Source of the DNA: Actinomycetales bacterium | GTDB taxonomy: Bacteria > Actinomycetota > Actinomycetes > JAJZTN01 | Reading direction: 5' to 3' | DNA length: 64,000 nt | Assembly (NCBI GenBank): GCA_051960855.1 | Contig: JBQCDV010000038.1 | Coordinates: forward strand, 2,625-66,624 | Shown here: piece after piece, positions 1 to 64,000 of the stretch | Numbering within the stretch: the first letter of the stretch is position 1 | Layout: each line of letters starts with the position of its first letter | The notes under the pieces: generated by a model | Seen by the model: the letters and a program-made list of their open reading frames with translations, nothing else | What the model was told of the DNA's origin: nothing | Database searches by the model: none | Position numbers and translations under genes: made by a program

Positions 1-2
1 AC

Positions 3-773
3 GAGTTCGCGCTGGGCGTGACGCGGGCGATGGGTCACCACCTCTCGCGCCTCGTGGAGTGGGAGTACGTCGCGCTGGCCGAGCACCTCACCGCCCGCGA
101 CGGGCTGACCCCCGAGGAGGCCGGGCCGGCGGCACTGGCGACGCTCGCCGAGCACCTGCTCGACCTGGAGGCCCTGCTCCTCTACGTCTGGCGGCGGCAG
201 CTCGTGGCGACCGCGGGGCGGGTCCTCGCGGGCCGGGACGGGACCGTGTCGACGCGGGAGCGGACGGTCGGCTTTGCCGATCTCGTCTCCTACACCCGGC
301 TGGCGCAGCGACTGTCTGAGCGGGAGCTCGCCGCGCTGGTCGACCGATTCGAGTCCCTGTCGGCCGACGTCATCGCCGCCCACGGCGGCCGCGTCGTCAA
401 GACGGTCGGGGACGAGGTCCTCTTCCTCATGCCCAGCCCCCGCACGGCAGCCGACACCGCGCTCGACCTCGCCGAGACGATGGCCGCCGACCCCCTGGTC
501 CCGGACGTTCGCGTCGGTCTGGCCTCGGGGCTCGTCCTGACGCGGATGGGCGACGTCTTCGGCACGGTCGTCAACCTCGCCAGCCGCCTCACCGCGGTGG
601 CCCGGCCCGGCACCGTCCTCGTCGACCCGGAGACCGCCGCACGTCTCGACGGCGACGAGCGCTTCGCGCTGCGGCGGCTGCGGTCGCGGCTGGTGCGCGG
701 GCTCGGACACGTCGCGCCCTCCGAGCTCAGTCGAGCGCCGGCGGAGTCGGCACGGGCGGCGGGCGAGCACTAA
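3..773 (+). CDS. Class III adenylate/guanylate cyclase catalytic domain protein (5' partial, runs off window start)
   Basis: Translation contains the cyclase core 'RVVKTVGDEVLFLMPSP ... GLASGLVLTRMGDVFGTVVNLASRL', typical of class III nucleotidyl cyclases. Frame is open back to the window edge. Confidence 0.65.
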   Translation, partial: EFALGVTRAMGHHLSRLVEWEYVALAEHLTARDGLTPEEAGPAALATLAEHLLDLEALLLYVWRRQLVATAGRVLAGRDGTVSTRERTVGFADLVSYTRLAQRLSERELAALVDRFESLSADVIAAHGGRVVKTVGDEVLFLMPSPRTAADTALDLAETMAADPLVPDVRVGLASGLVLTRMGDVFGTVVNLASRLTAVARPGTVLVDPETAARLDGDERFALRRLRSRLVRGLGHVAPSELSRAPAESARAAGEH

Positions 774-784
774 CGTCTGCGCCC

Positions 785-1606
785 GTGACCTCCGACTTCC
801 TCCGAATCGAGCGGTCCGACGACGGTTACGTCGCCGAGGTCGTCCTGGCCCGCACCTCCGCGCACAACGCCCTGTCGACCGACTTCGCGGCGGCCATCGC
901 CGAGACCTGCGCCGAGCTTGCCCGCGACGAGTCGCTGCGCTGCGTCGTTCTCTCCTCGGACTCCGACAAGGCCTTCTGCGTCGGCGCGGACCTCAAGGAG
1001 CGCAACACGTACAGCGACGCCCAGCTGCTCGCCCAGCGGCCGGTCTTCCGCGCCTGCTTCGGGGGAATCCTCGACCTGCCGGTGCCGACGATCGCGGCGG
1101 TGCACGGCTACGCGCTCGGTGGCGGCTGCGAGCTCGCCCTGTCGTGCGACCTCATCGTGGCCGACGACACCGCCGTGCTGGGGCTGCCCGAGGTGAGTGT
1201 CGGTGTCATCCCGGGCGGTGGCGGCACCCAGCTCCTCACCCGGCGCCTCGGCTGGGGGCGTGCTGCCGACCTGATTTTCACCGCTCGTCGTGTCGACGCC
1301 GACGAGGCCCTGCGCCTCGGGCTGGTCGACCGCCGGGTCGCGACGGGTCAGGCGCGCGCCGCAGCGGGCGAACTGGCGGCGGCCATCGCCTCCCACTCCC
1401 CGGTGGGAGTGCGCAACGCGAAGCGTGCGATGCGGCGGGGCTATGACGTGGACCTCGCCACCGGCCTCGACGTCGAGGACGGCGCGTGGCGCGCGACGGC
1501 GTTCTCTCCGGACCGGGCCGAAGGCGTCGCGGCGTTCAACGAGAAGCGCCGCCCGCAGTGGCCGGGCCTCGCTGGCATCTCGGGAGCACGGGGAGAGTCT
1601 CGATGA
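785..1606 (+). CDS. Enoyl-CoA hydratase/isomerase (crotonase family)
   Basis: GTG start at 785. Crotonase motifs 'AFCVGADLKERN' and 'HGYALGGGCELALSCDLIVA'. Stop overlaps the next start (ATGA at 1603-1606). Confidence 0.85.
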   Translation: MTSDFLRIERSDDGYVAEVVLARTSAHNALSTDFAAAIAETCAELARDESLRCVVLSSDSDKAFCVGADLKERNTYSDAQLLAQRPVFRACFGGILDLPVPTIAAVHGYALGGGCELALSCDLIVADDTAVLGLPEVSVGVIPGGGGTQLLTRRLGWGRAADLIFTARRVDADEALRLGLVDRRVATGQARAAAGELAAAIASHSPVGVRNAKRAMRRGYDVDLATGLDVEDGAWRATAFSPDRAEGVAAFNEKRRPQWPGLAGISGARGESR

Positions 1607-2517
1607 GCGACCTGCCTGACCGCCTGTCGCTGCGCGAGGTCGGGCCGCGTGACGGCCTGCAGAACGAGGTGCCGGTCTCCACCGACGGCAAGGTCGCTCT
1701 CATCGACGCCCTCAGCCGCACCGGGGTGAGCCGCATCGAGGCCGTCTCGTTCGTCTCTCCGCGAGCGATCCCGCAGATGGCCGACGCCGATGAGGTGTGG
1801 TCCTCCGTGCAGCGCAGCGAGGACGTCCGCTACAGCGCTCTCGTCCCCAACCTGCGGGGGGCGCAGCGGGCGCTCGACGCCGGCTTCCCCGAGATCGAGG
1901 TCGTCATCTCGGCCTCAGACACCCACAACCGCAAAAACCTCAACCGCTCGACCGACGAGTCCCTCGCCGAGCTGGCCCCGCTCGTCGAGCTCGCACACGA
2001 CCGCGGCGCGCGCGTGCAGGCGATCATCTCGACAGCCTGGGGCTGCCCCTACGAGGGCGACCTGCCCGTGACCCGCGTCCTCGACGTGGCGTCGCGGGCC
2101 CTCGCGACGGGAGCCGACTCCCTGTCCTATGGCGACACCACCGGGATGGCCACGCCGTTCCGGGTGACCCAGCTCGTCGGCGAGACCCGCATGGCTCACC
2201 CGGACGTGCCGCTCAACCTGCACTTCCACAACACTCGAGGGACGGGGCTCGCCAACGTCCTCGCCGCCCTGCAGCTGGGAGTGTCCGACTTCGACGCGAG
2301 CATCGGCGGTCTCGGCGGCTGCCCCTACGCCCCGGGAGCGAGCGGCAACATCGCGACCGAGGAGCTCGTGCACATGGTGGAGGACATGGGCGTCGCGACG
2401 GGGATCGACCTCGACGCGCTGCTCGCGGCCGCGGCCGAGGCCGAGCGGCTCGTTGGCCGGACTCTGCCCTCGCAGGTGCTGCGCGCCGGTCCCCGCACGC
2501 GACGCACGCCGGCGTGA
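1603..2517 (+). CDS. Hydroxymethylglutaryl-CoA lyase
   Basis: 'MSDLPDRLSLREVGPRDGLQNE' is an HMGL-like TIM-barrel N-terminus, with 'HFHNTRGTGLAN' downstream. ATG at 1603 overlaps the upstream stop, so the longer 1486 ORF is not used. Confidence 0.85.
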   Translation: MSDLPDRLSLREVGPRDGLQNEVPVSTDGKVALIDALSRTGVSRIEAVSFVSPRAIPQMADADEVWSSVQRSEDVRYSALVPNLRGAQRALDAGFPEIEVVISASDTHNRKNLNRSTDESLAELAPLVELAHDRGARVQAIISTAWGCPYEGDLPVTRVLDVASRALATGADSLSYGDTTGMATPFRVTQLVGETRMAHPDVPLNLHFHNTRGTGLANVLAALQLGVSDFDASIGGLGGCPYAPGASGNIATEELVHMVEDMGVATGIDLDALLAAAAEAERLVGRTLPSQVLRAGPRTRRTPA

Positions 2518-2653
2518 GGCCGGTAGCGACGCTGCGGCGTTCGGCGATGGCGTGTGGGGCTGTGGTGGCGCCTGGTGCGTCACCGTCGCCTGGGCGCCGG
2601 TGCCATGCTGTCCCCGGTGGAGGGAAGGTCCCACCGTCGCATCCAGATGAGAG

Positions 2654-3340
2654 GTGCTGTCCGTGACGTCGGTGCTGCTGGCCGAGGACGACGCGGCGAT
2701 CGCTGACCCGCTCGCGCGGGCGCTGCGTCGCGAGGGGTACGACGTCGAGGTGCGCGGTGACGGCGTCAGCGCGCTCGAGATGGCACTCGAGCAGGGCACC
2801 GACCTGCTGGTGCTGGACCTCGGACTGCCGGACATGGACGGGTTGGAGGTGTGTCGGCGACTGCGCAGTCAGGGCAGCAGCGTGCCCGTGCTCGTCCTCA
2901 CGGCCCGAGCCGACGAGGTCGACACGGTCGTCGGCCTGGACGCGGGGGCCGACGACTACGTGACCAAGCCCTTCCGCCTCGCCGAGCTGATGGCCCGGGT
3001 GCGGGCGCTGCTGCGCCGCGGCACCCCGGACGTCCCCACCCTGGCCACCGTGCACGGGGTCCGCCTGGACGCCGGGTCGCGCCAGGCGTGGCGCGACGGC
3101 CAGGAGCTGAACCTCACCGCCAAGGAGTTCGACCTGCTGCGCGTGCTGGTCCGCGAGGCCGGCAAGGTGGTCAGTCGCGAGCAGCTGATGCGCGAGGTAT
3201 GGGACTCCGCCTGGTGGAACTCCACCAAGACCCTCGACATGCACATCTCCTGGCTGCGGCGGAAGCTCGGCGACGAGGCCAACTCGCCGCGCTACATCGC
3301 GACCGTGCGGGGCGTCGGCTTCCGCTTCGAGCGCGAGTGA
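2654..3340 (+). CDS. Two-component response regulator, OmpR/PhoB winged-helix family
   Basis: Receiver motif 'VLLAEDD ... LLVLDLGLPDMDG' plus a C-terminal winged-helix 'TAKEFDLLRVL ... RGVGFRF'. The true start may be the GTG at 2663. Confidence 0.85.
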   Translation: MLSVTSVLLAEDDAAIADPLARALRREGYDVEVRGDGVSALEMALEQGTDLLVLDLGLPDMDGLEVCRRLRSQGSSVPVLVLTARADEVDTVVGLDAGADDYVTKPFRLAELMARVRALLRRGTPDVPTLATVHGVRLDAGSRQAWRDGQELNLTAKEFDLLRVLVREAGKVVSREQLMREVWDSAWWNSTKTLDMHISWLRRKLGDEANSPRYIATVRGVGFRFERE

Positions 3341-3380
3341 CATCTGCCGCCGGCGCGCGCGACAGGAGTAGGTAGGCCAC

Positions 3381-4652
3381 GTGCGACGCCGGCTGCTGCA
3401 GACAACGCTGACCGTCGCGGTCGTGGCCGTGCTGCTGCTCGGGGTGCCTCTGGCGATAGCCGGTGCCCTCCTGCAGCGCGAGACCGCCCAGGCCAACGTC
3501 GCCACCACCGCTGCCACCCTCGGTCGCGCCCTCGACCGTCGCGTGCAGGAGGGGCTGCCGGTGACGCCGCGGCTGCTGGACGACGTGCTCGGGCGCGACC
3601 GGCTGCGGGCAGAGGTCGTGCTGCCGGACGGCACGCGGGTGGTGGCGGGGCCGGCCGTGTCCGGGACGCTGCTCACCGCCTCGGTCCAGACATCGCACGG
3701 TGTCGACGTCCTGGTGGAGGAGTCCCGGGCGCTCGTCGACAGCGCCATGCGGCGGATCGTGCTGCTGGTCGCCGCGGTCGCAGTGGTGGCGGTCGCCGCG
3801 GCCGTCGCCGTGGGCGTGCTGCAGGCGCGACGCCTGGCTCGGCCCCTCGATGAGCTGGCTGTGACCGCACAGCGCCTGGGCTCGGGGGAGAGCCGCGTCG
3901 ACGTCTCGGAGACGGGCATCGAGGAGCTGGACCGGCTCGGTGAGGCCCTGCGGCGCAGCGCGACGCGGGTGGCCGACCTGCTTGCTGCCGAGCGGAGGTT
4001 CGCCTCCGACGCCTCGCACCAGCTGCGCACGCCGCTAGCGGCCCTCTCGCTGCGGCTCGACGAGATCGCCGAGACCGACGACCTCGACGTGGCACGCGAG
4101 GAGGCGGCCGTGGCCCTCACCCAGGTCGAGCGGTTGACCGGGGTGGTCCAGCAGCTGCTCGATGCGGCCCGGCGCACCCGCGCCGGCACGGTGACGCCCG
4201 TCGACGTGACTGCGGTGGTCGAGCAGCAGCTGCACGAGTGGCGGCCGGTGGTCGAGGCCGCCGGGCGGCGGCTGCGCGTGGTCGGGGAGCGGCCGGCGCA
4301 GGCGCTGGCAACGCCGGGCGGCCTGGCCCAGATCGTCGCCACCCTGCTGGAGAACGCCCTCATGCACGGCGCCGGCACCATCATGGTCACGACCCGCAGC
4401 ACCAGTACCTGGACAGTGGTGGAGGTCAGCGACGAGGGACCGGGGGTGCCCTCGGGACTCGAGGCGAGGATCTTCGAGCGGTCCGTCAGCGGGTCGGGCA
4501 GCACGGGTCTGGGGTTGAGTCTTGCTCGCGACCTCGCCGTCGTCGACGGGGGACGGCTCGAGCTTGTCCGGGCACGGCCAGCGACGTTCGCGGTGTTCCT
4601 GCCCGCGCCCGTCGACCCCGATGCCCCACCGCCGCCGCCCACCGTGGCCTAG
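3381..4652 (+). CDS. Sensor histidine kinase (HAMP-HisKA-HATPase)
   Basis: GTG start preceded by AGGAG. Two N-terminal TM helices, H-box 'ASHQLRTPLAALSLRLDEI', and G-boxes 'GSGSTGLGLSLARDL'. Sits immediately downstream of the response regulator. Confidence 0.85.
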   Translation: MRRRLLQTTLTVAVVAVLLLGVPLAIAGALLQRETAQANVATTAATLGRALDRRVQEGLPVTPRLLDDVLGRDRLRAEVVLPDGTRVVAGPAVSGTLLTASVQTSHGVDVLVEESRALVDSAMRRIVLLVAAVAVVAVAAAVAVGVLQARRLARPLDELAVTAQRLGSGESRVDVSETGIEELDRLGEALRRSATRVADLLAAERRFASDASHQLRTPLAALSLRLDEIAETDDLDVAREEAAVALTQVERLTGVVQQLLDAARRTRAGTVTPVDVTAVVEQQLHEWRPVVEAAGRRLRVVGERPAQALATPGGLAQIVATLLENALMHGAGTIMVTTRSTSTWTVVEVSDEGPGVPSGLEARIFERSVSGSGSTGLGLSLARDLAVVDGGRLELVRARPATFAVFLPAPVDPDAPPPPPTVA

Positions 4653-4689
4653 CGGCTGACGTGCCCCCGTAGCGGGCTCGCAGCAACCC

Positions 4690-5250
4690 TCAGGCTGCTG
4701 CCTCCTCCCGCAGCTCCTGGTCGAGCTCGGGAAAGACGAAGCGCCGGTAGGACCAGAAGCGGAACAGCGTGCCGAGGCCGAGACCGACGACGTTCGCCGA
4801 GATGTTGTCGGCCAGCGGGCTGGTGAAGCCCAGCAGGTAGTGCGACACGCCCAGGCAGGTGAGCGCGATGAGCAGGCCGACCCCGTTGAGGGCGAAGAAC
4901 AGCACGTACTCGCGACGCAGGCTGCTCCGGCCCCGGTGACGGAAGGTCCAGTGCCGGTTGCCGAAGTAGGCGACGGTCGTGGCGACGATGGTGGACACCG
5001 TCTTGGCCGTCAGCGGCTTCTCGTCCAGCATGCCGCCCAGTGCCCCGGGGGCCCCGAGGCGCAGCAGGTTGAAGACGCCGACGTCCACCACGAAGGCGAC
5101 CAAGCCGACGACGCCGAACTTCGCGATCTCCCGGGCCAGCCGGTGCACCGCGGCCGAGACGCCGAGCCGGCTGAGCAGCGCCTCGACCCGGGACCCAGCA
5201 GCGGAGGCAGACAAGACCGCACGCGGCTGCGGCGACGGGGCTGATGGCAC
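4690..5250 (-). CDS. GtrA-family small membrane protein (polysaccharide synthesis-associated)
   Basis: 'KFGVVGLVAFVVDVGVFNLL ... YFGNRHWTFR' with 4 TM helices, GtrA-like. The N-terminal extent is uncertain. Confidence 0.65.
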   Translation of the reverse strand: MPSAPSPQPRAVLSASAAGSRVEALLSRLGVSAAVHRLAREIAKFGVVGLVAFVVDVGVFNLLRLGAPGALGGMLDEKPLTAKTVSTIVATTVAYFGNRHWTFRHRGRSSLRREYVLFFALNGVGLLIALTCLGVSHYLLGFTSPLADNISANVVGLGLGTLFRFWSYRRFVFPELDQELREEAAA

Positions 5251-5289
5251 CGACCAAGCCTAAGTGCCCGAGGGCAGCGATCGTTCCGC

Positions 5290-6441
5290 GTGGCGGCCCG
5301 CTACCGTGCCGTCGTGACCTTCCCGATCGTCGGTGTGGTGGGCGGGGGCCAGCTCGCGCGGATGCTGGCGCCGCCGGCGGTGGCGCTGGGCATCGGGCTG
5401 CGGGTGCTGGCCACCGGCCCCGACGAGAGCGCCGCCCAGGTCATCCCGGATGTGCATGAGGGACGACACGACGACCTCGAGGCGCTGCTGCGCTTCGCCG
5501 AGGGCTGTGACGTCGTCACCTTCGACCACGAGCACGTGCCGCAGCCGCACCTCGCGGCCCTTGCTGACGCGGGCGTCACCCTGCGACCAGGGCCGCAGGC
5601 GCTGGCCCACGCGCAAGACAAGCTGCTCATGCGGCAGCGGCTGACCGAGCTGGGGCTGCCGTGCCCGCGGTGGCAGCGGGTCGAGACTCCCGAGGACCTC
5701 GAGCGCTTCCTGGCCGACGTGGGCGGCGAGGTCGTCGTCAAGACTCCCCGCGGCGGCTACGACGGTCGCGGCGTCCGGGTGGTCAGCAGCGCCGCCGATG
5801 TGAGCGACTGGTGGGGTCAAGGGGCGCTGCTCGCCGAGGAGCGGGTGGACTTCGTCGGCGAGCTCGCCGCCATGGTCGCGCGCAGTCCTCACGGCCAGGC
5901 CGTCGCCTACCCCGTGGTCCAGACGCTGCAGGTTGACGGCATCTGCAGCGAGGTGGTGGCGCCGGCTCGCATCGACGACGACGTCGCGGTCTACGCGCAG
6001 GAGGTCGCTTTGCGCATCGCCGGCGCCCTCGACGTCACCGGCGTCCTCGCGGTCGAGCTGTTCCGCACGCCGACCGGGATCCTCGTCAACGAGCTGGCGA
6101 TGCGCCCTCACAACTCCGGCCACTGGTCGATCGACGGAGCGGTGACCTCCCAGTTCGAGAACCACCTCCGCGCCGTCCTCGACCTGCCGCTCGGCGACCC
6201 GCGTCCCCTCGCCCCCGTGTCGGTCATGGTCAACGTCCTCGGCGGCGACTACCCCGACCTCTATCCGGCCTACCGTCACGTCATGGCCCGGGACCCTGAA
6301 CTGAAGGTGCACGTCTACGGCAAGCAGGTGCGCCCGGGTCGCAAGGTCGGCCACGTGACCGCGGTGGGCCGCGACGCGCACGACCTGCTCGAGCGAGCGC
6401 GGCACGCGGCGGCGTACCTGCGCGGCGACATCACGGAGTGA
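5290..6441 (+). CDS. purK: N5-carboxyaminoimidazole ribonucleotide synthase
   Basis: ATP-grasp protein with '[13 protein letters not shown] ... [12 protein letters not shown]', directly followed by purE. Confidence 0.9.
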
Positions 6442-6445
6442 CAGC

Positions 6446-7021
6446 GTGACGAACGACGCTGCGACGCCCCCCGCCGTCCCCAGCTCTCCCGCCACCGCAC
6501 CCCCGCTCTGGGGCGACGCCGCCGGAGCCCTCGTCGGTGTCGTCATGGGGTCGGACTCGGACTGGCGGGTGATGTCGGCGGCTGCCGAGGCGCTCACGGA
6601 GTTCGACGTTCCCCACGAGGTGCACGTGGTGTCGGCGCACCGGATGCCCCACGAGATGCTCGCCTACGGCACCGAAGCAGCGGACCGGGGCCTGCGCGTG
6701 ATCATCGCCGGAGCCGGCGGAGCGGCCCACCTGCCCGGCATGCTCGCGGCTGTCACGCCACTGCCGGTCATCGGCGTCCCCGTCCCGCTCGCGACTCTCG
6801 ATGGCATGGATTCGCTGCTGTCGATCGCGCAGATGCCGGCGGGAGTCCCGGTCGCGACCGTCGCCATCGGTGGGGCGCGCAACGCGGGCCTGCTGGCGGT
6901 GCGGATCCTCGCGGCGAGCGACATCGCCCTGCGTCAACGGATGGTCGCCTTCCAGGTGGCACTCGGCGAGGCGGCCAGTGCCAAGGGGCGAGCGCTGCGG
7001 GAGCGGCTCTCCGGGGCCTGA
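6446..7021 (+). CDS. purE: N5-CAIR mutase
   Basis: '[12 protein letters not shown] ... [11 protein letters not shown] ... [14 protein letters not shown]'. Confidence 0.9.
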
Positions 7022-7026
7022 CCGAG

Positions 7027-7683
7027 CTAGCGTCCGCCTCGCTCGTGCTGGCTGTCTGTGCGCGGTTGAGGCGCACCGTCGAGCCACTGCTCCCGCGAGA
7101 TGCGGTAGAGCACATGCCGCTTGAGCGGGCTGTCGTCGGCGACGTTGGGGTGGTCGAAGTCGCCGCCCTCGTCGTGCCACATGCCCAGCCGCTGCATGAC
7201 ACGCTGCGATCGCAGGTTGGTCGTTGCGGTGAACGAGACAACCTCTTCGCGTCGTAGCGACGTGAAGGCGTAGTCGAGAGCCGCAGAGGCCGCCTCCGTG
7301 GCGTAGCCGCGCCCCCAGAAGTCGCGAGCGAGGCGCCACCCCACCTCGAGGGCTGGGTCCTCGGCGGTCGTGAAGGCGGCTGTGAAGCGCGGATGGGCCA
7401 GCCCGACGAAGCCGAGGAAGTGCCCAGGGTCGGGCGCGGCAACGTCTCGCAGCTGCACCGCCCACAGGCCGTACCCGCGCTCGGCCAGCAGGCTCCGTTG
7501 CCGGTCGAGGAACTCGTCGCTGGCCGCTGAGGTGAGCAGCGAGGGGAAGTGCTCCATGACGACCGGGTCGGCGCCGAGCGCGGCCCAGGGCTCGCGGTCG
7601 GTGTCACGCCACTGCCGCAGGAGCAGCCGGCTTGTCGTCAGTTCGACAGGAAGCGTCGCGCTCAACGCGGCAGCTTCGGCCAC
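7027..7683 (-). CDS. GNAT family N-acetyltransferase (RimJ/RimL-like)
   Basis: 'LTTSRLLLRQW ... VVMEHFP ... GYATEAASAALDYAF' is a GNAT fold. GTG start. Confidence 0.7.
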   Translation of the reverse strand: MAEAAALSATLPVELTTSRLLLRQWRDTDREPWAALGADPVVMEHFPSLLTSAASDEFLDRQRSLLAERGYGLWAVQLRDVAAPDPGHFLGFVGLAHPRFTAAFTTAEDPALEVGWRLARDFWGRGYATEAASAALDYAFTSLRREEVVSFTATTNLRSQRVMQRLGMWHDEGGDFDHPNVADDSPLKRHVLYRISREQWLDGAPQPRTDSQHERGGR

Positions 7684-8107
7684 TCGATGGCAGGGCAGCG
7701 GTCCATCACGACGTCGAGACCTGCTCGCTGAGCCCGAGCCGCAGCCTCCTCGTCGACCACGGTGAGCTGCAGCCAGACAGCGCGAGCGGCGATGCCGATG
7801 GCCTCATCGACCACCGTCCCGCACAGCTCGGCACGGACGAAGACGTCGACGACGTCGATCGGACCGACGGCCTCCCTTGCGGCGGCGAGTGTGGGATAGC
7901 CCTGCTCGCCGTGCACCTCGAACGGCGTGTGCCGTGCCTTCAGGTGCACCGGCACGATGCGCTTGCCCTGACTCTGCAGGAACCGGGCCACGCCATGCGC
8001 CGGCCGCCGCGCGTTGTCCGAGAGCCCCACGACCGCCCATACGCGCGTATCGTCGCGCAGCCGCCGGATGACGTCGCGGTCTCCCCACGCGCCCAGGGCG
8101 CTCACGG
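7662..8107 (-). CDS. CoA-binding domain protein (YccU-like)
   Basis: 'WAVVGLSDNARRPAHGVARFLQSQGKRIVPV' is CoA_binding-like. The start was chosen as the GTG that overlaps the ugd stop (GTGA). The longer ORF runs to 8279 but overlaps ugd. Confidence 0.55.
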
Positions 8108-9424
8108 TCGGCCCAACCCCCGGACGGTCCAGCCGGCTGCGCGCCACCTGTCGGCGTCCAGGACGTTGCGCCCGTCCAGCAGCCGCCGCTGCCGCACGAC
8201 CTCGCCGACGACCTCGGGGTCCATCTCGCGGAACTCCCGCCACTCCGTCAGATGCAGGACGAGGTCGGCGTCGCGGCACGCCTCCATCGCGCTGTCGGCG
8301 TAGGTCAGCGTGGGGAAGTCGCGCCGGGCGTTGTCGTTGGCCTTGGGGTCGTAGACGCTGACGGCGCCCCCCTGCAGGTGGATGAGCCCGGCAACCGACA
8401 GGGCCGGGCTGTCGCGGGTGTCGTCGCTGTCGGGCTTGAACGCCGCACCGAGCACGGCCACCCGGGTGCCGAGGAAGCTGCCACCGACCAGCCCGAGGGC
8501 GAGCTCGACGACCCGCTGGCGCCGCCGGATGTTGATGGCGTCAACCTCGCGCAGGAAGCTCAGCGCCTGGTCGACCCCTAGCTCGCCCGCGCGGGCCATG
8601 AAGGCACGGATGTCCTTGGGCAGACAGCCGCCGCCGAAGCCGATGCCGGCATTGAGGAACTTCCGCCCGATGCGGGCGTCGTAGCCGATCGCGTCGGCGA
8701 GCTTGGTGACGTCACCGCCGGTCGCCTCGCACAGCTCGGCCATGGCGTTGATGAAGGAGATCTTGGTGGCGAGGAAGGCGTTGGCGGACACCTTGACCAG
8801 CTCCGCGGTCGCGTAGTCCACGGTCAGGAACGGCGTGCCCGACGCGATCGCCGTCCCGTAGACCTCCCGCAGGACGGGCTCGTCCTCGGTGGCGGTCGCC
8901 GGGTCGAGCCCGACGACGATGCGGTCGGGACGCAGCGTGTCCTCCACCGCGAAGCCCTCGCGCAGGAACTCCGGGTTCCACGCCAGGTGCACGGCATCCT
9001 CCGCCGGCGCAAGCTCGTGCAGCCGCGTCAGCACCGCGGGCGCCGTTCCGACCGGGACCGTCGACTTGCCGACGACGAGGGTGGCGCGCTGCAGGTGGGG
9101 CGCGAGACCGTCGACGGCGCTGTGCACGTAGGTGAGGTCGGCGGAGTACTCGCCCTTGCGCTGCGGGGTGCCGACGCACACGAAGTGCACGTCGCCGAAT
9201 TCGGCGACCTCCTCGTAGGAGGTCGTGAAGCGCAGCCGTCCGCTCTCGACGTGCTTGCGCAGCAGCGGCTCGAGGTCGGGCTCGTAGAACGGCACCTCCC
9301 CGCGCTGCAGCATCTCGACCTTGCGCTGGTCGACGTCCATGCCCAGCACCTCGAAGCCGAGCTCGGACATCGCGGCGGCGTGCGTCGCCCCCAGGTACCC
9401 CGTGCCGATCACCGTCAGACGCAT
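8102..9424 (-). CDS. ugd: UDP-glucose 6-dehydrogenase
   Basis: 'MRLTVIGTGYLGATHAAAMSELGFEV' Rossmann N-terminus. 'GGGCLPKDIRAF' contains the catalytic Cys motif. Confidence 0.85.
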   Translation of the reverse strand: MRLTVIGTGYLGATHAAAMSELGFEVLGMDVDQRKVEMLQRGEVPFYEPDLEPLLRKHVESGRLRFTTSYEEVAEFGDVHFVCVGTPQRKGEYSADLTYVHSAVDGLAPHLQRATLVVGKSTVPVGTAPAVLTRLHELAPAEDAVHLAWNPEFLREGFAVEDTLRPDRIVVGLDPATATEDEPVLREVYGTAIASGTPFLTVDYATAELVKVSANAFLATKISFINAMAELCEATGGDVTKLADAIGYDARIGRKFLNAGIGFGGGCLPKDIRAFMARAGELGVDQALSFLREVDAINIRRRQRVVELALGLVGGSFLGTRVAVLGAAFKPDSDDTRDSPALSVAGLIHLQGGAVSVYDPKANDNARRDFPTLTYADSAMEACRDADLVLHLTEWREFREMDPEVVGEVVRQRRLLDGRNVLDADRWRAAGWTVRGLGRP

Positions 9425-9559
9425 GCGCCGAGCCTAGCCGCGGCACCCCTTCCCGAACGCCGCCCGCACGCGCCCTGTGGGTGAGCAGCTGTCCGCCAGC
9501 GTCGCTACTGTTCGGTAACAAAGACTGGTTCTGCCGACCACCTCGCCGGAGGGACACCG

Positions 9560-10714
9560 ATGTCCGACTTCGACCTCTTCCAGCTGTCCGAGGACCACGA
9601 GGCGCTGCGTGCCGCTGTCCGCGACGTCGCCGAGGACAAGATCAAGCCCTACGCGGCGGAGGTGGACGAGCAGAGCCGTTTTCCGCAGGAGGCCTACGAC
9701 GCCCTGCGGGCCTCGGACTTCGCAGCACCCCACGTCCCGGAGGAGTACGACGGCGTCGGAGCCGACGCGCTGGCCGTCTGCATCGTCATCGAGGAGGTCG
9801 CGCGGGTCTGCGCCTCCAGCTCGCTGATCCCCGCGGTCAACAAGCTCGGGAGCATGCCGCTGCTGCTGGCCGCCAGCGACGAGCAGAAGCAGCGCTACCT
9901 GCCGCCGATGGCCCGCGGCGAGGCGATGTTCAGCTATGGCCTGTCCGAGCGGGAGGCCGGCAGCGACACCGCCGCGATGCGCACCCGAGCACGGCGGGAC
10001 GGCGACGAGTGGGTGCTCGACGGCCAGAAGTCGTGGATCACCAACGCCGGCGTCAGCGAGTACTACACGGTGTTGGCGGTCACCGACCCCGACGGCCCCA
10101 GGGGCCGCAACATCTCGGCGTTCGTCGTCGAGAAGGGCGACCCCGGCTTCAGCTTCGGGGAGCCTGAGAAGAAGCTCGGCATCAAGGGCTCGCCGACGCG
10201 GGAGCTGCGCTTCGACTCCTGCCGCATCCCTGGCGACCGGCTGGTGGGCGAGCTCGGCGAGGGCCTGAAGATCGCGCTGCGCACGCTGGACCACACTCGC
10301 ATCACCATCGGCGCGCAGGCCGTCGGGATCGCGCAGGGGGCGCTGGACTTCGCCACCGGCTACGTCAAGGAGCGCCAGCAGTTCGGCAAGGCGATCGCGG
10401 AGTTCCAGGGCGTGCAGTTCATGCTCGCCGACATGGCGATGAAGCTCGAGGCGGCGCGCCAGTTGGTCTACGTCGCCGCCAGCAAGAGCGAGCGCAACGA
10501 CCCCGACCTGACGTTCTTCGGCGCCGCCGCCAAGTGCTACGCCGCAGATGCCGCCATGGAGATCACCACGGACGCCGTTCAGCTCCTGGGCGGCTACGGC
10601 TACACCAAGGACTACCCGGTCGAGCGCATGATGCGCGACGCGAAGATCACCCAGATCTACGAGGGCACCAACCAGATCCAGCGACTGGTGATGGCCCGCC
10701 AGCTGCTGAAGTAG
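9560..10714 (+). CDS. Acyl-CoA dehydrogenase
   Basis: 'YGLSEREAGSD ... WITNAG' and a C-terminal 'QLLGGYGYTKDYPVERMMRDAKITQIYEGTNQIQR'. RBS GGAGGGA. Confidence 0.9.
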   Translation: MSDFDLFQLSEDHEALRAAVRDVAEDKIKPYAAEVDEQSRFPQEAYDALRASDFAAPHVPEEYDGVGADALAVCIVIEEVARVCASSSLIPAVNKLGSMPLLLAASDEQKQRYLPPMARGEAMFSYGLSEREAGSDTAAMRTRARRDGDEWVLDGQKSWITNAGVSEYYTVLAVTDPDGPRGRNISAFVVEKGDPGFSFGEPEKKLGIKGSPTRELRFDSCRIPGDRLVGELGEGLKIALRTLDHTRITIGAQAVGIAQGALDFATGYVKERQQFGKAIAEFQGVQFMLADMAMKLEAARQLVYVAASKSERNDPDLTFFGAAAKCYAADAAMEITTDAVQLLGGYGYTKDYPVERMMRDAKITQIYEGTNQIQRLVMARQLLK

Positions 10715-10730
10715 CACCGAGCAGCGCGTA

Positions 10731-12422
10731 GTGACGCACGCCGACGGGACGAACGCCGCAGCCACGGCGGACGTCGTGGTCGTCGGTGCCGGCCTGGCGG
10801 GGCTGGTCGTCACCGCCGAGCTGGTCCAGGCGGGGCACCGGGTCGTGCTGCTGGACCAGGAGGGTGAGGGGTCCCTTGGCGGCCAGGCCTGGTGGTCCTT
10901 CGGCGGCCTCTTCCTCGTCGACAGCCCGGAGCAGCGGCGGCTGCGCGTGCGGGACTCGGTCGAACTGGCTTGGCGGGACTGGGAGGCCACAGCTGGCTTC
11001 GACCGGCCGGAGGACCACTGGCCACGCGAGTGGGCCCGCTCCTACGTGGAGTTCGCCGCGGGGGAGAAGCGCGCGTGGCTGCGCTCCCTCGGTGTGCGCT
11101 TCTTCCCCGTCGTTGGCTGGGCCGAGCGCGGCGGGAGCGGCGCCCTGGGGCCCGGCAACTCGGTGCCCCGCTTCCACATCGTGTGGGGCACCGGCCCGGG
11201 TGTGCTCGAGCCCTTCCTGCAGCGGGTGCGCGATGCTGTCGACCGCGGCCTCGTCACGCTGCTCCCGCGCCACCGCGTCGCGGAGTTGGTGGTCTCCGTT
11301 GTCGAGGGCGGCCGTCGGCGGGTGACCGGAGTGCGCGGTCACCGGCTGGTCGCCACGGACGCACGGCGCGGCGAGACGTCATCGCGTGAGGTGGTCGGCG
11401 ACTTCGAGCTGGCAGCTCAGGCTGTCGTCCTCACCAGCGGCGGTCTCGGTGGCGACGAGGAGCGGGTGCGCTCGTTGTGGCCCGCACGTCTGGGGACGCC
11501 TCCGTCCCGCATGCTCGCGGGGGTGCCGGCTCACGTCGACGGCTCCGGTGTGCGGGCGGCGGTGACGGCCGGTGCCCGCACCATCAACGGCGACCGGATG
11601 TGGCACTACGTCGAGGGGGTGCACGCGCCCGACCCGGTGTGGCCGCGGCACGGCATCCGGATCCTGCCCGGTCCCTCGGCCCTGTGGCTGGACGCCACGG
11701 GGCACCGGCTGCCAGCGCCGTTCTACCCGGGGTTCGACACCCTCGGCACGCTCGCCCACCTGCGCTCGACGGGGCACGACCACAGCTGGTTCGTGGCGAC
11801 TCGGGAGATCGCCGGCAAGGAGTTCGCGTTGTCTGGCAGCGACCAGAACCCCGACCTCACCGGCCGCTCCTGGCGAGGCGTCCTCGCCCGCGCCAGGACC
11901 GAGGTCCCCACCCCCCTGCAACGCATCCTCGACGCGAGTGGCGATGCCGTGGTGGCCGACGACCTGCCGCAGCTGGTGGCCGGCATGAACGCGCTGACCG
12001 GGCAGGAGCTGCTCGATCCCGCCCAGGTCGAGCGCGAGGTCAGGGCACGCGATGACGAAGCGACAGCGCCGTTCGGCAAGGACGCGCAGCTCACAGCGGT
12101 GCGAGCGGCGCGCCGCTACGTCGGCGACCGGCTCGTGCGCGTCGCCGCGCCGCACCGCCTGCTGGATCCTGCGCACGGTCCGCTCGTGGCGCTGCGACTG
12201 TCGGTGCTGACCCGCAAGACGCTGGGCGGCCTCGAGACCGACCTCGGCGGCCGGGTGCTGGACGTTGCCGGGCAGCCGGTGGAGGGGTTGTTCGCAGCGG
12301 GGGAGGCGGCTGGCTTCGGCGGCGGCGGGATGCACGGCTACCGAGCGTTGGAGGGCACCTTCCTCGGCGGCTGCCTCTACTCCGGCCGGGTGGTGGCCAG
12401 CGCGCTCTCGTCCCAGCTGTGA
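10731..12422 (+). CDS. FAD-binding dehydrogenase (COG3573-like predicted oxidoreductase)
   Basis: 'DVVVVGAGLAGLVVTAEL ... VVLLDQE' dinucleotide-binding motif. About 560 aa. The 3' end overlaps the convergent GGDEF/EAL gene by 46 bp. Confidence 0.7.
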   Translation: MTHADGTNAAATADVVVVGAGLAGLVVTAELVQAGHRVVLLDQEGEGSLGGQAWWSFGGLFLVDSPEQRRLRVRDSVELAWRDWEATAGFDRPEDHWPREWARSYVEFAAGEKRAWLRSLGVRFFPVVGWAERGGSGALGPGNSVPRFHIVWGTGPGVLEPFLQRVRDAVDRGLVTLLPRHRVAELVVSVVEGGRRRVTGVRGHRLVATDARRGETSSREVVGDFELAAQAVVLTSGGLGGDEERVRSLWPARLGTPPSRMLAGVPAHVDGSGVRAAVTAGARTINGDRMWHYVEGVHAPDPVWPRHGIRILPGPSALWLDATGHRLPAPFYPGFDTLGTLAHLRSTGHDHSWFVATREIAGKEFALSGSDQNPDLTGRSWRGVLARARTEVPTPLQRILDASGDAVVADDLPQLVAGMNALTGQELLDPAQVEREVRARDDEATAPFGKDAQLTAVRAARRYVGDRLVRVAAPHRLLDPAHGPLVALRLSVLTRKTLGGLETDLGGRVLDVAGQPVEGLFAAGEAAGFGGGGMHGYRALEGTFLGGCLYSGRVVASALSSQL

Positions 12423-14992
12423 CGGGACTGCGACGGCACCGTCCGGCCATCGCACGCGGCTCCCTGCGCCTGCCGGCAGCCGAGCTGCCGCAGCGTCTCC
12501 AGGGCGGCGGCGCTCGCGACGCCCGTGCCGACCACCTCCCACTGCAGCTCCTGAGCGGCGGCGATCACACCTCGTGCGACCGCACGGGCTCCCGGCGCGC
12601 CCGACGAACGGCTCGGGTCGAGGCCTGCGACGAGGTCAGCCGACAGCTTCACGACGTCGAGGGGCAGCTGCGCCAGCACCGCCAGCCGCGTCGACGCCGT
12701 CCCGAAATGGTCGACGCCGACCCGCACTCCCAGCTCCCGCAGCCGCCTCAGGACAGGCACCAGGGCTTCGCCGTTCGCGACGACCTGAGACTCGGAGAAC
12801 TCCAGCACCAGGCGGCGCGGCTCTAGGCCAGTCGAGGAGAGGGCGTCGGCCACCAGGGGCAGAAGGTCGAGCGTCAGAGCCTGCGAGGAGACGACGTCGA
12901 CGTGGACGGCTCGGGGCGTCGGCCAGGTGGTCGCCTCGGAGCAGGCGCGTTGCAGCAGCAGTGTGGCCACGTCCTCGAGGACCCCGGCCTGCTGTGCCAG
13001 GCGCAGCCACGAGTCGTGCGAGGGATGGTGCAGGGACGGCGCGGCGTGCCCACGCCCGGAGAGGACGCCGAGGGTCGGGTGGTGCCAGTCCAGCACGGCC
13101 TCCTGGCCCACCACCGAGCCGGAAGCGGTGTCAACGATCGGCTCGTAGCGCACCCGCAACTGATCGCGGGCGACAGCGTGCCGGATGTCCTCGGCGATCG
13201 AGGCGAGCTCGCGAAGCGACTGGGGGAGGGAGTCGTCCGAAGCCGCGATCGCCCCTCGGCCATGACGCTTGACCTGGTAGAGGGCGCCATCGGAGCGGTC
13301 GAGCAGCTCCTCCGGACTGCTCGAGGCCGCGCCGAGTGCGATGCCGCCGCTGGTCGTGACCCGGATGCTGGAGCCGGCCACGGCGAACGGCGCATCGAAG
13401 CAGGCCAGCAGCCGGTCGGCCAGCGTCCGCGCTTCCGCCGGGCTGTTCAGCTCCGCGGCGGCGACGACGAACTCGTCGCCGCTGATGCGGGCTACGAGAT
13501 CTCCAGCGCGCGCGGCCGAGCGCAGGCGCTGGCCGACCTCGATGAGTAGGTCGTCTCCCGCTGCGTGGCCGAAGGCATCGTTGACCCGCTTGAAGTGGTC
13601 GAGGTCGAGAAAGATCACTCCTACCGACGTCCCCGAGCGGCGCGCAGCGTCCAGCATCCGCTGCAGGCTGTCCCGCAGCAGGAGCCGGTTGGGCAGCCCG
13701 GTGAGCGCGTCGTGCAGAGCCAGCCGCTCCAGGGACGCTTCGACGTCCTTGCGAGCCGTGATGTCCACCAGCTGAACGGTCGCGCGGGCAACGTCGGAGG
13801 GGTCGCGGACGGCGGCCACCTCGACCCAGGAGATCGAGCCGTCCCGGCTGCGCAGCCGCAGCTCGCCCTGCCACTCCCCGTCCCGGTCGAGCCCCTGGAG
13901 CACCTCGGCGATGTCCCCAGCTGACTCGAGCGCGACGAGTTCGGACAGGGCTCGTCCGGCCGGCTCGGCGACCCGCATCAGCCGGCAGAAGGCGGGGTTA
14001 GCCCAGTCGACGACACCGTGGCGCGCACCGTCGAGCGCGACCACTGCGTTGCCGACCAGAGCGCTCTCCAGCAGCTGGCGGAGGCTGCGCTGCCCCCGGA
14101 GGGCGGCCGTCAGAGCCGACCACCGCTCCTGGTCGACCAGTGCCAGGTGGGCTCCCAGCAGCGCCAGCATCGCGAGAAAGCCCTGTGCCGACACGGCCCG
14201 CAGGTCCGGCCGGCCGAGCGTCACGAAGGGGCCATGGTCGGCCAGGGTGTAGGCGATGGCGAGCGACGCCGTCCAGCTCACGTGCAGACCGGTGAAGCGC
14301 AGGCCGAGCCGCGCGCCGGCCCAGACGGTGAACGGCACGAGGAGCCACGTCATCGGCAGCTCGACGCGGGGGTCGAAGACGACGAGGTAGGCCACCGTGG
14401 AGGACAGCAGGCAGATCCCGGCCTCCATGAGGCGAGGCCGACGGACGGGCGGGGTAGAGGACAGGGCTGCGACGATGACCACGACGATGAGCGCGCTCGT
14501 GCCGTTGCGCGTCAGGACGAGCCCGACGGAGCGCAGCAGGTGGCCCGCACCGTCGGCAGCGGGGGAGGCGAGTGCCGTGAGCGGGGCGCTGGCGCAGGCA
14601 GCGGCGGTCGCAGCTGCGAGGGCCGACCCGATGTCGCGTGGCTGCCGTAGGACGACCCGCCCGCGGGCCACTGCGCCGCATCGCTCCAGAACGGCCGCGA
14701 GGACAGCGGCCTGGACGACGTTGGCCACCCCGAAGACGACGGCAGACCGGAGTGGCGCTCCCGTCCAGGCGTTCAGAGTCACCGTGGACACGGCGATTCC
14801 CACGGCTGCGACGCGTGCCATCGTCGCTCCGGAGCGTCGCTCGCGGTCACGTTGGCGAGCGGCGAGCAGCCACAGCGCCCCGACTCCCGCGGCGGGCCAG
14901 ATAAGGGCGAGCGAGGCTGTCGCGGGCACAGTGAGCCGTCCGAGGACCACCGCTGCGGCGAAGAGGGCGAGCCAGGGCCCGGCGCTCAGCAT
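12377..14992 (-). CDS. Membrane sensor-PAS-GGDEF-EAL protein (c-di-GMP turnover)
   Basis: An N-terminal multi-TM sensor, a PAS region, a diguanylate cyclase domain with the variant 'SGDEF' signature, and an EAL-type phosphodiesterase domain ('EAV', 'DHFGTA', 'EFSES'). Confidence 0.85.
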   Translation of the reverse strand: MLSAGPWLALFAAAVVLGRLTVPATASLALIWPAAGVGALWLLAARQRDRERRSGATMARVAAVGIAVSTVTLNAWTGAPLRSAVVFGVANVVQAAVLAAVLERCGAVARGRVVLRQPRDIGSALAAATAAACASAPLTALASPAADGAGHLLRSVGLVLTRNGTSALIVVVIVAALSSTPPVRRPRLMEAGICLLSSTVAYLVVFDPRVELPMTWLLVPFTVWAGARLGLRFTGLHVSWTASLAIAYTLADHGPFVTLGRPDLRAVSAQGFLAMLALLGAHLALVDQERWSALTAALRGQRSLRQLLESALVGNAVVALDGARHGVVDWANPAFCRLMRVAEPAGRALSELVALESAGDIAEVLQGLDRDGEWQGELRLRSRDGSISWVEVAAVRDPSDVARATVQLVDITARKDVEASLERLALHDALTGLPNRLLLRDSLQRMLDAARRSGTSVGVIFLDLDHFKRVNDAFGHAAGDDLLIEVGQRLRSAARAGDLVARISGDEFVVAAAELNSPAEARTLADRLLACFDAPFAVAGSSIRVTTSGGIALGAASSSPEELLDRSDGALYQVKRHGRGAIAASDDSLPQSLRELASIAEDIRHAVARDQLRVRYEPIVDTASGSVVGQEAVLDWHHPTLGVLSGRGHAAPSLHHPSHDSWLRLAQQAGVLEDVATLLLQRACSEATTWPTPRAVHVDVVSSQALTLDLLPLVADALSSTGLEPRRLVLEFSESQVVANGEALVPVLRRLRELGVRVGVDHFGTASTRLAVLAQLPLDVVKLSADLVAGLDPSRSSGAPGARAVARGVIAAAQELQWEVVGTGVASAAALETLRQLGCRQAQGAACDGRTVPSQSRHSWDESALATTRPE

Positions 14993-15113
14993 GGGCCGCC
15001 TCCTCCTCGGGCACTTGTGACGCCTACCTATCGGCAGCGACAGCAGCGCCTGGAGGACAAGTCAGTGCCATCGCGGTCAGCCAAGCCGCAAGGCGGTCGT
15101 GGGAGCTGTTCGC

Positions 15114-16154
15114 TCAGGAGCCGGAGGCAGGTGTGCGGTCGTGCTTGAGGTCGTCGAAAAGCCGCAGCGCGGCCTGACGGTCCCACTTCACAGTCGATCC
15201 CACAGGCGTGTGGTAGTCGGGGTCCGCCACCGGGACAGTCGTGCGGACACCGGAGGACCCCGCAACGGCCCGCATGGCCAGCGCCCAGCGCGCGACATCG
15301 AGGGGACCGCTCGCGTCGTCGACGGTCAGGGAGTCGCCGGCCGCGAGCGCGAGGCTGCCGAGCCGCCACGGCAGCAGGAGGGTGGTGGGGCTCGTGGCCT
15401 TGTCGCTGATCGCGCCCAGCACCTCACGCTGCCGCTCGACCCGGCCGAGGTCCCCGCGGGGATCGGAGTACCGCGCGCGGACATACGCCAGAGCTGTGGG
15501 ACCGGTGACCGTCTGGCAGCCGGCTTGGATGTGCAGCCCGGCCTTCGTGTCGTTCATCGCCCGTTTCGGGCACACCTGCACGCCGCCGACCGCGTCAACC
15601 ATGTCGACGAAGCCCAGAAAACCGATCTGCACGTAGTGGTCGATCCGCAGCCCCGTCACATTCTCGACGGTGGTGACCAGGAGAGGCGCGCCCCCGAAGG
15701 CGAACGCCGCGTTGAGCTTGTTGCGTCCGTGCCCCGGTATCGGCACGTAGGAGTCGCGGGGCAGGCTGACCAGCACCGAGGGTCCGCCGTTGTCCGGCAC
15801 GTGCAGCAGCAGGATCGTGTCGGTGCGCTGACCCTCCGCTCGCCCGGTATGCAGCTCTCGCCGTTGCTGCGGAGTCAGCTGCTCGCGGCCGTCGGAGCCC
15901 ACCATCAGGTAGTTCGTCCCCGCAGCGGCGGCGGGGCGGTCTCCCGAGCTGAAGGCGGTCACCTTGTCGACGCGCAGCCATGCCAGCGCCGCGACGACCA
16001 GCAGCGCCACGAGCACCACGGCGATGACGGCCACCAGCCATCGGACCCACCGGAACCGCCGGCGCCGGCGGGGTAGCGGCTGCGCCTCGCGAGGGTTGGG
16101 CGGCGGCGGGTCTGATCGGTAGATGACGTGGGTCGGCTCGTCGGGGCCGCTCAC
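15114..16154 (-). CDS. LCP family (LytR-CpsA-Psr) cell-wall glycopolymer ligase
   Basis: A single N-terminal TM segment, then 'NYLMVGSDGRE ... RTDTILLLHVP ... SLPRDSYVPIPGHGRNKLNAAFAFGG', the LCP catalytic core. Confidence 0.85.
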   Translation of the reverse strand: MSGPDEPTHVIYRSDPPPPNPREAQPLPRRRRRFRWVRWLVAVIAVVLVALLVVAALAWLRVDKVTAFSSGDRPAAAAGTNYLMVGSDGREQLTPQQRRELHTGRAEGQRTDTILLLHVPDNGGPSVLVSLPRDSYVPIPGHGRNKLNAAFAFGGAPLLVTTVENVTGLRIDHYVQIGFLGFVDMVDAVGGVQVCPKRAMNDTKAGLHIQAGCQTVTGPTALAYVRARYSDPRGDLGRVERQREVLGAISDKATSPTTLLLPWRLGSLALAAGDSLTVDDASGPLDVARWALAMRAVAGSSGVRTTVPVADPDYHTPVGSTVKWDRQAALRLFDDLKHDRTPASGS

Positions 16155-16188
16155 GCCGTCACCCCCGAGCCGGAACGCCGCTGCGTCG

Positions 16189-17664
16189 CTACCCGACGCT
16201 GCACGACTTCTCCTCGGCGGCGGTGTGGGTCTCGATCGTCCCGCCCGCGGTGCTCGTGCCGCTGGCGGACGGGGTCGGTGCTGCCGACGCCACGGTCACG
16301 GGCTTGAGGCCGGAGTAGTCGGAGCCGAGCAGCACCTGGAAGGTGCCCCCGAGACCGTCGACCTGAGTGAAGGTCGCGTCGGGCAGGGCTGCCTGGAGGG
16401 TCTTGACCGAACGGCTCCAGCGAGGGTCGTAACGGACCTCAGTGCTGGTCATCCCCGTCGTGTCCGCGTTGCCGGGGGAGCCGACGATGCGGAAGCCGGC
16501 CGCGCGGAAGTCGTCGGCGGCGCGCGTGGCGAGACCGGAGGTGCCAGCGGCGTTGAGCAGCTTCACCGAGATCTCCGACGGTGGCACCTCGGCGACGACG
16601 GCCGGGGTGGCCGACGGTGAGGGAGTCGGCGTCGGGGAGTTGATCGGCCGGTCGTTCTCGATGTCGCTGAAGAGCCGCTGGGAGAGCGTCTCGTCCCACA
16701 GCACCGCCGAGCCGACGCCGCCGGGACGGTAGTCCTCGTTGGCGATCGGGACGGTGGCGAACACGATTCGGTTGGCGGACACGTTGCGCAGCTGCTGAGC
16801 GAGGTCGACAACGTCCGAGCGGGACAGACCGGGGTCGGCGTCGACGGCGTCGAGGGCGGCGTTGACGAAGGAGAGCAGCTTGACGGGGTTGAAGAGGACG
16901 CCGGCGCTCGTGGCCTCCTGGAACATCGCCCCGATGAAGGCCTGCTGGCGGCGCATGCGACCGATGTCGCCCTTGCCGTCGAAGTAGCGGGCGCGGACGT
17001 ACTTCAGCGCCTCGATGCCGTCCATGTGCTGCAGGCCGGGCTGCAGGTCGAGGCCGGCCTTCTGGTCCTTGATGGGCTGGCGGACGCACACGTTGACGCC
17101 GTTCAGAGCGTCGACCATGTCGACGAAGCCGTTGAAGTTGACCTCGACGTAGTGGTCGATGCGGACGTTGGTGTTCTGCTCGACGGTGCGGACCAACAGG
17201 GGGGCGCCGCCGAAGGCGAACGCGGCGTTGAGCTTGTTGTGGGTGACGCCCACCTGCTCGCCGTTCGACTCGTGCGGAGGGATCGTCACGTAGCTGTCGC
17301 GCGGCAGGCTGACGACGATGGCGCGGTCACGGTCCGCGCTGATGTGCAGCAGCAGCATCGTGTCGGAGCGCTGCCCCGAGCCGTTGTCGGCTGTGGCGCG
17401 GCCGACATGCAGCTTCTTGATCTGCTGGGGCGTCAGGCCCTCGCGGTTGTCCGAGCCAACGATCAGGTAGGTGACCGCGTCACCGGTCGCGGGGTTCTTG
17501 GTCGGCCGGTCCTGCTCGTTGAGCCCCTTGAAGACGTCGTTGCGGTGGATGCGGCCGGAGGAGTAGGTCAGAGCGGCCCAGCCGCCGCCGCTGACGACGA
17601 GCACGAGCGCGCTCACGATCGTCGCGACGAAGGCCAGGGCTCGTCGCATCGCGTGATCGCGCAT
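16189..17664 (-). CDS. LCP family protein with C-terminal LytR_C-like domain
   Basis: A second LCP core ('TYLIVGSDNRE ... RSDTMLLLHI ... SLPRDSYVTIPPH ... KLNAAFAFGGAPLL') with a ~150-aa C-terminal extension ('KLLNAAGTSGLATRAADDFRAAGFRIV'). Paralogue of the adjacent gene. Confidence 0.85.
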   Translation of the reverse strand: MRDHAMRRALAFVATIVSALVLVVSGGGWAALTYSSGRIHRNDVFKGLNEQDRPTKNPATGDAVTYLIVGSDNREGLTPQQIKKLHVGRATADNGSGQRSDTMLLLHISADRDRAIVVSLPRDSYVTIPPHESNGEQVGVTHNKLNAAFAFGGAPLLVRTVEQNTNVRIDHYVEVNFNGFVDMVDALNGVNVCVRQPIKDQKAGLDLQPGLQHMDGIEALKYVRARYFDGKGDIGRMRRQQAFIGAMFQEATSAGVLFNPVKLLSFVNAALDAVDADPGLSRSDVVDLAQQLRNVSANRIVFATVPIANEDYRPGGVGSAVLWDETLSQRLFSDIENDRPINSPTPTPSPSATPAVVAEVPPSEISVKLLNAAGTSGLATRAADDFRAAGFRIVGSPGNADTTGMTSTEVRYDPRWSRSVKTLQAALPDATFTQVDGLGGTFQVLLGSDYSGLKPVTVASAAPTPSASGTSTAGGTIETHTAAEEKSCSVG

Positions 17665-17686
17665 GGCTGGTCAGCCCCTCCTTGGT

Positions 17687-17731
17687 GGTCGTGTCTCTGT
17701 CGGTCGTGTCTCTGTCGGTCGTGTGTCGGGG
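17687..17731. repeat. 15-bp tandem repeat (GGTCGTGTCTCTGTC x3, third copy degenerate) upstream of the LCP gene
   Basis: Direct reading of the sequence. Lies 23-67 bp upstream of the 17664 start codon. Confidence 0.7.
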
Positions 17732-17835
17732 AGAACACGCCTCCCCGGGTGGCCTTCGAGCCTACCCGCGGTGATCACCACTCACGCCCGGTCGCGAGCT
17801 GGCCGGACGACCCGCGAGGTGCAGGCGCCGATCTC

Positions 17836-19077
17836 TTACATCCCGTTGGTCTTCGCCGGCTTGCTCGCCGACTCACGTGCCGAGCCGCCCGTCGGCTCCG
17901 TCACCGGCTCGCTCGCCGCCGGCTGCTCGCTCACGGGCAGCGGGGGGCGCCTCCGGTCAGCCCTGTCATCCGCGCGCCGGCGCGCCCACTCGCGCATGCG
18001 TCGCTCGCACGGCTGCTCGACGGCGTAGTAGAGAGCAGCCGCTGCCGCCACCGCCAGGACTCCAACGAGGATGAGGAGGCCGATGTTCCGGTTGCCCTCG
18101 GGCTGCGGGCCGATGGTGAGCTGGAAGCAGCGGATCACGGTCTGGTGGACGAGGTAGAAGCAGTAGCTCCAGGCGCCGAGCAGCACGAGGGGCCGCCACC
18201 GGAAGATGCTGCGGCGCCCGTCGATATCCAGGAGCGCGGCGGCCCCGATGGCGCCGGCGAAGAGCAGCGGCGTGACGAGCCGGTCGGCGACCTGCAGGCC
18301 GAAGTCGAGCGCCGGCAGCTGGGCCCGGATGGCGAAGCGCACCGGGATCTGGACGATCACCCAGAGCAGGATCAGCGCGATCCACCCCCACAGCCACCCC
18401 GGCGGCCGCCACCCCCGCCGCATGACCGTCGCGAGCGTCATGCCGAGCACGAACTGCCAGAGGGTGAAGAGCGGAGTCCGGAACGCCCAGGTCTGGTCCT
18501 TGCCCGTGAGGAGGGCGAGGACGACCGCTGACACCGCAACGACCACTACCGCCAGCCCGGCCAGCAGTCCCAGCAGCTGCCGGTTGGTGCGGCGCTGCAG
18601 CGGGGCGACGAGGAAGGGGAACATGGCGTAGAAGAAGGCCTCGCACGACAGCGTCCACGACACCGGGTTGCCGGGAAAGGTCGGTTGGAGCCGGGGCACC
18701 CACGCCTGCACGAGGAAGACCGAGAGCAGCGCGGTCCACGTCAGGGGCTGTCCGGAGGCGAAGTAGAAGACCGGAACGGCCAGCACGATGCCGGCCAGGT
18801 GCGAGGGGTAGATGCGCGCGACGCGTCGCCAGTAGAACTGGGACCTCTCACCGCCCTCGCGCCACGACCACACCAGCACGAAGCCGGACAGGATGAAGAA
18901 GAACGTCACGCCTGCCGCGCCGTACTCGGTCTCCGGGTAGATCAGCGGGACCTTCGCGAGGCCGGTGGTCGGAGACGTGCCGTGGAAGTGGTGCACGAAC
19001 ACCGCGAGCGCGGCGAACCACCGCAGCCCCGTCAGGGAGTCGAGCCGCGGGGTAGCAGGTCGGGCGCCGGAAGCCAT
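17836..19077 (-). CDS. Acyltransferase family 3 membrane protein (O-acyltransferase)
   Basis: 'LDSLTGLRWFAALAVFVHHF' is an acyltransferase_3 N-terminus, followed by about 10 TM helices. Start set at the internal ATG (MASGARP) rather than the 19224 ORF start. Confidence 0.75.
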   Translation of the reverse strand: MASGARPATPRLDSLTGLRWFAALAVFVHHFHGTSPTTGLAKVPLIYPETEYGAAGVTFFFILSGFVLVWSWREGGERSQFYWRRVARIYPSHLAGIVLAVPVFYFASGQPLTWTALLSVFLVQAWVPRLQPTFPGNPVSWTLSCEAFFYAMFPFLVAPLQRRTNRQLLGLLAGLAVVVVAVSAVVLALLTGKDQTWAFRTPLFTLWQFVLGMTLATVMRRGWRPPGWLWGWIALILLWVIVQIPVRFAIRAQLPALDFGLQVADRLVTPLLFAGAIGAAALLDIDGRRSIFRWRPLVLLGAWSYCFYLVHQTVIRCFQLTIGPQPEGNRNIGLLILVGVLAVAAAAALYYAVEQPCERRMREWARRRADDRADRRRPPLPVSEQPAASEPVTEPTGGSARESASKPAKTNGM

Positions 19078-19103
19078 CGGGCCGCGACGATACCCCGCGA
19101 TAC

Positions 19104-20220
19104 CCTCCGCGGCATGGCTGCCAGACGCCCGATGGACGACGACAGCCCGGCGGCGGGAGGTGACGACACCGTCGTCTGGCCTCCGGTCTCGGTGATCATG
19201 CCGGTGCTCGAGGAGGAGACCCACCTCGCCGAGGCGGTCGCCCGCGTGCTCGCCCAGGACTACCCGGGCGAGCTTGAGGTGGTGCTCGCGGTGGGACCGT
19301 CACGCGATCGCACCGAGGCGATCGCCGCCGAGCTCGCTGCCGCGGACGAGCGGGTCCGCGTCGTGCCCAACCCGACCGGCGCGACACCCTCGGGCCTGAA
19401 CGCCGCCCTGCGCGCCAGCCGCCACAGCATCGTCGTGCGCGTGGACGGGCACGGTCTCCTCTCTGACGGCTACATCCGCTCGGCTGTCCGGCTGCTGGAG
19501 GACACGGGGGCTGCCAATGTCGGAGGGACGATGGCGGCGGAGGGGACCGCGCCGCTCCAGCAAGCCGTGGCCTGTGCGATGCGCAGCCCGCTCGGGGTGG
19601 GCGGCGCCAAGTTTCACGTCGGCGGCGCCGAGGGCCCGGCCGAGAGCGTGTACCTCGGAGTCTTCCGCCGTGAGGTGCTCGAGGAGCTCGGCGGCTTCGA
19701 CGAGCGCTTTCGCCGCGCGCAGGACTGGGAGCTGAACTACCGCATCCGCACCAGCGGGCGCACGATCTGGTACTCCCCGACGCTGTCGGTGACCTACCGT
19801 CCCCGCGCCACCTGGCGGGCCCTCGCTCGGCAGTTCTTCCACACCGGACAGTGGCGGCGCCACGTCGTGCGCACCTATCCCGACACTGCTTCGCCGCGCT
19901 ACCTCGCGGCCCCGGTCGCTGTCGCTGGCATCGCCCTCGGGACCGCGATGGGGGTGACGGCCCAGGTGACAGCAGACCGCCACCCGGGCTGGGCCCGCCT
20001 GCTGCGGCTGGGTTGGGCAGCGCCCGCGGGGTATGGCGCGCTCGTGACCCTCGGAGGCTTTGCGATCACCCGGCAGCAACCGTGGCGCGTCCGCTCGCTG
20101 ATGCCGGCGGTGCTGGCCACCATGCACCTCACGTGGGGCGCGGGCTTCCTGGTGCCCGAACGGCAGAGCCATCCCGAACGGCAGAGCCATCCCGAACGGC
20201 AGAGCGACGGTGACGCATGA
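19104..20220 (+). CDS. Glycosyltransferase family 2
   Basis: 'VSVIMPVLEEETHLAEAVARVLAQDYPGELEVVLAV' GT-A N-terminus with DxD-type motifs. Diverges from the acyltransferase across a 26-bp spacer. C-terminus carries an 18-bp tandem repeat (ERQSHP x3). Confidence 0.8.
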
Positions 20221-23200
20221 GCGCCGACATCACGGTCGTTGTCATCGTCTACAACGACGCTGCTCGACTGCCCGCCGCCGTCGACTCCGTGGTGGCTCAG
20301 CAGCTTCCCACTGGTCGGACCCTCGAGGTCATCGTCGTCGATGACGCCTCGACCGACGGCTCCGGAGACGTCGCCCGCCACCTCGCGCAGACGCGCAGCA
20401 CGCCGAGCTGCGTCGTTCGGGCTCTGACCCTCCCCACCAACAGCGGCGGCTGCAGCCGGCCGCGCAACGTCGGGATCGACGCCGCGCAGGGCCGCTACGT
20501 GATGTTTCTCGACAGTGACGACGTGCTGCCCCCGGGTGCCTGCGCCGCGCTGCTCGCCGCCGCCGAGCGGGAAGCCGCGCCGGTCGCGGCCGGACTGTGC
20601 ATCCGACGGCATCTGGCGACGGGGCGTGACGAGCGCTGGTACCGCTACCTCTACGAGGCCGACGACGTCATCACCGACCTCGCGGACCGGCCCGACCAGC
20701 TCTACGACACGCTGTCGACCAACAAGCTGTACCTGCGTAGCTACCTCGACGAGCACGGGCTGCGCTTCCCGGAGGGCCTGCACTACGAGGACCTGCTCTT
20801 CTCGACCAGCGCCTATGTGACAGCCGCGCGCATCGCCATCACGGCCGCCCCCGTCTACATCTGGCACATCGCCGACGAGAGCGCGCCGGCCTCGATCAGC
20901 CACCGCCGCTTCGACCTGCGCAACTGGGCCGACCGGATGGAGGTGCACCGGCGTTCGGACGCGTACCTGCGGGAGGCGGGCGTCGCGGCGCACCTGCAGG
21001 GGGCCAAGGACCGCAAGTTCCTCAACCACGACCTCAAGCTCTTCCTCGAGGACGTCCTGACCTACCCCCCGGAACAGCGGACCCGGCTGCTCGACCTCGT
21101 CGCCGACTACCTGACAGAGCCGCGACCCGATGGCTTGCCGCCGGTGCTGGCCTCGGCCCCCGACGCGCATCGGCCCTCGCGCCTGGCGGCCTTCGTCGTC
21201 GCGGCCCGCGACCTTCCCCGGGTGCTGCAGGCGGCGAGGTTCTATGTCACCGGCCAGGTCGACTTCCCGGTCGTCGCGGGCGAGGACGACGGGGTGCGGC
21301 ACCTGCGCTGGGAGGCGCGGGAGCTGGCCGGCGCCGACCTCGACCTGTCGGACACCGGCTGGCTGAGCGCTCCGCTCTCCCTCGTCCCGATCGGCGCGGT
21401 CGTCACACACGTTGCGCTCGAGGAGCCCAGCGGCGAGCTGCGCCTCACCGGCCGGCTGTGGGACGTCGGTGGTCGCCTGTGGGGTGGGGACCCCGAGCTG
21501 CTCCTCGTGGTGCGCGGTGCGCTGGGGCGACTGCGGTGGTCTCGCCCGCTGTCCGCCGTCAAGCCGGCCTCACCGGCGGAGCCGTGGGGCTTCGACGTCC
21601 CCGTGGACCTGGCCGCCGTCGCGCAGGCGCTGCGACCGGTCGACCTTGCGCTGGGCTCAGGGCCCGTCCTGCGTATCGAGGCGACGCTGCAGGGCGAGAC
21701 CCGGCGCGTGCGGCTCGCGCTCGACCTCGCCGACCGCGACGTGCTCCCACTCGACCTCGGGACGCTCGGAACCCGCTGGGCCCCGCTGCTGGGACGCAGC
21801 TGGGGACTGACCGAGCAGCGGGGTGTCCTGACCCTGCAGTTCCCATCCGCCGCTGCCGCGGTCACGTCGACGGGTGCGCTCGTCCGGCGTGCCAGAAGCT
21901 CCGGCTACGCCGGGCGCCTGCGCCGTGCCGCCCGTGTCGGCGCGGCCATCGCCCGCCGCCGTCCGCCCGCCGACCTGGTCTTCCGGCTCGCGCAGCGGCT
22001 GCCGGTGCGTCCGGGCACCGCGCTGTTCGAGAGCCACCTGGGGCGGCAGTACAGCGACAGCCCGAAGTACGTCTACGAGGCACTCGTCCGCTCCGGGGCC
22101 CCGTGGCAGGTGACCTGGTCCTACGCCGACACCACCGCCGGCTTCCCCGCGTCGGCGAGGAGAGTGCGGCGCGGCAGCTGGCGCTGGGCGCTGGCGCTGG
22201 CCACCAGCGAGGTGTGGGTCGACAACCAGGGCTGGCCCCGATGGGTGACTAAGCGGCCCGAGCAGCGCTACCTGCAGACCTGGCACGGCACGCCCCTGAA
22301 GACGATGGGCTTCGACGAGCCGACCTTCAAGCGCGGCAGCGGCGCCGACCGAGCGCGGCTGCGCCGGATGGCCGAGCGCTGGGATTGGTTTGTGGCGCCG
22401 TCGCGCTACACCGAGGAGCGGCTCACCTCGGCGTTCGGCTACACGGGGGAGGTCCTCCGCGTCGGCTACCCGCGCAACGACCGGCTCGTCCGCCACACGC
22501 CGGGCGACGTCCGCGCGGTCCGGCACCGCTTAGGGCTGCCGGACGGCAAGCGCGTCGTGCTCTACGCGCCCACGTTCCGTGACGCCGCGCGGAAGGCCGG
22601 GACGCCGTTCTCGCTGCCTCTTGACCCTGCCGAGTTCGCCCGGCGCTTCCCGGACGCGATCCTGCTGGTGCGCACCCACTACCTCGACGAGTGGAGCGCG
22701 CCCGAGGGGCTGCACGACAGCGTCCGCGACGTCAGCGGCCATCACGACGTGACCGACCTGATGCTCGCCGCAGACGTCCTCGTTACTGACTACTCGTCGG
22801 TCATGTTCGACTGGGTGACGACGGGACGACCGGTCGTCTTCTTTCCCTACGACTACGACGACTACGTCCGCGACCAGCGAGGCACCTACTTCGACCTGCT
22901 TGCCGAAGCCCCCGGCCCGGTCGCGATGACGGCACCCGAGCTGCTCGACCTGCTGGCGCTGCCCGACGCCGAGCTACAGACCCGCTTCGCCGCCCGCTAC
23001 CGCGACTTCGTCGACCGGTACACCGACTACGAGACCGGGCATGCCAGCGAGTCCGCGGTCGAGGCCGTCTTCGGCGTGCCCGCGCCGGTGGCGGACGAGC
23101 CCCCCGCCGAACGGCGTCGCGTCGTGATCGTCGCCAACTCCATCGACACCCTCGGCGGTGTGCAGCGCGTCGGGCATGCCCTCGCCGCCGGCTTCGCCGA

Positions 23201-24254
23201 GCGCGGTCACGACGTCGAGCTGGTCGGGATCCGGCACGACGAGCCGCACCACGACTTCGCCGTTCGTGGATATCGCGCGTGGACGCTCTACGACGAGGGC
23301 TTCGAGCCGGGTCGACGCCTCCCCTCCCGCCTCAACCGGTTCGACCTGCCGCGTCGCCGGCAGCGCACGCGGATGCGGCGCGAGGCAGTCCGCCGGCTGT
23401 CCGGGGCCATCACCCGCGAGCCGGGCACGATCGTCATCTGCATGCAGGTGTGGGCGATGCGGTGGCTCAGCGGCTGCGACCTCAGCCGCGTGCGGCTGGT
23501 GGTCCAGTCGCACGAGGACTACTCGGCGTCGAAGGGGCTGACGCCGGCGTCGGAGGGATCGCTGCGCTACGCGCGCATGGACCGCTACTACCGCGGGGCA
23601 GACCGGCTCCTCACGCTCACAGAGGAGGATGCAGCGGCCTTTCGGGCCGACGGGTTCCAGCACGTCGAGGCGATGCCCAACCCGCTGTCGATGGAGGTCG
23701 GGCCGCCTGCCGCGCTCACCGCGCCAGTGGTCCTCACCGTCGGCCGCTACGACGCCCAGAAGAACCAGGCCGCCCTCATCGACGCCTGGGCGCTGCTCGC
23801 GGACCGGCACCCCGGGTGGCGGTTGCGACTCGTCGGTGCCGGCCCGTTGGAGGCCGAACTGCGCGCGCAGGTGACCCGGCTGGGGCTCGACGGCTGCGTC
23901 GAGGTCGCAGGGCCGAGCAACGACGTGCGCGCCGAACTGCAGGCAGCGGCTGTCTTCGCGCTGCCCTCCGACTTCGAGGGCCTGCCCGTCGTCGTTGCCG
24001 AGGCCATGGCCAATGGCCTGCCCGTGGTTGCCTTCGACTGCGGCCCCGGGCTGCGCGAGATGGTGCAGGACGGCGAGACCGGGCTGCTGGTCGACAAGAA
24101 CGACGTTGCCGGGCTGGCCGGCGCGCTCGAACGGCTCATGTCCGACCTCGAACTGCGCCGGCGGCTGGGGGCCGCTGGCCAGGTCGCCGTCCAGCGGTAT
24201 GACCCGGCGGTCGTCTTCGAGCGCTGGGAGCGGCTCTTCGACGAGCTCGGCTAG
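20217..24254 (+). CDS. Trifunctional fusion: GT2 glycosyltransferase, then CDP-glycerol glycerophosphotransferase (TagB/TagF family), then GT4 (group 1) glycosyltransferase
   Basis: N-terminal 'VVVIVYNDAARLP ... VVDDASTDGS ... FLDSDDVLPPG' is GT2. Middle 'LQTWHGTPLKTMG ... VLYAPTFRD ... [11 protein letters not shown] ... VVFFPYDYDDY' is TagF-like. C-terminal 'VVIVANSIDTLGGVQRV ... EGLPVVVAEAMANGLPVVAFD' is GT4. ATG overlaps the upstream GT2 stop (ATGA). Uninterrupted 1345-codon frame. Confidence 0.8.
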   Translation: MSADITVVVIVYNDAARLPAAVDSVVAQQLPTGRTLEVIVVDDASTDGSGDVARHLAQTRSTPSCVVRALTLPTNSGGCSRPRNVGIDAAQGRYVMFLDSDDVLPPGACAALLAAAEREAAPVAAGLCIRRHLATGRDERWYRYLYEADDVITDLADRPDQLYDTLSTNKLYLRSYLDEHGLRFPEGLHYEDLLFSTSAYVTAARIAITAAPVYIWHIADESAPASISHRRFDLRNWADRMEVHRRSDAYLREAGVAAHLQGAKDRKFLNHDLKLFLEDVLTYPPEQRTRLLDLVADYLTEPRPDGLPPVLASAPDAHRPSRLAAFVVAARDLPRVLQAARFYVTGQVDFPVVAGEDDGVRHLRWEARELAGADLDLSDTGWLSAPLSLVPIGAVVTHVALEEPSGELRLTGRLWDVGGRLWGGDPELLLVVRGALGRLRWSRPLSAVKPASPAEPWGFDVPVDLAAVAQALRPVDLALGSGPVLRIEATLQGETRRVRLALDLADRDVLPLDLGTLGTRWAPLLGRSWGLTEQRGVLTLQFPSAAAAVTSTGALVRRARSSGYAGRLRRAARVGAAIARRRPPADLVFRLAQRLPVRPGTALFESHLGRQYSDSPKYVYEALVRSGAPWQVTWSYADTTAGFPASARRVRRGSWRWALALATSEVWVDNQGWPRWVTKRPEQRYLQTWHGTPLKTMGFDEPTFKRGSGADRARLRRMAERWDWFVAPSRYTEERLTSAFGYTGEVLRVGYPRNDRLVRHTPGDVRAVRHRLGLPDGKRVVLYAPTFRDAARKAGTPFSLPLDPAEFARRFPDAILLVRTHYLDEWSAPEGLHDSVRDVSGHHDVTDLMLAADVLVTDYSSVMFDWVTTGRPVVFFPYDYDDYVRDQRGTYFDLLAEAPGPVAMTAPELLDLLALPDAELQTRFAARYRDFVDRYTDYETGHASESAVEAVFGVPAPVADEPPAERRRVVIVANSIDTLGGVQRVGHALAAGFAERGHDVELVGIRHDEPHHDFAVRGYRAWTLYDEGFEPGRRLPSRLNRFDLPRRRQRTRMRREAVRRLSGAITREPGTIVICMQVWAMRWLSGCDLSRVRLVVQSHEDYSASKGLTPASEGSLRYARMDRYYRGADRLLTLTEEDAAAFRADGFQHVEAMPNPLSMEVGPPAALTAPVVLTVGRYDAQKNQAALIDAWALLADRHPGWRLRLVGAGPLEAELRAQVTRLGLDGCVEVAGPSNDVRAELQAAAVFALPSDFEGLPVVVAEAMANGLPVVAFDCGPGLREMVQDGETGLLVDKNDVAGLAGALERLMSDLELRRRLGAAGQVAVQRYDPAVVFERWERLFDELG

Positions 24255-25528
24255 CCGGAGTGGGCGGCGTTCGTGGTCTCGTCGCCGGTGTTCGCGTCGC
24301 TGCGTGAGGTGCTGCCCACACTGCTACCTGCAGTGCTACCGGGACCGCTCTCGCTGGGGGAGGCGGTCGACGCCGTTCCTGGCCCGGGCTGCCCGTCGCC
24401 GGAGAGCAGCGCCATCGCTTTGCGCGACTGGGAGTAGGCCCGGTAGACCGCGCGCGTCAGGCCGAGACGACGACCGCCCTTGCGTGGCTGCTGCGGGTCG
24501 AAGTCGTCGTTGTCGACGGCCAGCGGCGAGTCCTCGCGGGTGAGCAGGGCCACGATCTCCTCGCGCACGATGCGGCGCAGGTCGTCCTCGGTTGCCATGT
24601 CGAACCATTCCTCGGATGTCGGGTCGGCGCCGCTCGGGGGCAGGAGCGGGTAGAGCGGGATCGTCGTGCGGGTGGTGCCCTTCGGGTCGTAGCGCGCCTC
24701 GTAGGCATCCACGACGTCGTCGGCGGGGCCGTCCATCAGCATCCGGCCGTCCTCCAGCCAGATCGCGCGGTCGCAGGTCTCGCGGACCACGGCTAGCGAG
24801 TGGCTCACGAGGAACACGGTGCCGGCCTCCTCGCGCAACTCGGCGATGCGGCGTTCGCTCTTCTGCCGGAACTCCGCATCGCCCGTCGCCAGCGCCTCGT
24901 CGATGAGCAGCACGTCGTGGGACTGTGCGGCTGCGATCGCGAACCGCAGGCGTGCTCCCATCCCGGAGGAGTAGGTGCGCATGGGCAACGAGATGAAGTC
25001 TCCGATGCCGGCGAAGTCGACGATGTCCTCGTAGGAATCCTTGACCTGCTGGGGCGTCATGCCCATCGCGAGACAGCCGAGCTCGACGTTGCGCTCCCCG
25101 CTCAGGTCGTTCATGAGGGCCGCGTTGACGCCGAGCAGGCTCGCCTTGCCCCGCGTCCAGACGGTCCCGCGCTCGGGCGGCAGGAGGCCGGCGATCGCCC
25201 GTAGCAGCGTCGACTTGCCCGACCCGTTACGGCCGATGAGCCCGATGGCCTCACCCTCGTACGCGGTGAAGCTGACGCCCTTGACGGCGTGGACCTCGCG
25301 CAGGGTGGGGGCATTCTGCCGACGCAGGATGCGGCGGAACGCGTTGGCGGCGTTGCCCTTGCCCGTCCCACTGCCGTAGACGCGGTAGACGACATGGACG
25401 TCGTCGACCACCACCGTCGGAGGCACGTCGAAGGGCCACGGGGTGGAGGACTCCACCGGTGCCGAGGGTGTGTCGCTGGCGCCCGGTTCAGCGAACCGGA
25501 AGCGGGTGTCCGTCTCAGCCGCGGCCAT
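24251..25528 (-). CDS. ABC transporter ATP-binding protein, polysaccharide/teichoic-acid export type (TagH/Wzt-like), with a ~150-aa low-complexity C-terminal tail
   Basis: Walker A 'GRNGSGKSTL', signature 'YSSGMGARLRFA' and Walker B 'LLIDEALATGD'. Stop overlaps the convergent 1345-aa gene. Start overlaps the permease stop. Confidence 0.85.
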   Translation of the reverse strand: MAAAETDTRFRFAEPGASDTPSAPVESSTPWPFDVPPTVVVDDVHVVYRVYGSGTGKGNAANAFRRILRRQNAPTLREVHAVKGVSFTAYEGEAIGLIGRNGSGKSTLLRAIAGLLPPERGTVWTRGKASLLGVNAALMNDLSGERNVELGCLAMGMTPQQVKDSYEDIVDFAGIGDFISLPMRTYSSGMGARLRFAIAAAQSHDVLLIDEALATGDAEFRQKSERRIAELREEAGTVFLVSHSLAVVRETCDRAIWLEDGRMLMDGPADDVVDAYEARYDPKGTTRTTIPLYPLLPPSGADPTSEEWFDMATEDDLRRIVREEIVALLTREDSPLAVDNDDFDPQQPRKGGRRLGLTRAVYRAYSQSRKAMALLSGDGQPGPGTASTASPSESGPGSTAGSSVGSTSRSDANTGDETTNAAHSG

Positions 25529-26340
25529 AGGTCTCCTCCCCTCGGTAGAAGACGGTGAAGCCGACGAGCAGGCCGACGACCGCCCAGACGATCGCGTACA
25601 GCCAGGTGTGCGGCCCGGCGTTGTGCTCCCGCAGCAGGGCGTCGCGGATGAGTTCGATGTAGACGGAGCCCGGGTTGGCTGCGAGTAGGAACTTGATGAG
25701 GTGGGGTGCGTCCTTGGCCTTGTCCTGGATCGAGTAGAAGACGCCCGAGAGGTAGAGCCAGGTGCGCAGGATGAACGGGAGCAGCTGGCTGACGTCCGGG
25801 ATGTTCGCGCCGATGCGTGCCATCACGAAGCTGGCGCCGACGTTGAACATCGTCTGCAGCAGCAGGGCGGGAAACACGAGGAGCCAGGCGAACGTCAGCG
25901 GCTCGCCGGTCAGCAGCACGATGATCGCCAGCACCACCATCGAGACCGCCAACTGCTGCAGCTCGATGATGACCAGCGCCAGCGGCAGGGTGGCCCGCGG
26001 GAAGTGCATTGCCCGGATGAAGCCGAGGTTGTCGATGATGGCGCGGGCACCGCTCTGGACCGAACGCTGCGTGTAGGTGAAGACGAAGATGCCGCAGACG
26101 AGGTAGGCGATGTAGTTGGGAACGCCGGACTTCGTCTTCAGCAGGATGCCGAACACGAGGTAGTAGACCGCGGCGTTGAGCAGCGGCGTGAGGACCTGCC
26201 AGACCTGCCCGAGGCGGGCGGTGCTGTACACGGCGAGGTTGCGCGCACTGGCGAAGGAGACGATGAAGTGCCGGCGACCCCAGAGCTCGGCGAGGTACTG
26301 CCCGAGCGGAGGGCGCTCCGCCGACTGCTGCAGGCCCATC
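25515..26340 (-). CDS. ABC-2 type transporter permease (TagG/Wzm-like)
   Basis: Six TM helices with an ABC-2 pattern ('GRRHFIVSFASARNLAVYSTARLGQVWQVLTPLLN'). Start chosen at the internal ATG (MGLQQ). The ORF extends to 26708 with a non-membrane, low-complexity N-terminus that is probably not translated. Confidence 0.7.
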
Positions 26341-26633
26341 CGCTCCGCGAACGCGCCGAGGGACTCGCCCGAGCGCTGGGCAAAGTGCGAGGAGGCCTCG
26401 CGCGGGTCGTTGTCAGGAGCCGGTGAGCTTCGGCCCGAGTCGTCGCCCGGGCCCCCACTGCCGCCGGTCCTGGCCACCGCTGTCGTCACGGGGGCCAAGC
26501 CTAGGCGAGCGGCCCGCCTGTGCCTGCTCACCCCGGCGCCTCGTCGTCCACAGACGGCAATCCGTTGCTCTTTCCTCCACAGCGCACTGGCATCCCACCT
26601 GCTCAGGGGGCCGTCGCGCCTAACTTCGAACCT

Positions 26634-28214
26634 ATGTACGAGTCCTCGAATGACCCTCCTATCCCTGAGGGAGACGGCTGTGGGAGTGGCGGCTTCCGGC
26701 GAGCGCATGCCGCTCCCGAGGGCGGCGCCTTCACCTTCAGCGGTCGCAGCCCTGGGGCGGAGGTGGTGGCGGACCTGGAGCGCCTGGAGCTACCGCGATG
26801 CTCGGACGCGGAGGTCGTGGAGGTCATCAAGGCGTGGCAAGCGGTGGAGTCGCGCGCGAAGGCACGACTGTGGGAGGCGGTGACGGAGTTCATGCGGCGT
26901 CGCCCCCGAGAGGGACGAGGCGAGGACCCCGGTGCGCCGTGGGACCGGGACGTATCGGGATTCGCCACGGCAGAGGTCGCGGCTGCCTTGAACCTGCCGT
27001 TGTCCGCCGCTGACAACCTCGCGGCGGAAGCCGCCGAGGTCCAGCAGCAGTACCCGGCGCTGGTCGAGTCCTTGGGCGAGGGCCGCGTCAACCCCTCCCG
27101 CTTCTACACGGTCGTCCGCGGGCTGCGCGGGGTGGACGAGAAGGTCGCCCAGGCGGTGCTGGAGGCGGTGCTTCCCGATGCCGAGGGCCCGGTGTCCAAC
27201 GGGACCCTGCGCAGCCGCCTGCGGCGTGCGGTGATGCGCGCCGACCCGGAGGCCGCCGTTCGCCGCTGCGAGGAGGCCGCCCGCCGGGACACCGCCCTGG
27301 TCCTCCACCCGAGAGAGGACGCGATGGCCAGCCTCGTGGCGACCGCCCCCGCGGTGGACCTGGTCGCCGTGCACACGGCGGTCGACGCCTTCGCGAAAAC
27401 GCTGGCCGACGCCGGCGCTCCAGGGGCGCTGGCCAAGCTTCGCGTGCGCTCCCTTCAGGAGCTCGTCCTCACCCACCCCGCCATCACGGGCCTGGGTCCA
27501 TGGCAGCGCGCTCTCGGACTGCCCGTCACCAGTGACACCTCCCGCACCCGTGGAGGGGCGCCTGCCGGACGGGAGCGGGGCCAAGCGACTGGCGGGGTCG
27601 GCTCGACAGCGGACGACGCCGTGGGAGGCGTCGACGACGAAGGGCGGCTCCAGCTGGGGCTGCCGTTGAGTGAGATCCCCACCTTCGGCTGCGGATCCGC
27701 CGGCAGGTTCTCCTCACTGACGATGGTGGCCATTCCATATGACGTGCTCCTGGGCGTCAGCGAGGCGCCTGGCGAGCTCGTGGGCTACGGGCCGCTTCCG
27801 GCTCCGGTGGCCCGCGCTATCGCCGGCGATCAGACCGGTACCTGGCAGAGACTCGTGACCGATCCGCTCAGCGGCTCCGTGCAGGACTTCGGGACGACGC
27901 GCTATCGGCCTCCGGCCAAACTGGCCGGCCACGTCGTCACCCGAGACTGGACATGTCGAGCTCCCGGCTGCTCTGCCCCTGCCGTCGTCTGCGACCTCGA
28001 TCACGCGACCCCGTACCGCCATGACGGTACGGGTGGGGCCACCTGCGCGGCCAACCTCATCCCGCTGTGCCGTCGGCACCACCGGTGCAAGACGTTCACG
28101 GGCTGGACGGTGCGGCGTGAGCCCGACGGCAGAGTCGTCTGGCGCACACCCACGGGGCACGAGTACGTGACCTATCCCGACGGGCCGGTCCAGGACTGGG
28201 CGGCGCAGGACTGA
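26634..28214 (+). CDS. DUF222 / HNH endonuclease-domain protein (13E12-repeat family)
   Basis: C-terminal HNH motif 'CDLDHATPYRHDGTGGATCAANLIPLCRRHHRCK' and a DUF222-like N-terminal region. Start set at ATG 26634 (MYESSND). The ORF is open from 26520. Confidence 0.75.
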   Translation: MYESSNDPPIPEGDGCGSGGFRRAHAAPEGGAFTFSGRSPGAEVVADLERLELPRCSDAEVVEVIKAWQAVESRAKARLWEAVTEFMRRRPREGRGEDPGAPWDRDVSGFATAEVAAALNLPLSAADNLAAEAAEVQQQYPALVESLGEGRVNPSRFYTVVRGLRGVDEKVAQAVLEAVLPDAEGPVSNGTLRSRLRRAVMRADPEAAVRRCEEAARRDTALVLHPREDAMASLVATAPAVDLVAVHTAVDAFAKTLADAGAPGALAKLRVRSLQELVLTHPAITGLGPWQRALGLPVTSDTSRTRGGAPAGRERGQATGGVGSTADDAVGGVDDEGRLQLGLPLSEIPTFGCGSAGRFSSLTMVAIPYDVLLGVSEAPGELVGYGPLPAPVARAIAGDQTGTWQRLVTDPLSGSVQDFGTTRYRPPAKLAGHVVTRDWTCRAPGCSAPAVVCDLDHATPYRHDGTGGATCAANLIPLCRRHHRCKTFTGWTVRREPDGRVVWRTPTGHEYVTYPDGPVQDWAAQD

Positions 28215-28277
28215 GCGGTCCAGGACTGGGCGGCGCAGGACTGAGCGGCGCAGGACTGGGCGGCGCAGGAGCCCGCT
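28188..28277. repeat. 30-bp tandem direct repeat x3 (GTCCAGGACTGGGCGGCGCAGGACTGAGCG; third copy degenerate) spanning the HNH gene stop and the convergent GT2 stop
   Basis: Direct reading. Copy 1 encodes the last 8 codons plus TGA of the HNH gene. Copies 2 and 3 repeat the same codons plus stop downstream. Confidence 0.8.
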
Positions 28278-29187
28278 AGATGACGGGCGGCCTGCCGAGC
28301 AGGGTCATGCGCCAGGCGGTGGTCCAGCGCATGGGCTGGCGCGGGCCGGCGTCGGTCCTCCATCCCTCGGCAAAACCGCGCAGCCAGACAGCCAGGTCGC
28401 GGCTGGGTCGCAGCCGGACAGTCATGAGCGCCGTCCAGACGGCGAGGTAGGCGACCGCCATTGGCCACGGCAGGCGTCGGCGCGCAAGCCACACTCGGTT
28501 GCGCGCGTTGAGGCGGAGGTAGGCGGCATGGCGGCCAGGCGTGGTCGCCGGATGCTCGACAACGACCAACGGCTCGTAGGCGATCGCCCACCCGGCGTCG
28601 AGGGCGCGCCAGGCCAGGTCCGTCTCCTCGTGGGCGTAGCCGAACTCGTCGGGCAGACCGCCGACGGACTCGAGCACCGTCCGTCGCACGGCGCATGCGC
28701 CTCCCAGGAAGGTGGTGACGTCCGAGCCACGCCGGGGGTCTCCCACCAGCACTCGCGGCACGTGTCGCCGTTGCACGGCTCCAGAGCCGGGGTCGGCCAG
28801 CAGGAAGCTCAGGATTCCCAGACCGGGGCGGTTGGCGAAGGAGGTGACGATGACACGTCCCGCATCTTCGGCAGCGAACTCGGCGTCATCGTCGAGGAAG
28901 GCCACGACTGGTGCCGCGGTCGCGGCCCAGCCCACGTTGCGGCCACCGGGGATGCCGAGGTTCGTCTCGAGGTCGATGGCCCTGACGCCGGGCATCGGTG
29001 GGACGGGAGCGCCGTTGCCGACGACGACGATCTCCGCCGTCACGTCGCGGAACCGGCGGACGCTGTCGACCGCGCGCGCCAGTTCGGCGGGGCGGTCGCC
29101 CATTGTCAGGATGACGACGGCGAGGTCCGGCGAGGCGCCGTTCGGGCTGGTAGTGCCGCTGGCCGCGGGAGTTGCCGGCGGCTTCAT
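28276..29187 (-). CDS. Glycosyltransferase family 2
   Basis: 'LAVVILTMGDRPAELARAVDSVRRF ... VVVGNG ... VAFLDDDAEF' GT-A with DxD. Start ATG (MKPP) overlaps the upstream stop (ATGA). Confidence 0.75.
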   Translation of the reverse strand: MKPPATPAASGTTSPNGASPDLAVVILTMGDRPAELARAVDSVRRFRDVTAEIVVVGNGAPVPPMPGVRAIDLETNLGIPGGRNVGWAATAAPVVAFLDDDAEFAAEDAGRVIVTSFANRPGLGILSFLLADPGSGAVQRRHVPRVLVGDPRRGSDVTTFLGGACAVRRTVLESVGGLPDEFGYAHEETDLAWRALDAGWAIAYEPLVVVEHPATTPGRHAAYLRLNARNRVWLARRRLPWPMAVAYLAVWTALMTVRLRPSRDLAVWLRGFAEGWRTDAGPRQPMRWTTAWRMTLLGRPPVI

Positions 29188-30047
29188 CGCAGCCGGCTCG
29201 ACAGGACGATGCTCGCCAGATGCAGGCACCACTGCAGCACCGCGACGACGAGGAAGGCGACCACCAGCACGCGGGTGGCGGGCACAGGGGCGGTGGCCGA
29301 GCCGGCGACGACGTCAACGATCCCCGCGACCAGAAGCAGCAGCGAGGCCTCAGTCCCCCCGATGATGCGGTGGAAGGAGATGCGGGCGGCGAGGGCGCGG
29401 GCACGGGCGACGCTCGAGGAGCGGGGTGTCGTCGCCTCGTCCGTCACCGCAGGCATTCCTGCGCGGGCGCGGGCGACATCCACCAGGTCCGTCTCAGCCT
29501 TGATCAGCACGACCCCGAGGCCGGCAAGTGCCCCGACGAGGGCGTAGCCGTTGATGCCGGAATGAGCCGCGCGGATCCCGGCAGCCACCATCACGGCGGA
29601 CTCCACGACGTAGTGCCCCACGCGATCGAGGTAGACCCCGAGGAGGCTCAGCCTGCCCGTCCACCGAGCCACTTCGCCGTCGGAGCAGTCGAGCAGCAGA
29701 TAGAGCTGGATGAGCAGGGCCGAGAGAACCGCGCCCCAGACGGACGACCACAGCAGCGCCACTGCGCCGAGAAGGCCCACCACGATCATCCCGGCCGTCA
29801 GGCCGTTGGGACTGGCCCCCACCCTCACGAAGATGCGGGTGGCATAGATGGACAGGTAGCGCATGTAGAGGACGCCCGCCCAGTGCTCACCGCTGCGACG
29901 TCCGATGATGCTCGGTGGCTGCGTCACGGCCCGAAGCTCAGCGATGCTGGGGCGAGCCGGACGGTCCGGTCGAGCCGCACGGTCCGGTCGACCCGGTTGG
30001 TGGGGGGAGGCGCCGGTCATGTGGGACCCGGAAGATGTCTCAGCCAT
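29184..30047 (-). CDS. CDP-alcohol phosphatidyltransferase family membrane protein
   Basis: Signature 'DCSDGEVARWTGRLSLLGVYLDRVGHYVVE', i.e. D-G-x2-A-R-x8-G-x3-D-x3-D. About 6 TM helices. Confidence 0.8.
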   Translation of the reverse strand: MAETSSGSHMTGASPHQPGRPDRAARPDRPARPSIAELRAVTQPPSIIGRRSGEHWAGVLYMRYLSIYATRIFVRVGASPNGLTAGMIVVGLLGAVALLWSSVWGAVLSALLIQLYLLLDCSDGEVARWTGRLSLLGVYLDRVGHYVVESAVMVAAGIRAAHSGINGYALVGALAGLGVVLIKAETDLVDVARARAGMPAVTDEATTPRSSSVARARALAARISFHRIIGGTEASLLLLVAGIVDVVAGSATAPVPATRVLVVAFLVVAVLQWCLHLASIVLSSRLR

Positions 30048-31101
30048 CGAGAGCCGCCGCGAAGGCGCTCACCGCCTTCCGCGCCTGGTCGAGGCTGAGG
30101 TCCTCGTGCTCGAGGATCGTGTAGCGGTCCGGGCGAGTCGAGGGCGCGAAGACGACCGCCTCAGCGAACTGCTCGTCCGACAGCCCGAGGTCCGCCGGTC
30201 GGCGTGGCAGCCCGTAGTGGCGCAGGCAGGAGTCGATCTGGTCCAGACGCAGCTCGTCGCCGCGCAGCCACGTCGCAAACAGCGCGCCGACTCCGGCGAG
30301 GTCGCCGTGGTGCGCCGTTCCGGGGTACAGCTGGTCGACGGCATGCAGGATCTCGTGGCAGGCCCCGCTGCATGGCCGGCTCGTGCCTGCCACGGCCATC
30401 GCCATGCCGGACAGGACCAGGGCTTCGGCGAGACTGGTCAGGAAGGCATCGCTGTCCAACGGGTCGCGCCGGTGGAGCACGCATTCGGCCGCGGTGCGCG
30501 CGAAGGTCACCGCGAGCCCGTCGATTGGCTCGTCACGCTCCCGTGCCGCCAGCTCCCAGTCGGCGATTGCCGAGAGGTTGCTGACCGCGTCGCCGATTCC
30601 GGAGCGCACCATCTCGACCGGCCCGCTGCGCACATAGTCGAGGTCGACGACGACGGCGAGCGGCATGGCGACTCCAAAGGAGCCCTTGCGCCCTCCCTCG
30701 GTCTCGAGGCTCGAGACCGGAGAGCAGATGCCATCGTGCGAGAGGTTGGTGGCCACGGCGACCATCGGCAGGCCCAGGCGCGTGGCGGCGAACTTTGCCA
30801 CGTCGAGGGTTCGCCCGCCGCCGATCCCGAGGACGGCGTCGTAGGAGTTGCCAGCGATCGCTGCGACGAGCGCGGTGGCAGCTTCGACGCTGCCGGAGGA
30901 GACCGTGAAGGCGTCCGCTGCTCCGAGCGTCGGCCGCACAGCCTCCAGAATCGCCTCGCCCTGCCCCGGTCCCACTGCGATGGCGACACGGCCGGACGTC
31001 GACACCCACTGCTCGGCGAGCAGGGTCCCGAGCTCGGCGACCGCTCCGGCTCGGACGTCGATGAACAGCGGGGAGGCGACCATCCGCGCCAGCAGCGGCA
31101 T
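30040..31101 (-). CDS. Iron-containing alcohol dehydrogenase family enzyme, sn-glycerol-1-phosphate dehydrogenase-like (AraM/EgsA family)
   Basis: 'AVLGIGGGRTLDVAKFAA' (GGGxxxDxAK) and 'GIGDAVSN ... ACHEILHAVD' are metal/NAD(P) motifs of the G1PDH / glycerol-DH / DHQS-like fold. Start at the internal ATG (MPLLARM), which overlaps the upstream stop by 1 nt. Confidence 0.65.
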   Translation of the reverse strand: MPLLARMVASPLFIDVRAGAVAELGTLLAEQWVSTSGRVAIAVGPGQGEAILEAVRPTLGAADAFTVSSGSVEAATALVAAIAGNSYDAVLGIGGGRTLDVAKFAATRLGLPMVAVATNLSHDGICSPVSSLETEGGRKGSFGVAMPLAVVVDLDYVRSGPVEMVRSGIGDAVSNLSAIADWELAARERDEPIDGLAVTFARTAAECVLHRRDPLDSDAFLTSLAEALVLSGMAMAVAGTSRPCSGACHEILHAVDQLYPGTAHHGDLAGVGALFATWLRGDELRLDQIDSCLRHYGLPRRPADLGLSDEQFAEAVVFAPSTRPDRYTILEHEDLSLDQARKAVSAFAAALDG

Positions 31102-31874
31102 CAGCTGCCCCGTGTCGCGACGATGCCGGCAGCGATGCCCTGCGCGCGGGCCAAGTCGTCGTGGTTGTCGATCTCGACCCAGTCCACGTGTCCGATCGGC
31201 GCCACGTCGACCCGCACACCGCGGTCGGCGAGCTCCTGGTAGCCGTCCTCGTAGTACAGCTGGGGGTCGCGCTCCCACGTGGCCTGCAGCGCGGCGACGA
31301 GGTCGTCCACCACGGGCGGCTCGATCAGCGTGACACCGATGTACTCACCGGTCGCGTCCTCCGGAGGCATCAGCTTGGTGATGCGGCGCACGCCCTGGCC
31401 CTCAGACCAGACGACCTTCATCTCCTCGTCGGCGAGCGACTTCTCGGTATCCAGCGCGAGGACCAGACCCGGACCGGGCAGGGTCCCCTTCGCGGCGAGC
31501 AGGGTGTGCTCGACCGACACCGGGTGCACGGTGTCGCCGTTGGCCAGCACCACCCCCTGGGCGAGGAGGTCACGAGCGCACCAGAGCGAGTAGCAGTTGT
31601 TCCACTCCTCGGCCTTGTCGTTGTGGACGAGCTCCAGCTGGACGCCGTAGCGCTCCTCGAGAGCCTGCTGCCTCGCGGCCACCTGGTCCGCGGCGTAGCC
31701 GACGACGACGGCGACGTCGGTGAGCCCGACCGCTGCGAAGTTCGCCAGCGTCAGGTCCAGCACCGTCGTCTCCTGCTCCGTGCCCGCGCCGATCGGCACC
31801 AGGGTCTTGGGCAGGGTGTCTGTCCACGGACGCAGCCGGCGTCCGGCCCCTGCCGCGAGCACGAGTCCGATCAT
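31101..31874 (-). CDS. Sugar/polyol-phosphate nucleotidyltransferase (LicC-like NTP_transferase)
   Basis: 'MIGLVLAAGAGRRLRPWTDTLPKTLVPIG' is a glycine-rich NTP_transferase N-terminus. About 257 aa. Confidence 0.75.
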   Translation of the reverse strand: MIGLVLAAGAGRRLRPWTDTLPKTLVPIGAGTEQETTVLDLTLANFAAVGLTDVAVVVGYAADQVAARQQALEERYGVQLELVHNDKAEEWNNCYSLWCARDLLAQGVVLANGDTVHPVSVEHTLLAAKGTLPGPGLVLALDTEKSLADEEMKVVWSEGQGVRRITKLMPPEDATGEYIGVTLIEPPVVDDLVAALQATWERDPQLYYEDGYQELADRGVRVDVAPIGHVDWVEIDNHDDLARAQGIAAGIVATRGS

Positions 31875-31887
31875 GATGCGGATTCTC

Positions 31888-33708
31888 CTATTCGTCGCTG
31901 TCGCGAGTGTTGCTGGCGTGCATGTCCCTGTGTGGCCTCACCGTGCGGACATGGCTGCCCGAGTCTGCCGTGGCCCGAGCCGGCCGGGCGCTGCCGGGTC
32001 GCACGACGGGTCGCACGACGGGGCGGCGGCGCGGGGCGGTCTCGCGGAACCTGCGCGAGGCCCCCGCCACCACGCAGGCCGCCACCCACGCTGTCAGAGC
32101 CACCAAAGCGGTGACGCCGAGCCGCCCCCCGCCGAACGCGGCGACCCACACCAGCGCAAGTCGCCCGACAGCACCGAGAGTCGCCGCCTGCGGCGGCCAG
32201 ACGGGCAGCCGGGGCGCGGCCGTGAGTCGGTACACGACGTCGTAGTGCCGCTGCGCGAGGACCAGGACGAGCACGAACGCCGCTGCGGGGGCGTGCCGAC
32301 CGCCCGGATCGCGCGCGAGGAGGACGCCGAGCAGCCCGACCGCGGCGTACTCGACGGCGCGGAGCGCGGCGGGCGCCAACCACCACCAGCGCACGAGGGC
32401 GGCGCCACGCGGCAGCCGCGGACCGGTCGGGGCGAGGTCGGCCATCGACGCCAGCACGGCTGCGATGGACTGCGCCGCGCTCTCGCCGGGGGCCGGTCGG
32501 CGCAGGGCGCGCAGGAGCCGACCTCCGACGGTCCAGGCGGCAGCGAGCAGGCCGAGGACGAGCAGCGCGACGAAGACGACTCGGGCGTTCGTGACGGCGG
32601 CGAGCACCGCGATGAGCAGCCAGCGCTCACCGATGGGCAGCGCGAGCACGCGACGCAGCGCCACCCCTCTGGTGCTGGCCATGCGTCCGGAGAACAGCTC
32701 CGCCGGTGCGGACTCGTCCACTCGAGTGGCATCCGCGACCGCAGCGGCGGCCGTGGGTTCGGGCGCGGGCCCGGGTCCGGGTTCAGGCGCGGGTCCGGGT
32801 TCGGGCGCGGGTCGTGCCCTGTCCACGGCGCTGAGATGGAAGCCGAAGTCGGCGACGTGGCGGGCGGTCTGCAGCGCGATGCACAGCGTCGCCAGCAGCC
32901 AGACGTCATGACCCTGCCGAGCGGCCCCATAGGCGAGGCCGCCGTAGACGACGAACTCCTTGAGCCGGTCGAGGGCCGCATCCAGCCACGCGCCGCGCTC
33001 GGAGTAGGAGACGGCGTAGCGGGCGAGCTGCCCGTCGACGCAGTCGAGCGCGAACGACAGCTCGAGCAGGAGCGCGCCGACCACCATCCACACCCTCACC
33101 CCCGTCCCGAACGCCGCAGCGGTGGCGAGCGCGGTCAGCAGGGCGAGCCAGGTCACGGCGTCGGGCGTCAGACGCCGGCGGGCGAACCACCGTGCGAGAT
33201 AGCGCGACCACGGGCTGATGGCGGCGCTGGTGAAGACTCCGTCGGCGGACTTCACTGCCGACCGGAGGCGCACCGCCTCCTCGTCCACGGTGTCGCAGGC
33301 GGCGACGGCGGCGGCCGCAGCCTCGGCGGTCGGGGCGGCTGTCGACACCAGCGGTTCCGGCACGGGGCGTGTGGGGGTCAGCCCTGAGGTGACGAGGGCC
33401 GCGGTGAGGGAATCCGGCAGGAGGGAGCCCGCCTCGGCAGCCGCGAGGTCGAGAGCGGGCCGGTGCTCCGGGTCGACGGAGAGCAGACCACCTGCGGCGC
33501 GCACGCCGCGGCGTTCGTCACGCAGCAGCAGCCGGAGGGCGTGGTCGTGCCCGACCCACGCGCCGTCTACCAGCACCACGGTCTCAGCCGGGTCGACCCG
33601 ACCGAGCGTTTGCGGGTCCGACGACACCCTCACGTCGCGGACTCGACCCCCTCCCACGAGGCGGACGCGATGACGCAGCTCGCCAGGGTCGGAGGAGCCA
33701 CGCGGCAC
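31888..33708 (-). CDS. Three-part membrane protein: an N-terminal cytoplasmic domain of unknown function, a CDP-alcohol phosphatidyltransferase domain, and a C-terminal multi-TM domain
   Basis: The central 'DCVDGQLARYAVSYSERGAWLDAALDRLKE' is a second CDP-OH-phosphotransferase signature. A Pro/Glu/Gly/Ala linker follows (PAPEPGPAPEPGPGPAPEP, 32756-32818), then a hydrophobic C-terminal third. Confidence 0.7.
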   Translation of the reverse strand: MPRGSSDPGELRHRVRLVGGGRVRDVRVSSDPQTLGRVDPAETVVLVDGAWVGHDHALRLLLRDERRGVRAAGGLLSVDPEHRPALDLAAAEAGSLLPDSLTAALVTSGLTPTRPVPEPLVSTAAPTAEAAAAAVAACDTVDEEAVRLRSAVKSADGVFTSAAISPWSRYLARWFARRRLTPDAVTWLALLTALATAAAFGTGVRVWMVVGALLLELSFALDCVDGQLARYAVSYSERGAWLDAALDRLKEFVVYGGLAYGAARQGHDVWLLATLCIALQTARHVADFGFHLSAVDRARPAPEPGPAPEPGPGPAPEPTAAAAVADATRVDESAPAELFSGRMASTRGVALRRVLALPIGERWLLIAVLAAVTNARVVFVALLVLGLLAAAWTVGGRLLRALRRPAPGESAAQSIAAVLASMADLAPTGPRLPRGAALVRWWWLAPAALRAVEYAAVGLLGVLLARDPGGRHAPAAAFVLVLVLAQRHYDVVYRLTAAPRLPVWPPQAATLGAVGRLALVWVAAFGGGRLGVTALVALTAWVAACVVAGASRRFRETAPRRRPVVRPVVRPGSARPARATADSGSHVRTVRPHRDMHASNTRDSDE

Positions 33709-33737
33709 GATGACGACGACGGTCAGCAGGGACTCCG

Positions 33738-35441
33738 GTGTCAGCAGGGCAGTCGGGGCGGTCTCGCAAGGGTTGGCGGGGCTGGCCTGCCATCGTAGGG
33801 GCCGTGAGCGGACCGCCCGACGTCCCTGCCGCTGTCCCGGCTGCTGTCTCTGCCGCTGTCCCAGTCGGCCCCCCAGCTGACGACGTCGTCAGCGTCGTCG
33901 TCAGCGTTGTCGTCATCGTCTACAACGACGCCGCGCGGCTCCCAGCCGCCGTCGCCTCCGCGCTCGCCCAGCAGCTGCCCCGGCCAGCCGCGGAGGCGGA
34001 CCACGCGGCAGCGCGGCCGGTTCTCGAGGTCGTCGTCGTCGACGACGCGTCGACCGACGCCACACCGCAGGTGTGCGCGGAGCTGGCCGCCGACCCGCGC
34101 GTGAGGGTCCTGCGTCGCAGTGCCAACAGCGGCGGCTGCTCGGCCCCCCGCAACGACGGCATGGAAGCCGCGCGCGGTCGCTGGGTGATGTTCCTCGACA
34201 GCGACGATGTCCTGCCGCCGGGCGCTGTCGCAGCACTGGTGGGCGCCGGCGAAGCCAGCCACGCCGACGTCGCCAGCGGTCTGTGCCAGCGCGTGTACCT
34301 CGACAGTGGCGCGGTCCGGCCGTGGTGCCCTGAGCTCTACTCGCGCCCTCGCATCCTTGCCGGCATCGACGACGAGCCCACGCTCTGGCGCGACAGCCTC
34401 AGCACCAACAAGGCCTACCGCCGCACCTTCCTCGAGCATCACCGGCTGCGGTTCCCGCTCGGCATGCACTTCGAGGACCTGGTCTTCTCCGCTCGCGTCT
34501 ACCTCGCCGCCTCGCGAATCGCCCTCGTCCCGGATCCTGTGTACCGCTGGCTGGTTGCGGGGGAGGACGTCCCTGCCGTCAGCATCTCGATGCGCCGGCA
34601 CTCCCTCGACAGCCTGAGGGATCGCGTCCGGGCGCACGAGCTGATCGACGAGGCGCTGGCGACCGCTCGCCCGGCTGACGCCCGGTTGCGGGCGGCCAAG
34701 GACGCGAAGTTCGTCGAGTCCGACCTGCGGCTCTACCTCGACGACCTGTGGCGCCGCGACGATGACTACCGGTCCGGCTTCCTCGAGCTGCTCCAGCCGT
34801 ACCTGCGCAGCGTGCCCGACTCGTCGTGGCGGCTGATGACGCCGCTGCCGCGGGAGGCGGCCGCCGCCGTGCGGGCGGGGGACCTCGACGCCGCACAGGA
34901 CGTCGTCGAGCGCCTCCGTCGCGCTGACCGTCGCTCCCTCACCTGTCTGGCCCGTCTCGACACGATCGACGAACGCCGCCCCGTCGCGTCCGTCGTGCTC
35001 GTCGGTGGCCCTGGTGAGGGCCCGGAGCGCCTGAGTGTCGACCTGGTGCCGGTTGTGGCTGGGCTGGCCGTCCCGCGGCGCGTATGGCTGCGGCGGCCGG
35101 TGACGGCGCGGGCGGCTGACACCGAGCGGCGCCGCTGGGAGCTCGAGCTCGTGCCTCCGCCGGTGCTGCCGTTGCTGCCGGTGTCGTGGCGGCTCGCCGT
35201 CGCCGCACCGCCGCTGGTCGCGCCGCAGACCGTTGCCCCGCCGCGCCTCTGGCGTGAGCCGCCGACGGTGGGTCGCTGGACCTGGGACGTCAGCCGCGGC
35301 GGCGACGTTCAGCTGTCGGACGCGAGGTCGCGACGGTGGGAGCGCCGCGTCGACGCGTGGCGGCGCCGCTGGCGCTGGACGTCGACGGGTCGACTCGTGC
35401 TGGCGGGACGCAGCCGCCTCGGTCGTAGGGTGGCGCCATGA
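33738..35441 (+). CDS. Glycosyltransferase family 2 (paralogue of the GT2 domain of the 1345-aa fusion)
   Basis: '[24 protein letters not shown] ... VVVDDASTDATP ... FLDSDDVLPPGAVAAL' is near-identical at the nucleotide level to the 20217..24254 N-terminus. An alternative GTG start is at 33804. Confidence 0.75.
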   Translation: MSAGQSGRSRKGWRGWPAIVGAVSGPPDVPAAVPAAVSAAVPVGPPADDVVSVVVSVVVIVYNDAARLPAAVASALAQQLPRPAAEADHAAARPVLEVVVVDDASTDATPQVCAELAADPRVRVLRRSANSGGCSAPRNDGMEAARGRWVMFLDSDDVLPPGAVAALVGAGEASHADVASGLCQRVYLDSGAVRPWCPELYSRPRILAGIDDEPTLWRDSLSTNKAYRRTFLEHHRLRFPLGMHFEDLVFSARVYLAASRIALVPDPVYRWLVAGEDVPAVSISMRRHSLDSLRDRVRAHELIDEALATARPADARLRAAKDAKFVESDLRLYLDDLWRRDDDYRSGFLELLQPYLRSVPDSSWRLMTPLPREAAAAVRAGDLDAAQDVVERLRRADRRSLTCLARLDTIDERRPVASVVLVGGPGEGPERLSVDLVPVVAGLAVPRRVWLRRPVTARAADTERRRWELELVPPPVLPLLPVSWRLAVAAPPLVAPQTVAPPRLWREPPTVGRWTWDVSRGGDVQLSDARSRRWERRVDAWRRRWRWTSTGRLVLAGRSRLGRRVAP

Positions 35442-36418
35442 CGTGGTTGATCACTGGCGGAGCAGGCTTCATCGGGGCACATGTCGTCGCGGCGATGCGC
35501 GCGGCTGGAGAGAGCGTCGTGGTGCTCGACGATCTGTCGACGGGCAACCGCGAGAGCGTTCCGGGCGACGTGCCGTTCGTCGAGGCATCGGTGCTGGACC
35601 TCGAGGCCGTGCGCCAGGCGATGCGCGACCACGAGATCGACGGCGTCGTGCACATCGCCGCCAAGAAGCAGGTCGGCGAGTCCGTCGACAAGCCACTGGC
35701 GTACTACTGGGAGAACGTCGAAGGCCTGCGCCGGCTCCTGCAGGCGTGCGTGGACGAGGGCGTGGACCGCTTCCTCTTCTCGTCATCCGCCGCGGTGTAC
35801 GGCAACCCGCCCGTGTCCGTGGTCGAAGAGGACACTCCCTGCGCCCCAGAGAGCCCCTACGGCGAGACGAAGCTGATCGGGGAGTGGCTGCTGCGCGACG
35901 TCGCACGGGCCCACGGGCTGAAGTGGCTGGCACTGCGCTACTTCAACGTGGCGGGCGCCGCGGCTCCGGAGCTGGGAGACCCGGGTGTGTTCAACCTGAT
36001 CCCCATGGTCTTCGAGCGGCTGACCGACGGGAAGGCTCCGCTGATCTTCGGCGACGACTACCCGACGCCGGACGGGACCTGTATCCGCGACTACATCCAC
36101 GTCGCGGACATCGCCTCCGCCCACGTGGCTGCCGCCGCGGCCATTCGAGACGGTCGGGAGACCGCCGGTGTCCTCAACATCGGCCGGGGCGAGGGGGTAT
36201 CCGTCCGTGAGGTCGTCGACCTGGTCCTCGAGGTCACCGGCCGCACCGATGTTGACCCGGAGGTCGTCGGACGCCGGGCGGGTGACCCCGCCGCCTACGC
36301 CGCTTCCGGCCGTGCCATCCGGCAGCGGCTCGGCTGGGCGCCGCAGCACGACCTTCAGGACATGGTGAGCTCGGCGTGGGCGGGATGGGTCAGGCGCCAC
36401 CCCGACGCGCTTCGCTGA
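35438..36418 (+). CDS. galE: UDP-glucose 4-epimerase
   Basis: 'MTWLITGGAGFIGAHVV' and 'YGETKLIGE' are short-chain dehydrogenase/reductase (SDR) epimerase motifs. ATGA overlap with the upstream GT2. Confidence 0.85.
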   Translation: MTWLITGGAGFIGAHVVAAMRAAGESVVVLDDLSTGNRESVPGDVPFVEASVLDLEAVRQAMRDHEIDGVVHIAAKKQVGESVDKPLAYYWENVEGLRRLLQACVDEGVDRFLFSSSAAVYGNPPVSVVEEDTPCAPESPYGETKLIGEWLLRDVARAHGLKWLALRYFNVAGAAAPELGDPGVFNLIPMVFERLTDGKAPLIFGDDYPTPDGTCIRDYIHVADIASAHVAAAAAIRDGRETAGVLNIGRGEGVSVREVVDLVLEVTGRTDVDPEVVGRRAGDPAAYAASGRAIRQRLGWAPQHDLQDMVSSAWAGWVRRHPDALR

Positions 36419-38384
36419 GCTGCTCTCGCGCGGTCAGCTCTCGGACGCGCTGGTAGCGGCGGAGCGCCAGGGGATCGCCGTTCAGCTCTGGGGCGGGGGC
36501 CCAGCCGGGCCGCACGTCGGTCGCCGTCTCGAGGAACTTCTGCTCGTCTGCCTCCCACGTGTGTCCCAGGGAGTGCCGACACAGCACATAGCCCTGGCTC
36601 GTCGTGCGGTAGATCCCACCGCCCGCGTCGCGCACCGCAGTGAGCAGGTGCAGGTCGACGCCGCGTGGCTGAGGAGCCCAGCCGCCCACCGCCGCAAGGT
36701 CCTCTGCACGGATGAGGATGGTTCCGCCTGCCACCCACTCGACGTAGCGCTCCGGGCTCGCCTCGACGCGCCGGTGCAGCGTGCGGTCGGACGTCGCCAG
36801 GTACACCCATTCGACGAGCATCCCGGTCACCGTCGCTCCCGACCACGTCGAGGCTTGCACCAGGTCGGTGAGGTGATGCGGGCCGTACCAGTCGTCATCG
36901 TCGAGTTTCGCGAGGAATGCCCCGGACGCGGCGCGTGTGGCGTGCTGAAGGACGGTTCCCAGAGGGAGGTCCGCCGAGGCGGCAAGCATCTGGACCGCTA
37001 TGCCGCGTTCACGGAGGGGGGCCAGGAGCCGATCGAGCTCGGCGGCAGGCACGTCCAGGTCGTGCAAGGCCAGCACCAGCTCCAGTTCGCCATGGGCGGC
37101 GAAGTCCTGCCGGGCCACCGTGGCGAGGGCCAGGTCGAGGTAGGACAGGCGCCGGGTCGCCAGGAGGACTGAGACCGAGGGGCGGCGCGGGCCGAGGGCC
37201 CGCAGGCCGGCCCCGTCAAGGAGGCGACGCCATGCGCCGACTGTTGCGTGGTCGCGCAGAGCAGCCCTGCGCAGTTGCAAGGAGTGGAGCTCGCGCTCGT
37301 CGGGGCCGCCCTCACAGGCCTCGTGGCCTCTCGCATGCGGGGAGGCGAGCAACTCGGAAAGTTCAGCGCCTACGAGCCGGTTCACGGTCAGCGGCAGCCG
37401 GTCCCCCGAGATGGGTACCTGGGCGGCGGCGAGCTGTGTGATGAGTCGGGCGGCTGTGATTGGCGCGACGTCGCCCAGGGCGCTCACGTCCACAGACCGC
37501 AGCCTCCGGAGGGGATGCAGGTGTCGGAACGACAGGGGCGCTTGTCCTCGGCCGAGGTCGACGACGACCGCGTCGTCGTCGTCGACGACCCGGAGGCGTC
37601 CGTCGGTGACGAAGCGCCCGACACCGTGAATCTGATCCCGCTGAAAACCGTGGGGGTTGCAGGTGATGACGTCGACGGGCGGCACGCACTCGGACACGAG
37701 CAGCCGCGCGGGGCCGCCGTGCTGCTGCTCGTTCGGGTCCAGCTCGCCCACGCCCAGCACCACATCGAAGGGCGAGATGTGCGGGTTGTCGGATCGCCAG
37801 GTGTGGTGGGCGTTTGCCACGGTGCGAGCCGCAGAGTCCCCCGACACCCAGGCGAGGTCTACGCCGTCCTCAACACCGACGCGCATTCCCGCCAGCGGCA
37901 GGCGCCGGCGCCCGAGCTCGCTAGCCGCGAGCAGCGTTGACAGTACTGCGTGAACGCGGACGGCGGCTGGCAGCTGGACACGCAGCTGCACTCCGCGAGC
38001 GGGTGCGGGCAGCTGTTCGAGACTCGCCCGAACCGCTGGGCCCAGCCGGGGATCTGAGAGCGAGATGGCGCCTCCCCGGCCGACCCACGGCTCCTCGGTG
38101 ATGAGTTGTACGACACGACTCCGCCCGAGCGACGGCGCAACAGCAAGCAGCGTGCGAAGCTCGGCGAAGCTCGAACACGCGATGACCACGCGCTCCCAGG
38201 TCCGCGCGTAGTCCTCCAGCGCACCCACCGAAGGTGCGGGCCACTCGAGCCGCTGGCAGTCGGGGGGCAGGTCGGGTGCCCCCTTCTCGACTGCAAGGTC
38301 GCTCGCGCCCGCTAGGAGCAAGCACGTCCCAGCCTCGGCACCTGGTGAGGTCACGGCACACTCCCACGTGTTGCAGCCCGGCAT
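36390..38384 (-). CDS. Large glycosyltransferase: a ~400-aa N-terminal domain of unknown function plus a C-terminal GT2 domain
   Basis: C-terminal 'SVSVLLATRRLSYLDLALATVARQ ... FLAKLDDDDWYGPHHL' is GT-A with DxD. No motif was recognised in the N-terminal region. The 3' end overlaps galE by 29 bp. Confidence 0.6.
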   Translation of the reverse strand: MPGCNTWECAVTSPGAEAGTCLLLAGASDLAVEKGAPDLPPDCQRLEWPAPSVGALEDYARTWERVVIACSSFAELRTLLAVAPSLGRSRVVQLITEEPWVGRGGAISLSDPRLGPAVRASLEQLPAPARGVQLRVQLPAAVRVHAVLSTLLAASELGRRRLPLAGMRVGVEDGVDLAWVSGDSAARTVANAHHTWRSDNPHISPFDVVLGVGELDPNEQQHGGPARLLVSECVPPVDVITCNPHGFQRDQIHGVGRFVTDGRLRVVDDDDAVVVDLGRGQAPLSFRHLHPLRRLRSVDVSALGDVAPITAARLITQLAAAQVPISGDRLPLTVNRLVGAELSELLASPHARGHEACEGGPDERELHSLQLRRAALRDHATVGAWRRLLDGAGLRALGPRRPSVSVLLATRRLSYLDLALATVARQDFAAHGELELVLALHDLDVPAAELDRLLAPLRERGIAVQMLAASADLPLGTVLQHATRAASGAFLAKLDDDDWYGPHHLTDLVQASTWSGATVTGMLVEWVYLATSDRTLHRRVEASPERYVEWVAGGTILIRAEDLAAVGGWAPQPRGVDLHLLTAVRDAGGGIYRTTSQGYVLCRHSLGHTWEADEQKFLETATDVRPGWAPAPELNGDPLALRRYQRVRELTAREQLSEARRGGA

Positions 38385-38558
38385 GATCGGTGGTCGCCGC
38401 AGCGTAGCGAGGCCCTACCCTCGACTGTCGTGCCTCGTCGACGACTGCTCCCCTGGCGTTCCGGTGTCGAGTCCGCAATTGCCGTCGAGCCAACGAGCGC
38501 CTCTCGCCGGATCGATAGCCGCTGCTCGCGGCAGTGGCCCCTTCCCGTCCGCGTTGGC

Positions 38559-39917
38559 ATGGCGACGATCCCAGCGCGTGAGTCGGGGCTTCGGGTCGTC
38601 GTGGAGTCGATGCTCGATCAGGCTGAAGAAGTGTGTGTATACCTCAACGGATATGAGGAGGTCCCTGACTGGCTCGCTGCGGCCCCCCGGGTTGTTGCGC
38701 GACTTGGCGAGGATCTTGGCGACCGAGGCAAGTTCGCGTTTGTTGATGGCTTCGATGGGGTCTACCTGACGGTCGACGACGACATCGCCTACCCGCCCGA
38801 CTATGTCGCGGCCACGGTGTCCGGACTCCAGCGGTACCCCGGCGCCGTGGTGGGCTGGCACGGGAGCCTCCTCGATCCGGACATCACCGACTACTACGAC
38901 CACAGCAAACGCCACGTGTTCAATCACGGCAGGGCGTGCCTGCGCGATGAGGTCGTCCACGTGCTCGGGACGGGTGCACTCGGCTTCGATACTCGTGCGC
39001 TGAGCGTCTCCCTCCGCGACTTCGAGGTCCCTAACACCGCTGACCTCTACTTTGCGCGGCTGTGTCAACGACAGGCCGTGCCCCAAGTGGTTCTCGCTCA
39101 CCCTCCGGGGTGGGCGCCGCCGATCCCTTTTCCCCGTGAGGCCACGATCTGGGGTGCCTCTGTAGACAACAACGCCTCGAGGTTCGACACGCGCACCGCA
39201 GCGGCCGCGCTTCTGCCCGAGCTGGCTGCCATGCGCCTGTCGACCCTGGCTACGGCCGGTCCGCTGGCCGTCTTGCGGGTCCGCGACGCTGAGCGAGCCG
39301 TCGGAGTGGAGGCAGCCCTTCGGACGCTCCTGATGCCCTTCCGGATCGCTGTCGCGACCATTGCTGACGAGGCTGCCCACAGTGCTGGCGCTGCCCCGAT
39401 GACTGCCACCGACTCGGGCGCTGCAGAAAACCGTCCGTCCGGCTGGACGGTCTCAGCGGCCACCGACGGAGGGACGCTCGTGTTGACCGGCGACCACGGA
39501 AGGGTGCGCTTTCCGTGGCCGCTGCTGCTGGGCCCCGACACCGCCGCGGTGGACCCGAGCGGCGTGGTCCTCGCGGCAGAACCAGAGCGGCATGCCTCGC
39601 TTACAAGGCGGCTCGCCGAAGAGGAACTGCACCATGTGACCGTGGTCAACCCCCTATCGCCGCTCGACCGTCATCCCGGGCAACTGCTGCTGTGGGCCAT
39701 CCCTCGACTCGCCGGCGCGCCTGACGATGGCACTTGCTTGGCTGCAGCGGCGTTCGAGCCGGTCGTCGAAGCCGACCTCGTTGCGACGGTGCGCCGGCTT
39801 CTTGACCGCCCCGACGTGGCGGCGGCCATGCTGGACGCACAGCTGGCGGCAACTGGCCGGCGGGCGCGAACAAAATGCGGGTCTGCGCTCTGGAACTGGC
39901 TGCAGGAGCAGGCCTAG
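38559..39917 (+). CDS. Putative GT-A fold glycosyltransferase (DXD)
   Basis: 'MATIPARESGLRVVVESMLDQAEEVCVYLNGY ... YLTVDDDIAYPPDYV' resembles nucleotide-diphospho-sugar transferases. Start set at the internal ATG. Visibly lower GC than the window average. Confidence 0.45.
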   Translation: MATIPARESGLRVVVESMLDQAEEVCVYLNGYEEVPDWLAAAPRVVARLGEDLGDRGKFAFVDGFDGVYLTVDDDIAYPPDYVAATVSGLQRYPGAVVGWHGSLLDPDITDYYDHSKRHVFNHGRACLRDEVVHVLGTGALGFDTRALSVSLRDFEVPNTADLYFARLCQRQAVPQVVLAHPPGWAPPIPFPREATIWGASVDNNASRFDTRTAAAALLPELAAMRLSTLATAGPLAVLRVRDAERAVGVEAALRTLLMPFRIAVATIADEAAHSAGAAPMTATDSGAAENRPSGWTVSAATDGGTLVLTGDHGRVRFPWPLLLGPDTAAVDPSGVVLAAEPERHASLTRRLAEEELHHVTVVNPLSPLDRHPGQLLLWAIPRLAGAPDDGTCLAAAAFEPVVEADLVATVRRLLDRPDVAAAMLDAQLAATGRRARTKCGSALWNWLQEQA

Positions 39918-41068
39918 AGCGACAGCAACGCGAATTCCTGCTCCCACCGATCCGCAACGACCTGAGGGCTGAACCGCTGGACCGACGCGTGCGCTGCCTC
40001 ACCCAGGCGACGGCGCAGCGTCGGGTCGACCATGAGCCGCTCCATCGCAGCGGCTAGCGCGTCGAGGTTGCCTGGCGGAAGCACGAGTCCGTCGGACTCG
40101 TCGGTCACGAGCTCGCGCACTCCTGGTGCCACGTCGAAGGCGATGCACGGAAGGCCGTACTCCATTGCCTCCGTGAGGACGACCGGCATTCCCTCGCTAC
40201 GTGACGACAGCACGTAGATCGAGGCCTCCTGCAGGGCTGCACCGACGTCGGTCGTGGCACCCATGAGCTGGACGCTCCCCTGCAGCTCGAGTTCGTCAAT
40301 CTGCTCCTGGAGTGACGCCCGGAGCGGCCCGTCCCCGTAGATCCGCAGCCGCCATTCCGGGTGGCGAGGGGTCAGGCGAGCCCAGGCGGAGATGAGCATG
40401 TCGAAGCCCTTCTCCGGGGCCAAGCGCCCAAGAGACACGACGGTGGGAGCAGTGAGGTCGCTCGTGCGTTCAGCGAGGACGCCTAGTGGGTTGGGAATGT
40501 AGCCCGCGTTCGTCATCCCGTCGAAGGCCCACAGGTCCGCGTCGCGCTGTGTCAGGAGCAGGAACCGATCCGCTCCCGCAAAGAAGCGCTTCACTCGGGC
40601 GTATCGCCCTGACTGACGTGAGGCCTGATAGGACTCGTGGCTCATTCCGATGACCAACGCTCCGGCAGTGTCTGCCAACCGCACCCACTCCATCGCCCAG
40701 ACTTGGGTAACGATGACAATCGGGTCGTCGGCCTGCCGAATCAGTGCCGTCAACTTCGCGGCGCCGCTGCGCTGGACGGAAACGCGGCGCCGGCGCTCGA
40801 TCTGGCGCCTGACATTGAGATTGTGCAGCAAGTGCGGCGGATGCCAGTAATTTGGCGGGTCCGCCTCATGAAGAATGGTGACAGGGTGTCCGTAGGTCGC
40901 CGGGTCATAGTGAGCATCGCGAGAGTGGACGATGCCGACCAGACGGACACGGTAGCCCCTTCCCGCAAGAAGCTCCGCGAGCGACAGGACGAAGCGGGTC
41001 ATCCCTCCCAGGTCCTCGATGTTGTTGGCCACGATGAAGACGTCGCGGGAACGGATCTGATCGCTCAC
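39914..41068 (-). CDS. Glycosyltransferase family 4 (group 1)
   Basis: 'VFIVANNIEDLGGMTRFVLSLAELLAGRGYRVRLVGI ... EGMPVVLTEAMEYGLPCIAFD'. GTG start overlaps the upstream stop (GTGA). Paralogous to the C-terminal domain of the 1345-aa fusion. Confidence 0.8.
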   Translation of the reverse strand: MSDQIRSRDVFIVANNIEDLGGMTRFVLSLAELLAGRGYRVRLVGIVHSRDAHYDPATYGHPVTILHEADPPNYWHPPHLLHNLNVRRQIERRRRVSVQRSGAAKLTALIRQADDPIVIVTQVWAMEWVRLADTAGALVIGMSHESYQASRQSGRYARVKRFFAGADRFLLLTQRDADLWAFDGMTNAGYIPNPLGVLAERTSDLTAPTVVSLGRLAPEKGFDMLISAWARLTPRHPEWRLRIYGDGPLRASLQEQIDELELQGSVQLMGATTDVGAALQEASIYVLSSRSEGMPVVLTEAMEYGLPCIAFDVAPGVRELVTDESDGLVLPPGNLDALAAAMERLMVDPTLRRRLGEAAHASVQRFSPQVVADRWEQEFALLSL

Positions 41069-43899
41069 TGCGGAAGCTCCACCAGCTCTGGAAACAGATC
41101 GTCGACGACTTGACGGGCCGCGTCGCCGCGGTCGTACTCGCAGTAGGAGGCGAGGAAGCGGTCGTAGCGGGCGGCGAACTGCGGCTGCCACGAGTCGACG
41201 TCCGACAGCCTCTCGACCAACTCATCTGAGGTCTCGACAAGTGGGCCGGGAGCCTCCTGCGAGAGATCGAAGTACGCGCCGCGCTCACTCGACACGTAGC
41301 TGTCATAGTCGTAGGTGTAAAAGATCATCGGCCGGCCGGTGAGAGCGAAGTCGAACATCACCGAGGAGTAGTCGGTGACCAGAAGGTCGGCCGCAAGCAT
41401 CAGTGGCGTGATGTCGGGAAGCTGCGAGACATCCCGAGCCACATGGCGTGCGGACTCCGGCAGTCGCGAGCGGTCGAGGTAGTGCGACCGCACGAGCAGC
41501 AGAGTGCCGGGCAGCTTCTCGGCGAAGGCCTGGAGGTCGATCGGCAGTTCAAACTCTTCGTGGCCGCCGCGGTAGCTCTCGCGAAAGGTGGGCGCATAGA
41601 GCACGATGCGCCGGTCCTCTGGAAGCCCAAGCGCGCGCCGCGCGGCGACTTTGGCCTCGGTGTCGGCGCCAACGAGAGGATCGTTGCGGGGGTAGCCAGT
41701 TCGCAAGAGTTGCCCCGTCACGTGCAATCCCCGGACGAGTGTCCGGACATCGTGCTCGCTCCGCACCAGGAAGTCATCCCACCGCGCCACCATGGCCCGG
41801 TGCGCGGCGCGAGCCACATCGCTCTGGCGCAGGAGACCCGGGCTGTCCTCGCCCATCCGCTTGAGCGCGCTCCCATGCCAGGTCTGGAGGTATCGGACCC
41901 GACCGGGTTTGACCACGTCGCGGGGAAATCCTTGGTTGTCAACCCACACCTCAGCGCGGGCGAGGGCCATCCACCAGGCCCAAGACCCGCGTTTCACGAG
42001 GCTCGCGGAGCGCGGAAATCCACTGCGGTCGCGGGCGTAGGACCACACCAGCTCCCAGCGCTCGGCGTCTGGGCGTCCGTCCAGTCGGCGTCGTAGCTCC
42101 TCGTACACGTATTTTGGAGAGTCGGAGTAAGACCGTCCCATATGGCTCTCAAAGACGACGGTGCGACGACGGCGCGGCAGGTGTGTCAGCACCGTCCGGA
42201 AGACACTCGCCTTCGTGTCCTGGCTTGCTAGGGAGGTGGTGAGCTCCTTCCGAAATGCTCGAAGCCTGTCCCGAAGCACTGAAGCGGCGGAGCCAGCTGC
42301 CACGGTGCGCACCAGCTCATCCGCAGCGCGGGTCGATCGCCGCATCGCGGTCGCCTGCAGCGCGAGGTTGCCGTTGCGGGTCCGGTAGGTCTCAACCGCG
42401 TCGAACAGAGCGGCCGGTTGGCGCCGGGCGAGTGGGACGACAGCGGGCGCCGCGTCGGGAGGGAGCGAGAGCGGAAGGTAGGCCTCGTCCCGGCCGACCT
42501 GGATGCGCAGGTTGACGTCCCAGACCCGGTCGAGCGGAGTGCGGGGCGTGACGAGCTGACCGACGGGCACAGCCGCCCGCCAGCGCACCATCCCGTCCGT
42601 GAATTCCACGTCCGTGGCAGGAACCTCGCCGCCGGCAGTCCCACCGCGCTGCCGGACCCGGACGGTGAACACGGCGTCCCGTGGGATGCGACCAAAGTGG
42701 TTGCGCGTTTCTGCGCTTATGTTGAGTCGTCGAGGGTCGCACGAGAGCTCGCTGATGGTCGATGTCAGCGGCAGCTTCGCGAGAGGTAGGTCCTGCCAAC
42801 CGAGGCTCGTCACATCGAGCCACTCGCGATCTTCGGCGTCCTGCGGGAGACCCCAGAAGATGCGGCCGCCCTCGCGGACGAGGTCGACGTCGAGCTTGCG
42901 GCCCTGCGTGAGGTAGGCGCTCAAGGCCACGAGGCGGCGCGCGTCACGGCGCCGGATCAGGTGGGCGGCGACCGCTAGCAGCCGATCCGCCTTGTCGTAG
43001 GCCTCAGGACCGATGTGCTCGAGATAGGCACCCATGAGTGTCATGAACCGCTCGTGGAACTCCGGCGTCCGCAGCGGCAGGTCGTTCAGGTAGAGCCGCA
43101 GGTCCTGCTTGAGAAACTTGACGTCCTTGTGGTTGCGCAGTTCCTCGCGGCCGTGCTCCGCGAAGAAGGCGTCGATGTCGTGGTGGATCGAGAGGCGGTT
43201 TTCGAGCCCGGTGATGTCGTCGCGGCGGTTGGTGATGGAGAGGCTCGTCGCTTTCTCGGCGACGTTCCAGAAATAGACGACGGGCGGGATCAGGGTGATA
43301 CCGCGTGCAAGACAGTAGGCCTTTGCCGTGAAGAGCAGGTCCTCATACTGGCGCCCATCCGGGAACCGAAGACCCTCACGGTCGAGGAACTCACGACGGT
43401 AGAGCTTGTTGGTCGAGATGGTGTCGTAAAGAAGGTCTGGTTGTTCGTCGACGTCCTGGTAGGTCACCGTCGAGCGGTAGAGCCATTCGTACCAAGGCGT
43501 CACGCGACCGCCCTGATCGAGATGCACACGCACAATGCGGCCCGAGACGATGTCGCTGCCGGTCCGCACCGCCGCCTCGTAGAGATTGCGACAGGCGTGG
43601 TGATCGATCGTGTCGTCGCTGTCCAGGAAGAAAAGGAAGGGGGCCGAGCTCGCGGCGATGCCGGCATTGCGAGGCGTTCCGGGCGCCCCCGAGTTGGTGT
43701 CCAGCCGCACGAAGCTGACCCGGTCGTGATCGCGAGCCAGCTGCGCGGCGACCTCGGGTGTGTTGTCGGTCGAGGCGTCGTCGACGATGACGACCTCGAC
43801 CGCGCGAAGCGACTGCGCCAAGGCAGAGGCCACCGCCTGCGGGAGCCGGTTCGGATCGTTGTGGACGATGACCACTACCGCGACAAGAGCATCGGTCAC
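41065..43899 (-). CDS. Bifunctional GT2 glycosyltransferase plus CDP-glycerol glycerophosphotransferase (TagF family)
   Basis: N-terminal '[24 protein letters not shown] ... [12 protein letters not shown] ... FLDSDDTI' is GT2. C-terminal '[13 protein letters not shown] ... VLYAPTFRE ... [11 protein letters not shown] ... [11 protein letters not shown]' is TagF-like. Start set at the GTG overlapping the scoB stop. The ORF is open to 44127. Lower GC. Confidence 0.75.
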
Positions 43900-44597
43900 G
43901 CGGGCGACCCCGCCGCGTTGCGAACGTCGTTGCTGTCGCCTCCGTCGGCGACCGGGTGCAGGTCGGGGGCCACGATGAGCGACGGCTCGGTCTTGTCCCG
44001 GACCTCCTCGACGGTGACGCCGGGGGCGAGCTCGCGCAGCACGAGCCCCTCCGGGGTGACGTCGATGACCGCGAGGTCCGTGATGATCCGCTGGACTACG
44101 GCCTTGCCGGTGAGCGGCAGGGCGCACTCGTCGACAATCTTGTAGCTGCCGTCTTTGGCCACGTGCTCCATCAGCACGATGACCTTCTTCGCGCCGTGGA
44201 CGAGGTCCATGGCGCCACCCATCCCCTTGACCATCTTGCCGGGGATCATCCAGTTGGCCAGGTCTCCGCTCGCCGACACCTGCATGGCTCCGAGGATGGC
44301 TGCGTCGACGGCGCCGCCCCGGATCATTCCGAAGCTCAGCGAGGAGTCGAAGAAGACCGCTCCCGGCAGCAGGGTGACGGTTTCCTTGCCGGCGTTGATG
44401 AGGTCGGGATCCTCGTCGCCTTCGTAGGGGTAGGGGCCGACGCCGAGGATGCCGTTCTCGCTCTGGAGCACGACGGTCACGCCCTCGGGAAGGTAGTTGG
44501 GCACCAGCGTCGGCAGCCCGATGCCGAGGTTGACGTAGGCGCCGTCCGGCAGCTCGCGGGCCGCGCGCGCGGCCATCTGCTCGCGGGTGAGAGCCAT
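43896..44597 (-). CDS. scoB: 3-oxoacid CoA-transferase subunit B
   Basis: '[30 protein letters not shown] ... ENGILGVGP'. ATG overlaps the scoA stop (TGATG). Confidence 0.85.
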
Positions 44598-45427
44598 CAG
44601 GACCCCATCTCCTCTCCGGTGCCGGCCTCGACCGGCACGGCCGGGACGACTGGCACGGCCGGCACAGCCTGCTCCGACCGGGGCCGCACGGTGCGCTTCT
44701 CGATCCGCTTCTCCACCTCGGGGCCGACGACCACGACGCGCTGGACGAAGATGCCGGGCAGATGGATCTCGTCCGGGTCCAGCTCCCCGGGCTCCACGAG
44801 CTCCTCGACCTCGGCGATGGTCACGCGGCCGGCCATCGCGCACAGCGGGTTGAAGTTACGCGCGGACTTGTTGAAGACGAGATTGCCGTGCCGGTCGCCC
44901 TTCCACGCGTGCACGAGGCCGAAGTCGGTCGTGATGGCCTCCTCGAGCACGTAGGTGCGCCCGCCGAACTCCCGCGTCTCCTTGACAGGGCTGGCGAGGG
45001 CGACAGAGCCGTCCGGGTGGTAGCGCCACGGGAGGCCGCCCTCGGCAACCTGGGTACCCACGCCGGTGGCTGTGTAGAAGGCCGGGACCCCGACTCCGCC
45101 GGCGCGCAGCCGCTCCGCGAGCGTGCCCTGGGGGGTGAGCTCGACCTCCAGCTCGCCGGAGAGGAACTGGCGGGCGAACTCCTTGTTCTCGCCGACGTAC
45201 GACGAGGTCATCCGGGCGATGCGGCGGTCGGCCAGCAGGATCCCGAGCCCCCAGTCGTCCACTCCGCAGTTGTTCGAGACGACCCTGAGGCCCCCGACGC
45301 CCCGGTCGTGCAGCGCCCGGATCAGCTGCATCGGGTTGCCGCACAGCCCGAAGCCCCCGACCGCGAGGGACGACCCCTCCGCGACGTCGGCAACAGCCTC
45401 GGCTGCACTTGCGACGACCTTGTCCAC
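44597..45427 (-). CDS. scoA: 3-oxoacid CoA-transferase subunit A
   Basis: '[32 protein letters not shown]'. GTG start preceded by GGAGGAGG. Confidence 0.85.
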
Positions 45428-45624
45428 GTCTGCCTCCTCCGTTCCTCGGCACTCTAACGGCCCGCCCGCCGCGGCCCGATGTCCCACACTCGGCCTTTGC
45501 TTGCCGCTAGCCTCGCGCGGGCTCCTGATGATCCATTCGGGTGAAATCCCCGTGCCCGCCTCGCGTGGCCGCTTGCCGCGCGACTTCAGGACCACGCCGT
45601 TCCGGTCGAGGGGGAGAGGTGCGC

Positions 45625-47976
45625 GTGTCCCACCTGAGGTCGTTCGTCTGCATCCGCCGAGGCCGTGCGGTTCTCGCCGCGGCCGCTGCCCTGGCTACGG
45701 CCGCGACGACGGGGCCGGTGCTGTCGGGTGCTCTGGCGTCGGCCGCCGTCGCCGCTGTCGCACCCCCATCGTTCGTGCTGCACGGCAGCGGGTGGGGCCA
45801 CGGCGTGGGGATGAGCCAGTACGGCGCCTATGCGCAGGCACGCGCTGGCCGGAGCGCCGCCACGATCCTGGGCATGTACTTCCCGGGGACGTCTCTGGGG
45901 AACGTCGACGACACCGCGACCGCCGTTGTGAACCTGCTGCACGACACCTCCTCGACCACGTTCGGCGTCGCGGGCGTGGCCGGTGGGACGGCTGCGGTCG
46001 CGCTCACCGTCCCGGCGGGTTCGACCGTGACGCAGACGAGCCCGCCGCCGGCCTCGAACACCCCCACCGCCACTGCGAGCGACACCACGACACCGACGAC
46101 ACCGACACCGACGACGACGCCGTCCCCCACGCCGACGGGAGGCAGCGTCCTGCCGGCAGACACGGTGCTGCTCACGGCCACGTCGGCAGCGACCTTCCGG
46201 ATCGCCAGCGACAGCACGCGTGGCGTCATGGTGACCTCAAGCGACGGGCGGGCCTGGTCGGTGCAGCCGGCCGCGCCGTTGCGGGTGACGTGGTCGGGTG
46301 CCACCGGCGGGCCGAACGGCGCCAATGGCCTGCTGAAGGTCACCGGACCGACCGGGGGCTACACGACCTACCGCTACGGCCAGGTCTCGTTGCGGTGGGA
46401 CCGGACCAGCACCGGCTCCAACCTCGAGACGGTCCTGACGCTGCCGGTAGCGGCGTACCTGCTTGGTATCGGCGAGATGCCCTCGTCGTGGGGCGTCTCC
46501 GGGGCGGCGGCCCTGCAGGCTCAGGCGATCGTGGCCCGCACGTACGCACTGCGCGCCGTCGCCGCGAACTCCGCCAGCAAGCGGGCCACCTGCGCCTGCC
46601 AGCTCTACGACACGACGGCCGACCAGGTCTACGTCGGCTGGTCCAAGGAGTCCGACCCGACCTACGGCGCCTACTGGCGTGCGGCAGTGACCGCGACAGC
46701 CGGCAAGGCCGTGACCTACCAAGGCGCCCTCGCGCAGACCTACTACTCCTCCAGCAACGGGGGCCGGACCGAGTCCGCCGCCGATGTGTGGGGCGGGTCC
46801 GTGCCCTACCTGACGTCCGTCGCAGACCCGTGGAGCCTGAGCTCCGTGAACCCCAACCGGGCCTGGTCGGCGACGATCAGCCAGGCGAAGATGGCCTCCG
46901 CCTTCGGTCTCCCGGACGTCATGCGCCTGGACCTGTCACGGCGCACGGCCGGCGGCGGGATCCGCCAGGCGACCGCGACGTCCAGCAGCGGGGCGACTGC
47001 GACGCTCAGCGGGGCCACCCTGGCCTCCCGCCTCGGCCTACGGGCCCGGTGGGTCCAGCGGCTGACCGACCGGGCCGGCGGCGCCGACCGCTTCGCGACC
47101 GCGGTTGCGATCGCTGCGAAGGTCAGCTCTCCGGCGTCTGTCGCCGTCCTCGCGAACGGCGAGGACGAGCATCTCGTTGACGGCGTGGTGGCGGGTCCAT
47201 TGGCTGACGCGGCACGCGGCGTCGTCCTGCTGGCCGACACCACCTCGCTGCCCGCAGCGACGACCGCCGAGCTCACACGCCGCCGGCCCAGCACGGTCTA
47301 CCTGGTCGGCGGCACAGCGGCCCTGGGACCGCAGGTCGAGGCGCAGCTCGCGCAGCTGCTGCCGGGGACGACCGTCGTGCGTGAGGGGGGCGCCGACCGC
47401 TACGAGACCGCCGCGCTGGTCAGCCGCGAGGCCCGCCGGCTGGTCCCGGCTTCGACCGGTGCCGCGAGCGCCCTGGTCGCCCCCGGAGACAACGCGCAGG
47501 CGCTGCTCGATGCGCTGGTCGCCGCTGGTCCGGCCGCCGCTCTCTCGCGCCCGCTGCTGCTGGTGTCGAAGACGTCGCTGCCCGCCTCGACGGCGGCCGC
47601 TCTCAAGGACCTCGGGATCACCTCGACGACCGTGGTCGCTACGGGCGGATCGGTCGCTGACAGTGTCGTCGCGCAACTGCCCGCGCCGGTCGCGGTGCGG
47701 GGGGCCGACCAGGTCGCCACGGCGGCGGCCGTCGCTACGGCGTTCAGCGCCAGTGTTGGCACGGGCACCGTGGTGCTGGCGAAGAACGCCGGGGCGCCAG
47801 TCGACGCCCTCGCTGCTGCCAGCCTGGGGCGGCTCATCCTGCTGACGGACCCCGTGGCGCTGCCGACTGCGACCGCGCAGTGGCTTCAGTCCCACGGCCA
47901 GGTCGACACCGTGCTAGCCGTCGGCGGCACAGCGGTGGTGTCGGCCGCGACGCTGACGGCGGCCGCGCAGAGCTAG
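45625..47976 (+). CDS. Secreted SpoIID/LytB-domain protein with C-terminal cell-wall-binding repeat 2 (CWB2) modules
   Basis: GTG start with a GGAGAGG RBS and a signal peptide. '[15 protein letters not shown]' is SpoIID-like. The C-terminal half has three repeats of 'DR(F/Y)(A/E)TAxxxx ... LxxGxxxxxxDGxxxxPLA', typical of CWB2. Confidence 0.7.
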
Positions 47977-48764
47977 AGCAGGACCTCGTCGACCCGCTCG
48001 GAGGCGATGCGCCGCTCCACGACTGCCGCGTCGAGGTGGCGGCAGAGCACCAGCGACCCGCCGGAGCTGAGCGCGCCCAGCAGGTGCGCGGCGACCGCGG
48101 GGTCCAGCGGCGAGCGGTCGGTCAGCAGCCGCGCTCCTGCTGGGACGACGCCTGCGGCCCGCACGTCGCGCAGCGACAGCGAGCTGCCGTCGCGCACGAG
48201 GGCGGCAGCCATGGGGTCGGGGGTCGCCACGACCGGGGCGATGTCGGGCTGAGCGAGCAGGGCGCGGTCGGCGTCGTGGCCTCCCTCGAGCAGCGGCTCC
48301 GGCGCGGGCGCGTTGAGCGGCGCCAGAGCGGTGACCAGCACCTGCCACGACGGAGCGGAGACGGCTCCCACTGCTGAGCCGGTGTCGTGCCCCGTGGCGG
48401 CCGAATGCACCGCGGGGGGTCCGACAACGACGGCGGCCGGCTCCCCGGACGGCGTTCGGGGATCGCCTGACCCGTCCTCTCGCAGGTCCACCACCGTCAC
48501 GCCGCAGGACCAGGCCGCGAGGAGCCAGACGCAGGCCTGCCAGTGCGGGGGCAGCGCGATGCCGAGGGCGTCTCCGTCTTCGAGCTCGAGGTCGGTGACG
48601 AGCAGGTTGCCGGCCTTGGCGACCCAGTTCGCCGCGGTCGCCACCGACAGCTCCGTGCGTTCGCCGGTCGCGTCGTCGTAGTACGTGACCAGCGGGCGCG
48701 CCGCGTCCCGGCGCAGGGCCTGCCGGAGCAGCTCGGCAACGTCGACCTCGGAGGCAGCGGGCAT
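47973..48764 (-). CDS. Conserved actinobacterial hypothetical protein (TIGR03089-like)
   Basis: Soluble, about 260 aa, no catalytic motif recognised. Family assignment is from memory of typical manC-neighbourhood genes. Start set at the internal ATG (MPAASEVD). Confidence 0.35.
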   Translation of the reverse strand: MPAASEVDVAELLRQALRRDAARPLVTYYDDATGERTELSVATAANWVAKAGNLLVTDLELEDGDALGIALPPHWQACVWLLAAWSCGVTVVDLREDGSGDPRTPSGEPAAVVVGPPAVHSAATGHDTGSAVGAVSAPSWQVLVTALAPLNAPAPEPLLEGGHDADRALLAQPDIAPVVATPDPMAAALVRDGSSLSLRDVRAAGVVPAGARLLTDRSPLDPAVAAHLLGALSSGGSLVLCRHLDAAVVERRIASERVDEVLL

Positions 48765-48815
48765 GCCCGCCACCCTAGATCGGTCTCGCCGGACGTCGAA
48801 CTCGCCGCGACCCTG

Positions 48816-48878
48816 CAGGTTGGCCAGGTGGGCCAGGTAGGCCAGGCTTGCCACGTGGGCCAGGTTGGCCACGTTGTC
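48816..48878. repeat. Seven tandem copies of a degenerate 9-bp unit CAGGTNGGC / CACGTGGGC in a divergent intergenic region
   Basis: Direct reading. Located between the TIGR03089-like gene start (48764) and the manC start (48960). Confidence 0.6.
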
Positions 48879-48959
48879 GGTGCCGGTGCGTAGGCTTCGC
48901 CAGCATCACGTTGCGTCCGAACGGCGCTGCCGGAGGCGGGCGAGCGTCGTCGGCGACCT

Positions 48960-50075
48960 GTGAGGGGGCATGCGGTGGAGGCTCGGGGGGCTCGTGCGCG
49001 GGAGGCGGTCATCCTCGTCGGCGGTCAGGGCAGTCGGCTGCGTCCTCTGACGCTGGGGACGGCCAAGCCACTGCTACCCGTCGCCGGGCTGCCGTTCGTC
49101 GTCCACCAGCTGGCCAAGCTGGCCGCCGCCGGGATCGAGCACGTCGTCATGGCGACGAGCTACCGCGCGAGCACCTTCGCGGAGTCGCTGGGGGACGGTG
49201 CGGCACTGGGGCTGCGGGTCGAGTACGTCACCGAGACCGAGCCGCTCGGCACCGGCGGCGCCATCCGCAACGTGGCCGACCGGCTGGAGGCGGCGCCCGA
49301 CGAGCCGGTGGTGGTGCTCAACGGCGACATCCTCAGCGGCCACGACCTGCCGGCGCAGCTCGACCGCCACCAGGCCAGCGACGCCGACGTCACGCTGCAC
49401 CTGACCGAGGCGGAGGACCCCCGTCAGTTCGGGGTGGTGCCCACCGACGGTGACGGACGGGTGCTCGCCTTCCACGAAAAGATGGCCGAGCCGGTGAGCA
49501 GCCAGATCAACGCCGGCTGCTACGTCTTCCGCCGCAAGCTCATCGACACCATTCCGGACGGCCGCCCGGTGTCGGTCGAGCGGGAGACCTTCCCGCAGCT
49601 GCTGGCTGACGGCTCCGTCGTGATCGGTCACCTCGACGCCTCCTACTGGATGGACCTCGGCAGCGCCGCGGCCTACGTGCAGGGCTGCCGCGATGTCGTC
49701 CTGGGCCGCATCGGCTCGCACGCGCTGCCCGTCGTCCCGGGGGAGAAGCTGCTGCTCGACGGTGCCGAGGTCGACCCCGCCGCCCTGGTGCGAGGTGGCA
49801 GCACGATCGGACGCGGCGCGCGCGTCGCGCCCGGTGCGGTCGTCGAGGGATCGGTGCTGCTCGACGGTGCCGTGGTCGAGCGGGAGGCCTTGGTGCGCGA
49901 CTCCGTGATCGGTTCGGAGGCCCGCGTCGGCGAGCGCACCGTCGTGCGGGACGCCGTGGTCGGCGACCGTTCCGACACGGGAGCCGACAACGAGCTCATC
50001 GCCGCCGTGCGCCTGTGGTCGGACCGCCGGCTGCCCGACGCGTCGCTGCGCTTCACCCCGCCGCCGGCGACGTGA
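48960..50075 (+). CDS. manC: Mannose-1-phosphate guanylyltransferase (GDP-mannose pyrophosphorylase)
   Basis: 'AVILVGGQGSRLRPLTLGTAKPLLPVAG' is an NTP_transferase N-terminus, with a C-terminal left-handed beta-helix. GTG start. An alternative GTG at 48975 sits after GAGGGGG. Confidence 0.8.
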   Translation: MRGHAVEARGARAREAVILVGGQGSRLRPLTLGTAKPLLPVAGLPFVVHQLAKLAAAGIEHVVMATSYRASTFAESLGDGAALGLRVEYVTETEPLGTGGAIRNVADRLEAAPDEPVVVLNGDILSGHDLPAQLDRHQASDADVTLHLTEAEDPRQFGVVPTDGDGRVLAFHEKMAEPVSSQINAGCYVFRRKLIDTIPDGRPVSVERETFPQLLADGSVVIGHLDASYWMDLGSAAAYVQGCRDVVLGRIGSHALPVVPGEKLLLDGAEVDPAALVRGGSTIGRGARVAPGAVVEGSVLLDGAVVEREALVRDSVIGSEARVGERTVVRDAVVGDRSDTGADNELIAAVRLWSDRRLPDASLRFTPPPAT

Positions 50076-51043
50076 CACCTGCGGATGCCCCCGTCATCGA
50101 CGTCTGGCACGCCGGTCGGCCCGTCCCGGTCGACGCGATGCTGTCGGTCTATCGGCGCGGAGGGTCCGACCCGACGATGCGACGCGAGCGGACGGGGGTG
50201 TGGTGGCTGACCCTTCGGACTCCTGACGGTGCCGCGACTCTGCGGCTCGCTCCCCTCCGCCCCGCCTCCGGCGGCGTCGGGGACGTGGCGATCGCCGGAT
50301 GGGGGGCGGGGGCCGAGTGGGCGGTGGCGGCTGCGCCGGACCTGCTCGGTCGGTCGGACGACACCGTGGGCGACTTCCACTGCACTCACCCCGTGCTCCG
50401 CGAGGTGCAGCGCCGGCGCCCCGGGCTGCGAGTGGGACGGTCCGGGTTGGTGCTCGGCGCGCTCGCCCCGGCGATCCTCGAGCAGAAGGTGACCGGCGTC
50501 GAGGCGTTCGGCGCCTTCGCCACACTCACGCGGCAGCACGGCGACCTCGCCCCGCTGCCGCCGGTCCTCGATGCCGACGCCGCCGCAGCCGGTGTCGCCG
50601 CGATGCGCGTGCCGCTGTCGCCGGAGCAGTGGGGTGCGATCCCCTCGTGGGACTGGCATCGAGCGGAGGTCGACGGGAAGCGGTCGGCGACGCTGCTGCG
50701 GGCCGTGGCCAGGGCCGGTGCGCTCGAGCGGCTGTCAGCCGCCGACCCCGCCACCGCCGACGCCGCTCTCCGCGCGCTGCCAGGGGTGGGGGCGTGGACG
50801 TCGTCGGAGGTCCGCTACCGGGCGCTGGGAGATCCGGATGCGGTCAGCGTGGGCGACTACCACCTGAGCAAGCGGGTCGGCTGGGCGCTGGTCGGCCGCC
50901 CCGTGGACGACGACGCGATGCTCGAGCTGCTCGAGCCGTGGCGAGGCCACCGCTACCGCGTCGTGCGCCTCGTCGAACTCAGCGGTCTGGCCCCGCCGCG
51001 CCGCGGCCCCCGGATGTCCGTCCACGGGCATCGGGACCGGTAG
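50072..51043 (+). CDS. DNA-3-methyladenine glycosylase II family (HhH-GPD, AlkA-like) protein
   Basis: HhH-GPD region '[33 protein letters not shown]'. GTG overlaps the manC stop (GTGA). The 3' end overlaps convergent cofE by about 65 bp. Confidence 0.55.
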
Positions 51044-51845
51044 AGGCATCGGGACCGGTAGAGGCATCGCGACCAGCAGAGACTCGGGGTGCTGCGGCTT
51101 GCTCGCGGCCCAGCGCGATCGCCTGCTCCGTGCCCAGCCAGAACTGGTCCTCGTCGAGTGGGCGCACCAGCGCCTGCGCGCCCGGTCCGTCCTCGTCGGT
51201 CACCAGGTGGGCCAGGCCGCGCACCACGGCGGCCGGCACACCGGTCAGCTTGCCCTTGACGAGGTCGGCGGCGGCAGCGATCTCGTCGGCGACCGCCGCG
51301 ACGGTGACCTGCAGGACGTTGCCGTGGCTGTCCCGCCGCCCTCGGGCGTCGTCGAGCACGCGCAAGCCGGCGGCTCCGATCGCCACATCGGTCTGACCCA
51401 GGCGCCACGGCCGGCCGAACGTGTCGGTGACGACGACGGCGAGGCGGCGGCCGCTGCGACGTTCGAGCTCGGCGCGCAGCGCGCGGGCGGAGGCGTCGGG
51501 GTCGCGGGGCAGCAGGACCAGAGTCCCGGAGGCGGTGTTGCTGGCGTCGACGCCGGCCGCTGCGGTGACGAGGCCGTGGTGGGTGGCCACGATCGACGTC
51601 GTGCCCCGCGGCGTCCTCCAGCTGCTGACGACGCGGGCGGTCTCGGCTGCGATGACGGCTTCGCGCTCCTCGTCGGTGGTCGCGGACACGAGGCGGCCCT
51701 CGGCCTTGCTAACGGCCTTGCTCGTGATGACGACGATGTCGCCATCGGCCAGGGCTGGCGCCGACTGGGCGAGGATGTCGGCGAGGTCGTCGCCGGGCTG
51801 GATCTCCGGCACCCCCTCGACCGGCAGGACCGAGAACGCCGGCAT
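50979..51845 (-). CDS. cofE: Coenzyme F420-0:L-glutamate ligase
   Basis: '[15 protein letters not shown] ... [13 protein letters not shown] ... [24 protein letters not shown]'. ATG overlaps the cofD stop. The C-terminal tail carries an 18-bp duplication (DASTGP x2). Confidence 0.8.
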
Positions 51846-52825
51846 CAGGAGAGCTCGTCGGCGAGTGCCAGGCACGCGGCCGCGATGTCGGCAGCGGCGG
51901 CGACGTCGGTCATGAGCAGTGGCCGCGCCCGCACGGGAATCTCGGGCAAATCCCGCCCTGCCGCCGGTGTCAGCAGCGTCCCTGCATCAACGTCGTCGAC
52001 CAGCCAGCCGTCGAGGAAGTCGCTGTAGAGCTCGCCGACGTCCTGAGCGGTCGGCTTCACGCCGATCGCGCGCAGGCAGGCGTCAGCCATCCCGCGCACG
52101 GGGGCGCCACCGAGGATGGGGGAGACGCCCACGACCGGCGCCTCGGTGGCGACGAGGGCGGCGCGCAGGCCCGGCACGGCCAGGATCGTGCCGATGCTGA
52201 CGACCGGGTTGGACGGAGGCAGCACGACGACGTCGGCCTCCGCGAGGGCCGTGAGGACCCCCGGGGCGGGCTCGCTCTCCTGCGCCCCGACCGCCACGAT
52301 GGACTGCGCCTCGGGCTCGGCGTGCCAGCGCACCCACCACTCCTGGAAGTGCACGGCCTGCCGCTCGCCCGTCTCGGGAGACACGATCACGACGTGGGTC
52401 TCGATCCGGGCGTCGCTCATCGGCAGCAGCGTCACGCCGGCTCCGGGCAGTCCCCAGCGCTGGGACAGCAGTCGTGTCACCTCGGTCAGCGACAGTCCCT
52501 GCCCGAGCAGTTGAGTGCGGTAGATGTGTGTCGCGAGGTCTCGGTCGCCGAGTCCGAACCACTGGGGGAGGGCGCCGTAGGCCGCTAGCTCGTCCTTGAC
52601 CCGCCACGACTCGTCGATCCGGCCCCAGCCGCGCTCGTCATCGATGCCACCGCCGAGGGTGTACATCACCGTGTCGAGGTCGGGGCAGACGCGCAGCCCG
52701 AACAGCGTGATGTCGTCGCCGGTGTTGCCGATGACGGTGAGGCGGGAGTCCGGGGGGAGCGCCTGGAGCAGCCCGCGCAGGAATCTCGCGCCCCCGACGC
52801 CTCCAGACAGTGCGACGACATGCAT
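51845..52825 (-). CDS. cofD: 2-phospho-L-lactate transferase
   Basis: '[19 protein letters not shown] ... VIGNTGDD' is the CofD/FbiA signature. Confidence 0.85.
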
Positions 52826-52894
52826 GTCGCCAGTCTCCCATCCGCCCCTGACAGACCGGTCGGGAGATTTCTGGTGCTGATATCACCAAGCGGC

Positions 52895-52925
52895 TTGACG
52901 CCCACGGAGCGACGCGCGTGTAATT
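52895..52925 (+). promoter_or_regulatory. Candidate sigma-70 (HrdB-like) promoter for whiB: TTGACG-N18-TGTAAT
   Basis: Read from the sequence about 90 bp upstream of the whiB ATG. A GGAGG RBS lies 8 nt before the start. Not tested. Confidence 0.35.
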
Positions 52926-53013
52926 CCACCCGTGGGATTCGCGGTGCCGGCGGGCGCCGCCCCGCTGTCGCCGGGCAGTTGCCTGGTGACCCGCCTGGGT
53001 CGAGGAGGCAAGG

Positions 53014-53280
53014 ATGGGCGAGGTCTTGGCTTTCGTCGAGATCGCCGACGAGGAGCTCACGGAGCTCTCCTGGCAGGAGCGAGCACTGTGCGCCCAGACC
53101 GATCCAGAGGCCTTCTTTCCGGAGAAGGGCGGCTCGACCCGCGAGGCCAAGCGGGTCTGCCTCAGCTGCGACGTGCGCTCGGAGTGCCTCGAGTACGCCC
53201 TCGCTCATGACGAGCGGTTCGGCATCTGGGGCGGCCTCAGCGAGCGTGAGCGGCGCCGCCTGAAGAAGAGCGCGATCTGA
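53014..53280 (+). CDS. whiB: WhiB-family (Wbl) Fe-S transcriptional regulator, WhiB/WhiB2 orthologue type
   Basis: 'WQERALCAQTDPEAFFPEKGGSTREAKRVCLSCDVRSECLEYALAHDERFGIWGGLSERERRRLKK' has four Cys and the C-terminal GIWGG turn. It is almost identical to the Streptomyces WhiB core. Confidence 0.9.
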   Translation: MGEVLAFVEIADEELTELSWQERALCAQTDPEAFFPEKGGSTREAKRVCLSCDVRSECLEYALAHDERFGIWGGLSERERRRLKKSAI

Positions 53281-53371
53281 CCTTGCCGCGGGGCGGCACG
53301 ACGTAGCCTGAGCAGGGCTGCCGCCGAACGGATGCGGTGGGGATCGGACGAGACGAGGGGCGGCACGGGCT

Positions 53372-56300
53372 GTGGACGACACGGCGGCCGCCGGCGCCCC
53401 CCCGCTGAACGTCCCGCACGTGACCGCAGTGCTCGTCTGTCACGACGGCGCCCGGTGGCTTCCGAGAGTCCTCGCCGCGCTGGCGGTCCAGACCCGCCCC
53501 GTCGACGAGCTCGTGGTGGTCGACACCGGCAGCCGCGATGGCACCTCCGAGCTGCTCGCTGCGAGCCTGCCGCCGGGGGCCAGGCTTCTGCAGCGGCCAC
53601 GGCGGACGTCGTTCGGGAGCGCCGTTGCGGCCGCGGTCGCCACCCTCGGCGAGTCCGCCGTCGCCGACGGCCCCACCCCCTCCGCTGGCGCGACCGACGC
53701 GTGGCTGTGGATCCTGCACGACGACAGCGCGCCTGCCTCCGACGCACTGGCCGCGCTGCTCGCGCACGCCGAGGACCACCCGCTCGCCGATGTTCTGGGC
53801 TGCAAGGTCCGCGGATGGCACGACCGGCGCGCGTTGCTGGAGGTCGGCTTCACCACCTCGCGCTCCGGGCGACGTGACACGGGGCTCGAACCGCTCGAGC
53901 AGGACCAGGGCCAACACGACGCAGCGCGCGAGGTCCTGGCGGTCGGCACGGCCGGAATGCTGGTGCGGCTGCCGGTCTGGCGCGCCCTCGGCGGGCTCGA
54001 CCCGCGGATGCCCCTGTACCGCGACGACCTCGACCTCTGCTGGCAGGTGTGGCGATCCGGAGGCGAGGTGCACGTCGTCACCGGCGCCGTGGTCGCCCAC
54101 GCCGAGGCCGCCACCCTCGGTCGGCGGGTGGTGTCGGTCCGCGGCCGACGCCCGCACTACCTGGACCGGCGGCACGCCGCGCTCACCCTGCTGCGGCACC
54201 GCTCCCTGGCTCTGCTGCCACTGCTGATGCTGCGCGTGGTCCTCGGTGGGCTCGTGCGCACCGGTGGCTTCCTCCTCGGGAAGGCGCCCGGCTTCGCCAT
54301 CGACGAGGCGCGTGCGCTGGTGGCTCTGGTGCTGCGCCCCGACCAGCTGCTGGTCGGCCGGTGGCGCCGGCGACGGCGGGTGGCGGCGCTGCGACGTTCG
54401 CGCTCAGCGGTGACGGCCCGCCCGACGCCGCCGCTGACACCCCCGCGGGTGGCCGCCCGGCACGCCTGGGAGTCGCTGCTCGCGATCGGTAGCGGCGCCG
54501 CCTCCGCGCTCGCGGTCGGCACTCGCGCCCGTCGCACCGCTCGCTATGGAACAGGCGCCGACGAGACCGGCGCTGTGGAGACCGGGCCCGTCGCGGAGGA
54601 CGCACAGGACCTCGCGGCAGCCTCGAGCACCGTCCTCGGGCTGCTGCGCCGCCCGGTGGTCCTGCTCCTGCTCGGGCTCCTCGTGACGGTCCTCGTCGCC
54701 GACCGCGGGCTCTACGGCAGCGGGCGGCTCGTCGCCTCCGGCATGCTGCCCGCCCCGAACGGCGCCGCGGACTGGTGGCACCTCGTGCGGTGGCCCTGGC
54801 ACGACAGTGGAGGCGGGAGCGCCGAGCCCGGGCCGCTGTGGGCGCTCGTGCTGGCCGCGCTGTCGGTCCTCACCCTCGGCTCTGCCCCGCTCGCGGTCGA
54901 CCTGCTCGTACTCGGCGCGGTGCCGCTCGCGGCGCTGTCCGCGGCGCTGTCCCTGCGAGGGCTGGTCCGGACGACGCCACTACGGGTGGCCGCCGCCCTC
55001 GTCTGGGCTGCCCAGCCGCTCGTCCTCGTCGCGGTCGCGCGCGGCACGCTGCCGGTCCTTGTGGCCGCTGTCGTCCTGCCGCCCGCCGCTGCCGCGTTGG
55101 TGCGGGTTCTCGGCAGCCGCGACCGCGTCGGGACGGCGCGAGCCGGAGCGGCGGGAGCCCTGGCCGTCGCGGTGCTCGGCGCGTTCGTGCCTGCGGTCGC
55201 CGCCCTCGTGTGCTCGGTGGCGCTGCTCGCAGCACTGGGCGTGCTGGCCGTGCGCGGCCTCCGACGTTTGACGAGGGCAGGGAGCCGACGGGGCGCTCAA
55301 GCGAGGCGGGTGAGCGTCGGAGGACTACTCGTCCTGGCGCTGCTGCCGCCCGTGATGCTGCTGCCCGACGTCGCCCGCGTGAGCGGCCGCAGCTCGAAGG
55401 GCGCCACGTCCTGGCTGGACTCCTCCGGCGTCGCCCACTGGCTGCTGGGCGAGGCCGGGACCCCTGTCGCCGCCTGGCCGGGCACCCCCACCCCGTGGCA
55501 CGTGCTGCTCGGAGTGCCGGAGGCTGCCCCGGTGCTGGGCGACCTCGCCGGTGCTGCCACCGCTGCCCTCGCCCTCCTCGCAGTGCTCGCCCTGCTGCGC
55601 CGCGACCGTCGCGGCGCGGCGGCCCGCGCGTGGCTCGCCAGCCTGGTCGCCCTGGCAGCCGTGGTCGCTCTCGCGTTCATCCGCGAGGCGCGGACCGACC
55701 TCTGGGGCGGAACGGCGGGGCCGGGCCGTGGCCTCGTCGGTGTCCTCGGGCTCTGCGTGGTCGCCGCCCTCATCGTCGCGGTCCTGTCGGCCGCTACCGG
55801 GCTCGGGGAGGTGCTGGCGAGGCATCGCTTCGGCTGGCGGCAGCCGGTCGTGGCGGTGGTCGCGACCGCGGCGGTGGCCGTGCCGGCCGTGGCGCTGGGC
55901 GCGGTCGCGTTTCTCGGTGCTGGCCACGCCGGCGACCTGCAGCGGCGCACACCGCTCGCCCTGCCGGCGTACGTCGCCGCAGCAGCCCAGACGGGTGAGG
56001 CGCCCCGCAGCCTGCTGCTCGCCGACGACGCCCGGAGTGGCTCCGGCGTCGTTCACACGGCTCTCGTCGGGCGCACGCCGCCTCGGCTCGGCGATGAGCG
56101 CTTCCCCGCCGCCCCGACCGCCCTCGTCTCGCTGGTGGGAGACCTCGCTGCGGGGCGAGTCCCGGACGCGGGAACGGCACTCGCGCCGTGGGCGATCCGG
56201 TTCGTCGTGGCGACGCCGCCGGTGTCCGCGCGGCTGGCCGCCGCGCTCGACACCACCCCTGGCCTCGCCCGCGTTGGAGGGCAGCACGGGACCCAGGTGT

Positions 56301-56854
56301 GGGAGGTCGACGGCCCTACCCCGCGCGCTGTGCTCCTAGCGGGCAACGTGGCGAACGGCGCTCCTGGCACGCAGCCCGTCGGTGTCGTTGGGGAGGGGGA
56401 CGTGGCGACTCAGGTCCTTCCGGTCGCCGCGGTCCCAGGACAGCCACTCGACCGTCAGGTCGCGGCGGCTGGGTCGCCCCGTCTGCTGCGTCTGTCGGAG
56501 GCGCCGGACGAGGGGTGGCAGGCGACCCTCGACGGCCGTCCCCTCACCCGTGTCGACGCGGCCGACGCGCTCGTCTTCAAGCTGCCCGCAGGCGCCGGTG
56601 GCCGGTTAAGGGTGTGGCACGACGACGACGCCTTCGGGCTGCTCGTGGCGGCGCTCGCCGCGTTCGCGCTGACCGTGGTCCTGGCCCTTCCCGGGATGCG
56701 GCGCGAGCAGCGGGATCTCGAGCCCGCCCCCGACGGCGAGCGGGCCGGCGAGAACGAGCCGGTGCCGACGCAGGTCCCTGTCCCCAGCTCCGTCGCCGCT
56801 GTGCCTGCGCCCGGGCAGCGGGCCGCGCGGGAAGAGCCGGAGCTCCGGCGATGA
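53372..56854 (+). CDS. Large glycosyltransferase family 2 protein with a ~750-aa polytopic membrane C-terminal domain
   Basis: N-terminal 'VTAVLVCHDGARWLPRVLAALAVQTRPVDELVVVDTGSRDGT ... WLWILHDDSAP' is GT2. Then come at least 15 predicted TM helices and a C-terminal soluble region. Confidence 0.7.
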   Translation: MDDTAAAGAPPLNVPHVTAVLVCHDGARWLPRVLAALAVQTRPVDELVVVDTGSRDGTSELLAASLPPGARLLQRPRRTSFGSAVAAAVATLGESAVADGPTPSAGATDAWLWILHDDSAPASDALAALLAHAEDHPLADVLGCKVRGWHDRRALLEVGFTTSRSGRRDTGLEPLEQDQGQHDAAREVLAVGTAGMLVRLPVWRALGGLDPRMPLYRDDLDLCWQVWRSGGEVHVVTGAVVAHAEAATLGRRVVSVRGRRPHYLDRRHAALTLLRHRSLALLPLLMLRVVLGGLVRTGGFLLGKAPGFAIDEARALVALVLRPDQLLVGRWRRRRRVAALRRSRSAVTARPTPPLTPPRVAARHAWESLLAIGSGAASALAVGTRARRTARYGTGADETGAVETGPVAEDAQDLAAASSTVLGLLRRPVVLLLLGLLVTVLVADRGLYGSGRLVASGMLPAPNGAADWWHLVRWPWHDSGGGSAEPGPLWALVLAALSVLTLGSAPLAVDLLVLGAVPLAALSAALSLRGLVRTTPLRVAAALVWAAQPLVLVAVARGTLPVLVAAVVLPPAAAALVRVLGSRDRVGTARAGAAGALAVAVLGAFVPAVAALVCSVALLAALGVLAVRGLRRLTRAGSRRGAQARRVSVGGLLVLALLPPVMLLPDVARVSGRSSKGATSWLDSSGVAHWLLGEAGTPVAAWPGTPTPWHVLLGVPEAAPVLGDLAGAATAALALLAVLALLRRDRRGAAARAWLASLVALAAVVALAFIREARTDLWGGTAGPGRGLVGVLGLCVVAALIVAVLSAATGLGEVLARHRFGWRQPVVAVVATAAVAVPAVALGAVAFLGAGHAGDLQRRTPLALPAYVAAAAQTGEAPRSLLLADDARSGSGVVHTALVGRTPPRLGDERFPAAPTALVSLVGDLAAGRVPDAGTALAPWAIRFVVATPPVSARLAAALDTTPGLARVGGQHGTQVWEVDGPTPRAVLLAGNVANGAPGTQPVGVVGEGDVATQVLPVAAVPGQPLDRQVAAAGSPRLLRLSEAPDEGWQATLDGRPLTRVDAADALVFKLPAGAGGRLRVWHDDDAFGLLVAALAAFALTVVLALPGMRREQRDLEPAPDGERAGENEPVPTQVPVPSSVAAVPAPGQRAAREEPELRR

Positions 56855-58398
56855 GCCGGGCCGACGCTCGTCGCAGCCTCGCGGCCGCGCTGCTGGTCGC
56901 GCTCGTGGCCGCGGCGGTCGTCGTCGCCGCCCTCGTGGGACTTCCCACGGTGCAAGCGGGCCAGGCCACGCGCCCCGCCGCGGCCGCGCCGACTGCCGCC
57001 CCAGCCGTCCGCCCCGTTGTTCGGAACGTCCTGGCCTGTCCCCAGGTGCCAGCGCCGGTGGCGGCGGTGCCGGAGTCGTCAGCGCGGGAGTCGAGGAGCG
57101 GCGGTTCGCCCGTCCCCGCGGAGGTGCTGGCCCTGGCAGCGCCGGTGCACTCCCCGGCTGCCGGCACGGACGTGACGCCGGACCTCGGAGTGCTCGAGCT
57201 GCAGGCCGCGGGGGACGGCGGGGTGAGGACGTTCGCGAGCGTGCGGGCGCCCGCCCGGCTGACCGCCGCTCAGCTGCCCGACGCCGTCGTCCTCACCGAT
57301 GCCCGAGACGAGCTCGCCGCGGGGGCGGCCGCGTCGGTGGTGACGGGCAGTGGCAGCTCACGTGACGTGCTGGCGTGCCAGCCGGCCACCGCGGAGGCGG
57401 CGTTCGTCGGTGTCGCCACGACGGTCGGCGAACGCCCCGTCCTGCTGCTCACCAACCCCAGCGACGGCGCCGCCGTCGCCCAGGTGCAGCTGTTCTCGCC
57501 GACAGGGCCCGTGGCGATGGCCGGCGGAGGCGTTGTCGCCGTCGCGCCCGGGGCCACCAAGCAGCTCGCGCTCGACGCCGCCGCTGCCGACGTGACCGAC
57601 CTCGGGGTCCGGGTGGTCGCACGGCAGGGACGGGTTGCGGCCGCACTGCGGGTCACCCGTAGCTCTGGCCTGACCGACCTGCCGCCGGTCTGGCTGTCCG
57701 GTGCGCCGGTGAGCCGGACCCACCTCGTCCAGCTGCCGACCCTGCCCTCAGAGGCGAACGCCGTCGTCACCCTGCTCGCGCCCGGGACGACCGATGCGGT
57801 CGCGGCCCTGTCGGTCACCGCCGCCGACGGCACCACGACAGCCTTGCCGCCGGTGACGGTCGCCGCCGGCACCACACACGACGTGCGCCTGTCGGCGCCA
57901 TCGGGCCCCGCGGTGCTGCGCGTGCGCGCGGACGTGCCGCTCGTGGCTGCGGTCCGCGTCACGTCACCGGCACCAGGCGAGGGCTCGAACGTCGCTGTCC
58001 TCGCTCCCGCGGCGACCTCGCGCGCCGCCCTCGTGGGTGCGGCCGGTTGTCTGCGCGGGCAGACCTGCCGGCTGGTCGTCTCTGCTGACACGGGGGCTGC
58101 CCGAGTCCGTGTCGGCCTCGTCACCCGCGACGGCGTCGCCTCCCAGCAGACACTGCAGCTGGCGGCCGGGGCGACCGAGGAGGTGGGACTGCAGCTGCCG
58201 GAGGGGACCGACGCCGCGGGCGTGATCCTGACCTCGCTGGACGGTGCTCCCGTCGCTGCGTCGGCAGCGCTGCTCACGGACGGCGTGCTGCGCGCGGTGC
58301 CGCTGCGAGCTGTGGTGCCGGCGATTCCCGTGCCCGTGGTGACAGCCGACGTGCGGACGGGCCAGGAGGTCGGCGCGGCCGCCGGCCGTTCTCGCTGA
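56851..58398 (+). CDS. Membrane-anchored secreted protein of unknown function (possibly DUF5719-like)
   Basis: ATG overlaps the upstream stop (ATGA). An N-terminal TM anchor is followed by an Ala/Val/Thr-rich extracytoplasmic domain. The 56188 ORF start is an overlap artefact. Confidence 0.4.
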   Translation: MSRADARRSLAAALLVALVAAAVVVAALVGLPTVQAGQATRPAAAAPTAAPAVRPVVRNVLACPQVPAPVAAVPESSARESRSGGSPVPAEVLALAAPVHSPAAGTDVTPDLGVLELQAAGDGGVRTFASVRAPARLTAAQLPDAVVLTDARDELAAGAAASVVTGSGSSRDVLACQPATAEAAFVGVATTVGERPVLLLTNPSDGAAVAQVQLFSPTGPVAMAGGGVVAVAPGATKQLALDAAAADVTDLGVRVVARQGRVAAALRVTRSSGLTDLPPVWLSGAPVSRTHLVQLPTLPSEANAVVTLLAPGTTDAVAALSVTAADGTTTALPPVTVAAGTTHDVRLSAPSGPAVLRVRADVPLVAAVRVTSPAPGEGSNVAVLAPAATSRAALVGAAGCLRGQTCRLVVSADTGAARVRVGLVTRDGVASQQTLQLAAGATEEVGLQLPEGTDAAGVILTSLDGAPVAASAALLTDGVLRAVPLRAVVPAIPVPVVTADVRTGQEVGAAAGRSR

Positions 58399-58426
58399 CA
58401 GGCTCAGTCGTCGCTCGCTGACAGGC

Positions 58427-58948
58427 TCAGTCGTCGCCGGGGTAGTCGGGGTCGACTTCGTCAGGAGGAAGTCCGAGCAGGTCGGCCACCTGGTCGACGA
58501 CGACGAGGCGGACGAGGTCGGCCAGATCCTCGCGGTCGCGGGCGCGCGACTCGAGCGGTCGGCGGAAGACCACGATGCGGGCAGGGTGAGCCGGCGAAGC
58601 GGGCAGCGTGATCGCCCAGGGGACGGGCTCGTCGGAGCCGGGTGCCCGCCCCGCGGCCCGCAGCAGCTCTCCGTCGGGGTCGGGGACGTCCTCGACGGCC
58701 ACGTCGACGCCGGACAGTTGCTCGCTCCAGCGTCGTTCGAGCTCCTCGAGGACGTCGAGGACGAGGTCGTCGAAGCGCTCCGACGGCGAGTGGGACAGCG
58801 GCACGGCGGGGGGAGCCAGGGGGCCGCGCAGGCCTCGGCCATGTCGGTCGCGGCGGCGGGAGGAGGCCCGGCGGTCCTGCCGCGGGAGCGCGCTGTTGTC
58901 GTGGCGCGGGAGCGCGCTGGTGTCGTCGGAGCCGGCGGAGTCCGTCAC
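58427..58948 (-). CDS. Conserved hypothetical protein (putative metallopeptidase-like family common near whiB in actinobacteria)
   Basis: About 170 aa, acidic, 'FDDLVLDVLEELERRW ... ARIVVFRRPLE'. No firm motif. Family recalled, not verified. Confidence 0.35.
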   Translation of the reverse strand: MTDSAGSDDTSALPRHDNSALPRQDRRASSRRRDRHGRGLRGPLAPPAVPLSHSPSERFDDLVLDVLEELERRWSEQLSGVDVAVEDVPDPDGELLRAAGRAPGSDEPVPWAITLPASPAHPARIVVFRRPLESRARDREDLADLVRLVVVDQVADLLGLPPDEVDPDYPGDD

Positions 58949-58983
58949 GGCTTCACGCTAGGGGACGGCGCCCGACGGCGAGC

Positions 58984-59023
58984 GAGGGCGGCCGAGGGCG
59001 GCCGAGGGCGGCCGAGGGCGATC
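58984..59023. repeat. 10-bp tandem repeat GAGGGCGGCC x4
   Basis: Direct reading. Lies in the divergent spacer between the 58948 and 59110 gene starts. Confidence 0.6.
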
Positions 59024-59109
59024 GTGACTGCGCGACTCGCCAGGGGTGTGGAGCCGACGTCATCGCGCCAATCCACGGCTTGGCTATCTCCGCCAGGTAC
59101 GGTCACCTC

Positions 59110-59463
59110 GTGAGCCCCCTGCGACGCTGCTCCCGGACCGCCTGCGGGCGGCCGGCCGTCGCGACGCTGACCTATGTCTACGCCGACTCGACCGCTGTCC
59201 TCGGGCCGCTCGCGACCTACGCGGAGCCCCACTGCTACGACCTGTGCGCGGTCCACTCGGCTCGGCTGACCGTGCCTCGCGGGTGGGAGGTCATGCGCCT
59301 CGCGGCCGATCCCAACGCGCTGGCGCCGTCCTCGGACGACCTCGAGGCCCTGGCCGATGCCGTGCGCGAGGCGGCCAGGCCGAGCGCCCCCGAGCCGGCC
59401 CGTGCGGTGGAGGTCGGGCGCCGGGGTCACCTCCGGGTCCTGCGCGACCCGGACGTCTCCTAG
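59110..59463 (+). CDS. DUF3499-like small protein
   Basis: 'RRCSRTACGRPAVATLTYVYADSTAVLGPLATYAEPHCYDLCAVHSARLTVPRGWEVMRL' is a Cys/His-containing motif. This family is conserved upstream of pmm in many actinobacteria. GTG start. Confidence 0.5.
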   Translation: MSPLRRCSRTACGRPAVATLTYVYADSTAVLGPLATYAEPHCYDLCAVHSARLTVPRGWEVMRLAADPNALAPSSDDLEALADAVREAARPSAPEPARAVEVGRRGHLRVLRDPDVS

Positions 59464-59486
59464 ATCTCGCCGGTAGGCTCGCGGCC

Positions 59487-61082
59487 GTGCCGAGCCGCTC
59501 TTTCGACCTGTCCGAGATCGCTAAGGCCTACGACATCCGGGGCGTGGTCCCCGATCAGCTCGACGAGGAGATCGCCGAGCGCGCGGGAGCGGCCTTCGTG
59601 CGGCTCACCGACGCCACCCACATCGTGACCGGCTACGACATGCGCCCGTCGTCGCCAGGCCTCGCGGCCGCCTTCGCACGGGGGGCGACCTCGCAGGGTG
59701 CAGACGTGACCGAGATCGGCCTGGCCTCCACCGACGAGCTCTACTTCGCCTCCGGCTCCCTCGATGTGCCCGGCGCGATGTTCACCGCCAGCCACAACCC
59801 CGCCAAGTACAACGGCATCAAGATGTGCCGTGCCGGCGCTCGCCCGGTCGGTGCCGAGACCGGCCTCGCCGATGTGCGCCGGATGATCGAGCAGGGCGTC
59901 CCTGCCAGCGACAAGCCGGCCGGGACCGTGTCCTCGCAGGACCTCCTGCCCGCCTACGCCGAGCACTTGCGCAGCCTCGTCGGCCTCGAGGGCCTTCGGC
60001 CGCTGACCGTGGTGGTCGACGCTGGCAACGGGATGGCCGGTCACACCGTCCCCGCCGTCCTCGACCCGCTTCCGCTCACGGTGGTGCCGCTGTACTTCGA
60101 GCTCGACGGCACCTTCCCGCACCACGAGGCCAACCCGATCGACCCGGCCAACCTTGTCGACCTGCAGGCCAAGGTCCGCGAGGTCGGCGCTGACCTCGGC
60201 CTCGCTTTCGACGGGGACGCCGACAGGTGCTTCGTGGTGGACGAGCACGGCGCGGTGGTCTCCCCGTCTGCGCTGACCGCGCTCATCGCCACGCGGGAGC
60301 TGGCCAAGGAGCGGGCCGAGGGCCGTGAGGGCGTGGCCGTGATCCACAACCTCATCACCTCGCGCGCGGTCCCGGAGATCGTGGAGGCTGCCGGGGGCCG
60401 GGCCGTGCGCACCCGCGTGGGACACAGCTTCATCAAGGCGACGATGGCTGAGACGGGGGCTGTCTTCGGTGGCGAACACTCCGGTCACTTCTACTTCCGG
60501 GACTTCTGGCGCGCCGACTCCGGGATGCTCGCGGCGCTGCACGTCATCGCCGCGCTGGGCTCGACAGACAAGCCGTTGTCCGAACTGGTCGCGGAGTTCG
60601 CCCGCTACAGCCAGAGCGGTGAGATCAACAGCGAGGTCGCGGATGCGCAGGCCAGCATCGCGGCGGTCCGGGAGCACTACGCGGCCCAGCCCGGGCTGCA
60701 GCTCGACGAGCTCGACGGGCTGACGGTCAGCGGTGAGGGCTGGTGGTTCAACCTGCGACCGTCCAACACCGAGCCGCTGCTGCGCCTGAACGTCGAGGGC
60801 GACGACGAGGCGACGATGGTGCGGGTCCGCGACGAGGTCCTCGCCCGGATCCGCACTCCGGAGTCGTCCCCATCCACGGAAGGCAACCCCGAGCACTCCG
60901 CCGGCCTACCAGCTTGGGTGCTCGAGGTCGTCCGTTGCCCGGCCGACACCGGCGAGCTCGACGTCAGCGACACCGTCCTGACGTGCCGCTCGTGCGGCCG
61001 CCGCTACCCCGTGCGTGACGGCATCCCGGTGCTGCTGGTCGACGAGGCACTCCCGCCAGCGGGACAGGAGCGGGAGGCGTGA
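59487..61082 (+). CDS. Phosphomannomutase/phosphoglucomutase with a C-terminal Trm112-like zinc-ribbon domain fused on
   Basis: 'GAMFTASHNPAKYNGIKM' is the phosphohexomutase active-site loop. The last ~55 aa, 'VLEVVRCPADTGELDVSDTVLTCRSCGRRYPVRDGIPVLLVDEA', match the Trm112/DUF343 motif. Confidence 0.8.
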   Translation: MPSRSFDLSEIAKAYDIRGVVPDQLDEEIAERAGAAFVRLTDATHIVTGYDMRPSSPGLAAAFARGATSQGADVTEIGLASTDELYFASGSLDVPGAMFTASHNPAKYNGIKMCRAGARPVGAETGLADVRRMIEQGVPASDKPAGTVSSQDLLPAYAEHLRSLVGLEGLRPLTVVVDAGNGMAGHTVPAVLDPLPLTVVPLYFELDGTFPHHEANPIDPANLVDLQAKVREVGADLGLAFDGDADRCFVVDEHGAVVSPSALTALIATRELAKERAEGREGVAVIHNLITSRAVPEIVEAAGGRAVRTRVGHSFIKATMAETGAVFGGEHSGHFYFRDFWRADSGMLAALHVIAALGSTDKPLSELVAEFARYSQSGEINSEVADAQASIAAVREHYAAQPGLQLDELDGLTVSGEGWWFNLRPSNTEPLLRLNVEGDDEATMVRVRDEVLARIRTPESSPSTEGNPEHSAGLPAWVLEVVRCPADTGELDVSDTVLTCRSCGRRYPVRDGIPVLLVDEALPPAGQEREA

Positions 61083-62125
61083 CCGACTTCTTCGACGACT
61101 CCCGACTCGACGACGCCGACGCCCTCGCCGAGGCCGACGAGGCGCTGCGGCATCTCGCGGAAGCTGGCGCCCGGGTGCGGCGCGAGCTGGTCCAAGCCGA
61201 GGAGGCGGTCCCGCAGCACGACGGCGACGACCGTCCCCGCGCCGTCGTCGTGGCCGGCAGCGACGCCCGTCTGCTGCGCGCGGTGCTGGAGCCGTGGTGC
61301 CCGGTCCCGTTCGTGGCGTGGCCGGCCCCGGGCCTGCCCGGCTGGGCCGGCCCGCTCGACCTCGTCGTGGTCCTGGCACCGCAGGGCGAGGACGAGGTCG
61401 CGACGGCCACGGCGGGGGAAGCCGCCCGTCGCGGCTGCCGTCTGGTCCTCTCCGTGCCGGAGGCCTCCCCGCTGGCCGACCTTGCCGGCGGCCGCCACCA
61501 CGTGCTGCTGCCGTCGGCGACTGGTGACGCCCTCGCCGCAGCGGTCGTCGCCCTGCGGACGCTGCACCGGCTCGGCCTCGGCCCCGACGTAGCCGCCGAG
61601 GACGTCGCGGCTGCCCTCGACGAGGTCGCGATCGCCTGCGCTCCCCAGCGCCCGCTCGGGGACAACCCGGCCAAGGACCTCGCTGTCGTGCTCGCCGACA
61701 GCGTGCCGCTGGTCTGGGGCGGCACGGTCCTCGCGGCGAGGGCGGGCCGACGCGTCGTCGAGGCCGTGCGCCGCGCCAGCGGACGGGCGGCTCTAGCGGC
61801 GGACGCCCGGCATCTGCTGCCCGTGCTGGAGGGGGCGCCGCCGCGAGACCCGTTCGCGGACCCGTTCGCCGACGGTGACCCCGCGGCCCGGCCCGCCCTC
61901 GTCGTGCTGGATGACGGCAGCGACGAGGCGGTGGTGCGCGTGCAGCGCAGCCGGCTGCTGGCTGCGGCGGAGGCAAACGACGTGCGGTCCCAGACGCTGA
62001 GCCGGCACGACACCGCCCCGGTGGCCCGGTACGCCGCGCTGCTCGCCGAGGGGCTCTGGGCGGCGTCCTACCTCGGGCTCGGGCTGGGGCGTCCCGGCCG
62101 GGACCTCGTCGCGGTCGTGGCATGA
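61079..62125 (+). CDS. Conserved hypothetical protein (SIS-domain-like) of the pmm-manA neighbourhood
   Basis: ATGA overlap with pmm. Positional equivalent of the gene between pmmA and manA in other actinobacteria. Domain assignment is tentative. Confidence 0.4.
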   Translation: MTDFFDDSRLDDADALAEADEALRHLAEAGARVRRELVQAEEAVPQHDGDDRPRAVVVAGSDARLLRAVLEPWCPVPFVAWPAPGLPGWAGPLDLVVVLAPQGEDEVATATAGEAARRGCRLVLSVPEASPLADLAGGRHHVLLPSATGDALAAAVVALRTLHRLGLGPDVAAEDVAAALDEVAIACAPQRPLGDNPAKDLAVVLADSVPLVWGGTVLAARAGRRVVEAVRRASGRAALAADARHLLPVLEGAPPRDPFADPFADGDPAARPALVVLDDGSDEAVVRVQRSRLLAAAEANDVRSQTLSRHDTAPVARYAALLAEGLWAASYLGLGLGRPGRDLVAVVA

Positions 62126-63447
62126 GCTCCCTCGCCAGTCGCCTTCCGACCGAAGCCCGAGCTCGTCTGCTGCCGCTGCGTCCAGCGGTGCAGCACTACG
62201 CGTGGGGGTCACGCGAGGCTCTCCCCGAGTTGCTGGGGGAGCCGCCGGACGGGCGGCCCTGGGCAGAGGCGTGGTTCGGGGCGCATCCGGCTGCCCCCTC
62301 CACGCTGTCCGACGGGACGCCGCTCGACGCCGTGCTCGAGCGCGAGCCCTCGCTCCTCGGGCCGGAGGGTCAGCACACCCATCTGCCCTTCCTCGTCAAG
62401 CTGCTCGCTGCCGCGGAGCCGCTGTCGTTGCAGTCGCATCCCAGCGAGGAGCAGGCACGGCTGGGCTGGCAGCGCGAGGAGGCCGCGGGCGTGGCCCTCG
62501 ATGCCCCTCACCGCAGCTACCGCGACCCGCATCCCAAGCCCGAAGCTGTCCTGGCACTCACCGAGTTCCTCGCCCTCTGCGGGTGGCGCGAGGTCACCGA
62601 CCTCGCTGACTGGCTGGGCTGCCTCGGAGTGGCCGAGCTGCAGGACCTGCTCCGGCCGCTGCTGACCGCCGACGACGACGGCGAGCGCCGTTGCGACGCC
62701 GTTCGGGAGCTGCTCTCGCTTCCAGCTGAGCAGCGGGAGCGGCTCACGGCGGCCGTCGCCGAGGCACTGCCCACCGTCCAGGACCCGCGTCGGGCTCTCG
62801 ACGTCGAGGTCCTTGGCGCCATCGTCGCGCGCTACCCCGGGGACGCGGGCGTGCTCGTCGCCCAGCTGCTCGCGCCGCACCGGCTGCAGCCGCTGCAGAG
62901 CCTCTTCGTGCCGCCGGGCTGCCCTCACAGCTACGTCTCGGGTGTGGCCGCCGAGGTGATGACGAGCTCGGACAACGTCCTGCGCGGCGGACTCACACCC
63001 AAGCACGTGGACGTGCCCGAGCTGGTGCGCACGCTCGACGGCCGCGCGACTGTGGTGCCGACGGCCGGCTTCGCCGTGCCCGCGGCAGTCGGTTTTGCGC
63101 CCAGCCTGCTGGAGCTGGATGCCGACCTCCATCCCGACGCGGTCCTGCCCGCCGCCGTGGGGGCTTCGCTGCTGCTCGTGCTCGACGGGGAGCTCACAGT
63201 CGAGACGGGGAACGTCTCGAGTCCCGGAACCGGCGAGAGCGGCGACCACGGGGACGGTGAGCGCCACACGCTCCGCCGCGGCCAGGCCGTCCTCGTGCCC
63301 CACGCCGTCGGACCGGTGACGGTCCGGGGCGGCGGCTCGCTGCTGCGCGTCATCACCACCGCGCCGACCGGGCAAGCAGCGGACCCAGCAGCGGACCCAG
63401 CAGCGAGCCCAGCCGTCGACGGGGCCGGCAGGGGAGACGGCGCGTGA
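62122..63447 (+). CDS. manA: Mannose-6-phosphate isomerase, class I
   Basis: 'VQHYAWGSREALPELLG ... PWAEAWFGAHP ... LSLQSHP' are type I PMI motifs. Confidence 0.8.
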   Translation: MSSLASRLPTEARARLLPLRPAVQHYAWGSREALPELLGEPPDGRPWAEAWFGAHPAAPSTLSDGTPLDAVLEREPSLLGPEGQHTHLPFLVKLLAAAEPLSLQSHPSEEQARLGWQREEAAGVALDAPHRSYRDPHPKPEAVLALTEFLALCGWREVTDLADWLGCLGVAELQDLLRPLLTADDDGERRCDAVRELLSLPAEQRERLTAAVAEALPTVQDPRRALDVEVLGAIVARYPGDAGVLVAQLLAPHRLQPLQSLFVPPGCPHSYVSGVAAEVMTSSDNVLRGGLTPKHVDVPELVRTLDGRATVVPTAGFAVPAAVGFAPSLLELDADLHPDAVLPAAVGASLLLVLDGELTVETGNVSSPGTGESGDHGDGERHTLRRGQAVLVPHAVGPVTVRGGGSLLRVITTAPTGQAADPAADPAASPAVDGAGRGDGA

Positions 63448-64000
63448 GCGCGGAGGGCGGCACCCGCGCGATCGTCGCGGCGCTCAGTGCGAACCTCGGC
63501 ATCGCGGTCGCGAAGTTCGTGGCGTTCCTGTTCACTCGCTCGTCGTCGATGCTGGCGGAGTCCATCCACTCGGTCGCCGACTCCGGCAACCAGGTGCTGC
63601 TGCTCGTCGGCAGCCGGCGGGCGCGCCGGGCGGCCACTGCGGCGCACCCCTTTGGCTACGGCCGGGAGCGCTACGTCTACGCCTTCCTCGTAGCCCTGGT
63701 CCTGTTTCTGCTCGGCGGTGTCTTCGCTATCTACGAGGGCTGGCACAAGATCTCGGAGGCGCTGGCCGGGCACGGCGAGGTGGAGTCACCGGTCTGGGCC
63801 TTCGCCGTGCTGATCATCTCGATCGGTCTGGAGGGCTTCTCCTTCCGCACGGCGATGCGCGAGGCCAACGTCACCCGGGGCACGGTCTCCTGGGTGGACT
63901 ACATCCGGCGTGCGAAGGCGCCGGAGCTGCCCGTGGTCCTGCTCGAGGACACGGGCGCCCTCATCGGCCTGGTGCTGGCACTGGTGGGTGTCACCCTCGC
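63444..64000 (+). CDS. Cation diffusion facilitator family transporter (3' partial)
   Basis: GTG overlaps the manA stop (GTGA). 'AIVAALSANLGIAVAKFVAFLFTRSSSMLAESIHSVADSGNQVLLLVGSRRA' is a CDF TM1-TM2 signature with HxxxD. Runs off the window end. Confidence 0.75.
   Translation, partial: MSAEGGTRAIVAALSANLGIAVAKFVAFLFTRSSSMLAESIHSVADSGNQVLLLVGSRRARRAATAAHPFGYGRERYVYAFLVALVLFLLGGVFAIYEGWHKISEALAGHGEVESPVWAFAVLIISIGLEGFSFRTAMREANVTRGTVSWVDYIRRAKAPELPVVLLEDTGALIGLVLALVGVTL

Follow-up and report, generated by a model that had tools for sequence, protein, structure and literature searches.

A predicted wall-glycopolymer gene cluster in an uncultured actinobacterium and its widespread glycerol-1-phosphate dehydrogenase-like/CDP-alcohol cassette

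Positions 15114-44127 (~29 kb) of the window, the whole 64-kb stretch of DNA from an uncultured high-GC actinobacterium that was analysed, are confirmed as a genuine gene cluster, whose predicted product is a phosphate-containing cell-wall polymer. Gene content was checked by GC3 frame analysis and by Pfam and NCBIfam scans: 19 genes stand in a row, 18 of envelope-glycopolymer type and one an inserted DUF222 gene, with overlapping stop and start codons at many of them, an arrangement far beyond chance. The contiguous supercluster of the preliminary description holds in its gene content, although the DUF222 gene interrupts it. We consider it fairly probable from the sequence that one or two wall glycopolymers containing phosphate are assembled in the cytoplasm by enzymes of this locus, exported by its ABC transporter and attached to peptidoglycan by its LCP ligases; they are probably of poly(glycosyl-glycerol-phosphate) type and would draw on CDP-glycerol made from sn-glycerol-1-phosphate.

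Composition of the cluster

At the level of protein families, the teichoic-acid logic first proposed is borne out: LCP ligases, TagF-type domains, an ABC-2/TagH-like exporter and a CDP-alcohol supply occur together. Both of the TagF-type domains originally listed (Pfam Glyphos_transf, E 4e-98 and 1.5e-90) match TagF of S. epidermidis (3l7i) at E ~1e-70 and conserve the equivalents of the catalytic histidines H444 and H584. They also resemble the multi-domain capsule polymerase Cps3D, while the glycosyltransferase domains flanking them resemble the WTA glycosyltransferases TarS/TarP and TarM. One lies in a tri-domain enzyme of 1345 aa (20217-24254, forward strand), composed by Pfam of a TarS/TarP-like GT2, the TagF-type glycerophosphotransferase and a TarM-like GT4, with PDB matches to TagF (3l7i, 2.4e-71), Cps3D (8qoy), TarL (8va1), TarS (5tze) and TarM. 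The other belongs to a bi-domain protein of 1020 aa (41065-44127, reverse), in which the 1.5e-90 match is joined to an N-terminal GT2 (1.9e-29) and which matches TagF (3l7i, 9e-70), Cps3D and TarL; its region has the lowest GC in the window (0.65-0.67). A separate GT4 follows (39914-41191, reverse; Pfam Glycos_transf_1 2.7e-42), the true start of which is probably near 41050-41068, adjoining the stop of the upstream gene; this enzyme and the C-terminus of the tri-domain protein are the two GT4 enzymes noted previously. With identities of 38% (GT2), 52% (TagF) and 43% (GT4), the tri-domain protein reads as a fused paralogue of the other two. The order GT2-TagF then GT4 recurs in loci L001-L004 and in a Streptomyces block (L085), where the respective identities to the bi-domain protein and the GT4 are 44% over 948 aa and 47%. 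GT2-TagF fusion is itself commonplace in actinobacteria, and only the tri-domain GT2-TagF-GT4 is unusual: the best 120 of its 571 homologues (E<=1e-20) are all two-domain proteins of 813-979 aa, the MAG's own 90% cluster excepted.

Where five or more GT2 enzymes had been counted, we found six GT2 domains, one of them weak. The GT2 at 19114-20220 (forward; Pfam Glyco_tranf_2_3 3.9e-21, Glycos_transf_2 1.8e-20, Glyco_transf_21 5e-5) has hydrophobic segments at its C-terminal end and shares an ATGA stop/start overlap with the tri-domain gene that follows; its region is kept beside LCP in 27 of 57 loci. An ORF opposite to it, at 19300-20190 (reverse), was rejected as a shadow, GC3 being 0.87 on the forward frame versus 0.74 on the reverse. 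Further along, a GT2 of 567 aa (33738-35441, forward; Glycos_transf_2 2.5e-30), 46% identical to that of L085, overlaps with its stop the start of the expected galE (35438-36418, forward), whose UDP-glucose 4-epimerase product (TIGR01179 2.8e-102; 342 bits, cut-off 262) shares 62% identity with the L085 epimerase. The weak domain, with a DDDD motif, is the C-terminal part of a 664-aa protein (36390-38384, reverse) with an unassigned N-terminal part; it scores 5.6e-4 and 20.3 bits, below the Glycos_transf_2 cut-off of 23.3, and the protein had no counterpart in the related loci. The single GT-A enzyme reported earlier is probably a DxD-bearing protein of 452-495 aa with a DDD motif (38559-39917, or from 38430, forward), which had no match in the Pfam or NCBIfam scans. 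It has 2617 representative homologues at E<=1e-3, its N-terminal ~220 aa form a domain also found in large polysaccharide synthases, and of seven multi-domain homologues examined, five contain GT2/GT4 and/or methyltransferase domains in addition; it is presumed to be a glycosyltransferase.

The two LCP ligases at the cluster edge are clear family members. The outer one (15114-16154, reverse; 346 aa, one N-terminal TM helix) matches LytR_cpsA_psr at 1.1e-45 and TIGR00350 with 144 bits (cut-off 62), and has a counterpart of 62% identity in the Sporichthyaceae locus L004. Its neighbour (16189-17664, reverse; 491 aa) combines LytR_cpsA_psr (1.6e-49) with LytR_C (4.7e-13), a type that 27 of the 57 full related loci have next to the cassette described below. 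The acyltransferase_3 likewise stands (17836-19077, reverse; Acyl_transf_3 2e-32, with hydropathy peaks); its ORF reaches 19224, but comparison of candidate start codons makes the ATG at 19077 likelier. It is a candidate O-acylase of the polymer; at E<=1e-3 none of the related loci had a counterpart.

Export would fall to the TagGH/Wzm-Wzt-like ABC pair recognized from the outset. Its ATPase (24251-25528, reverse; 425 aa, extended at both termini; Pfam ABC_tran), preceded at ATG 25528 by the RBS-like GGGGAGGAG, has teichoic-acid export ATPases as its top NCBIfam matches (3e-57, 1.8e-54), followed by galactan Wzt, all below equivalog cut-offs. The permease (25515-26708, reverse; ABC2_membrane 8.8e-14; NCBIfam galactan Wzm/RfbD 2.7e-17, below cut-off) may truly start downstream of 26708. 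The Streptomyces counterparts (locus L084) are 70% identical for the ATPase and 50% for the permease. Between the ABC genes and the cassette GT2 sits the DUF222 gene (26520-28214, forward; 2.8e-10), which is probably outside the pathway: a homologue occurs in only two of 57 related loci, and in L084 nothing separates the GT2 from the ABC genes.

The CDP-alcohol cassette and its distribution

The CDP-polyol module described previously is present (28276-33708, reverse) and can be refined to a cassette of a G1PDH-like enzyme, a LicC-like nucleotidyltransferase and CDP-alcohol phosphotransferases. Central to it is a protein of 353 aa (30040-31101, reverse; Fe-ADH_2 2.2e-30) resembling sn-glycerol-1-phosphate dehydrogenase. 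Its match to that NCBIfam family (NF002022, 3e-73), at 247 bits, is below the equivalog cut-off of 413, so the substrate is not certain; glycerol dehydrogenase reaches only 65 bits. Against the M. jannaschii enzyme (PDB 4rgq, 2e-42), the cofactor and metal motifs GIGGGR, GxGD, SRPxSGxxH..H and HG align. Its ATG overlaps the TGA (ATGA, read in the sequence) of the upstream gene, which encodes a nucleotidyltransferase of 257 aa (31101-31874, reverse; NTP_transferase 1.1e-9) with LicC, the CTP:phosphocholine cytidylyltransferase, as best PDB match (1jyk, 2.6e-12) and IPCT/DIPPS in NCBIfam (4.8e-10). We propose that it is a CTP:glycerol-1-phosphate cytidylyltransferase.

The larger phosphotransferase (31888-33708, reverse; 606 aa; CDP-OH_P_transf 8e-9, DUF5941 3e-7) begins with a cytoplasmic domain, followed by a membrane domain that bears the canonical D..DG..AR..G...D...D motif at residue 222 and by additional TM helices that make up the DUF5941 block. 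Its AlphaFold model (pLDDT 71) best matches AF2299 in Foldseek (4q7c/4o6m, E 4e-5, ~340 columns), where the entry 4q7c is, we take it, a CDP-glycerol complex; the DUF5941 part had no match in that search. The smaller (29184-30047, reverse; 287 aa, at least five TM segments; CDP-OH_P_transf 7e-7) has archaetidylinositol-phosphate synthase and DIPPS as its top NCBIfam matches and a variant motif, D..DG..AR..G...D...H. This replacement of the fourth Asp by His is found in 51 of 52 orthologues, and without that residue the protein may be non-catalytic. The cassette GT2 (28276-29232, reverse; 318 aa; Glycos_transf_2 1.2e-7) is 54% identical to its L084 equivalent and occurs, at ~51% identity, in 32 of 57 full loci, always adjoining the small phosphotransferase.

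Cassette and exporter are conserved across Actinomycetota, in Streptomyces, Streptosporangiales, Sporichthyaceae and Solirubrobacteraceae. Relatives of the G1PDH-like/nucleotidyltransferase pair were detected in at least 534 species genomes, and the two genes adjoin in 83 of 83 related loci. The surroundings vary by lineage. In Streptomyces the seven genes of the cassette, the ABC exporter among them, form an operon, and neither TagF nor LCP genes occur within 10 kb of it; in Sporichthyaceae-type loci the cassette shares its operon with GT2-TagF and GT4 and stands next to LCP genes; Micromonospora conserves only the nucleotidyltransferase, the G1PDH and one phosphotransferase. Overall, only ~7 of 57 full loci have a TagF domain within 10 kb of the pair. 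In Streptomyces the cassette (L084) and the GT2-TagF/GT4/epimerase/GT2 block (L085) are unlinked, whereas the supercluster in the window merges both. The papers searched contained no experimental work on the cassette.

Missing enzymes and chromosomal flanks

Within the window, the departures from the Bacillus/Staphylococcus scheme that were pointed out at first are borne out: domains are fused, CDP-OH phosphotransferases occur, and TagD and TagO are both absent. Neither PF00953 (TagO/WecA) nor PF01467 (TagD) gave a hit among the genes called across the 64 kb, and no TagD-like sequence turned up when all six frames of the window were searched (tblastn, E<=10), nor in a set of 84 related loci totalling ~1.5 Mb. 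That TagO is missing from the locus is expected and not remarkable; a GlcNAc-1-P transferase for the priming step presumably lies in another part of the genome. Since TagF is rarely near the cassette and the two blocks are unlinked in Streptomyces, TagF could draw its CDP-glycerol from a TagD-type enzyme outside the window.

As for the flanks, UDP-glucose dehydrogenase had been placed just upstream; it is present at 8102-9424, but with three unrelated genes between it and the cluster. Downstream, manC (48960-50075), pmm (59046-61082) and manA (62122-63447) are found as stated. All four sit in a stretch with purK/purE, GtrA-like, cofD/cofE and whiB genes, which we take to be shared actinobacterial chromosome context comparable to the Rv3255c-Rv3277 region of M. 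tuberculosis, and they are thus not assignable to the cluster. A PAS-GGDEF-EAL gene also neighbours it.

A possible pathway and its alternatives

Judging from family, motifs and synteny, the G1PDH-like enzyme would reduce dihydroxyacetone phosphate to sn-glycerol-1-phosphate, which the translationally coupled nucleotidyltransferase would convert with CTP to CDP-glycerol, in place of the missing TagD. The two membrane phosphotransferases and the cassette GT2 could then transfer from this donor to a lipid-linked acceptor at the inner membrane face, serving as a non-TagF glycerophosphate primase/extension system. The two paralogous three-activity units, GT2-TagF plus separate GT4 and the fused GT2-TagF-GT4, whose family membership and catalytic residues are evident, may alternate glycerol-phosphate and sugar transfer for chain extension and add side-chain sugars, with UDP-Gal coming from GalE and decoration from additional GT-A enzymes and the acyltransferase. 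The exporter would flip the lipid-linked polymer, and the LCP enzymes would join it to peptidoglycan. Among TagF-like polymerases, Cps7D polymerises from pure CDP-1-glycerol in vitro, which speaks for such a scheme; Cps3D is inactive with it (PMC8262930), which speaks against.

It is conceivable, if rather unlikely, that two independent pathways lie side by side, the TagF/glycosyltransferase block making a conventional sn-glycerol-3-phosphate teichoic acid through a TagD-type enzyme encoded elsewhere and the cassette a different exported product, such as a membrane-anchored LTA-like poly(glycerol phosphate). The self-contained cassette with its own exporter, its isolation from TagF in most loci and from LCP genes in Streptomyces, and the separate Streptomyces block all agree with such a division, as does the production of PGP-type LTA by actinobacteria without LtaS (PMC3196553), for which an unassigned pathway must exist. 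However, both blocks share a single ABC exporter in the window and in Sporichthyaceae-type loci, where GT2-TagF/GT4 directly follows the cassette GT2 in the same orientation; LCP genes accompany the cassette in nearly half of the loci (27 of 57), and TagD in none.

A small molecule or lipid head group, unrelated to the wall polymer, strikes us as an improbable product of the cassette, whether phosphatidylglycerol, formed directly from CDP-sn-1-glycerol and diacylglycerol in a Kennedy-type reaction, or an Archaeoglobus-like glycerophospho-diester solute. The phosphatidylglycerol head group does have sn-1 stereochemistry, both phosphotransferases are closest, among characterised proteins, to PIP/AIP synthases and IPCT/DIPPS, and the set conserved in Micromonospora is reduced to three genes; yet the cassette regularly co-occurs with a GT2, LCP ligases and a polymer-type ABC-2 exporter whose ATPase best matches TagH, and in some lineages shares an operon with TagF/GT4. 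Very improbable, too, is a secreted exopolysaccharide or capsule without a covalent wall link, or a polymer without a phosphodiester backbone to which TagF would add just occasional glycerol-phosphate decorations. The many glycosyltransferases, GalE, the acyltransferase and the Wzm/Wzt-like side of the exporter would suit it, and the PAS-GGDEF-EAL neighbour recalls c-di-GMP-controlled EPS loci, but two LCP ligases mark the cluster edge, one of them conserved beside the cassette in many genomes, both TagF domains are full length with intact catalytic histidines, and scans of the window genes detected no Wza/Wzc or Wzx/Wzy-type genes.

The CDP-polyol module is more specific than it was at first read to be, and points to an archaeal-type supply of glycerol phosphate. 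The unusual part of the cluster is a widely conserved, uncharacterised cassette that appears to provide activated glycerol phosphate from the 'archaeal', mirror-image glycerol phosphate.

Gene content of the cluster and its flanks

The G+C content of the window is about 72%, and its raw ORF lists are consequently crowded with shadow ORFs. Genes were called by third-position GC content, and each call was scanned against Pfam and NCBIfam. Nineteen genes lie within 15114-44127, many overlapping their neighbors by 1-14 bases, and the gene list of the preliminary description, which had read the region as wall-teichoic-acid-like, was recovered by these scans. Two minus-strand LCP ligase genes stand at one end (15114-16154 and 16189-17664, the latter with a LytR_C domain); the LCP domains of both exceed the curated cut-off (TIGR00350, 144 and 160 bits against 62) and also match PF03816. 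Next come an acyltransferase_3 gene (17836-19077, minus strand) and, on the plus strand, a GT2 gene whose product has hydrophobic C-terminal segments (19114-20220; third-position GC and Pfam). A low-complexity repeat, SHPERQSHPERQS (20150-20220, plus strand), forms the C-terminus of this GT2. An ORF at 19300-20190 on the opposite strand was considered as a conserved gene of its own, with tblastn matches in 27 of 57 related loci; since the plus frame has the higher third-position GC and encodes the GT2, these matches are antisense shadows and the ORF is not a gene.

A gene for a 1345-aa GT2-TagF-GT4 fusion (20217-24254, plus strand; PF04464) precedes the exporter genes, which encode a TagH-like ABC ATPase (24251-25528, minus strand) and an ABC-2 permease (25515-26708, minus strand). 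Family membership of the exporter is clear (ABC_tran, ABC2_membrane), and both subunits score below the equivalog cut-offs of their best NCBIfam models: TagH for the ATPase (194 and 185 bits against 538 and 320) and galactan Wzm for the permease (63 bits against 380). A DUF222 gene (26520-28214, plus strand), missing from the earlier list, sits between the ABC genes and the GT2 gene of a cassette that also comprises a G1PDH-like dehydrogenase, a nucleotidyltransferase and two CDP-alcohol phosphotransferases. In Streptomyces, the ABC and cassette GT2 genes are directly adjacent; the DUF222 gene, with a homologue in just two of 57 related loci, looks like an insertion into the operon.

Beyond the cassette lie genes for a GT2 (33738-35441, plus strand), GalE (35438-36418, plus strand), a 664-aa protein with a weakly GT2-like C-terminus (36390-38384, minus strand), a 452-495-aa protein that carries a DDD motif and matches no family (38559-39917, plus strand), a GT4 (39914-41191, minus strand) and a 1020-aa GT2-TagF protein (41065-44127, minus strand; PF04464). 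The N-terminal 220 or so residues of the DDD-motif protein form a domain without a Pfam model but with 2617 representative homologues; five of the seven multi-domain homologues checked (817-1620 aa) combine it with GT2, GT4 and/or FkbM/SAM-methyltransferase domains, and it is an undescribed glycan-synthase domain family. A single-sequence AlphaFold model of the 495-aa protein was unusable (pLDDT 37.5). At 38000-44000, which holds the genes for this protein, the GT4 and the GT2-TagF protein, the GC fraction falls to 0.65-0.68, the lowest of the whole window, against 0.70-0.75 elsewhere in the cluster; this part may be a more recent acquisition or variable.

The flanks likewise agree with the earlier reading, with UDP-glucose dehydrogenase at 8102-9424 on one side and manC (48960-50075), pmm (59046-61082) and manA (62122-63447) on the other. 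Genes for an acyl-CoA dehydrogenase, an FAD protein and a PAS-GGDEF-EAL protein separate UDP-glucose dehydrogenase from the cluster. The last of these (12377-14992, minus strand), a protein of c-di-GMP turnover, abuts the first LCP gene, and a regulatory tie to the polymer is possible. The flank genes also include purK/purE, a GtrA-like gene, cofD/cofE and whiB, and together with manC, pmm and manA they presumably resemble the Mycobacterium tuberculosis Rv3255c-Rv3277 region around the essential LCP ligase. Immediately past the cluster, an ORF at 45541-47976 (plus strand), the real start of which is probably well downstream of 45541, encodes a SpoIID/LytB domain and three cell-wall-binding CWB2 repeats. 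In Clostridioides, such repeats tether proteins to a secondary, anionic polymer of the wall, and this protein might bind the product of the cluster. Just downstream of whiB, a 1160-aa protein (53372-56854, plus strand) has a GT2 domain confined to its first 250 residues; the remaining 900 or so are without assignment, and the first-position GC of the ORF is high (0.84). Rfam and tRNA scans found no RNA genes in the window, and a promoter and terminator scan gave no more than shuffle-level hits. Exact look-up located the window's proteins under the accessions MGN6686345-76 of a metagenome-assembled genome (MAG), with near-identical copies in three sibling MAGs. The 90% cluster of the WhiB protein takes in Flexivirga, Terracoccus and Nocardioidaceae.

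A proposed precursor supply and the CDP-alcohol phosphotransferases

The Fe-ADH_2 dehydrogenase of the cassette (30040-31101, minus strand) belongs to the same fold family as archaeal EgsA and Bacillus subtilis AraM, and sn-glycerol-1-phosphate dehydrogenases (G1PDHs) provide both its best model and its best structures. NF002022, the NAD(P)-dependent G1PDH model, leads by a wide margin at 246.8 bits (glycerol dehydrogenase model, 65 bits), although, in contrast to EgsA and AraM, the score lies below the equivalog cut-off of 413. Alignment to the Methanocaldococcus jannaschii enzyme (4rgq; 2e-42) retains the nucleotide and metal motifs GIGGGR..D..K, G.GD.VSN, SRP.SG..H...HA.D and HG. The shared motif residues, which we take to be those that contact the metal and the substrate, are invariant among 24 homologues. 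In published phylogenies, the actinobacterial homologues fall with G1PDH, and no function is reported for that group (PMC5059525). The ATG of the dehydrogenase gene overlaps the TGA of the upstream NTP_transferase gene (31101-31874, minus strand), whose product has as its nearest solved relative LicC, a CTP:phosphocholine cytidylyltransferase.

No called gene of the 64-kb window matches TagD (PF01467), TagO/WecA (PF00953) or TagA (GT26), in agreement with the earlier statement that TagD and a TagO-like priming enzyme are missing from the window; TagO and TagA may have their genes in another part of the genome. A six-frame tblastn search of the window with B. subtilis TagD, a query validated against 1coz, likewise found no TagD-like sequence at E ≤ 10, and in 84 related loci it returned only one 19-residue, chance-level match. 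Nor did the window scans find a GGGP-synthase/PcrB-like gene. In pneumococcus, the Gtp1-3 route to CDP-2-glycerol presumably consists of a dehydrogenase, a kinase and a cytidylyltransferase. That route is not favored here because no kinase-like gene was seen in the conserved cassette, although the cassette of Streptosporangium longisporum (L036) is closely followed by a PfkB kinase gene.

The larger CDP-alcohol phosphotransferase (31888-33708, minus strand; 606 aa) exceeds the PF01066 cut-off of 22 bits with a score of 36 and carries the complete signature D1xxD2GxxARx8Gx3D3x3D4, as DCVDGQLARYAVSYSERGAWLDAALD at residue 222. In its AlphaFold model (pLDDT 71), the cytoplasmic domain and the membrane domain can both be superposed on AF2299, while its DUF5941 part consists of further transmembrane helices with no structural match. 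A low-complexity linker, PAPEPGPAPEPGPGPAPEP (32700-32760, minus strand), joins the phosphotransferase and DUF5941 parts. The smaller enzyme (29184-30047, minus strand; 287 aa) is a family member by profile (PF01066, 30 bits against 22) with a variant motif, DCSDGEVARWTGRLSLLGVYLDRVGH, in which His replaces the fourth Asp. The same His is found in 51 of 52 orthologues (L023-L081), and the co-encoded large enzyme retains Asp; the small enzyme may have either an altered catalytic base or a role as non-catalytic partner. The cassette also holds a GT2 gene (28276-29232, minus strand). PDB sequence searches with the two small GT2s returned generic GT-A matches only.

TagF fusions and the distribution of two conserved blocks

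Both TagF domains score far above the PF04464 cut-off (329 and 304 bits against 22) and match Staphylococcus epidermidis TagF (3l7i; E about 1e-70), TarL and Cps3D (8qoy; 2e-37 and 5e-27). The equivalents of the catalytic histidines of the S. epidermidis enzyme, H444 (QTWHGTPLK) and H584 (R-x-HYL), are kept in both, and neither domain reaches the TarF, TarL or TarB equivalog models of NCBIfam. The N-terminal GT2 domains resemble the wall teichoic acid glycosyltransferases TarS and TarP, and the C-terminal GT4 resembles TarM and SdgB. The 1345-aa protein corresponds, as a paralogue in fused form, to the 1020-aa GT2-TagF protein and the 425-aa GT4 combined, with identities of 38% (GT2), 52% (TagF) and 43% (GT4). 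Two-domain GT2-TagF proteins of about 930-960 aa are very common in actinobacteria and, in the loci examined, are followed by a separate GT4; among the best 120 homologues listed, the three-domain form occurs in the cluster of this MAG only.

The cluster shares with the tag genes of B. subtilis 168 and the tar genes of Staphylococcus the TagF domains with catalytic His, an exporter ATPase for which TagH models are the best match, LCP ligases, and TarS/TarP-like GT2 and TarM-like GT4 domains. It differs in lacking TagD, TagO, TagA and a separate TagB within the window, in having a G1PDH-like dehydrogenase and an NTP_transferase-family enzyme as precursor genes, in adding two CDP-alcohol phosphotransferases and in fusing the polymerase to glycosyltransferases.

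A search of a 90%-clustered database at E ≤ 1e-10 gave 6,888 homologues of the G1PDH-like protein, most of them about 60-72% identical, and one-genome-per-species data yielded at least 534 stretches with a gene for a relative. These span Micromonospora, Streptosporangium, Actinomadura, Nonomuraea and Spirillospora and extend to Nocardioides, Sporichthyaceae, Frankiales and Solirubrobacteraceae; the closest relative in the genome collection is 71% identical. The nucleotidyltransferase adjoins the G1PDH-like gene in 83 of 83 loci. Among the 57 loci with full 10-kb flanks (E ≤ 1e-8), the small phosphotransferase lies near this pair in 34, the large one in 33, the cassette GT2 in 32, the LCP+LytR_C gene with its neighboring GT2 in 27 and the ABC genes in 15-21. 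A TagF domain is near the pair in five of the 57, or about seven when the threshold is relaxed to E ≤ 1e-3.

In Streptomyces venezuelae (L084, 10001-16981), the cassette is a seven-gene operon in the order large phosphotransferase, nucleotidyltransferase, G1PDH-like gene, small phosphotransferase, GT2, ABC permease and ABC ATPase. All seven genes are common to the window, with identities of 45-70% and in equal order save for the DUF222 insertion. Directly downstream of the Streptomyces operon are a TetR gene and the hopanoid genes (two SQS_PSY, an amine oxidase and a polyprenyl synthase). In L036 (5514-9149 and 12895-13770), a 220-aa ORF of its own encodes DUF5941, and the N-terminus of the large phosphotransferase is recognizably nucleotidyltransferase-like (NTP_transf_3-like). 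An IspD-like cytidylyltransferase accompanies the cassette there together with the PfkB kinase. The cassette appears to be modular, and this lineage may produce a second CDP-polyol.

The other conserved block is found in Streptomyces beside obg/rpmA/rplU (L085), where GT2-TagF, GT4, a GalE-like epimerase and GT2 genes are 44-62% identical to those of the window, and a LytR_C-containing gene and then a nadD-like gene lie nearby. Gene order identifies this locus as the pdtA (SCO2578) region; PdtA is the ligase of poly(diglycosyl-1-phosphate) (PMC7831098, PMC11481543). The nadD-like gene matches PF01467 and was considered as a TagD, but its 205-aa length, its LytR_C neighbor and its fit to the description of SCO2579 as a nicotinate-nucleotide adenylyltransferase (PMC7831098) suggest that it is nadD-type. 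The supercluster of the window is, on these comparisons, the union of two conserved blocks, the cassette and the GT2-TagF block, which in Streptomyces are unlinked. Specific to the lineage of the window are a further LCP gene, the acyltransferase gene and those for the fused paralogue and for the proteins of 664 and 495 aa.

A proposed pathway and its alternatives

A pathway can be proposed from what was observed: the protein families and their catalytic residues, the order and translational coupling of the genes, and their conservation and co-occurrence. Dihydroxyacetone phosphate (DHAP) would be reduced to sn-glycerol-1-phosphate (sn-G1P) and activated to CDP-glycerol, and the two CDP-alcohol phosphotransferases, the large one perhaps pairing with the small, would work with the cassette GT2 on a lipid-linked acceptor. 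The two GT2-TagF-GT4 units would build and glycosylate glycerol-phosphate-containing chains, with UDP-galactose from GalE, and other glycosyltransferases and the acyltransferase would decorate the product. The ABC exporter is predicted to translocate the polymer and the LCP proteins to attach it to peptidoglycan. As far as sequence allows, the teichoic-acid interpretation of the preliminary description is supported, and as a teichoic-acid-type cluster the locus is of a known kind. What is new is the putative G1PDH-based, TagD-less precursor supply together with the CDP-alcohol phosphotransferases, a combination that is widespread. We tentatively raise the possibility that the cassette, its ABC-2 exporter included, is how Actinomycetota make glycerol-phosphate polymers independently of TagD and LtaS, a route that has been missing. 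An archaeal-type G1PDH would supply a CTP:sn-glycerol-1-phosphate cytidylyltransferase not identified before; CDP-alcohol phosphotransferases of the membrane, rather than TagF or LtaS, would prime and/or polymerize sn-G1P on a lipid carrier; and, in this MAG, the TagF fusions would elaborate the product into wall-linked polymers.

In the main rival to the pathway proposed above, each block would function on its own, and the TagF enzymes would depend on a TagD gene outside the locus. The Streptomyces arrangement fits such independence: unlike the window, the L084 cassette stands alone, with no TagF, LCP, GalE or acyltransferase gene nearby, and the L085 block is unlinked from it. Compared with the L085 block, the window also has a second, fused paralogue and extra glycosyltransferases. 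On the other side, GT2-TagF and GT4 directly continue the cassette in Sporichthyaceae-type MAGs, where LCP genes are adjacent. According to a minor alternative, the locus would make a non-attached exopolysaccharide.

The Cps3D/Cps7D capsule systems of the Gram-negative pathogen Actinobacillus pleuropneumoniae, which build poly(glycosyl-glycerol-phosphate) (PMC8262930), have a comparable TagF-like domain fused to glycosyltransferase domain(s) and comparable ABC-transporter-dependent export; in the window proteins, the glycosyltransferase domains may form either backbone or side-chain links. Domain order and partner glycosyltransferase families are different, since the window proteins begin with GT-A and one of the two copies ends in GT-B; capsule loci also carry a TagD-type cytidylyltransferase (Cps3B/7B), which the window does not, and the host of the window is a Gram-positive with predicted LCP attachment.

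Another minor alternative is that the cassette makes a lipid head group or a solute. IPCT/DIPPS and AF2299 of Archaeoglobus fulgidus (4mnd, 4o6m, 4q7c) follow the two-step logic proposed for the cassette, in which CTP and a polyol-phosphate give a CDP-polyol that a membrane CDP-alcohol phosphotransferase then transfers to an alcohol acceptor. The archaeal enzymes have soluble osmolytes as products. The window genes, in contrast, are set among GT2, ABC exporter, LCP and TagF genes, the large enzyme has the extra DUF5941 membrane block, and the context of the G1PDH-like gene, unlike that of EgsA and AraM, is polymer export rather than ether-lipid synthesis.

The chemistry of actinobacterial wall and lipoteichoic acids has long been described and their genetics are poorly known. 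Poly(glycerol phosphate) lipoteichoic acid is made in actinobacteria without any LtaS (PMC3196553), and very little is known of wall glycopolymer biogenesis in Streptomyces (PMC11481543). Most bacteria have been assumed to lack free sn-G1P, and a cytidylyltransferase activity that prefers G1P is known from A. fulgidus with no gene assigned to it; Cps7D, unlike Cps3D, can polymerize from pure CDP-1-glycerol (PMC8262930). In a 2026 synteny survey, which reports no experiment, the genes of the Streptomyces cassette are classed as "orphan" clusters that lie with tagG, tagH, araM and crtB in a region labeled 'associated with teichoic acid biosynthesis' (PMC13118837). The literature searched yielded annotation-level synteny only and no experiment on the cassette, and nothing on DUF5941, an actinobacterial G1P cytidylyltransferase or the combination of CDP-alcohol, teichoic and LCP functions.

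By bringing together a G1PDH-like enzyme, a candidate cytidylyltransferase, two CDP-alcohol phosphotransferases, an exporter, TagF domains and LCP proteins in one operon-dense cluster, the locus offers a concrete hypothesis for each of three gaps: lipoteichoic acid without LtaS, the Streptomyces glycopolymer and the G1P cytidylyltransferase. That hypothesis is open to knockout, the cassette being present in the genetically tractable S. venezuelae and S. coelicolor; were it wrong, the locus would still serve as a well-annotated case of a teichoic-acid-type cluster in an actinobacterium. The locus bears directly on how actinobacteria produce glycerol-phosphate polymers and, if the TagD- and LtaS-independent reading is true, the long-noted actinobacterial homologues of G1PDH would gain a function.

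Follow-up and report, generated by a model that had tools for sequence, protein, structure and literature searches.

An open reading frame at 20217..24254 of the 64,000-nucleotide stretch of DNA analysed here (the window), which comes from the metagenome-assembled genome of a high-GC, soil-type actinomycete, probably encodes a genuine single-chain synthase of the wall-teichoic-acid type, with three active sites and fused from an operon pair. Judging from its sequence, we put this reading at a probability of about 0.7. The most likely product is predicted to be a glycosylated glycerol-phosphate wall teichoic acid.

One reading frame carries three modules

The original prediction described one ORF joining a GT2, a TagF and a GT4 module, and both the ORF list and Pfam bear this out.

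20217..24254, plus strand: fused ORF, ATG to TGA, uninterrupted, 1345 aa, in the order GT2, middle region, TagF, 18-aa linker, GT4
20217..21251, plus strand: GT-A (GT2) catalytic domain with a helical region, TarS/TarP/RmlT-like, residues 1-345 (PF00535 at 6-180; AF2; Foldseek)
21270..21839, plus strand: middle region, beta-sandwich, residues 352-541 (AF2 secondary structure)
21978..23072, plus strand: TagF-type CDP-glycerol glycerophosphotransferase domain, residues 588-952 (PF04464, E 4e-98)
23073..23126, plus strand: linker GVPAPVADEPPAERRRVV, residues 953-970, with in-frame GTG codons at 23076 and 23088 (codon listing)
23127..24251, plus strand: retaining GT-B glycosyltransferase (GT4), residues 971-1345 (PF13439, PF00534, PF13692)

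Along the 1345-aa product the Pfam matches are Glycos_transf_2 (residues 6-180), Glyphos_transf (588-952) and, over 980-1321, Glyco_transf_4 together with Glycos_transf_1. The window stems from a metagenome-assembled contig, which speaks for a false fusion created by an overlooked stop or a frameshift where domains meet, an explanation to which we give practically no chance. The product is 1345 aa long in all eight sequences, the window and seven database entries, with 0-11 substitutions and zero indels, and the fusion is therefore not an assembly artefact. One of the seven entries is identical to the window and the remaining six differ by 1-11 substitutions; of the seven, four are NCBI MAGs and three are independent Logan assemblies. 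In-frame GC3 is 0.80 or more in every 50-codon block and 0.80-0.98 over both junctions, and the alternative frame across the junction has a stop. The junction frameshift or stop named as a check in the original prediction occurs in none of the eight sequences.

The catalytic motifs of all three modules read as intact. Among family positions conserved at 95% or more, the fusion keeps 128 of 142, and 43 of 49 in GT4, including DSDD99-102, D192, H690, H821, R1177/K1182 and E1254/E1262. The GT2 module has the DxD motif D99-S-D101-D102 and the conserved D192. An AF2 model of the N-terminal 600 residues reached a pLDDT of 83, and more than 90 over residues 1-220. With this model as query, the best Foldseek fold matches were full-length TarS and RmlT, followed by TarS 1-349 and TarP. 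Agreement with TarS 1-349 (5tzi) extends over 372 columns at a TMt of 0.80 and an rmsd of 4.0, and with TarP the TMt is 0.76-0.83, such that the GT-A resemblance to TarS and TarP reaches past the Pfam core. Full-length TarS, with its C-terminal oligomerisation domain, aligns over 570 columns at TM 0.48-0.52 with an rmsd of 13.6, and the domain arrangement either differs or is ill predicted; for full-length TarS (5tz8) and RmlT together, 556-620 columns are aligned at a TM of about 0.45. Between GT2 and TagF, AF2 predicts helices plus a beta-sandwich. This middle region gave zero matches in Pfam and in a PDB sequence search, and no part of the family is less conserved (14-26% identity to homologues).

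The TagF module scores 329 bits against Glyphos_transf (PF04464), for which the gathering cut-off is 22. It matches S. epidermidis TagF (3l7i) at E 2e-71 with QTWHGTPLK aligned, and 3l7j has N at the catalytic-histidine position of this motif. H690 (QTWHGTPLK) and H821 (RTHYL), invariant across the family, align with the two catalytic histidines of the S. epidermidis enzyme, numbered H444/H584 (PMC5974469). NCBIfam equivalogs stay below their cut-offs (TarF NF041712, 226.5 against 550; TarL NF041713, 81.9 against 1000; TarB NF041711, 52.3 against 500). Because these scores are so far under, the protein should not be called TarF, TarL or TarB. The GT4 module carries R1177/K1182 and the EX7E motif E1254..E1262, following the definitions of EX7E and the donor-phosphate R/K pair for GT-B enzymes (PMC11666461). 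Its sequence matches in the PDB include SdgB-type GT4 proteins, PimA, TarM and the CgaT domain of Cps3D. The nearest GT4 relatives, at 47-54% identity, are all stand-alone proteins encoded directly 3' of a GT2-TagF gene.

Genes around the fusion

18685..20220, plus strand: upstream GT2 gene (Pfam), its stop overlapping the fusion ATG (ATGA at 20217-20220)
24251..26708, minus strand: ABC exporter pair, ATPase 24251..25528 (PF00005) and ABC-2 permease 25515..26708 (PF01061)
15114..17664, minus strand: two LCP (LytR-CpsA-Psr) genes (PF03816)

The true start of the upstream GT2 gene is probably near 19114, and the sister MAG annotation gives 368 aa. The ABC exporter genes are convergent with the fusion. 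By analogy with TagGH (PMC10269677) they presumably form a TagGH-like polymer exporter, and the LCP products are presumed, from the LCP literature, to be ligases that would join the polymer to peptidoglycan (PMC7831098). An acyltransferase, more glycosyltransferases and SpoIID/CWB2 also belong to the locus. The window yielded no TagD-type cytidylyltransferase, TagO or TagA.

The split pair is the canonical form

41065..43899, minus strand: split copy A, GT2-TagF, 944 aa, canonical two-domain form (Pfam; exact match to MGN6686367.1)
39914..41068, minus strand: split copy B, GT4, 384 aa (Pfam; exact match to MGN6686366.1)

The start of copy B overlaps the stop of copy A in a GTGA that can be read directly in the sequence, confirming the coupled pair of the original prediction. 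The GTG start of copy A in turn overlaps the stop of an upstream CoA-transferase gene (GTGA). Start codons of both copies equal the deposited annotation exactly, in which MGN6686367.1 is called a 'bifunctional glycosyltransferase/CDP-glycerol:glycerophosphate glycerophosphotransferase'. The pair is also of lower GC, as predicted: 0.65-0.69 per kb against 0.71-0.75 in the fusion, with a GC3 of 0.79-0.81 against 0.91. At first the sister MAGs seemed to be without it, the best match for copy A being 62%, a result overturned by exact look-up; a sister MAG has partial split proteins in the same 90% clusters as those of the window.

For comparison, an alignment-based contig scan supplied 82 related actinomycete loci from 80 species-level genomes; a scan with the fusion protein alone as query, unlike this one, returned zero relatives. 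A separate GT4 gene directly follows the GT2-TagF gene in 78 of the 82 loci, and in 66 the two genes overlap by 4 nt (NTGA). The hosts include Streptomyces, Kitasatospora, Embleya, Actinomadura, Actinoallomurus, Planotetraspora, Actinoplanes and others. The split arrangement is the canonical form, a conserved and translationally coupled pair, and the split pair of the window conforms to it. The pair occurs in hundreds of Streptomyces and related genomes. Genes for G1P-dehydrogenase, NTP-transferase or CDP-alcohol-transferase lie within 6 kb of it in only 4-7 of the 82 loci. The fused form was found in none of the 82 loci, and in the databases the full fused architecture is absent from every other protein above ~35% identity. 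Comparing fused and split arrangements in relatives, as had been proposed, thus leaves the fusion in one lineage, a single cluster in which every sequence has 99% or more identity to the window.

The fusion linker, at 18 aa, is as long as the C-terminal tail (6) and N-terminal head (10) of the split proteins together (median sum 18.5), suggesting a simple read-through join. The NTGA stop/start overlap of a GT2-TagF and GT4 pair would have been lost through a small frame-restoring indel, after which translation would run from the TagF domain straight into the GT4 domain. As gene fusions go it is an ordinary one, a read-through between overlapping neighbours in a polysaccharide locus.

With the fused form confined to very closely related strains, the fusion may be of recent date. 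It could then be a neutral or mildly deleterious accident in which one module, likeliest GT4 or GT2, is perhaps decaying and the split pair is the essential copy. Its restriction to one cluster, with 0 of the 80 species-level genomes carrying it, fits such an accident, as do the apparently functional split copy in the same genome and the fusion's more frequent departures from the family consensus: it retains 90% of conserved positions where copy A retains 97% (138 of 142). Yet every catalytic motif is intact and all fusion sequences are free of indels and stops. A sister contig is 98.6% identical to the window in DNA, and differences in the fusion gene are 20 synonymous to 11 non-synonymous (dN/dS ~0.2, from 31 differences only). 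Synonymous changes also dominate in the linker and GT4 part, with 10 of the 13 altered codons against 3 non-synonymous ones. The gene also sits in an operon, coupled through ATGA to the upstream GT2 gene and adjoining the exporter. Furthermore, the gene lineage is only ~40% identical to everything else, which argues that it has long been maintained as coding sequence. We regard an accident as improbable.

Fused and split sets are not recent duplicates

33738..35441, plus strand: third GT2, stand-alone, TarS-like, 567 aa as listed (Pfam)

Three GT2, two TagF and two GT4 modules within 24 kb invite the view, held in the original prediction, that both sets and the third GT2 arose by duplication, fusion and fission in the locus, and that ongoing recombination or gene conversion between them varies the polymer. 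The TagF domain of the fusion does rank 3rd of 79 in identity to the window's split copy. The GT2 and middle regions, however, rank 73-76 of 79. The fusion is collinear with copy A over 967 aa (39% identity) and with copy B over 380 aa (43%), and their identity ranks are 41/79 and 18/79 as seen from the fusion, 68/79 and 67/79 as seen from the split pair. Fused and split sequences were sisters in 1, 4 and 0 of 60 neighbour-joining bootstraps for the partitions. Neither set resembles the other more than it resembles homologues in other genera. Recent intragenomic duplication was rejected by the ranks and the bootstrapped trees; at ~40% identity and not being mutual closest relatives, the sets did not come from a recent in-locus duplication. 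By sequence they are best described as old paralogues or xenologues, and the split set of this genome probably makes a second, different polymer.

The third GT2 exists as described, and is 49% identical to the fusion over 300 aa; its special closeness does not hold up. It is 49-52% identical to the fusion, and the GT2 modules of other genomes are as close (median 49%, maximum 54%). Near the pair, 46 loci hold a total of 51 GT2-only ORFs, of which 38 lie on the opposite strand. The 'long near-identical nucleotide stretches' reported between fusion and third GT2 turn out to be 62-66% identical. Perfect matches reach 20 nt at most (20241/33912), and 15 nt at most against the split pair. In the first cited stretch 65 of 90 positions are identical. 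The second was placed a few bases off, although its motif, which codes for FLDSDDVLPPGA (DxD), is present. Aligned by codon, GT2 and the third GT2 agree in 62% of nucleotides, and the fusion agrees with copies A and B in 53% and 54%. The best 120-nt windows reach 81% (third GT2), 73% (copy A) and 67% (copy B), with no window of outlier identity. Identical residues share a codon in only 52-61% of cases. No tract between the paralogues exceeds 83% over 60 nt in codon-aligned windows, and synonymous sites look saturated. Gene conversion was rejected by exact-match search, codon-aligned sliding windows and per-window ranks; the proposed recombination substrates, and the polymer variability they were to drive, are absent. 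Overall, we find in-locus duplication with ongoing exchange very improbable.

What the fused protein might make

Natural fusion of the pair's genes is classical evidence that the gene products act together, and the Rosetta-stone logic of the original prediction proves stronger than first claimed, given the conservation of the split pair in 78 of 82 loci. A rare fusion of usually paired genes implies that the three enzymes work as one unit, and predicts that the split pair forms a physical complex wherever it occurs. In capsule polymerases, GT-A/TagF and TagF/GT-B domains work jointly, without depending on the folding of one another (PMC5974469; PMC11666461). From what is known of the families, the TagF domain, at the cytoplasmic face of the membrane, would transfer glycerol-phosphate from CDP-glycerol to a lipid-linked chain, while an inverting, TarS/RmlT-like GT-A domain at the N-terminus and a retaining GT-B domain at the C-terminus would glycosylate the glycerol-phosphate units from NDP-sugars. 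The adjacent ABC transporter may then carry the polymer across the membrane, and the nearby LCP enzymes may ligate it to peptidoglycan. That both glycosyltransferases decorate a poly(glycerol-phosphate) chain in cis comes close to an even chance. We hold it possible, with more doubt, that at least one sugar lies in the chain, giving a poly(glycosylglycerol phosphate). Some other role, for example with a short oligomer or linkage unit, is unlikely.

A stricter form of the in-chain idea is that the three domains alternate and that sugar(s) and glycerol-phosphate both enter the backbone repeat, the protein being a Gram-positive equivalent of the TagF-like capsule polymerases that brings GT-A/TagF and TagF/GT-B together on a single chain. 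Every GT-A/TagF or TagF/GT-B enzyme with known biochemistry is a polymerase that alternates in-chain (PMC5974469; Cps3D structure, PMC11666461). Cps3D is matched through both its TagF domain (E 2e-37) and its GT4 domain (E 1.5e-9), and shares with the fusion the TagF-then-GT4 order with a short linker. The near-universal translational coupling of the pair, together with the fusion, speaks for 1:1 cooperation. However, the GT2 half is nearest in fold to TarS, TarP and RmlT, which are decorators and not backbone builders. An N-terminal GT2-like domain is also borne by S. epidermidis TagF, which makes a plain poly(glycerol-phosphate) backbone. The fusion is also without the TPR domain needed for elongation in Cps3D/Cps7D, and its GT4 is nearer to generic GT4 enzymes than to CgaT. 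Such alternation seems rather unlikely to us. We are similarly doubtful of its fullest version, a self-sufficient Gram-positive polymerase with a backbone repeat of beta-sugar, glycerol-phosphate and alpha-sugar, making a 'type II' wall teichoic acid or poly(glycosylglycerol phosphate). If it were true, the actinomycete GT2-TagF and GT4 pair would be the long-sought Gram-positive counterpart of the Gram-negative TagF-like capsule polymerases and possibly their evolutionary source, and the natural fusion a ready-made single-chain tool for polymer synthesis in vitro.

The synthesis of glycosyl-polyol-phosphate teichoic acids in Gram-positive bacteria is poorly known, according to Litschko et al. 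2018 (PMC5974469), and we found no biochemical characterisation of the actinomycete pair in the literature. A 147-kDa single chain with three predicted activities would be handy for in vitro reconstitution and for synthesis of teichoic-acid-like antigens.

Comparison with known systems

The closest relatives are the actinomycete pairs. With their GT2-TagF proteins the fusion is collinear over GT2, middle region and TagF (39-44% identity, ~950 aa, 21 members), its GT4 is 42-54% identical to their GT4 partners, and conserved residues and the cell-wall type of locus are common to both. Where the pairs have a GT2-TagF protein of ~930-960 aa and a separate NTGA-overlapping GT4 gene, the fusion has one frame, and it is the most divergent member of the family sampled. 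A wall teichoic acid cluster of this general kind lies around SCO2997 in S. coelicolor (PMC3937824).

TagF of S. epidermidis and B. subtilis (3L7I) shares both catalytic histidine motifs with the fusion, and the deposited S. epidermidis sequence likewise has a GT2-like N-terminus, with FLDADD. These enzymes differ in having no C-terminal GT4 and a shorter middle region. Among the TagF-like capsule polymerases, Cps3D/Cps7D (TPR-TagF-GT-B) and Cps1B/CslB/Cps12B (GT-A-TagF) show the module order of the fusion, with the R/K pair and EX7E in GT-B and DxD in GT-A common to both. The similarity is modest (E 2e-37 overall). Unlike them, the fusion has both glycosyltransferase types on one chain; it gave zero Pfam matches to the TPR domain that most of these polymerases possess, and its context is a Gram-positive wall locus (TagGH-like, LCP), not a Gram-negative group 2/kps capsule locus.

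Enzymes of the TarS/TarP/RmlT and TarM/TagE types are 14-23% identical and free-standing, whereas the corresponding modules of the fusion are joined to a polymerase-type domain. TarM has an extra N-terminal domain. The fusion GT4 matches TarM and SdgB without that domain, and Pfam finds only GT4 families in it. Finally, clostridial TagF-GT4 fusions (P0166 cluster, 1301 aa) align in one piece over fusion residues 592-1339 at 28% identity. Pfam confirms TagF and GT4 in them and gives no GT2 match in their N-terminal 558 aa; this Firmicute TagF-GT4 protein is evidently an independent fusion.

Fusion and split gene pair

The window has the GC content of high-GC actinomycete DNA (~72%) and encodes the activities of a family-2 glycosyltransferase (GT2), a CDP-glycerol glycerophosphotransferase (TagF) and a family-4 glycosyltransferase (GT4) both fused and split. 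The ORF list and Pfam confirm that the GT2-TagF-GT4 frame is uninterrupted.

Fused, split and stand-alone genes, with the domains of the fusion
20217-24254, plus strand: fusion ORF (ATG to TGA), 1345 aa, ~147 kDa
Fusion residues 6-180: family-2 glycosyltransferase domain (Pfam)
Fusion residues 588-952: Glyphos_transf (TagF family) domain (Pfam, E 4e-98)
Fusion residues 980-1321: family-4 GT-B glycosyltransferase, both halves (Pfam)
41065..43899, minus strand: split A, GT2-TagF, 944 aa, start codon exactly that of the deposited annotation
39914..41068, minus strand: split B, GT4, 384 aa, start codon exactly that of the deposited annotation
33738..35441, plus strand: third GT2, a stand-alone TarS-like protein

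The GTGA overlap between split A and split B can be read in the sequence, and a second GTGA couples the start of split A to an upstream CoA-transferase gene. By BLASTP, fusion residues 5-952 are collinear with split A, including a middle region without a Pfam match (39% identity over 967 aa), and the C-terminus aligns with split B (43% over 380 aa), giving the same three modules in the same order. The N-terminus also aligns with the third GT2 (49% over 300 aa). The split pair is lower in GC, both per kb (0.65-0.69 vs 0.71-0.75) and at third codon positions (GC3 0.79-0.81 vs 0.91). All of this bears out the original prediction, largely correct in what it observed. The segment of low GC and GC3, 38400-44000, holds the split pair and a 495-aa ORF and may be of foreign origin, although a sister MAG also has the pair, as partial copies, and the pair adjoins CoA-transferase genes here as it does in two relatives (contigs L002 and L003).

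The fusion is real. Its 90% protein cluster has seven members, four from NCBI MAGs labelled Actinomycetes or Actinomycetales bacterium and three from Logan assemblies, all of 1345 aa and differing from the window's protein by 0-11 substitutions and zero indels. MGN6686353.1 is identical to it, and because the same contig (101,222 bp) also encodes the window's split proteins, GalE and LCP proteins, the window is part of that MAG. A 15.3-kb sister-MAG contig (L001) matches window positions 17870-33244 at 98.6% and 97.7% DNA identity. The two fusion alleles, from the window and the sister MAG, differ by 20 synonymous and 11 non-synonymous changes (dN/dS ~0.2); in the part comprising the TagF-GT4 linker and GT4, 10 of 13 changed codons are synonymous. 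In-frame GC3 is 0.80-0.98 across both domain junctions. A stop or frameshift at these junctions, named at the outset as the way the fusion could be an artefact, is contradicted by the constant length, the lack of indels and the in-frame GC3.

The split pair is the canonical state

Below the 99% match, a search of the fusion against 5.8 billion proteins returned solely two-domain GT2-TagF proteins at 39-43% identity (813-979 aa, nearly all 926-979). Exhaustive phmmer with fusion residues 560-1345 against 1.84 billion cluster representatives gave no high-identity TagF plus GT4 match outside the fusion's own cluster. The only other TagF-GT4 fusions among the best 150 matches (P0166, P0157, P0132 and P0189) are all distant; P0166, a clostridial protein of 1301 aa, has 28% identity to the fusion and no GT2 Pfam match. 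The nearest GT4 relatives, at 47-54% identity, are without exception stand-alone proteins (~380-410 aa), and those inspected (L002, L003 and L084, contigs of relatives) overlap by 4 nt the GT2-TagF gene directly before them.

Scanning one genome per species with a profile yielded 80 loci, mostly from Streptomyces, with Kitasatospora, Embleya, Actinomadura, Actinoallomurus, Planotetraspora, Actinoplanes, Streptosporangium, Planobispora, Actinospica and Streptacidiphilus also covered; L002 and L003 bring the comparison set to 82. A GT2-TagF ORF is immediately followed by a separate GT4 ORF in 78 of the 82; 66 loci have a 4-nt overlap (ATGA, GTGA or TTGA), 6 have an 8-nt overlap, and none of the 82 is fused. 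The canonical state is therefore the split, translationally coupled pair, of which the window's minus-strand genes are an ordinary example and the fused gene a derivative restricted to one lineage. The Rosetta-stone inference, that the three activities act as one unit, is supported, and the comparative data on split loci strengthen it. The multi-domain repertoire of the TagF family is also wider than the two architectures described for capsule polymerases: among P0121-P0128, P0131, P0134 and P0135, many are 1500-1690 aa long and carry a pair of TagF domains, either preceded by GT2 or on their own.

The origin of the fusion is mundane, by a mechanism we infer from the junction. The fusion has 18 aa between F952, where the conserved part of TagF ends, and IVAN (971), the first GT4 motif that is conserved; split pairs have a median C-terminal tail of 6 aa and N-terminal head of 10 aa, with a sum of 18.5 aa. 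The junction gained no additional linker domain. An NTGA overlap puts the GT4 frame one base off, and a 1-nt insertion or equivalent indel just upstream of it would bring both genes into one frame and eliminate the stop. In-frame GTG codons at 23076 and 23088, inside the 18-aa linker and at about the place of the ancestral GT4 start codon, could permit separate internal initiation of a GT4-only product.

Relation between the copies

The original prediction had proposed module duplication and shuffling within the locus, with recombination between near-identical repeats. We ranked the other window copy by identity among 79 homologues. From the fusion, the split copy ranks 41st for the GT2-TagF part and 18th for GT4; from the split copy, the fusion ranks 68th and 67th. 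The two are sisters in 1, 4 and 0 of 60 neighbor-joining bootstraps (GT2, TagF and GT4 partitions). By these comparisons the fused and split sets are not a recent duplication, and the ranks and bootstraps leave in-locus shuffling unsupported. Because a sister MAG also has partial copies of the split genes, the two sets coexist stably. Identity between the third GT2 and the fusion's GT2 is 49-52%, a level that the latter also shows to GT2 modules of other genera's GT2-TagF proteins (median 49%, maximum 54%) and to stand-alone GT2s of other genera (maximum 51%).

The claim of long near-identical nucleotide stretches did not hold. The first stretch cited matches at 65 of 90 positions, and the longest exact shared run is 20 nt with the third GT2 and 15 nt with the split pair. 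Against the third GT2, split A and split B, codon-aligned nucleotide identity is 62%, 53% and 54%, and the top 120-nt windows reach 81%, 73% and 67%. Where amino acids agree, codons agree in only 52-61%, which fits synonymous sites saturated under strong codon bias. The DNA patches that are alike encode catalytic motifs (VVIVYNDA, FLDSDD). The TagF domains of the fusion (21942-23081) and split copy (41065-42200) are unusually alike (rank 3 of 79), whereas the GT2 and middle region are among the least alike (ranks 73-76 of 79). Per-window identities between the fusion and the split copy revealed no discrete high-identity tract or outlier behind the TagF rank; together with the modest best windows, this leaves recombination unsupported. 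We read the TagF rank as shared donor-side constraint or lineage effects, not gene conversion.

Predicted function

Among 78 split pairs, 142 GT2-TagF positions and 49 GT4 positions are conserved to at least 95%, and the fusion retains 128 and 43 of them, respectively. Among those retained are DSDD99-102 (the DxD motif) and D192, the TagF histidines (H690 and H821) and, in GT4, the R1177/K1182 pair and both EX7E glutamates (E1254 and E1262). By these residues, each of the three modules looks fit for catalysis. With S. epidermidis TagF (3L7I), the TagF domain gives a match at E 2e-71. The deposited 3L7I sequence opens with a GT2-like domain of its own, which aligns over residues 4-102 and carries FLDADD, so GT2-TagF is the classical TagF architecture; by that sequence the textbook polymerase is itself a GT2-TagF fusion.

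An AlphaFold model of residues 1-600 (30-sequence alignment, pLDDT 83, pTM 0.81) has four parts: a GT-A domain, a helical region (227-345), a beta-sandwich (352-541) and low-confidence helices (546-594) that lead into TagF. Its best PDB folds are, in order, full-length TarS, L. monocytogenes RmlT, and TarS 1-349 (TMt 0.80) and TarP. TarS, RmlT and TarP glycosylate wall teichoic acid chains. The GT4 domain matches SdgB-type enzymes, PimA and TarM; its match to the CgaT domain in Cps3D is weaker. Taken together, the fusion likely acts as a single-chain enzyme that synthesizes a glycosylated wall polymer of glycerol-phosphate. The sugars could lie within the backbone, as they do for those GT-A/TagF and TagF/GT-B capsule polymerases that have been characterised (PMC5974469, PMC11666461), but the fold matches and the TagF precedent slightly favour branches on the chain, by analogy with TarS and TarM.

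Locus composition

The composition of the locus fits wall-polymer synthesis. It also holds a convergent ABC exporter (ATPase and ABC-2 permease), two LCP genes, an acyltransferase, an epimerase and further GT-A-like genes.

Further features of the locus
20217-20220: ATGA, stop of an upstream GT2 gene overlapping the fusion ATG
29184-33708, minus strand: four-part block of CDP-alcohol, Fe-ADH and NTP genes beside the GT2-TagF/GT4 genes
36390-38384, minus strand: 664-aa protein, weak GT2 match (E 5.6e-4)
38430-39917, plus strand: 495-aa protein

The ATGA couples a fourth glycosyltransferase module translationally to the three-module fusion. No TagD-type cytidylyltransferase was seen in the window, and the 29184-33708 block could supply the CDP-glycerol donor by another route, perhaps with sn-1 stereochemistry. 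It comprises a CDP-alcohol phosphatidyltransferase, an NTP transferase, a CDP-alcohol phosphatidyltransferase fused to DUF5941 and a glycerol-1-phosphate-dehydrogenase-like Fe-ADH (NF002022, 247 bits, under the cut-off of 413). Two distant relatives, L002 and L003, also have parts of the block beside the pair: the NTP transferase, Fe-ADH and DUF5941 fusion in L002 (961-6296), and both CDP-alcohol transferases in L003 (3309-6150).

The 664-aa and 495-aa proteins, encoded between the epimerase and the split GT4 gene, have no significant Pfam or NCBIfam match and almost no homologues among the comparison loci; both carry DDD/DDDD motifs typical of GT-A glycosyltransferases. Also inside the locus, between the ABC exporter and a GT2-like gene, is a DUF222 ORF (26520-28214, plus strand; an HNH-endonuclease-associated family). 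The sister MAG has it too (L001 8786-10375), and no homologue lies in the flanks fetched for any of the 82 comparison loci. The flanks, 1-15000 and 45500-64000, resemble a conserved actinobacterial cell-envelope region, with purK/purE, UDP-glucose dehydrogenase, a PAS-GGDEF-EAL protein, SpoIID/CWB2, a ManC-like nucleotidyltransferase, CofE/CofD (F420), a 1180-aa GT2 protein, phosphomannomutase and phosphomannose isomerase.

Comparison with known systems

The fusion flags a conserved, apparently uncharacterised actinomycete enzyme pair and is a natural single-chain version of it, suited to biochemistry. The GT2-TagF family is annotated and widespread, and characterised polymerases of the TagF/GT-B and GT-A/TagF types are known from Gram-negative pathogens (PMC5974469, PMC11666461). 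For GT-A, TagF and GT-B on one chain we found no description and no other database example at meaningful identity. The fusion fails the curated cut-offs of TarF, TarL and TarB and lacks the TPR domain of the capsule polymerases, and so should not be filed under any of those. It is a new architecture of an already known kind of enzyme.

Follow-up and report, generated by a model that had tools for sequence, protein, structure and literature searches.

A five-gene operon within a cell-wall polymer locus

The window, i.e. the whole 64,000-nucleotide stretch of DNA that was analysed, contains five co-directional genes on its minus strand at 28276-33708, called from third-position GC and open reading frames and assigned with Pfam and NCBIfam. 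This confirms the five-gene module observed there in a first-pass annotation. In order of transcription the genes are:

31888..33708, minus strand: long CDP-alcohol phosphotransferase, 606 aa from GTG 33708 (Pfam CDP-OH_P_transf and DUF5941)
31101..31874, minus strand: LicC-like nucleotidyltransferase (NT), 257 aa (Pfam NTP_transferase)
30040..31101, minus strand: sn-glycerol-1-phosphate dehydrogenase homologue (DH; EgsA/AraM family), 353 aa (Pfam Fe-ADH_2, 106.6 bits)
29184..30047, minus strand: short CDP-alcohol phosphotransferase, 287 aa (Pfam PF01066, CDP-OH_P_transf, 30.2 bits)
28276..29187, minus strand: GT2 glycosyltransferase, the last operon gene, 303 aa, without a membrane helix (Pfam Glycos_transf_2, 32.5 bits)

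The genes had been described as chained by ATGA and 1-nt overlaps, which holds for NT/DH (TGATG, 1 nt) and for the short phosphotransferase/GT2 junction (ATGA, 4 nt). However, DH and the short phosphotransferase overlap by 8 nt (ATGGCTGA), given a start at ATG 30047, and the long phosphotransferase is separated from NT by a 13-nt spacer containing GGAGA, such that three of the four junctions are overlaps. Start codons are uncertain for the two phosphotransferases, which public gene calls give as 247 aa (short) and 581 aa (long). Because homologues of the short enzyme are conserved from about residue 30, its start may be either ATG 30047 or ATG 30020, the latter leaving a 19-nt spacer after DH.

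Across the window, the module is set in a cell-wall polymer locus that also encodes two LCP proteins, an acyltransferase, GalE, a TagGH pair and two TagF fusions. The TagF fusions flank the module, bearing out the earlier report of two TagF-family domains nearby, and a DUF222 gene stands between the TagG-like permease and the module:

20217..24254, plus strand: GT2-TagF-GT4 fusion, 1345 aa (Pfam Glyphos_transf 329 bits, with GT2 and GT4)
24251..25528, minus strand: TagH-like ABC transporter ATPase (Pfam ABC_tran; NCBIfam TagH models 185-195 bits, under the curated cut-offs)
25515..26708, minus strand: TagG-like ABC-2 permease, probable exporter partner (Pfam ABC2_membrane)
41065..44127, minus strand: GT2-TagF fusion, 1020 aa (Pfam Glyphos_transf 304 bits, with GT2)

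The absence of TagD and TarI from the window, also claimed previously, was upheld: Pfam searches of all high-GC3 open reading frames, tblastn with probe sequences, and motif scans of the 64 kb gave no credible TagD or TarI/IspD-type gene. A single motif-scan match lay in a spurious antisense frame and was rejected. TagD and TarI were likewise absent within 10 kb on either side of 81 related loci, and it is to the window and these flanks that 'TagD-independent' refers; a tagD may lie elsewhere in the genome. Neither tagO nor tagA is present in the window, and GGGPS/PcrB is absent here.

The dehydrogenase groups with sn-glycerol-1-phosphate dehydrogenases

DH scored 247.6 bits against the NCBIfam model for sn-glycerol-1-phosphate dehydrogenase (G1PDH, NF002022), 66 bits against GldA and 19.7 bits against AroB. 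In the PDB, archaeal G1PDH structures including that of M. jannaschii matched at E 2e-42, and GldA at 1e-14 or weaker. The alignment with G1PDH runs end to end and conserves the metal-binding and active-site motifs, D171, H249 and H265 are conserved, and the N-terminus MPLLARM corresponds to the consensus of the 352-aa homologues. Judged by sequence, DH is therefore a homologue of G1PDH, far closer to it than to the other Fe-ADH clades, and does not group with GldA, DHQS-like enzymes or plain alcohol dehydrogenases. Its score falls below the NCBIfam equivalog cut-off of 413, so that it represents a distinct subfamily. At least 6888 homologues were found at E <= 1e-10; the best 120 of these are ~67-72% identical to DH, with one at 91%, and the source-named homologues among the matches listed come from Actinomycetes/Actinomycetota assemblies. 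Actinobacterial G1PDH homologues are on record, with their role not known (PMC6431249, PMC5059525).

The nucleotidyltransferase resembles LicC

NT is LicC-like rather than IspD/TarI- or TagD-like. Among PDB sequences LicC matches it best (E 2.6e-12) and shares with it the motifs LAAGxGxRLRP...PK and NNxYSL, and the predicted NT model (AF2, pLDDT 91) is closest in fold to LicC, PntC and the inositol-1-phosphate cytidylyltransferase of T. maritima (TmIPCT). The Pfam match covers only the N-terminal half, the C-terminal half being divergent. Since RmlA-type sugar-1-phosphate enzymes are almost equally close in fold, the identity of the substrate is putative; we propose that NT is a CTP:sn-glycerol-1-phosphate cytidylyltransferase, based on its invariant adjacency to DH and on the neighbouring enzymes that require CDP-linked substrates.

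A long and a short CDP-alcohol phosphotransferase

The long phosphotransferase had been noted as a fusion, which it is, but its description is corrected here to three parts, the first of them degenerate:

aa ~1-150: nucleotidyltransferase-like N-domain
aa ~158-297: CDP-alcohol phosphotransferase core with the full motif DxxDGxxARx8GxxxDxxxD
aa ~292-344: Pro-rich, disordered linker
aa ~345-556: DUF5941 helical membrane extension

Core and extension together align best with cholinephosphotransferase 1 and resemble the 10-helix cholinephosphotransferases. In enzymes of the latter type the donor is a soluble CDP-alcohol and the acceptor a lipid, cholinephosphotransferase 1 transferring its phospho-alcohol to diacylglycerol. 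Lipid-acceptor members of the CDP-alcohol phosphotransferase family carry three or four additional C-terminal helices (PMC4634129).

Both phosphotransferases are nearest to AF2299 and IPCT-DIPPS, i.e. members with soluble CDP-alcohol donors that gave the top sequence and Foldseek matches, and AF2299 is the top PDB match of the short enzyme (E 1e-6). AF2299 binds CDP-glycerol, accommodating the glycerol moiety, and neither AF2299 nor DIPPS is lipid-processing (PMC4634129). Hydropathy indicates about six membrane helices in the short enzyme, in whose motif, DCSDGEVARWTGRLSLLGVYLDRVGH, His replaces the fourth Asp. This His-type motif accounts for 53 of 113 motif matches across the window and all loci; among copies immediately 3′ of DH, the His type (45) outnumbers the Asp type (14). 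At the fourth position S. venezuelae has Ala, and one locus has Gly. The fourth motif Asp of CDP-alcohol phosphotransferases is proposed to be the catalytic base, and the short phosphotransferase, lacking it, could be a non-catalytic partner.

Conservation of the module among Actinomycetota

All 80 related loci, which come from very diverse Actinomycetota, have NT as the gene directly before DH. In 59 of 75 loci the next gene after DH encodes a CDP-alcohol phosphotransferase, in 35 of 73 a second one is encoded upstream of NT, and in 48 a GT2 orthologue comes after the short phosphotransferase. Micromonospora has a minimal trio of NT, DH and phosphotransferase. The Streptomyces venezuelae operon (L081) is self-contained, with seven genes encoding the long phosphotransferase, NT, DH, the short phosphotransferase, GT2, ABC2_membrane and ABC_tran, the last two being a TagGH-like ABC exporter. 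In L001 and L004, too, TagGH lies within the module. A phosphatase is not among the conserved genes of the module.

In ten full-length loci, the gene next to DH on its downstream side is not a CDP-alcohol phosphotransferase, and seven of these (L012, L014, L015, L018-L020 and L056) have none within 10 kb. In the three inspected (L014, L018 and L056), NT-DH adjoins a GlfT2-like galactofuranosyltransferase and TagGH, which indicates that the CDP-alcohol can have other users. A 2026 synteny survey includes the cluster in its listing of orphan genes of Streptomyces (PMC13118837). We found no functional study of the operon in the searchable literature, within which the earlier statement that it is uncharacterised holds.

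A proposed route to sn-glycerol-1-phosphate-containing envelope products

We consider it reasonably probable that the module encodes the following pathway. DH would reduce DHAP to sn-glycerol-1-phosphate, as its family membership suggests, and NT would form CDP-(sn-1)-glycerol from this and CTP. From its fold, the long phosphotransferase is predicted to pass glycerol-phosphate from this soluble CDP-glycerol on to a lipid acceptor in the membrane, and the six-helix short phosphotransferase may place glycerol-phosphate on a hydrophilic acceptor such as a growing chain or glycan. The product would be glycosylated by GT2 and exported by a TagGH-type ABC transporter, given the operon membership of such transporters in Streptomyces and other lineages, yielding a glycerophosphate-containing envelope polymer or glycolipid with sn-glycerol-1-phosphate units, made without TagD or TagF.

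The computational checks proposed by the first-pass annotation all came out in favour of its interpretation. Its suggestion that the CDP-alcohol phosphotransferases install an activated polyol by a non-TagF mechanism is supported at the level of homology, both enzymes lying closest to AF2299/IPCT-DIPPS. The polyol had been proposed to be glycerol-1-phosphate or glycerol-2-phosphate rather than sn-glycerol-3-phosphate; the former is favoured by the G1PDH-type DH, whereas glycerol-2-phosphate is disfavoured, because DH is of the DHAP-reducing type and no candidate glycerol-2-phosphotransferase was noticed beside the module.

The two flanking TagF-domain enzymes may draw on the same pool as possible additional consumers of CDP-glycerol. 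They might also be the real, or only, polymerases, which counts against the pathway. In an alternative that we regard as unlikely, NT-DH would be a precursor cassette that replaces TagD in supplying TagF polymerases, the phosphotransferases acting separately, e.g. in converting CDP-diacylglycerol into a phospholipid or glycolipid anchor. The flanking TagF proteins, the lack of TagD in the window, the loci with NT-DH but no phosphotransferase, and the operons of L001 and L004, which end in a GT2-TagF fusion, all fit such a cassette, and CDP-1-glycerol is a substrate for some TagF-like polymerases in vitro (PMC8262930). However, TagF domains within 10 kb are rare among the 80 loci (4 at a 100-bit threshold) and absent from the Streptomyces operon and the Streptosporangiales loci, a phosphotransferase usually follows DH directly, and the phosphotransferases resemble the soluble-donor enzymes AF2299 and DIPPS more than users of CDP-diacylglycerol.

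The similarity to cholinephosphotransferase 1 would also suit a Kennedy-type route, in which CDP-(sn-1)-glycerol and diacylglycerol give phosphatidylglycerol with its natural 1′-sn head group, or a related glycerophospholipid or glycolipid, and no polymer. The Micromonospora trio and the JGI annotation of some homologues as phosphatidylglycerophosphate synthase point the same way. We find this route quite improbable: Actinobacteria already have PgsA-type phosphatidylglycerol synthesis, the operon includes a second phosphotransferase, GT2 and an exporter of the TagGH type typical of polymer export, and the loci sit in wall-polymer neighbourhoods.

It is similarly doubtful that DH and NT act on another polyol phosphate or a sugar-1-phosphate, with an activated group other than glycerol phosphate. 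The sub-cut-off score of DH, the divergent C-terminal half of NT and its closeness to RmlA leave room for this, but DH aligns with G1PDH throughout with its motifs intact, every characterised member of the G1PDH clade reduces DHAP to sn-glycerol-1-phosphate to our knowledge, and the CDP-alcohol phosphotransferases that we know of require a CDP-linked alcohol, not an NDP-sugar. Least plausible, by analogy with IPCT-DIPPS, is a phosphodiester solute as in hyperthermophiles (diglycerol phosphate from CDP-glycerol and glycerol-phosphate, or a different solute from another alcohol), for although NT and the phosphotransferases resemble IPCT/DIPPS (NCBIfam, PDB) and the non-lipid substrates of AF2299 and DIPPS would agree with it, the module consistently lies among exporters, glycosyltransferases, LCP ligases and TagF genes, the 10-helix architecture indicates a lipid acceptor, and a conserved phosphatase is missing.

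Relation to known systems

DH belongs to the family of archaeal G1PDH (EgsA) and Bacillus subtilis AraM, as its best model and structure matches and conserved metal-binding residues attest; there, however, sn-glycerol-1-phosphate passes to the prenyltransferases GGGPS/PcrB for ether lipids, whereas here the invariant partner is a cytidylyltransferase. Archaeoglobus fulgidus AF2299 and IPCT-DIPPS share with the long phosphotransferase a nucleotidyltransferase-like N-domain fused to a soluble-CDP-alcohol phosphotransferase, but they have six membrane helices, use soluble acceptors and make solutes, while the window protein adds DUF5941 and belongs to an envelope-polymer operon with an exporter. 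Eukaryotic CHPT1/CEPT1 of the Kennedy pathway are only 9-13% identical to it and use CDP-choline, in contrast to the predicted CDP-glycerol donor and the bacterial operon with its dedicated precursor dehydrogenase.

The TagD/TagB/TagF wall teichoic acid pathway shares the CDP-glycerol donor, assembly at the cytoplasmic face, TagGH export and nearby LCP ligases. It differs in TagD, an HxGH cytidylyltransferase for sn-glycerol-3-phosphate that is missing here, where sn-glycerol-1-phosphate stereochemistry is predicted, and in its TagF-fold transferases, those of the module being integral-membrane CDP-alcohol phosphotransferases. In pneumococcus, Gtp1-Gtp3 likewise pair a dehydrogenase with an NTP_transferase-family cytidylyltransferase to make an unusual CDP-glycerol, CDP-2-glycerol; however, Gtp1 reduces free dihydroxyacetone, followed by the separate phosphotransferase Gtp3, whereas DH is of the DHAP-reducing type and the module has no conserved Gtp3-like gene. 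A putative, unconfirmed Kennedy-like cluster for alternative inositol lipids in Bacteroides/Prevotella comprises an NTP transferase, a CDP-alcohol phosphotransferase and HAD (PMC9246714). It shares the LicC-like NTP transferase and the phosphotransferase with the module, but is linked to myo-inositol-phosphate synthase rather than to G1PDH, GT2 and an ABC exporter.

As part of the same, reasonably probable reading, the module would form the core of a conserved actinobacterial route for making and using CDP-glycerol of 'archaeal' stereochemistry, and its membrane phosphotransferases probably attach mirror-image glycerol phosphate to polymers or lipids of the cell envelope.

Organization of the module

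Because the G+C content of the window is 72%, genes were called from third-position GC together with an ORF listing. The gene calls and family profiles agree with the first-pass annotation in placing five co-directional genes on the minus strand at 28276-33708.

Genes of the module, with the names used for their products
31888-33708, minus strand: first gene, long phosphotransferase, 606 aa, CDP-OH_P_transf and DUF5941 domains
31101-31874, minus strand: second gene, NT (LicC-like nucleotidyltransferase), 257 aa, NTP_transferase domain
30040-31101, minus strand: third gene, DH (homologue of glycerol-1-phosphate dehydrogenase, G1PDH), 353 aa, Fe-ADH_2 domain
29184-30047, minus strand: fourth gene, short phosphotransferase, 287 aa, CDP-OH_P_transf domain
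28276-29187, minus strand: fifth gene, GT2, 303 aa

The genes had also been described as chained by ATGA and 1-nt overlaps, which holds for NT/DH (TGATG, 1 nt) and for the short phosphotransferase/GT2 pair (ATGA, 4 nt) but not for the other two junctions: the long phosphotransferase and NT are separated by a 13-nt spacer containing GGAGA, and DH and the short phosphotransferase overlap by 8 nt (ATGGCTGA). The DH start at ATG 31101 agrees with the MPLLARM consensus of 352-aa homologues. Since conservation of the short phosphotransferase among homologues begins at about residue 30, its start is either ATG 30047 or ATG 30020; public gene calls give a protein of 247 aa. One module protein is 100% identical to a protein of the metagenome-assembled 'Actinomycetes bacterium' GCA_051960235.1. 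Just 3′ of the GT2 stop codon lies a 30-nt tandem repeat (28186-28270; 2.8 copies, 96% matches, with a 15-nt period also possible) that overlaps the 3′ end of a convergent DUF222 gene.

The dehydrogenase and the nucleotidyltransferase

DH matches Pfam Fe-ADH_2 (PF13685) at 106.6 bits, exceeding the cut-off of 28, and its top NCBIfam model is NF002022 (NAD(P)-dependent G1PDH), which it matches from position 31 to 345 of 350 with 247.6 bits. GldA scores 66 bits and AroB 19.7, so that DH, earlier described as G1PDH-like, is indeed closer to that family than to DHQS or to the glycerol and alcohol dehydrogenases; because the NF002022 score falls short of the equivalog cut-off of 413, DH is assigned to a separate subfamily. 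The nearest solved structures are archaeal G1PDHs (E 2e-42 to 1.5e-36), whereas GldA matches no better than 1e-14 and DHQS at 4e-5. The motifs GDxxSN, SGxxH and HG(D/E) align with those of M. jannaschii G1PDH and hold D171, H249 and H265, which we take to be the metal-binding Asp/His/His; across 14 sequences H249 and H265 are invariant and D171 is nearly so. At least 6888 DH homologues were found at E <= 1e-10. The best 120 share ~67-72% identity with DH (one shares 91%), and the source-named entries among them come from Actinomycetes/Actinomycetota assemblies. Actinobacterial G1PDH homologues have already appeared in phylogenetic papers, which treat them solely with respect to the archaeal/bacterial 'lipid divide' and put forward no role beyond a speculative one in ether lipids (PMC6431249, PMC5059525).

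NT carries the NTP_transferase fold (Pfam PF00483), and pneumococcal LicC is its top PDB sequence match (E 2.6e-12). The two proteins align over the GxGxRLRP...PK nucleotide-binding signature (LAAGAGRRLRPWTDTLPK in NT, LAAGLGTRLRPLTENTPK in LicC) and have the NNxYSL motif in common; NCBI names homologues 'phosphocholine cytidylyltransferase family protein'.

Two CDP-alcohol phosphotransferases

Both phosphotransferases have A. fulgidus AF2299 and IPCT-DIPPS as nearest relatives. These two take soluble CDP-alcohols, and AF2299 accommodates the glycerol moiety of CDP-glycerol (PMC4634129).

The long phosphotransferase contains the complete D(x)2DG(x)2AR(x)8G(x)3D(x)3D signature of PF01066 (DCVDGQLARYAVSYSERGAWLDAALD). 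Its N-terminal domain (~150 aa) is predicted to be a nucleotidyltransferase-like α/β domain (pLDDT 83-94), is kept in Streptomyces 'DUF5941 domain-containing proteins' of ~600 aa and, in a Foldseek search, aligned jointly with the membrane core to AF2299. The core together with DUF5941 resembles the 10-helix Kennedy-type enzymes, which use a soluble CDP-alcohol donor and a lipid acceptor, and this likeness is consistent with the presence of three or four additional C-terminal helices in enzymes with lipid acceptors (PMC4634129). An 18-nt tandem repeat (32755-32813, minus strand) encodes a Pro-rich PAPEPGP linker between the core and DUF5941, which is predicted to be disordered and is missing in the Streptomyces homologues.

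The short phosphotransferase is a PF01066 member (30.2 bits) with a variant catalytic motif. It does not have the full signature (DCSDGEVARWTGRLSLLGVYLDRVGH), the fourth and last Asp being replaced by His (GVYLDRVGH, 29690, minus strand). Among the copies located immediately downstream of DH in related loci, 45 are of the His type and 14 of the Asp type at this position, and the S. venezuelae protein has Ala. Because the His-type enzyme is the only phosphotransferase in the Nocardiopsis loci, this variant is probably active.

Genomic setting in the window

The module is embedded in a cell-wall glycopolymer locus, which includes genes for an ABC exporter composed of a TagG-like permease and a TagH-like ATPase (TagGH).

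Genes around the module
15114-16295, minus strand: LCP ligase
16189-17670, minus strand: LCP ligase
17836-19299, minus strand: Acyl_transf_3 protein
20217-24254, plus strand: GT2-TagF-GT4 fusion, 1345 aa
24251-26708, minus strand: TagH-like ATPase and TagG-like permease
26520-28214, plus strand: DUF222 gene, between the TagG-like gene and the module
33738-36418, plus strand: GT2-GalE pair, divergent from the module
Between this pair and the GT2-TagF fusion: 664-aa protein with no assignment, and a GT4
41065-44127, minus strand: GT2-TagF fusion

DUF222 proteins often occur with HNH endonuclease domains in Actinobacteria. Since the exporter genes of Streptomyces come directly after GT2, the DUF222 gene looks like an insertion that splits the operon and separates the TagG-like gene from the module.

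The G+C content falls to 0.65-0.68 across 38001-44000, which covers the GT4, the GT2-TagF fusion and two or three ORFs; this portion of the polymer locus may be variable or may have been gained by horizontal transfer. The ORFs, at 36390-38384, 38415-39380 and 38430-39917, have no Pfam match. Housekeeping genes lie on both sides of the polymer locus. At 5290-7021 these are purE (AIRC) and an ORF judged PurK-like by its translation, and at 47973-61082 they include a mannose-1-P guanylyltransferase-like NTP_transferase (48894-50075), CofD with an F420 ligase (50979-52882), a 1180-aa GT2 and a phosphomannomutase. This bracketing resembles the conserved mycobacterial purEK … Lcp1 … wbbL-manB-fbiAB region.

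Domain, homology and motif searches upheld the earlier observation that the window holds no TagD and no TarI or TarJ genes. Across its 64 kb they detected neither a cytidylyltransferase with HxGH and RTxGISTT motifs nor a TarI/IspD-type enzyme with its TarJ reductase. The single TagD motif match, at 5699 (minus strand), was dismissed as antisense to a real plus-strand gene. TagO and TagA were likewise not found within the 64-kb window, nor was TagD within ±10 kb of 81 related loci.

Conservation across Actinomycetota

Scanning one genome per species returned 80 loci, spanning Sporichthyaceae, Frankiales, Streptosporangiaceae, Nocardiopsis, Actinomadura, Micromonospora, Nocardioidaceae and Solirubrobacteraceae. 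NT lies immediately upstream of DH in every one (80/80). In 59 of the 75 loci with sufficient sequence, the gene after DH encodes a CDP-alcohol phosphotransferase, and a second one, of the Asp type, precedes NT in 35 of 73. Micromonospora retains NT and DH together with a phosphotransferase of 240 aa, and a GT4 adjoins them. In S. venezuelae seven genes form the operon (long phosphotransferase, NT, DH, short phosphotransferase, GT2, ABC2_membrane and ABC_tran). Where the phosphotransferases are missing, the neighbours of NT-DH are a GlfT2-like galactofuranosyltransferase, TagGH and an amidase. Because the pair is retained across such differing loci, including those with no phosphotransferase, it behaves as a portable precursor cassette in envelope-glycan loci.

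Further variation was observed at individual loci. In L014, L018 and L056, which lack the CDP-alcohol phosphotransferases, the NT-DH region (at about 11-16 kb) also contains several conserved proteins with no Pfam match, which could be a different glycerophosphotransferase; the arrangement recalls the bifidobacterial lipogalactan bearing sn-glycerol-1-phosphate side chains. In a Streptosporangium locus (L038, 5514-14778) the long phosphotransferase is split, with a separate 251-aa DUF5941 protein and a 764-aa protein combining a weak NTP_transf_3 match with the phosphotransferase core; GT2 is followed by genes for a PfkB kinase and a metallo-β-lactamase-fold protein, and an IspD-family gene precedes the module. 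The S. venezuelae operon (L081, 17090-21791) is directly upstream of a TetR gene and an apparent hopanoid/squalene cluster (two SQS_PSY genes, an amine oxidase and a polyprenyl synthase). This Streptomyces adjacency is missing in the window and in other lineages, and the hopanoid link was not taken as functional.

Proposed pathway and alternatives

Gene content, coupling, family placement, architecture and synteny are established, and a pathway can be proposed upon them. DH would convert DHAP to sn-glycerol-1-P, from which NT, with CTP, would form CDP-glycerol. The long, 10-helix phosphotransferase would then transfer glycerophosphate to a lipid acceptor, and the six-helix His-variant enzyme to a hydrophilic acceptor such as a chain end or glycan, followed by putative glycosylation of the product by GT2 and its export by TagGH. 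In the window, the TagF fusions may draw on the same CDP-glycerol pool too.

One alternative is that NT-DH merely supplies precursor for TagF enzymes. In its favour, CDP-1-glycerol is accepted in vitro by some enzymes of the TagF-like kind (PMC8262930), and in loci L001 and L004 the module contains TagGH and terminates with a GT2-TagF fusion. In the window, the Glyphos_transf (TagF, PF04464) domain is confined to the flanking genes 20217-24254 and 41065-44127 and is missing from all five module genes. Against this alternative, no TagF was found within 10 kb of the S. venezuelae operon; LCP was likewise missing there. A second alternative is a Kennedy-type route yielding phosphatidylglycerol directly. 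The likeness of the long phosphotransferase to Kennedy-type enzymes speaks for it, and the second phosphotransferase and GT2 of the operon speak against it. The product might instead be a diglycerol-phosphate-like solute. The similarity of both phosphotransferases to AF2299 and IPCT-DIPPS favours this, and the glycopolymer setting of the module disfavours it.

Finally, the activated substrate might be something besides glycerol phosphate. The predicted structure of NT (pLDDT 91) has LicC as its top fold neighbour and its highest TM-scores with PntC, a phosphonate cytidylyltransferase, and TmIPCT, the T. maritima inositol-1-P cytidylyltransferase; RmlA entries have nearly equal E-values, so that fold alone does not fix the substrate, and the search gave no separation between phospho-alcohol and sugar-1-P specificity. 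We infer the use of CTP and glycerol-1-phosphate solely from the invariant adjacency to G1PDH and the CDP-dependent neighbours. The IPCT-DIPPS inositol pathway, in which a linked myo-inositol-1-phosphate synthase (MIPS) is expected whereas the invariant partner of NT is G1PDH, was dismissed because neither the window nor the examined loci contain a MIPS domain. An AraM/PcrB ether-lipid role was rejected for want of a prenyltransferase partner: of the ORFs scanned in the window and in the loci examined, none has a GGGPS/PcrB domain.

More speculatively, and with the odds rather against it, the operon might allow actinobacteria to make lipoteichoic acid, or lipoglycans decorated with glycerophosphate, by a route independent of LtaS. 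Starting from CDP-(sn-1)-glycerol, single or polymeric sn-glycerol-1-phosphate units would be built at the cytoplasmic face on a lipid of the diacylglycerol type, with the 10-helix phosphotransferase priming the lipid, the His-variant enzyme elongating and the TagGH-like transporter exporting the product.

Significance

No functional study of the operon was found in the searchable literature, in keeping with its earlier description as uncharacterised; a 2026 synteny survey mentions these genes in passing as Streptomyces orphans near tagGH and araM (PMC13118837). The enzyme families and the logic of activation followed by transfer are all previously known. New here are the way in which the enzymes are combined, the stereochemistry (predicted to be sn-1) and the occurrence of CDP-alcohol phosphotransferases in a teichoic-acid-like setting. 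Their action as teichoic-acid-type glycerophosphotransferases would be new, as would the recurrent substitution of His for the fourth Asp of the motif.

Actinobacteria produce lipoteichoic acid with no LtaS orthologue (PMC3196553). One candidate explanation is a CDP-glycerol route that runs in the cytoplasm and has LTA-type stereochemistry. The stereospecific phosphodiesterase GlpQ cleaves chains of the sn-Gro3P type only (PMC7086022). Most bacteria are assumed to be without free glycerol-1-P, and A. fulgidus lysates contain a glycerol-1-P-preferring cytidylyltransferase activity with no gene assigned (PMC8262930). If the LtaS-independent route were correct, the retention of an 'archaeal' G1PDH by actinobacteria would be accounted for, and NT would represent the first glycerol-1-phosphate-specific cytidylyltransferase family identified. 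The module is carried by thousands of actinobacterial genomes, Streptomyces among them, and suggests for bacterial G1PDH a concrete, testable role in envelope glycerophosphate chemistry.
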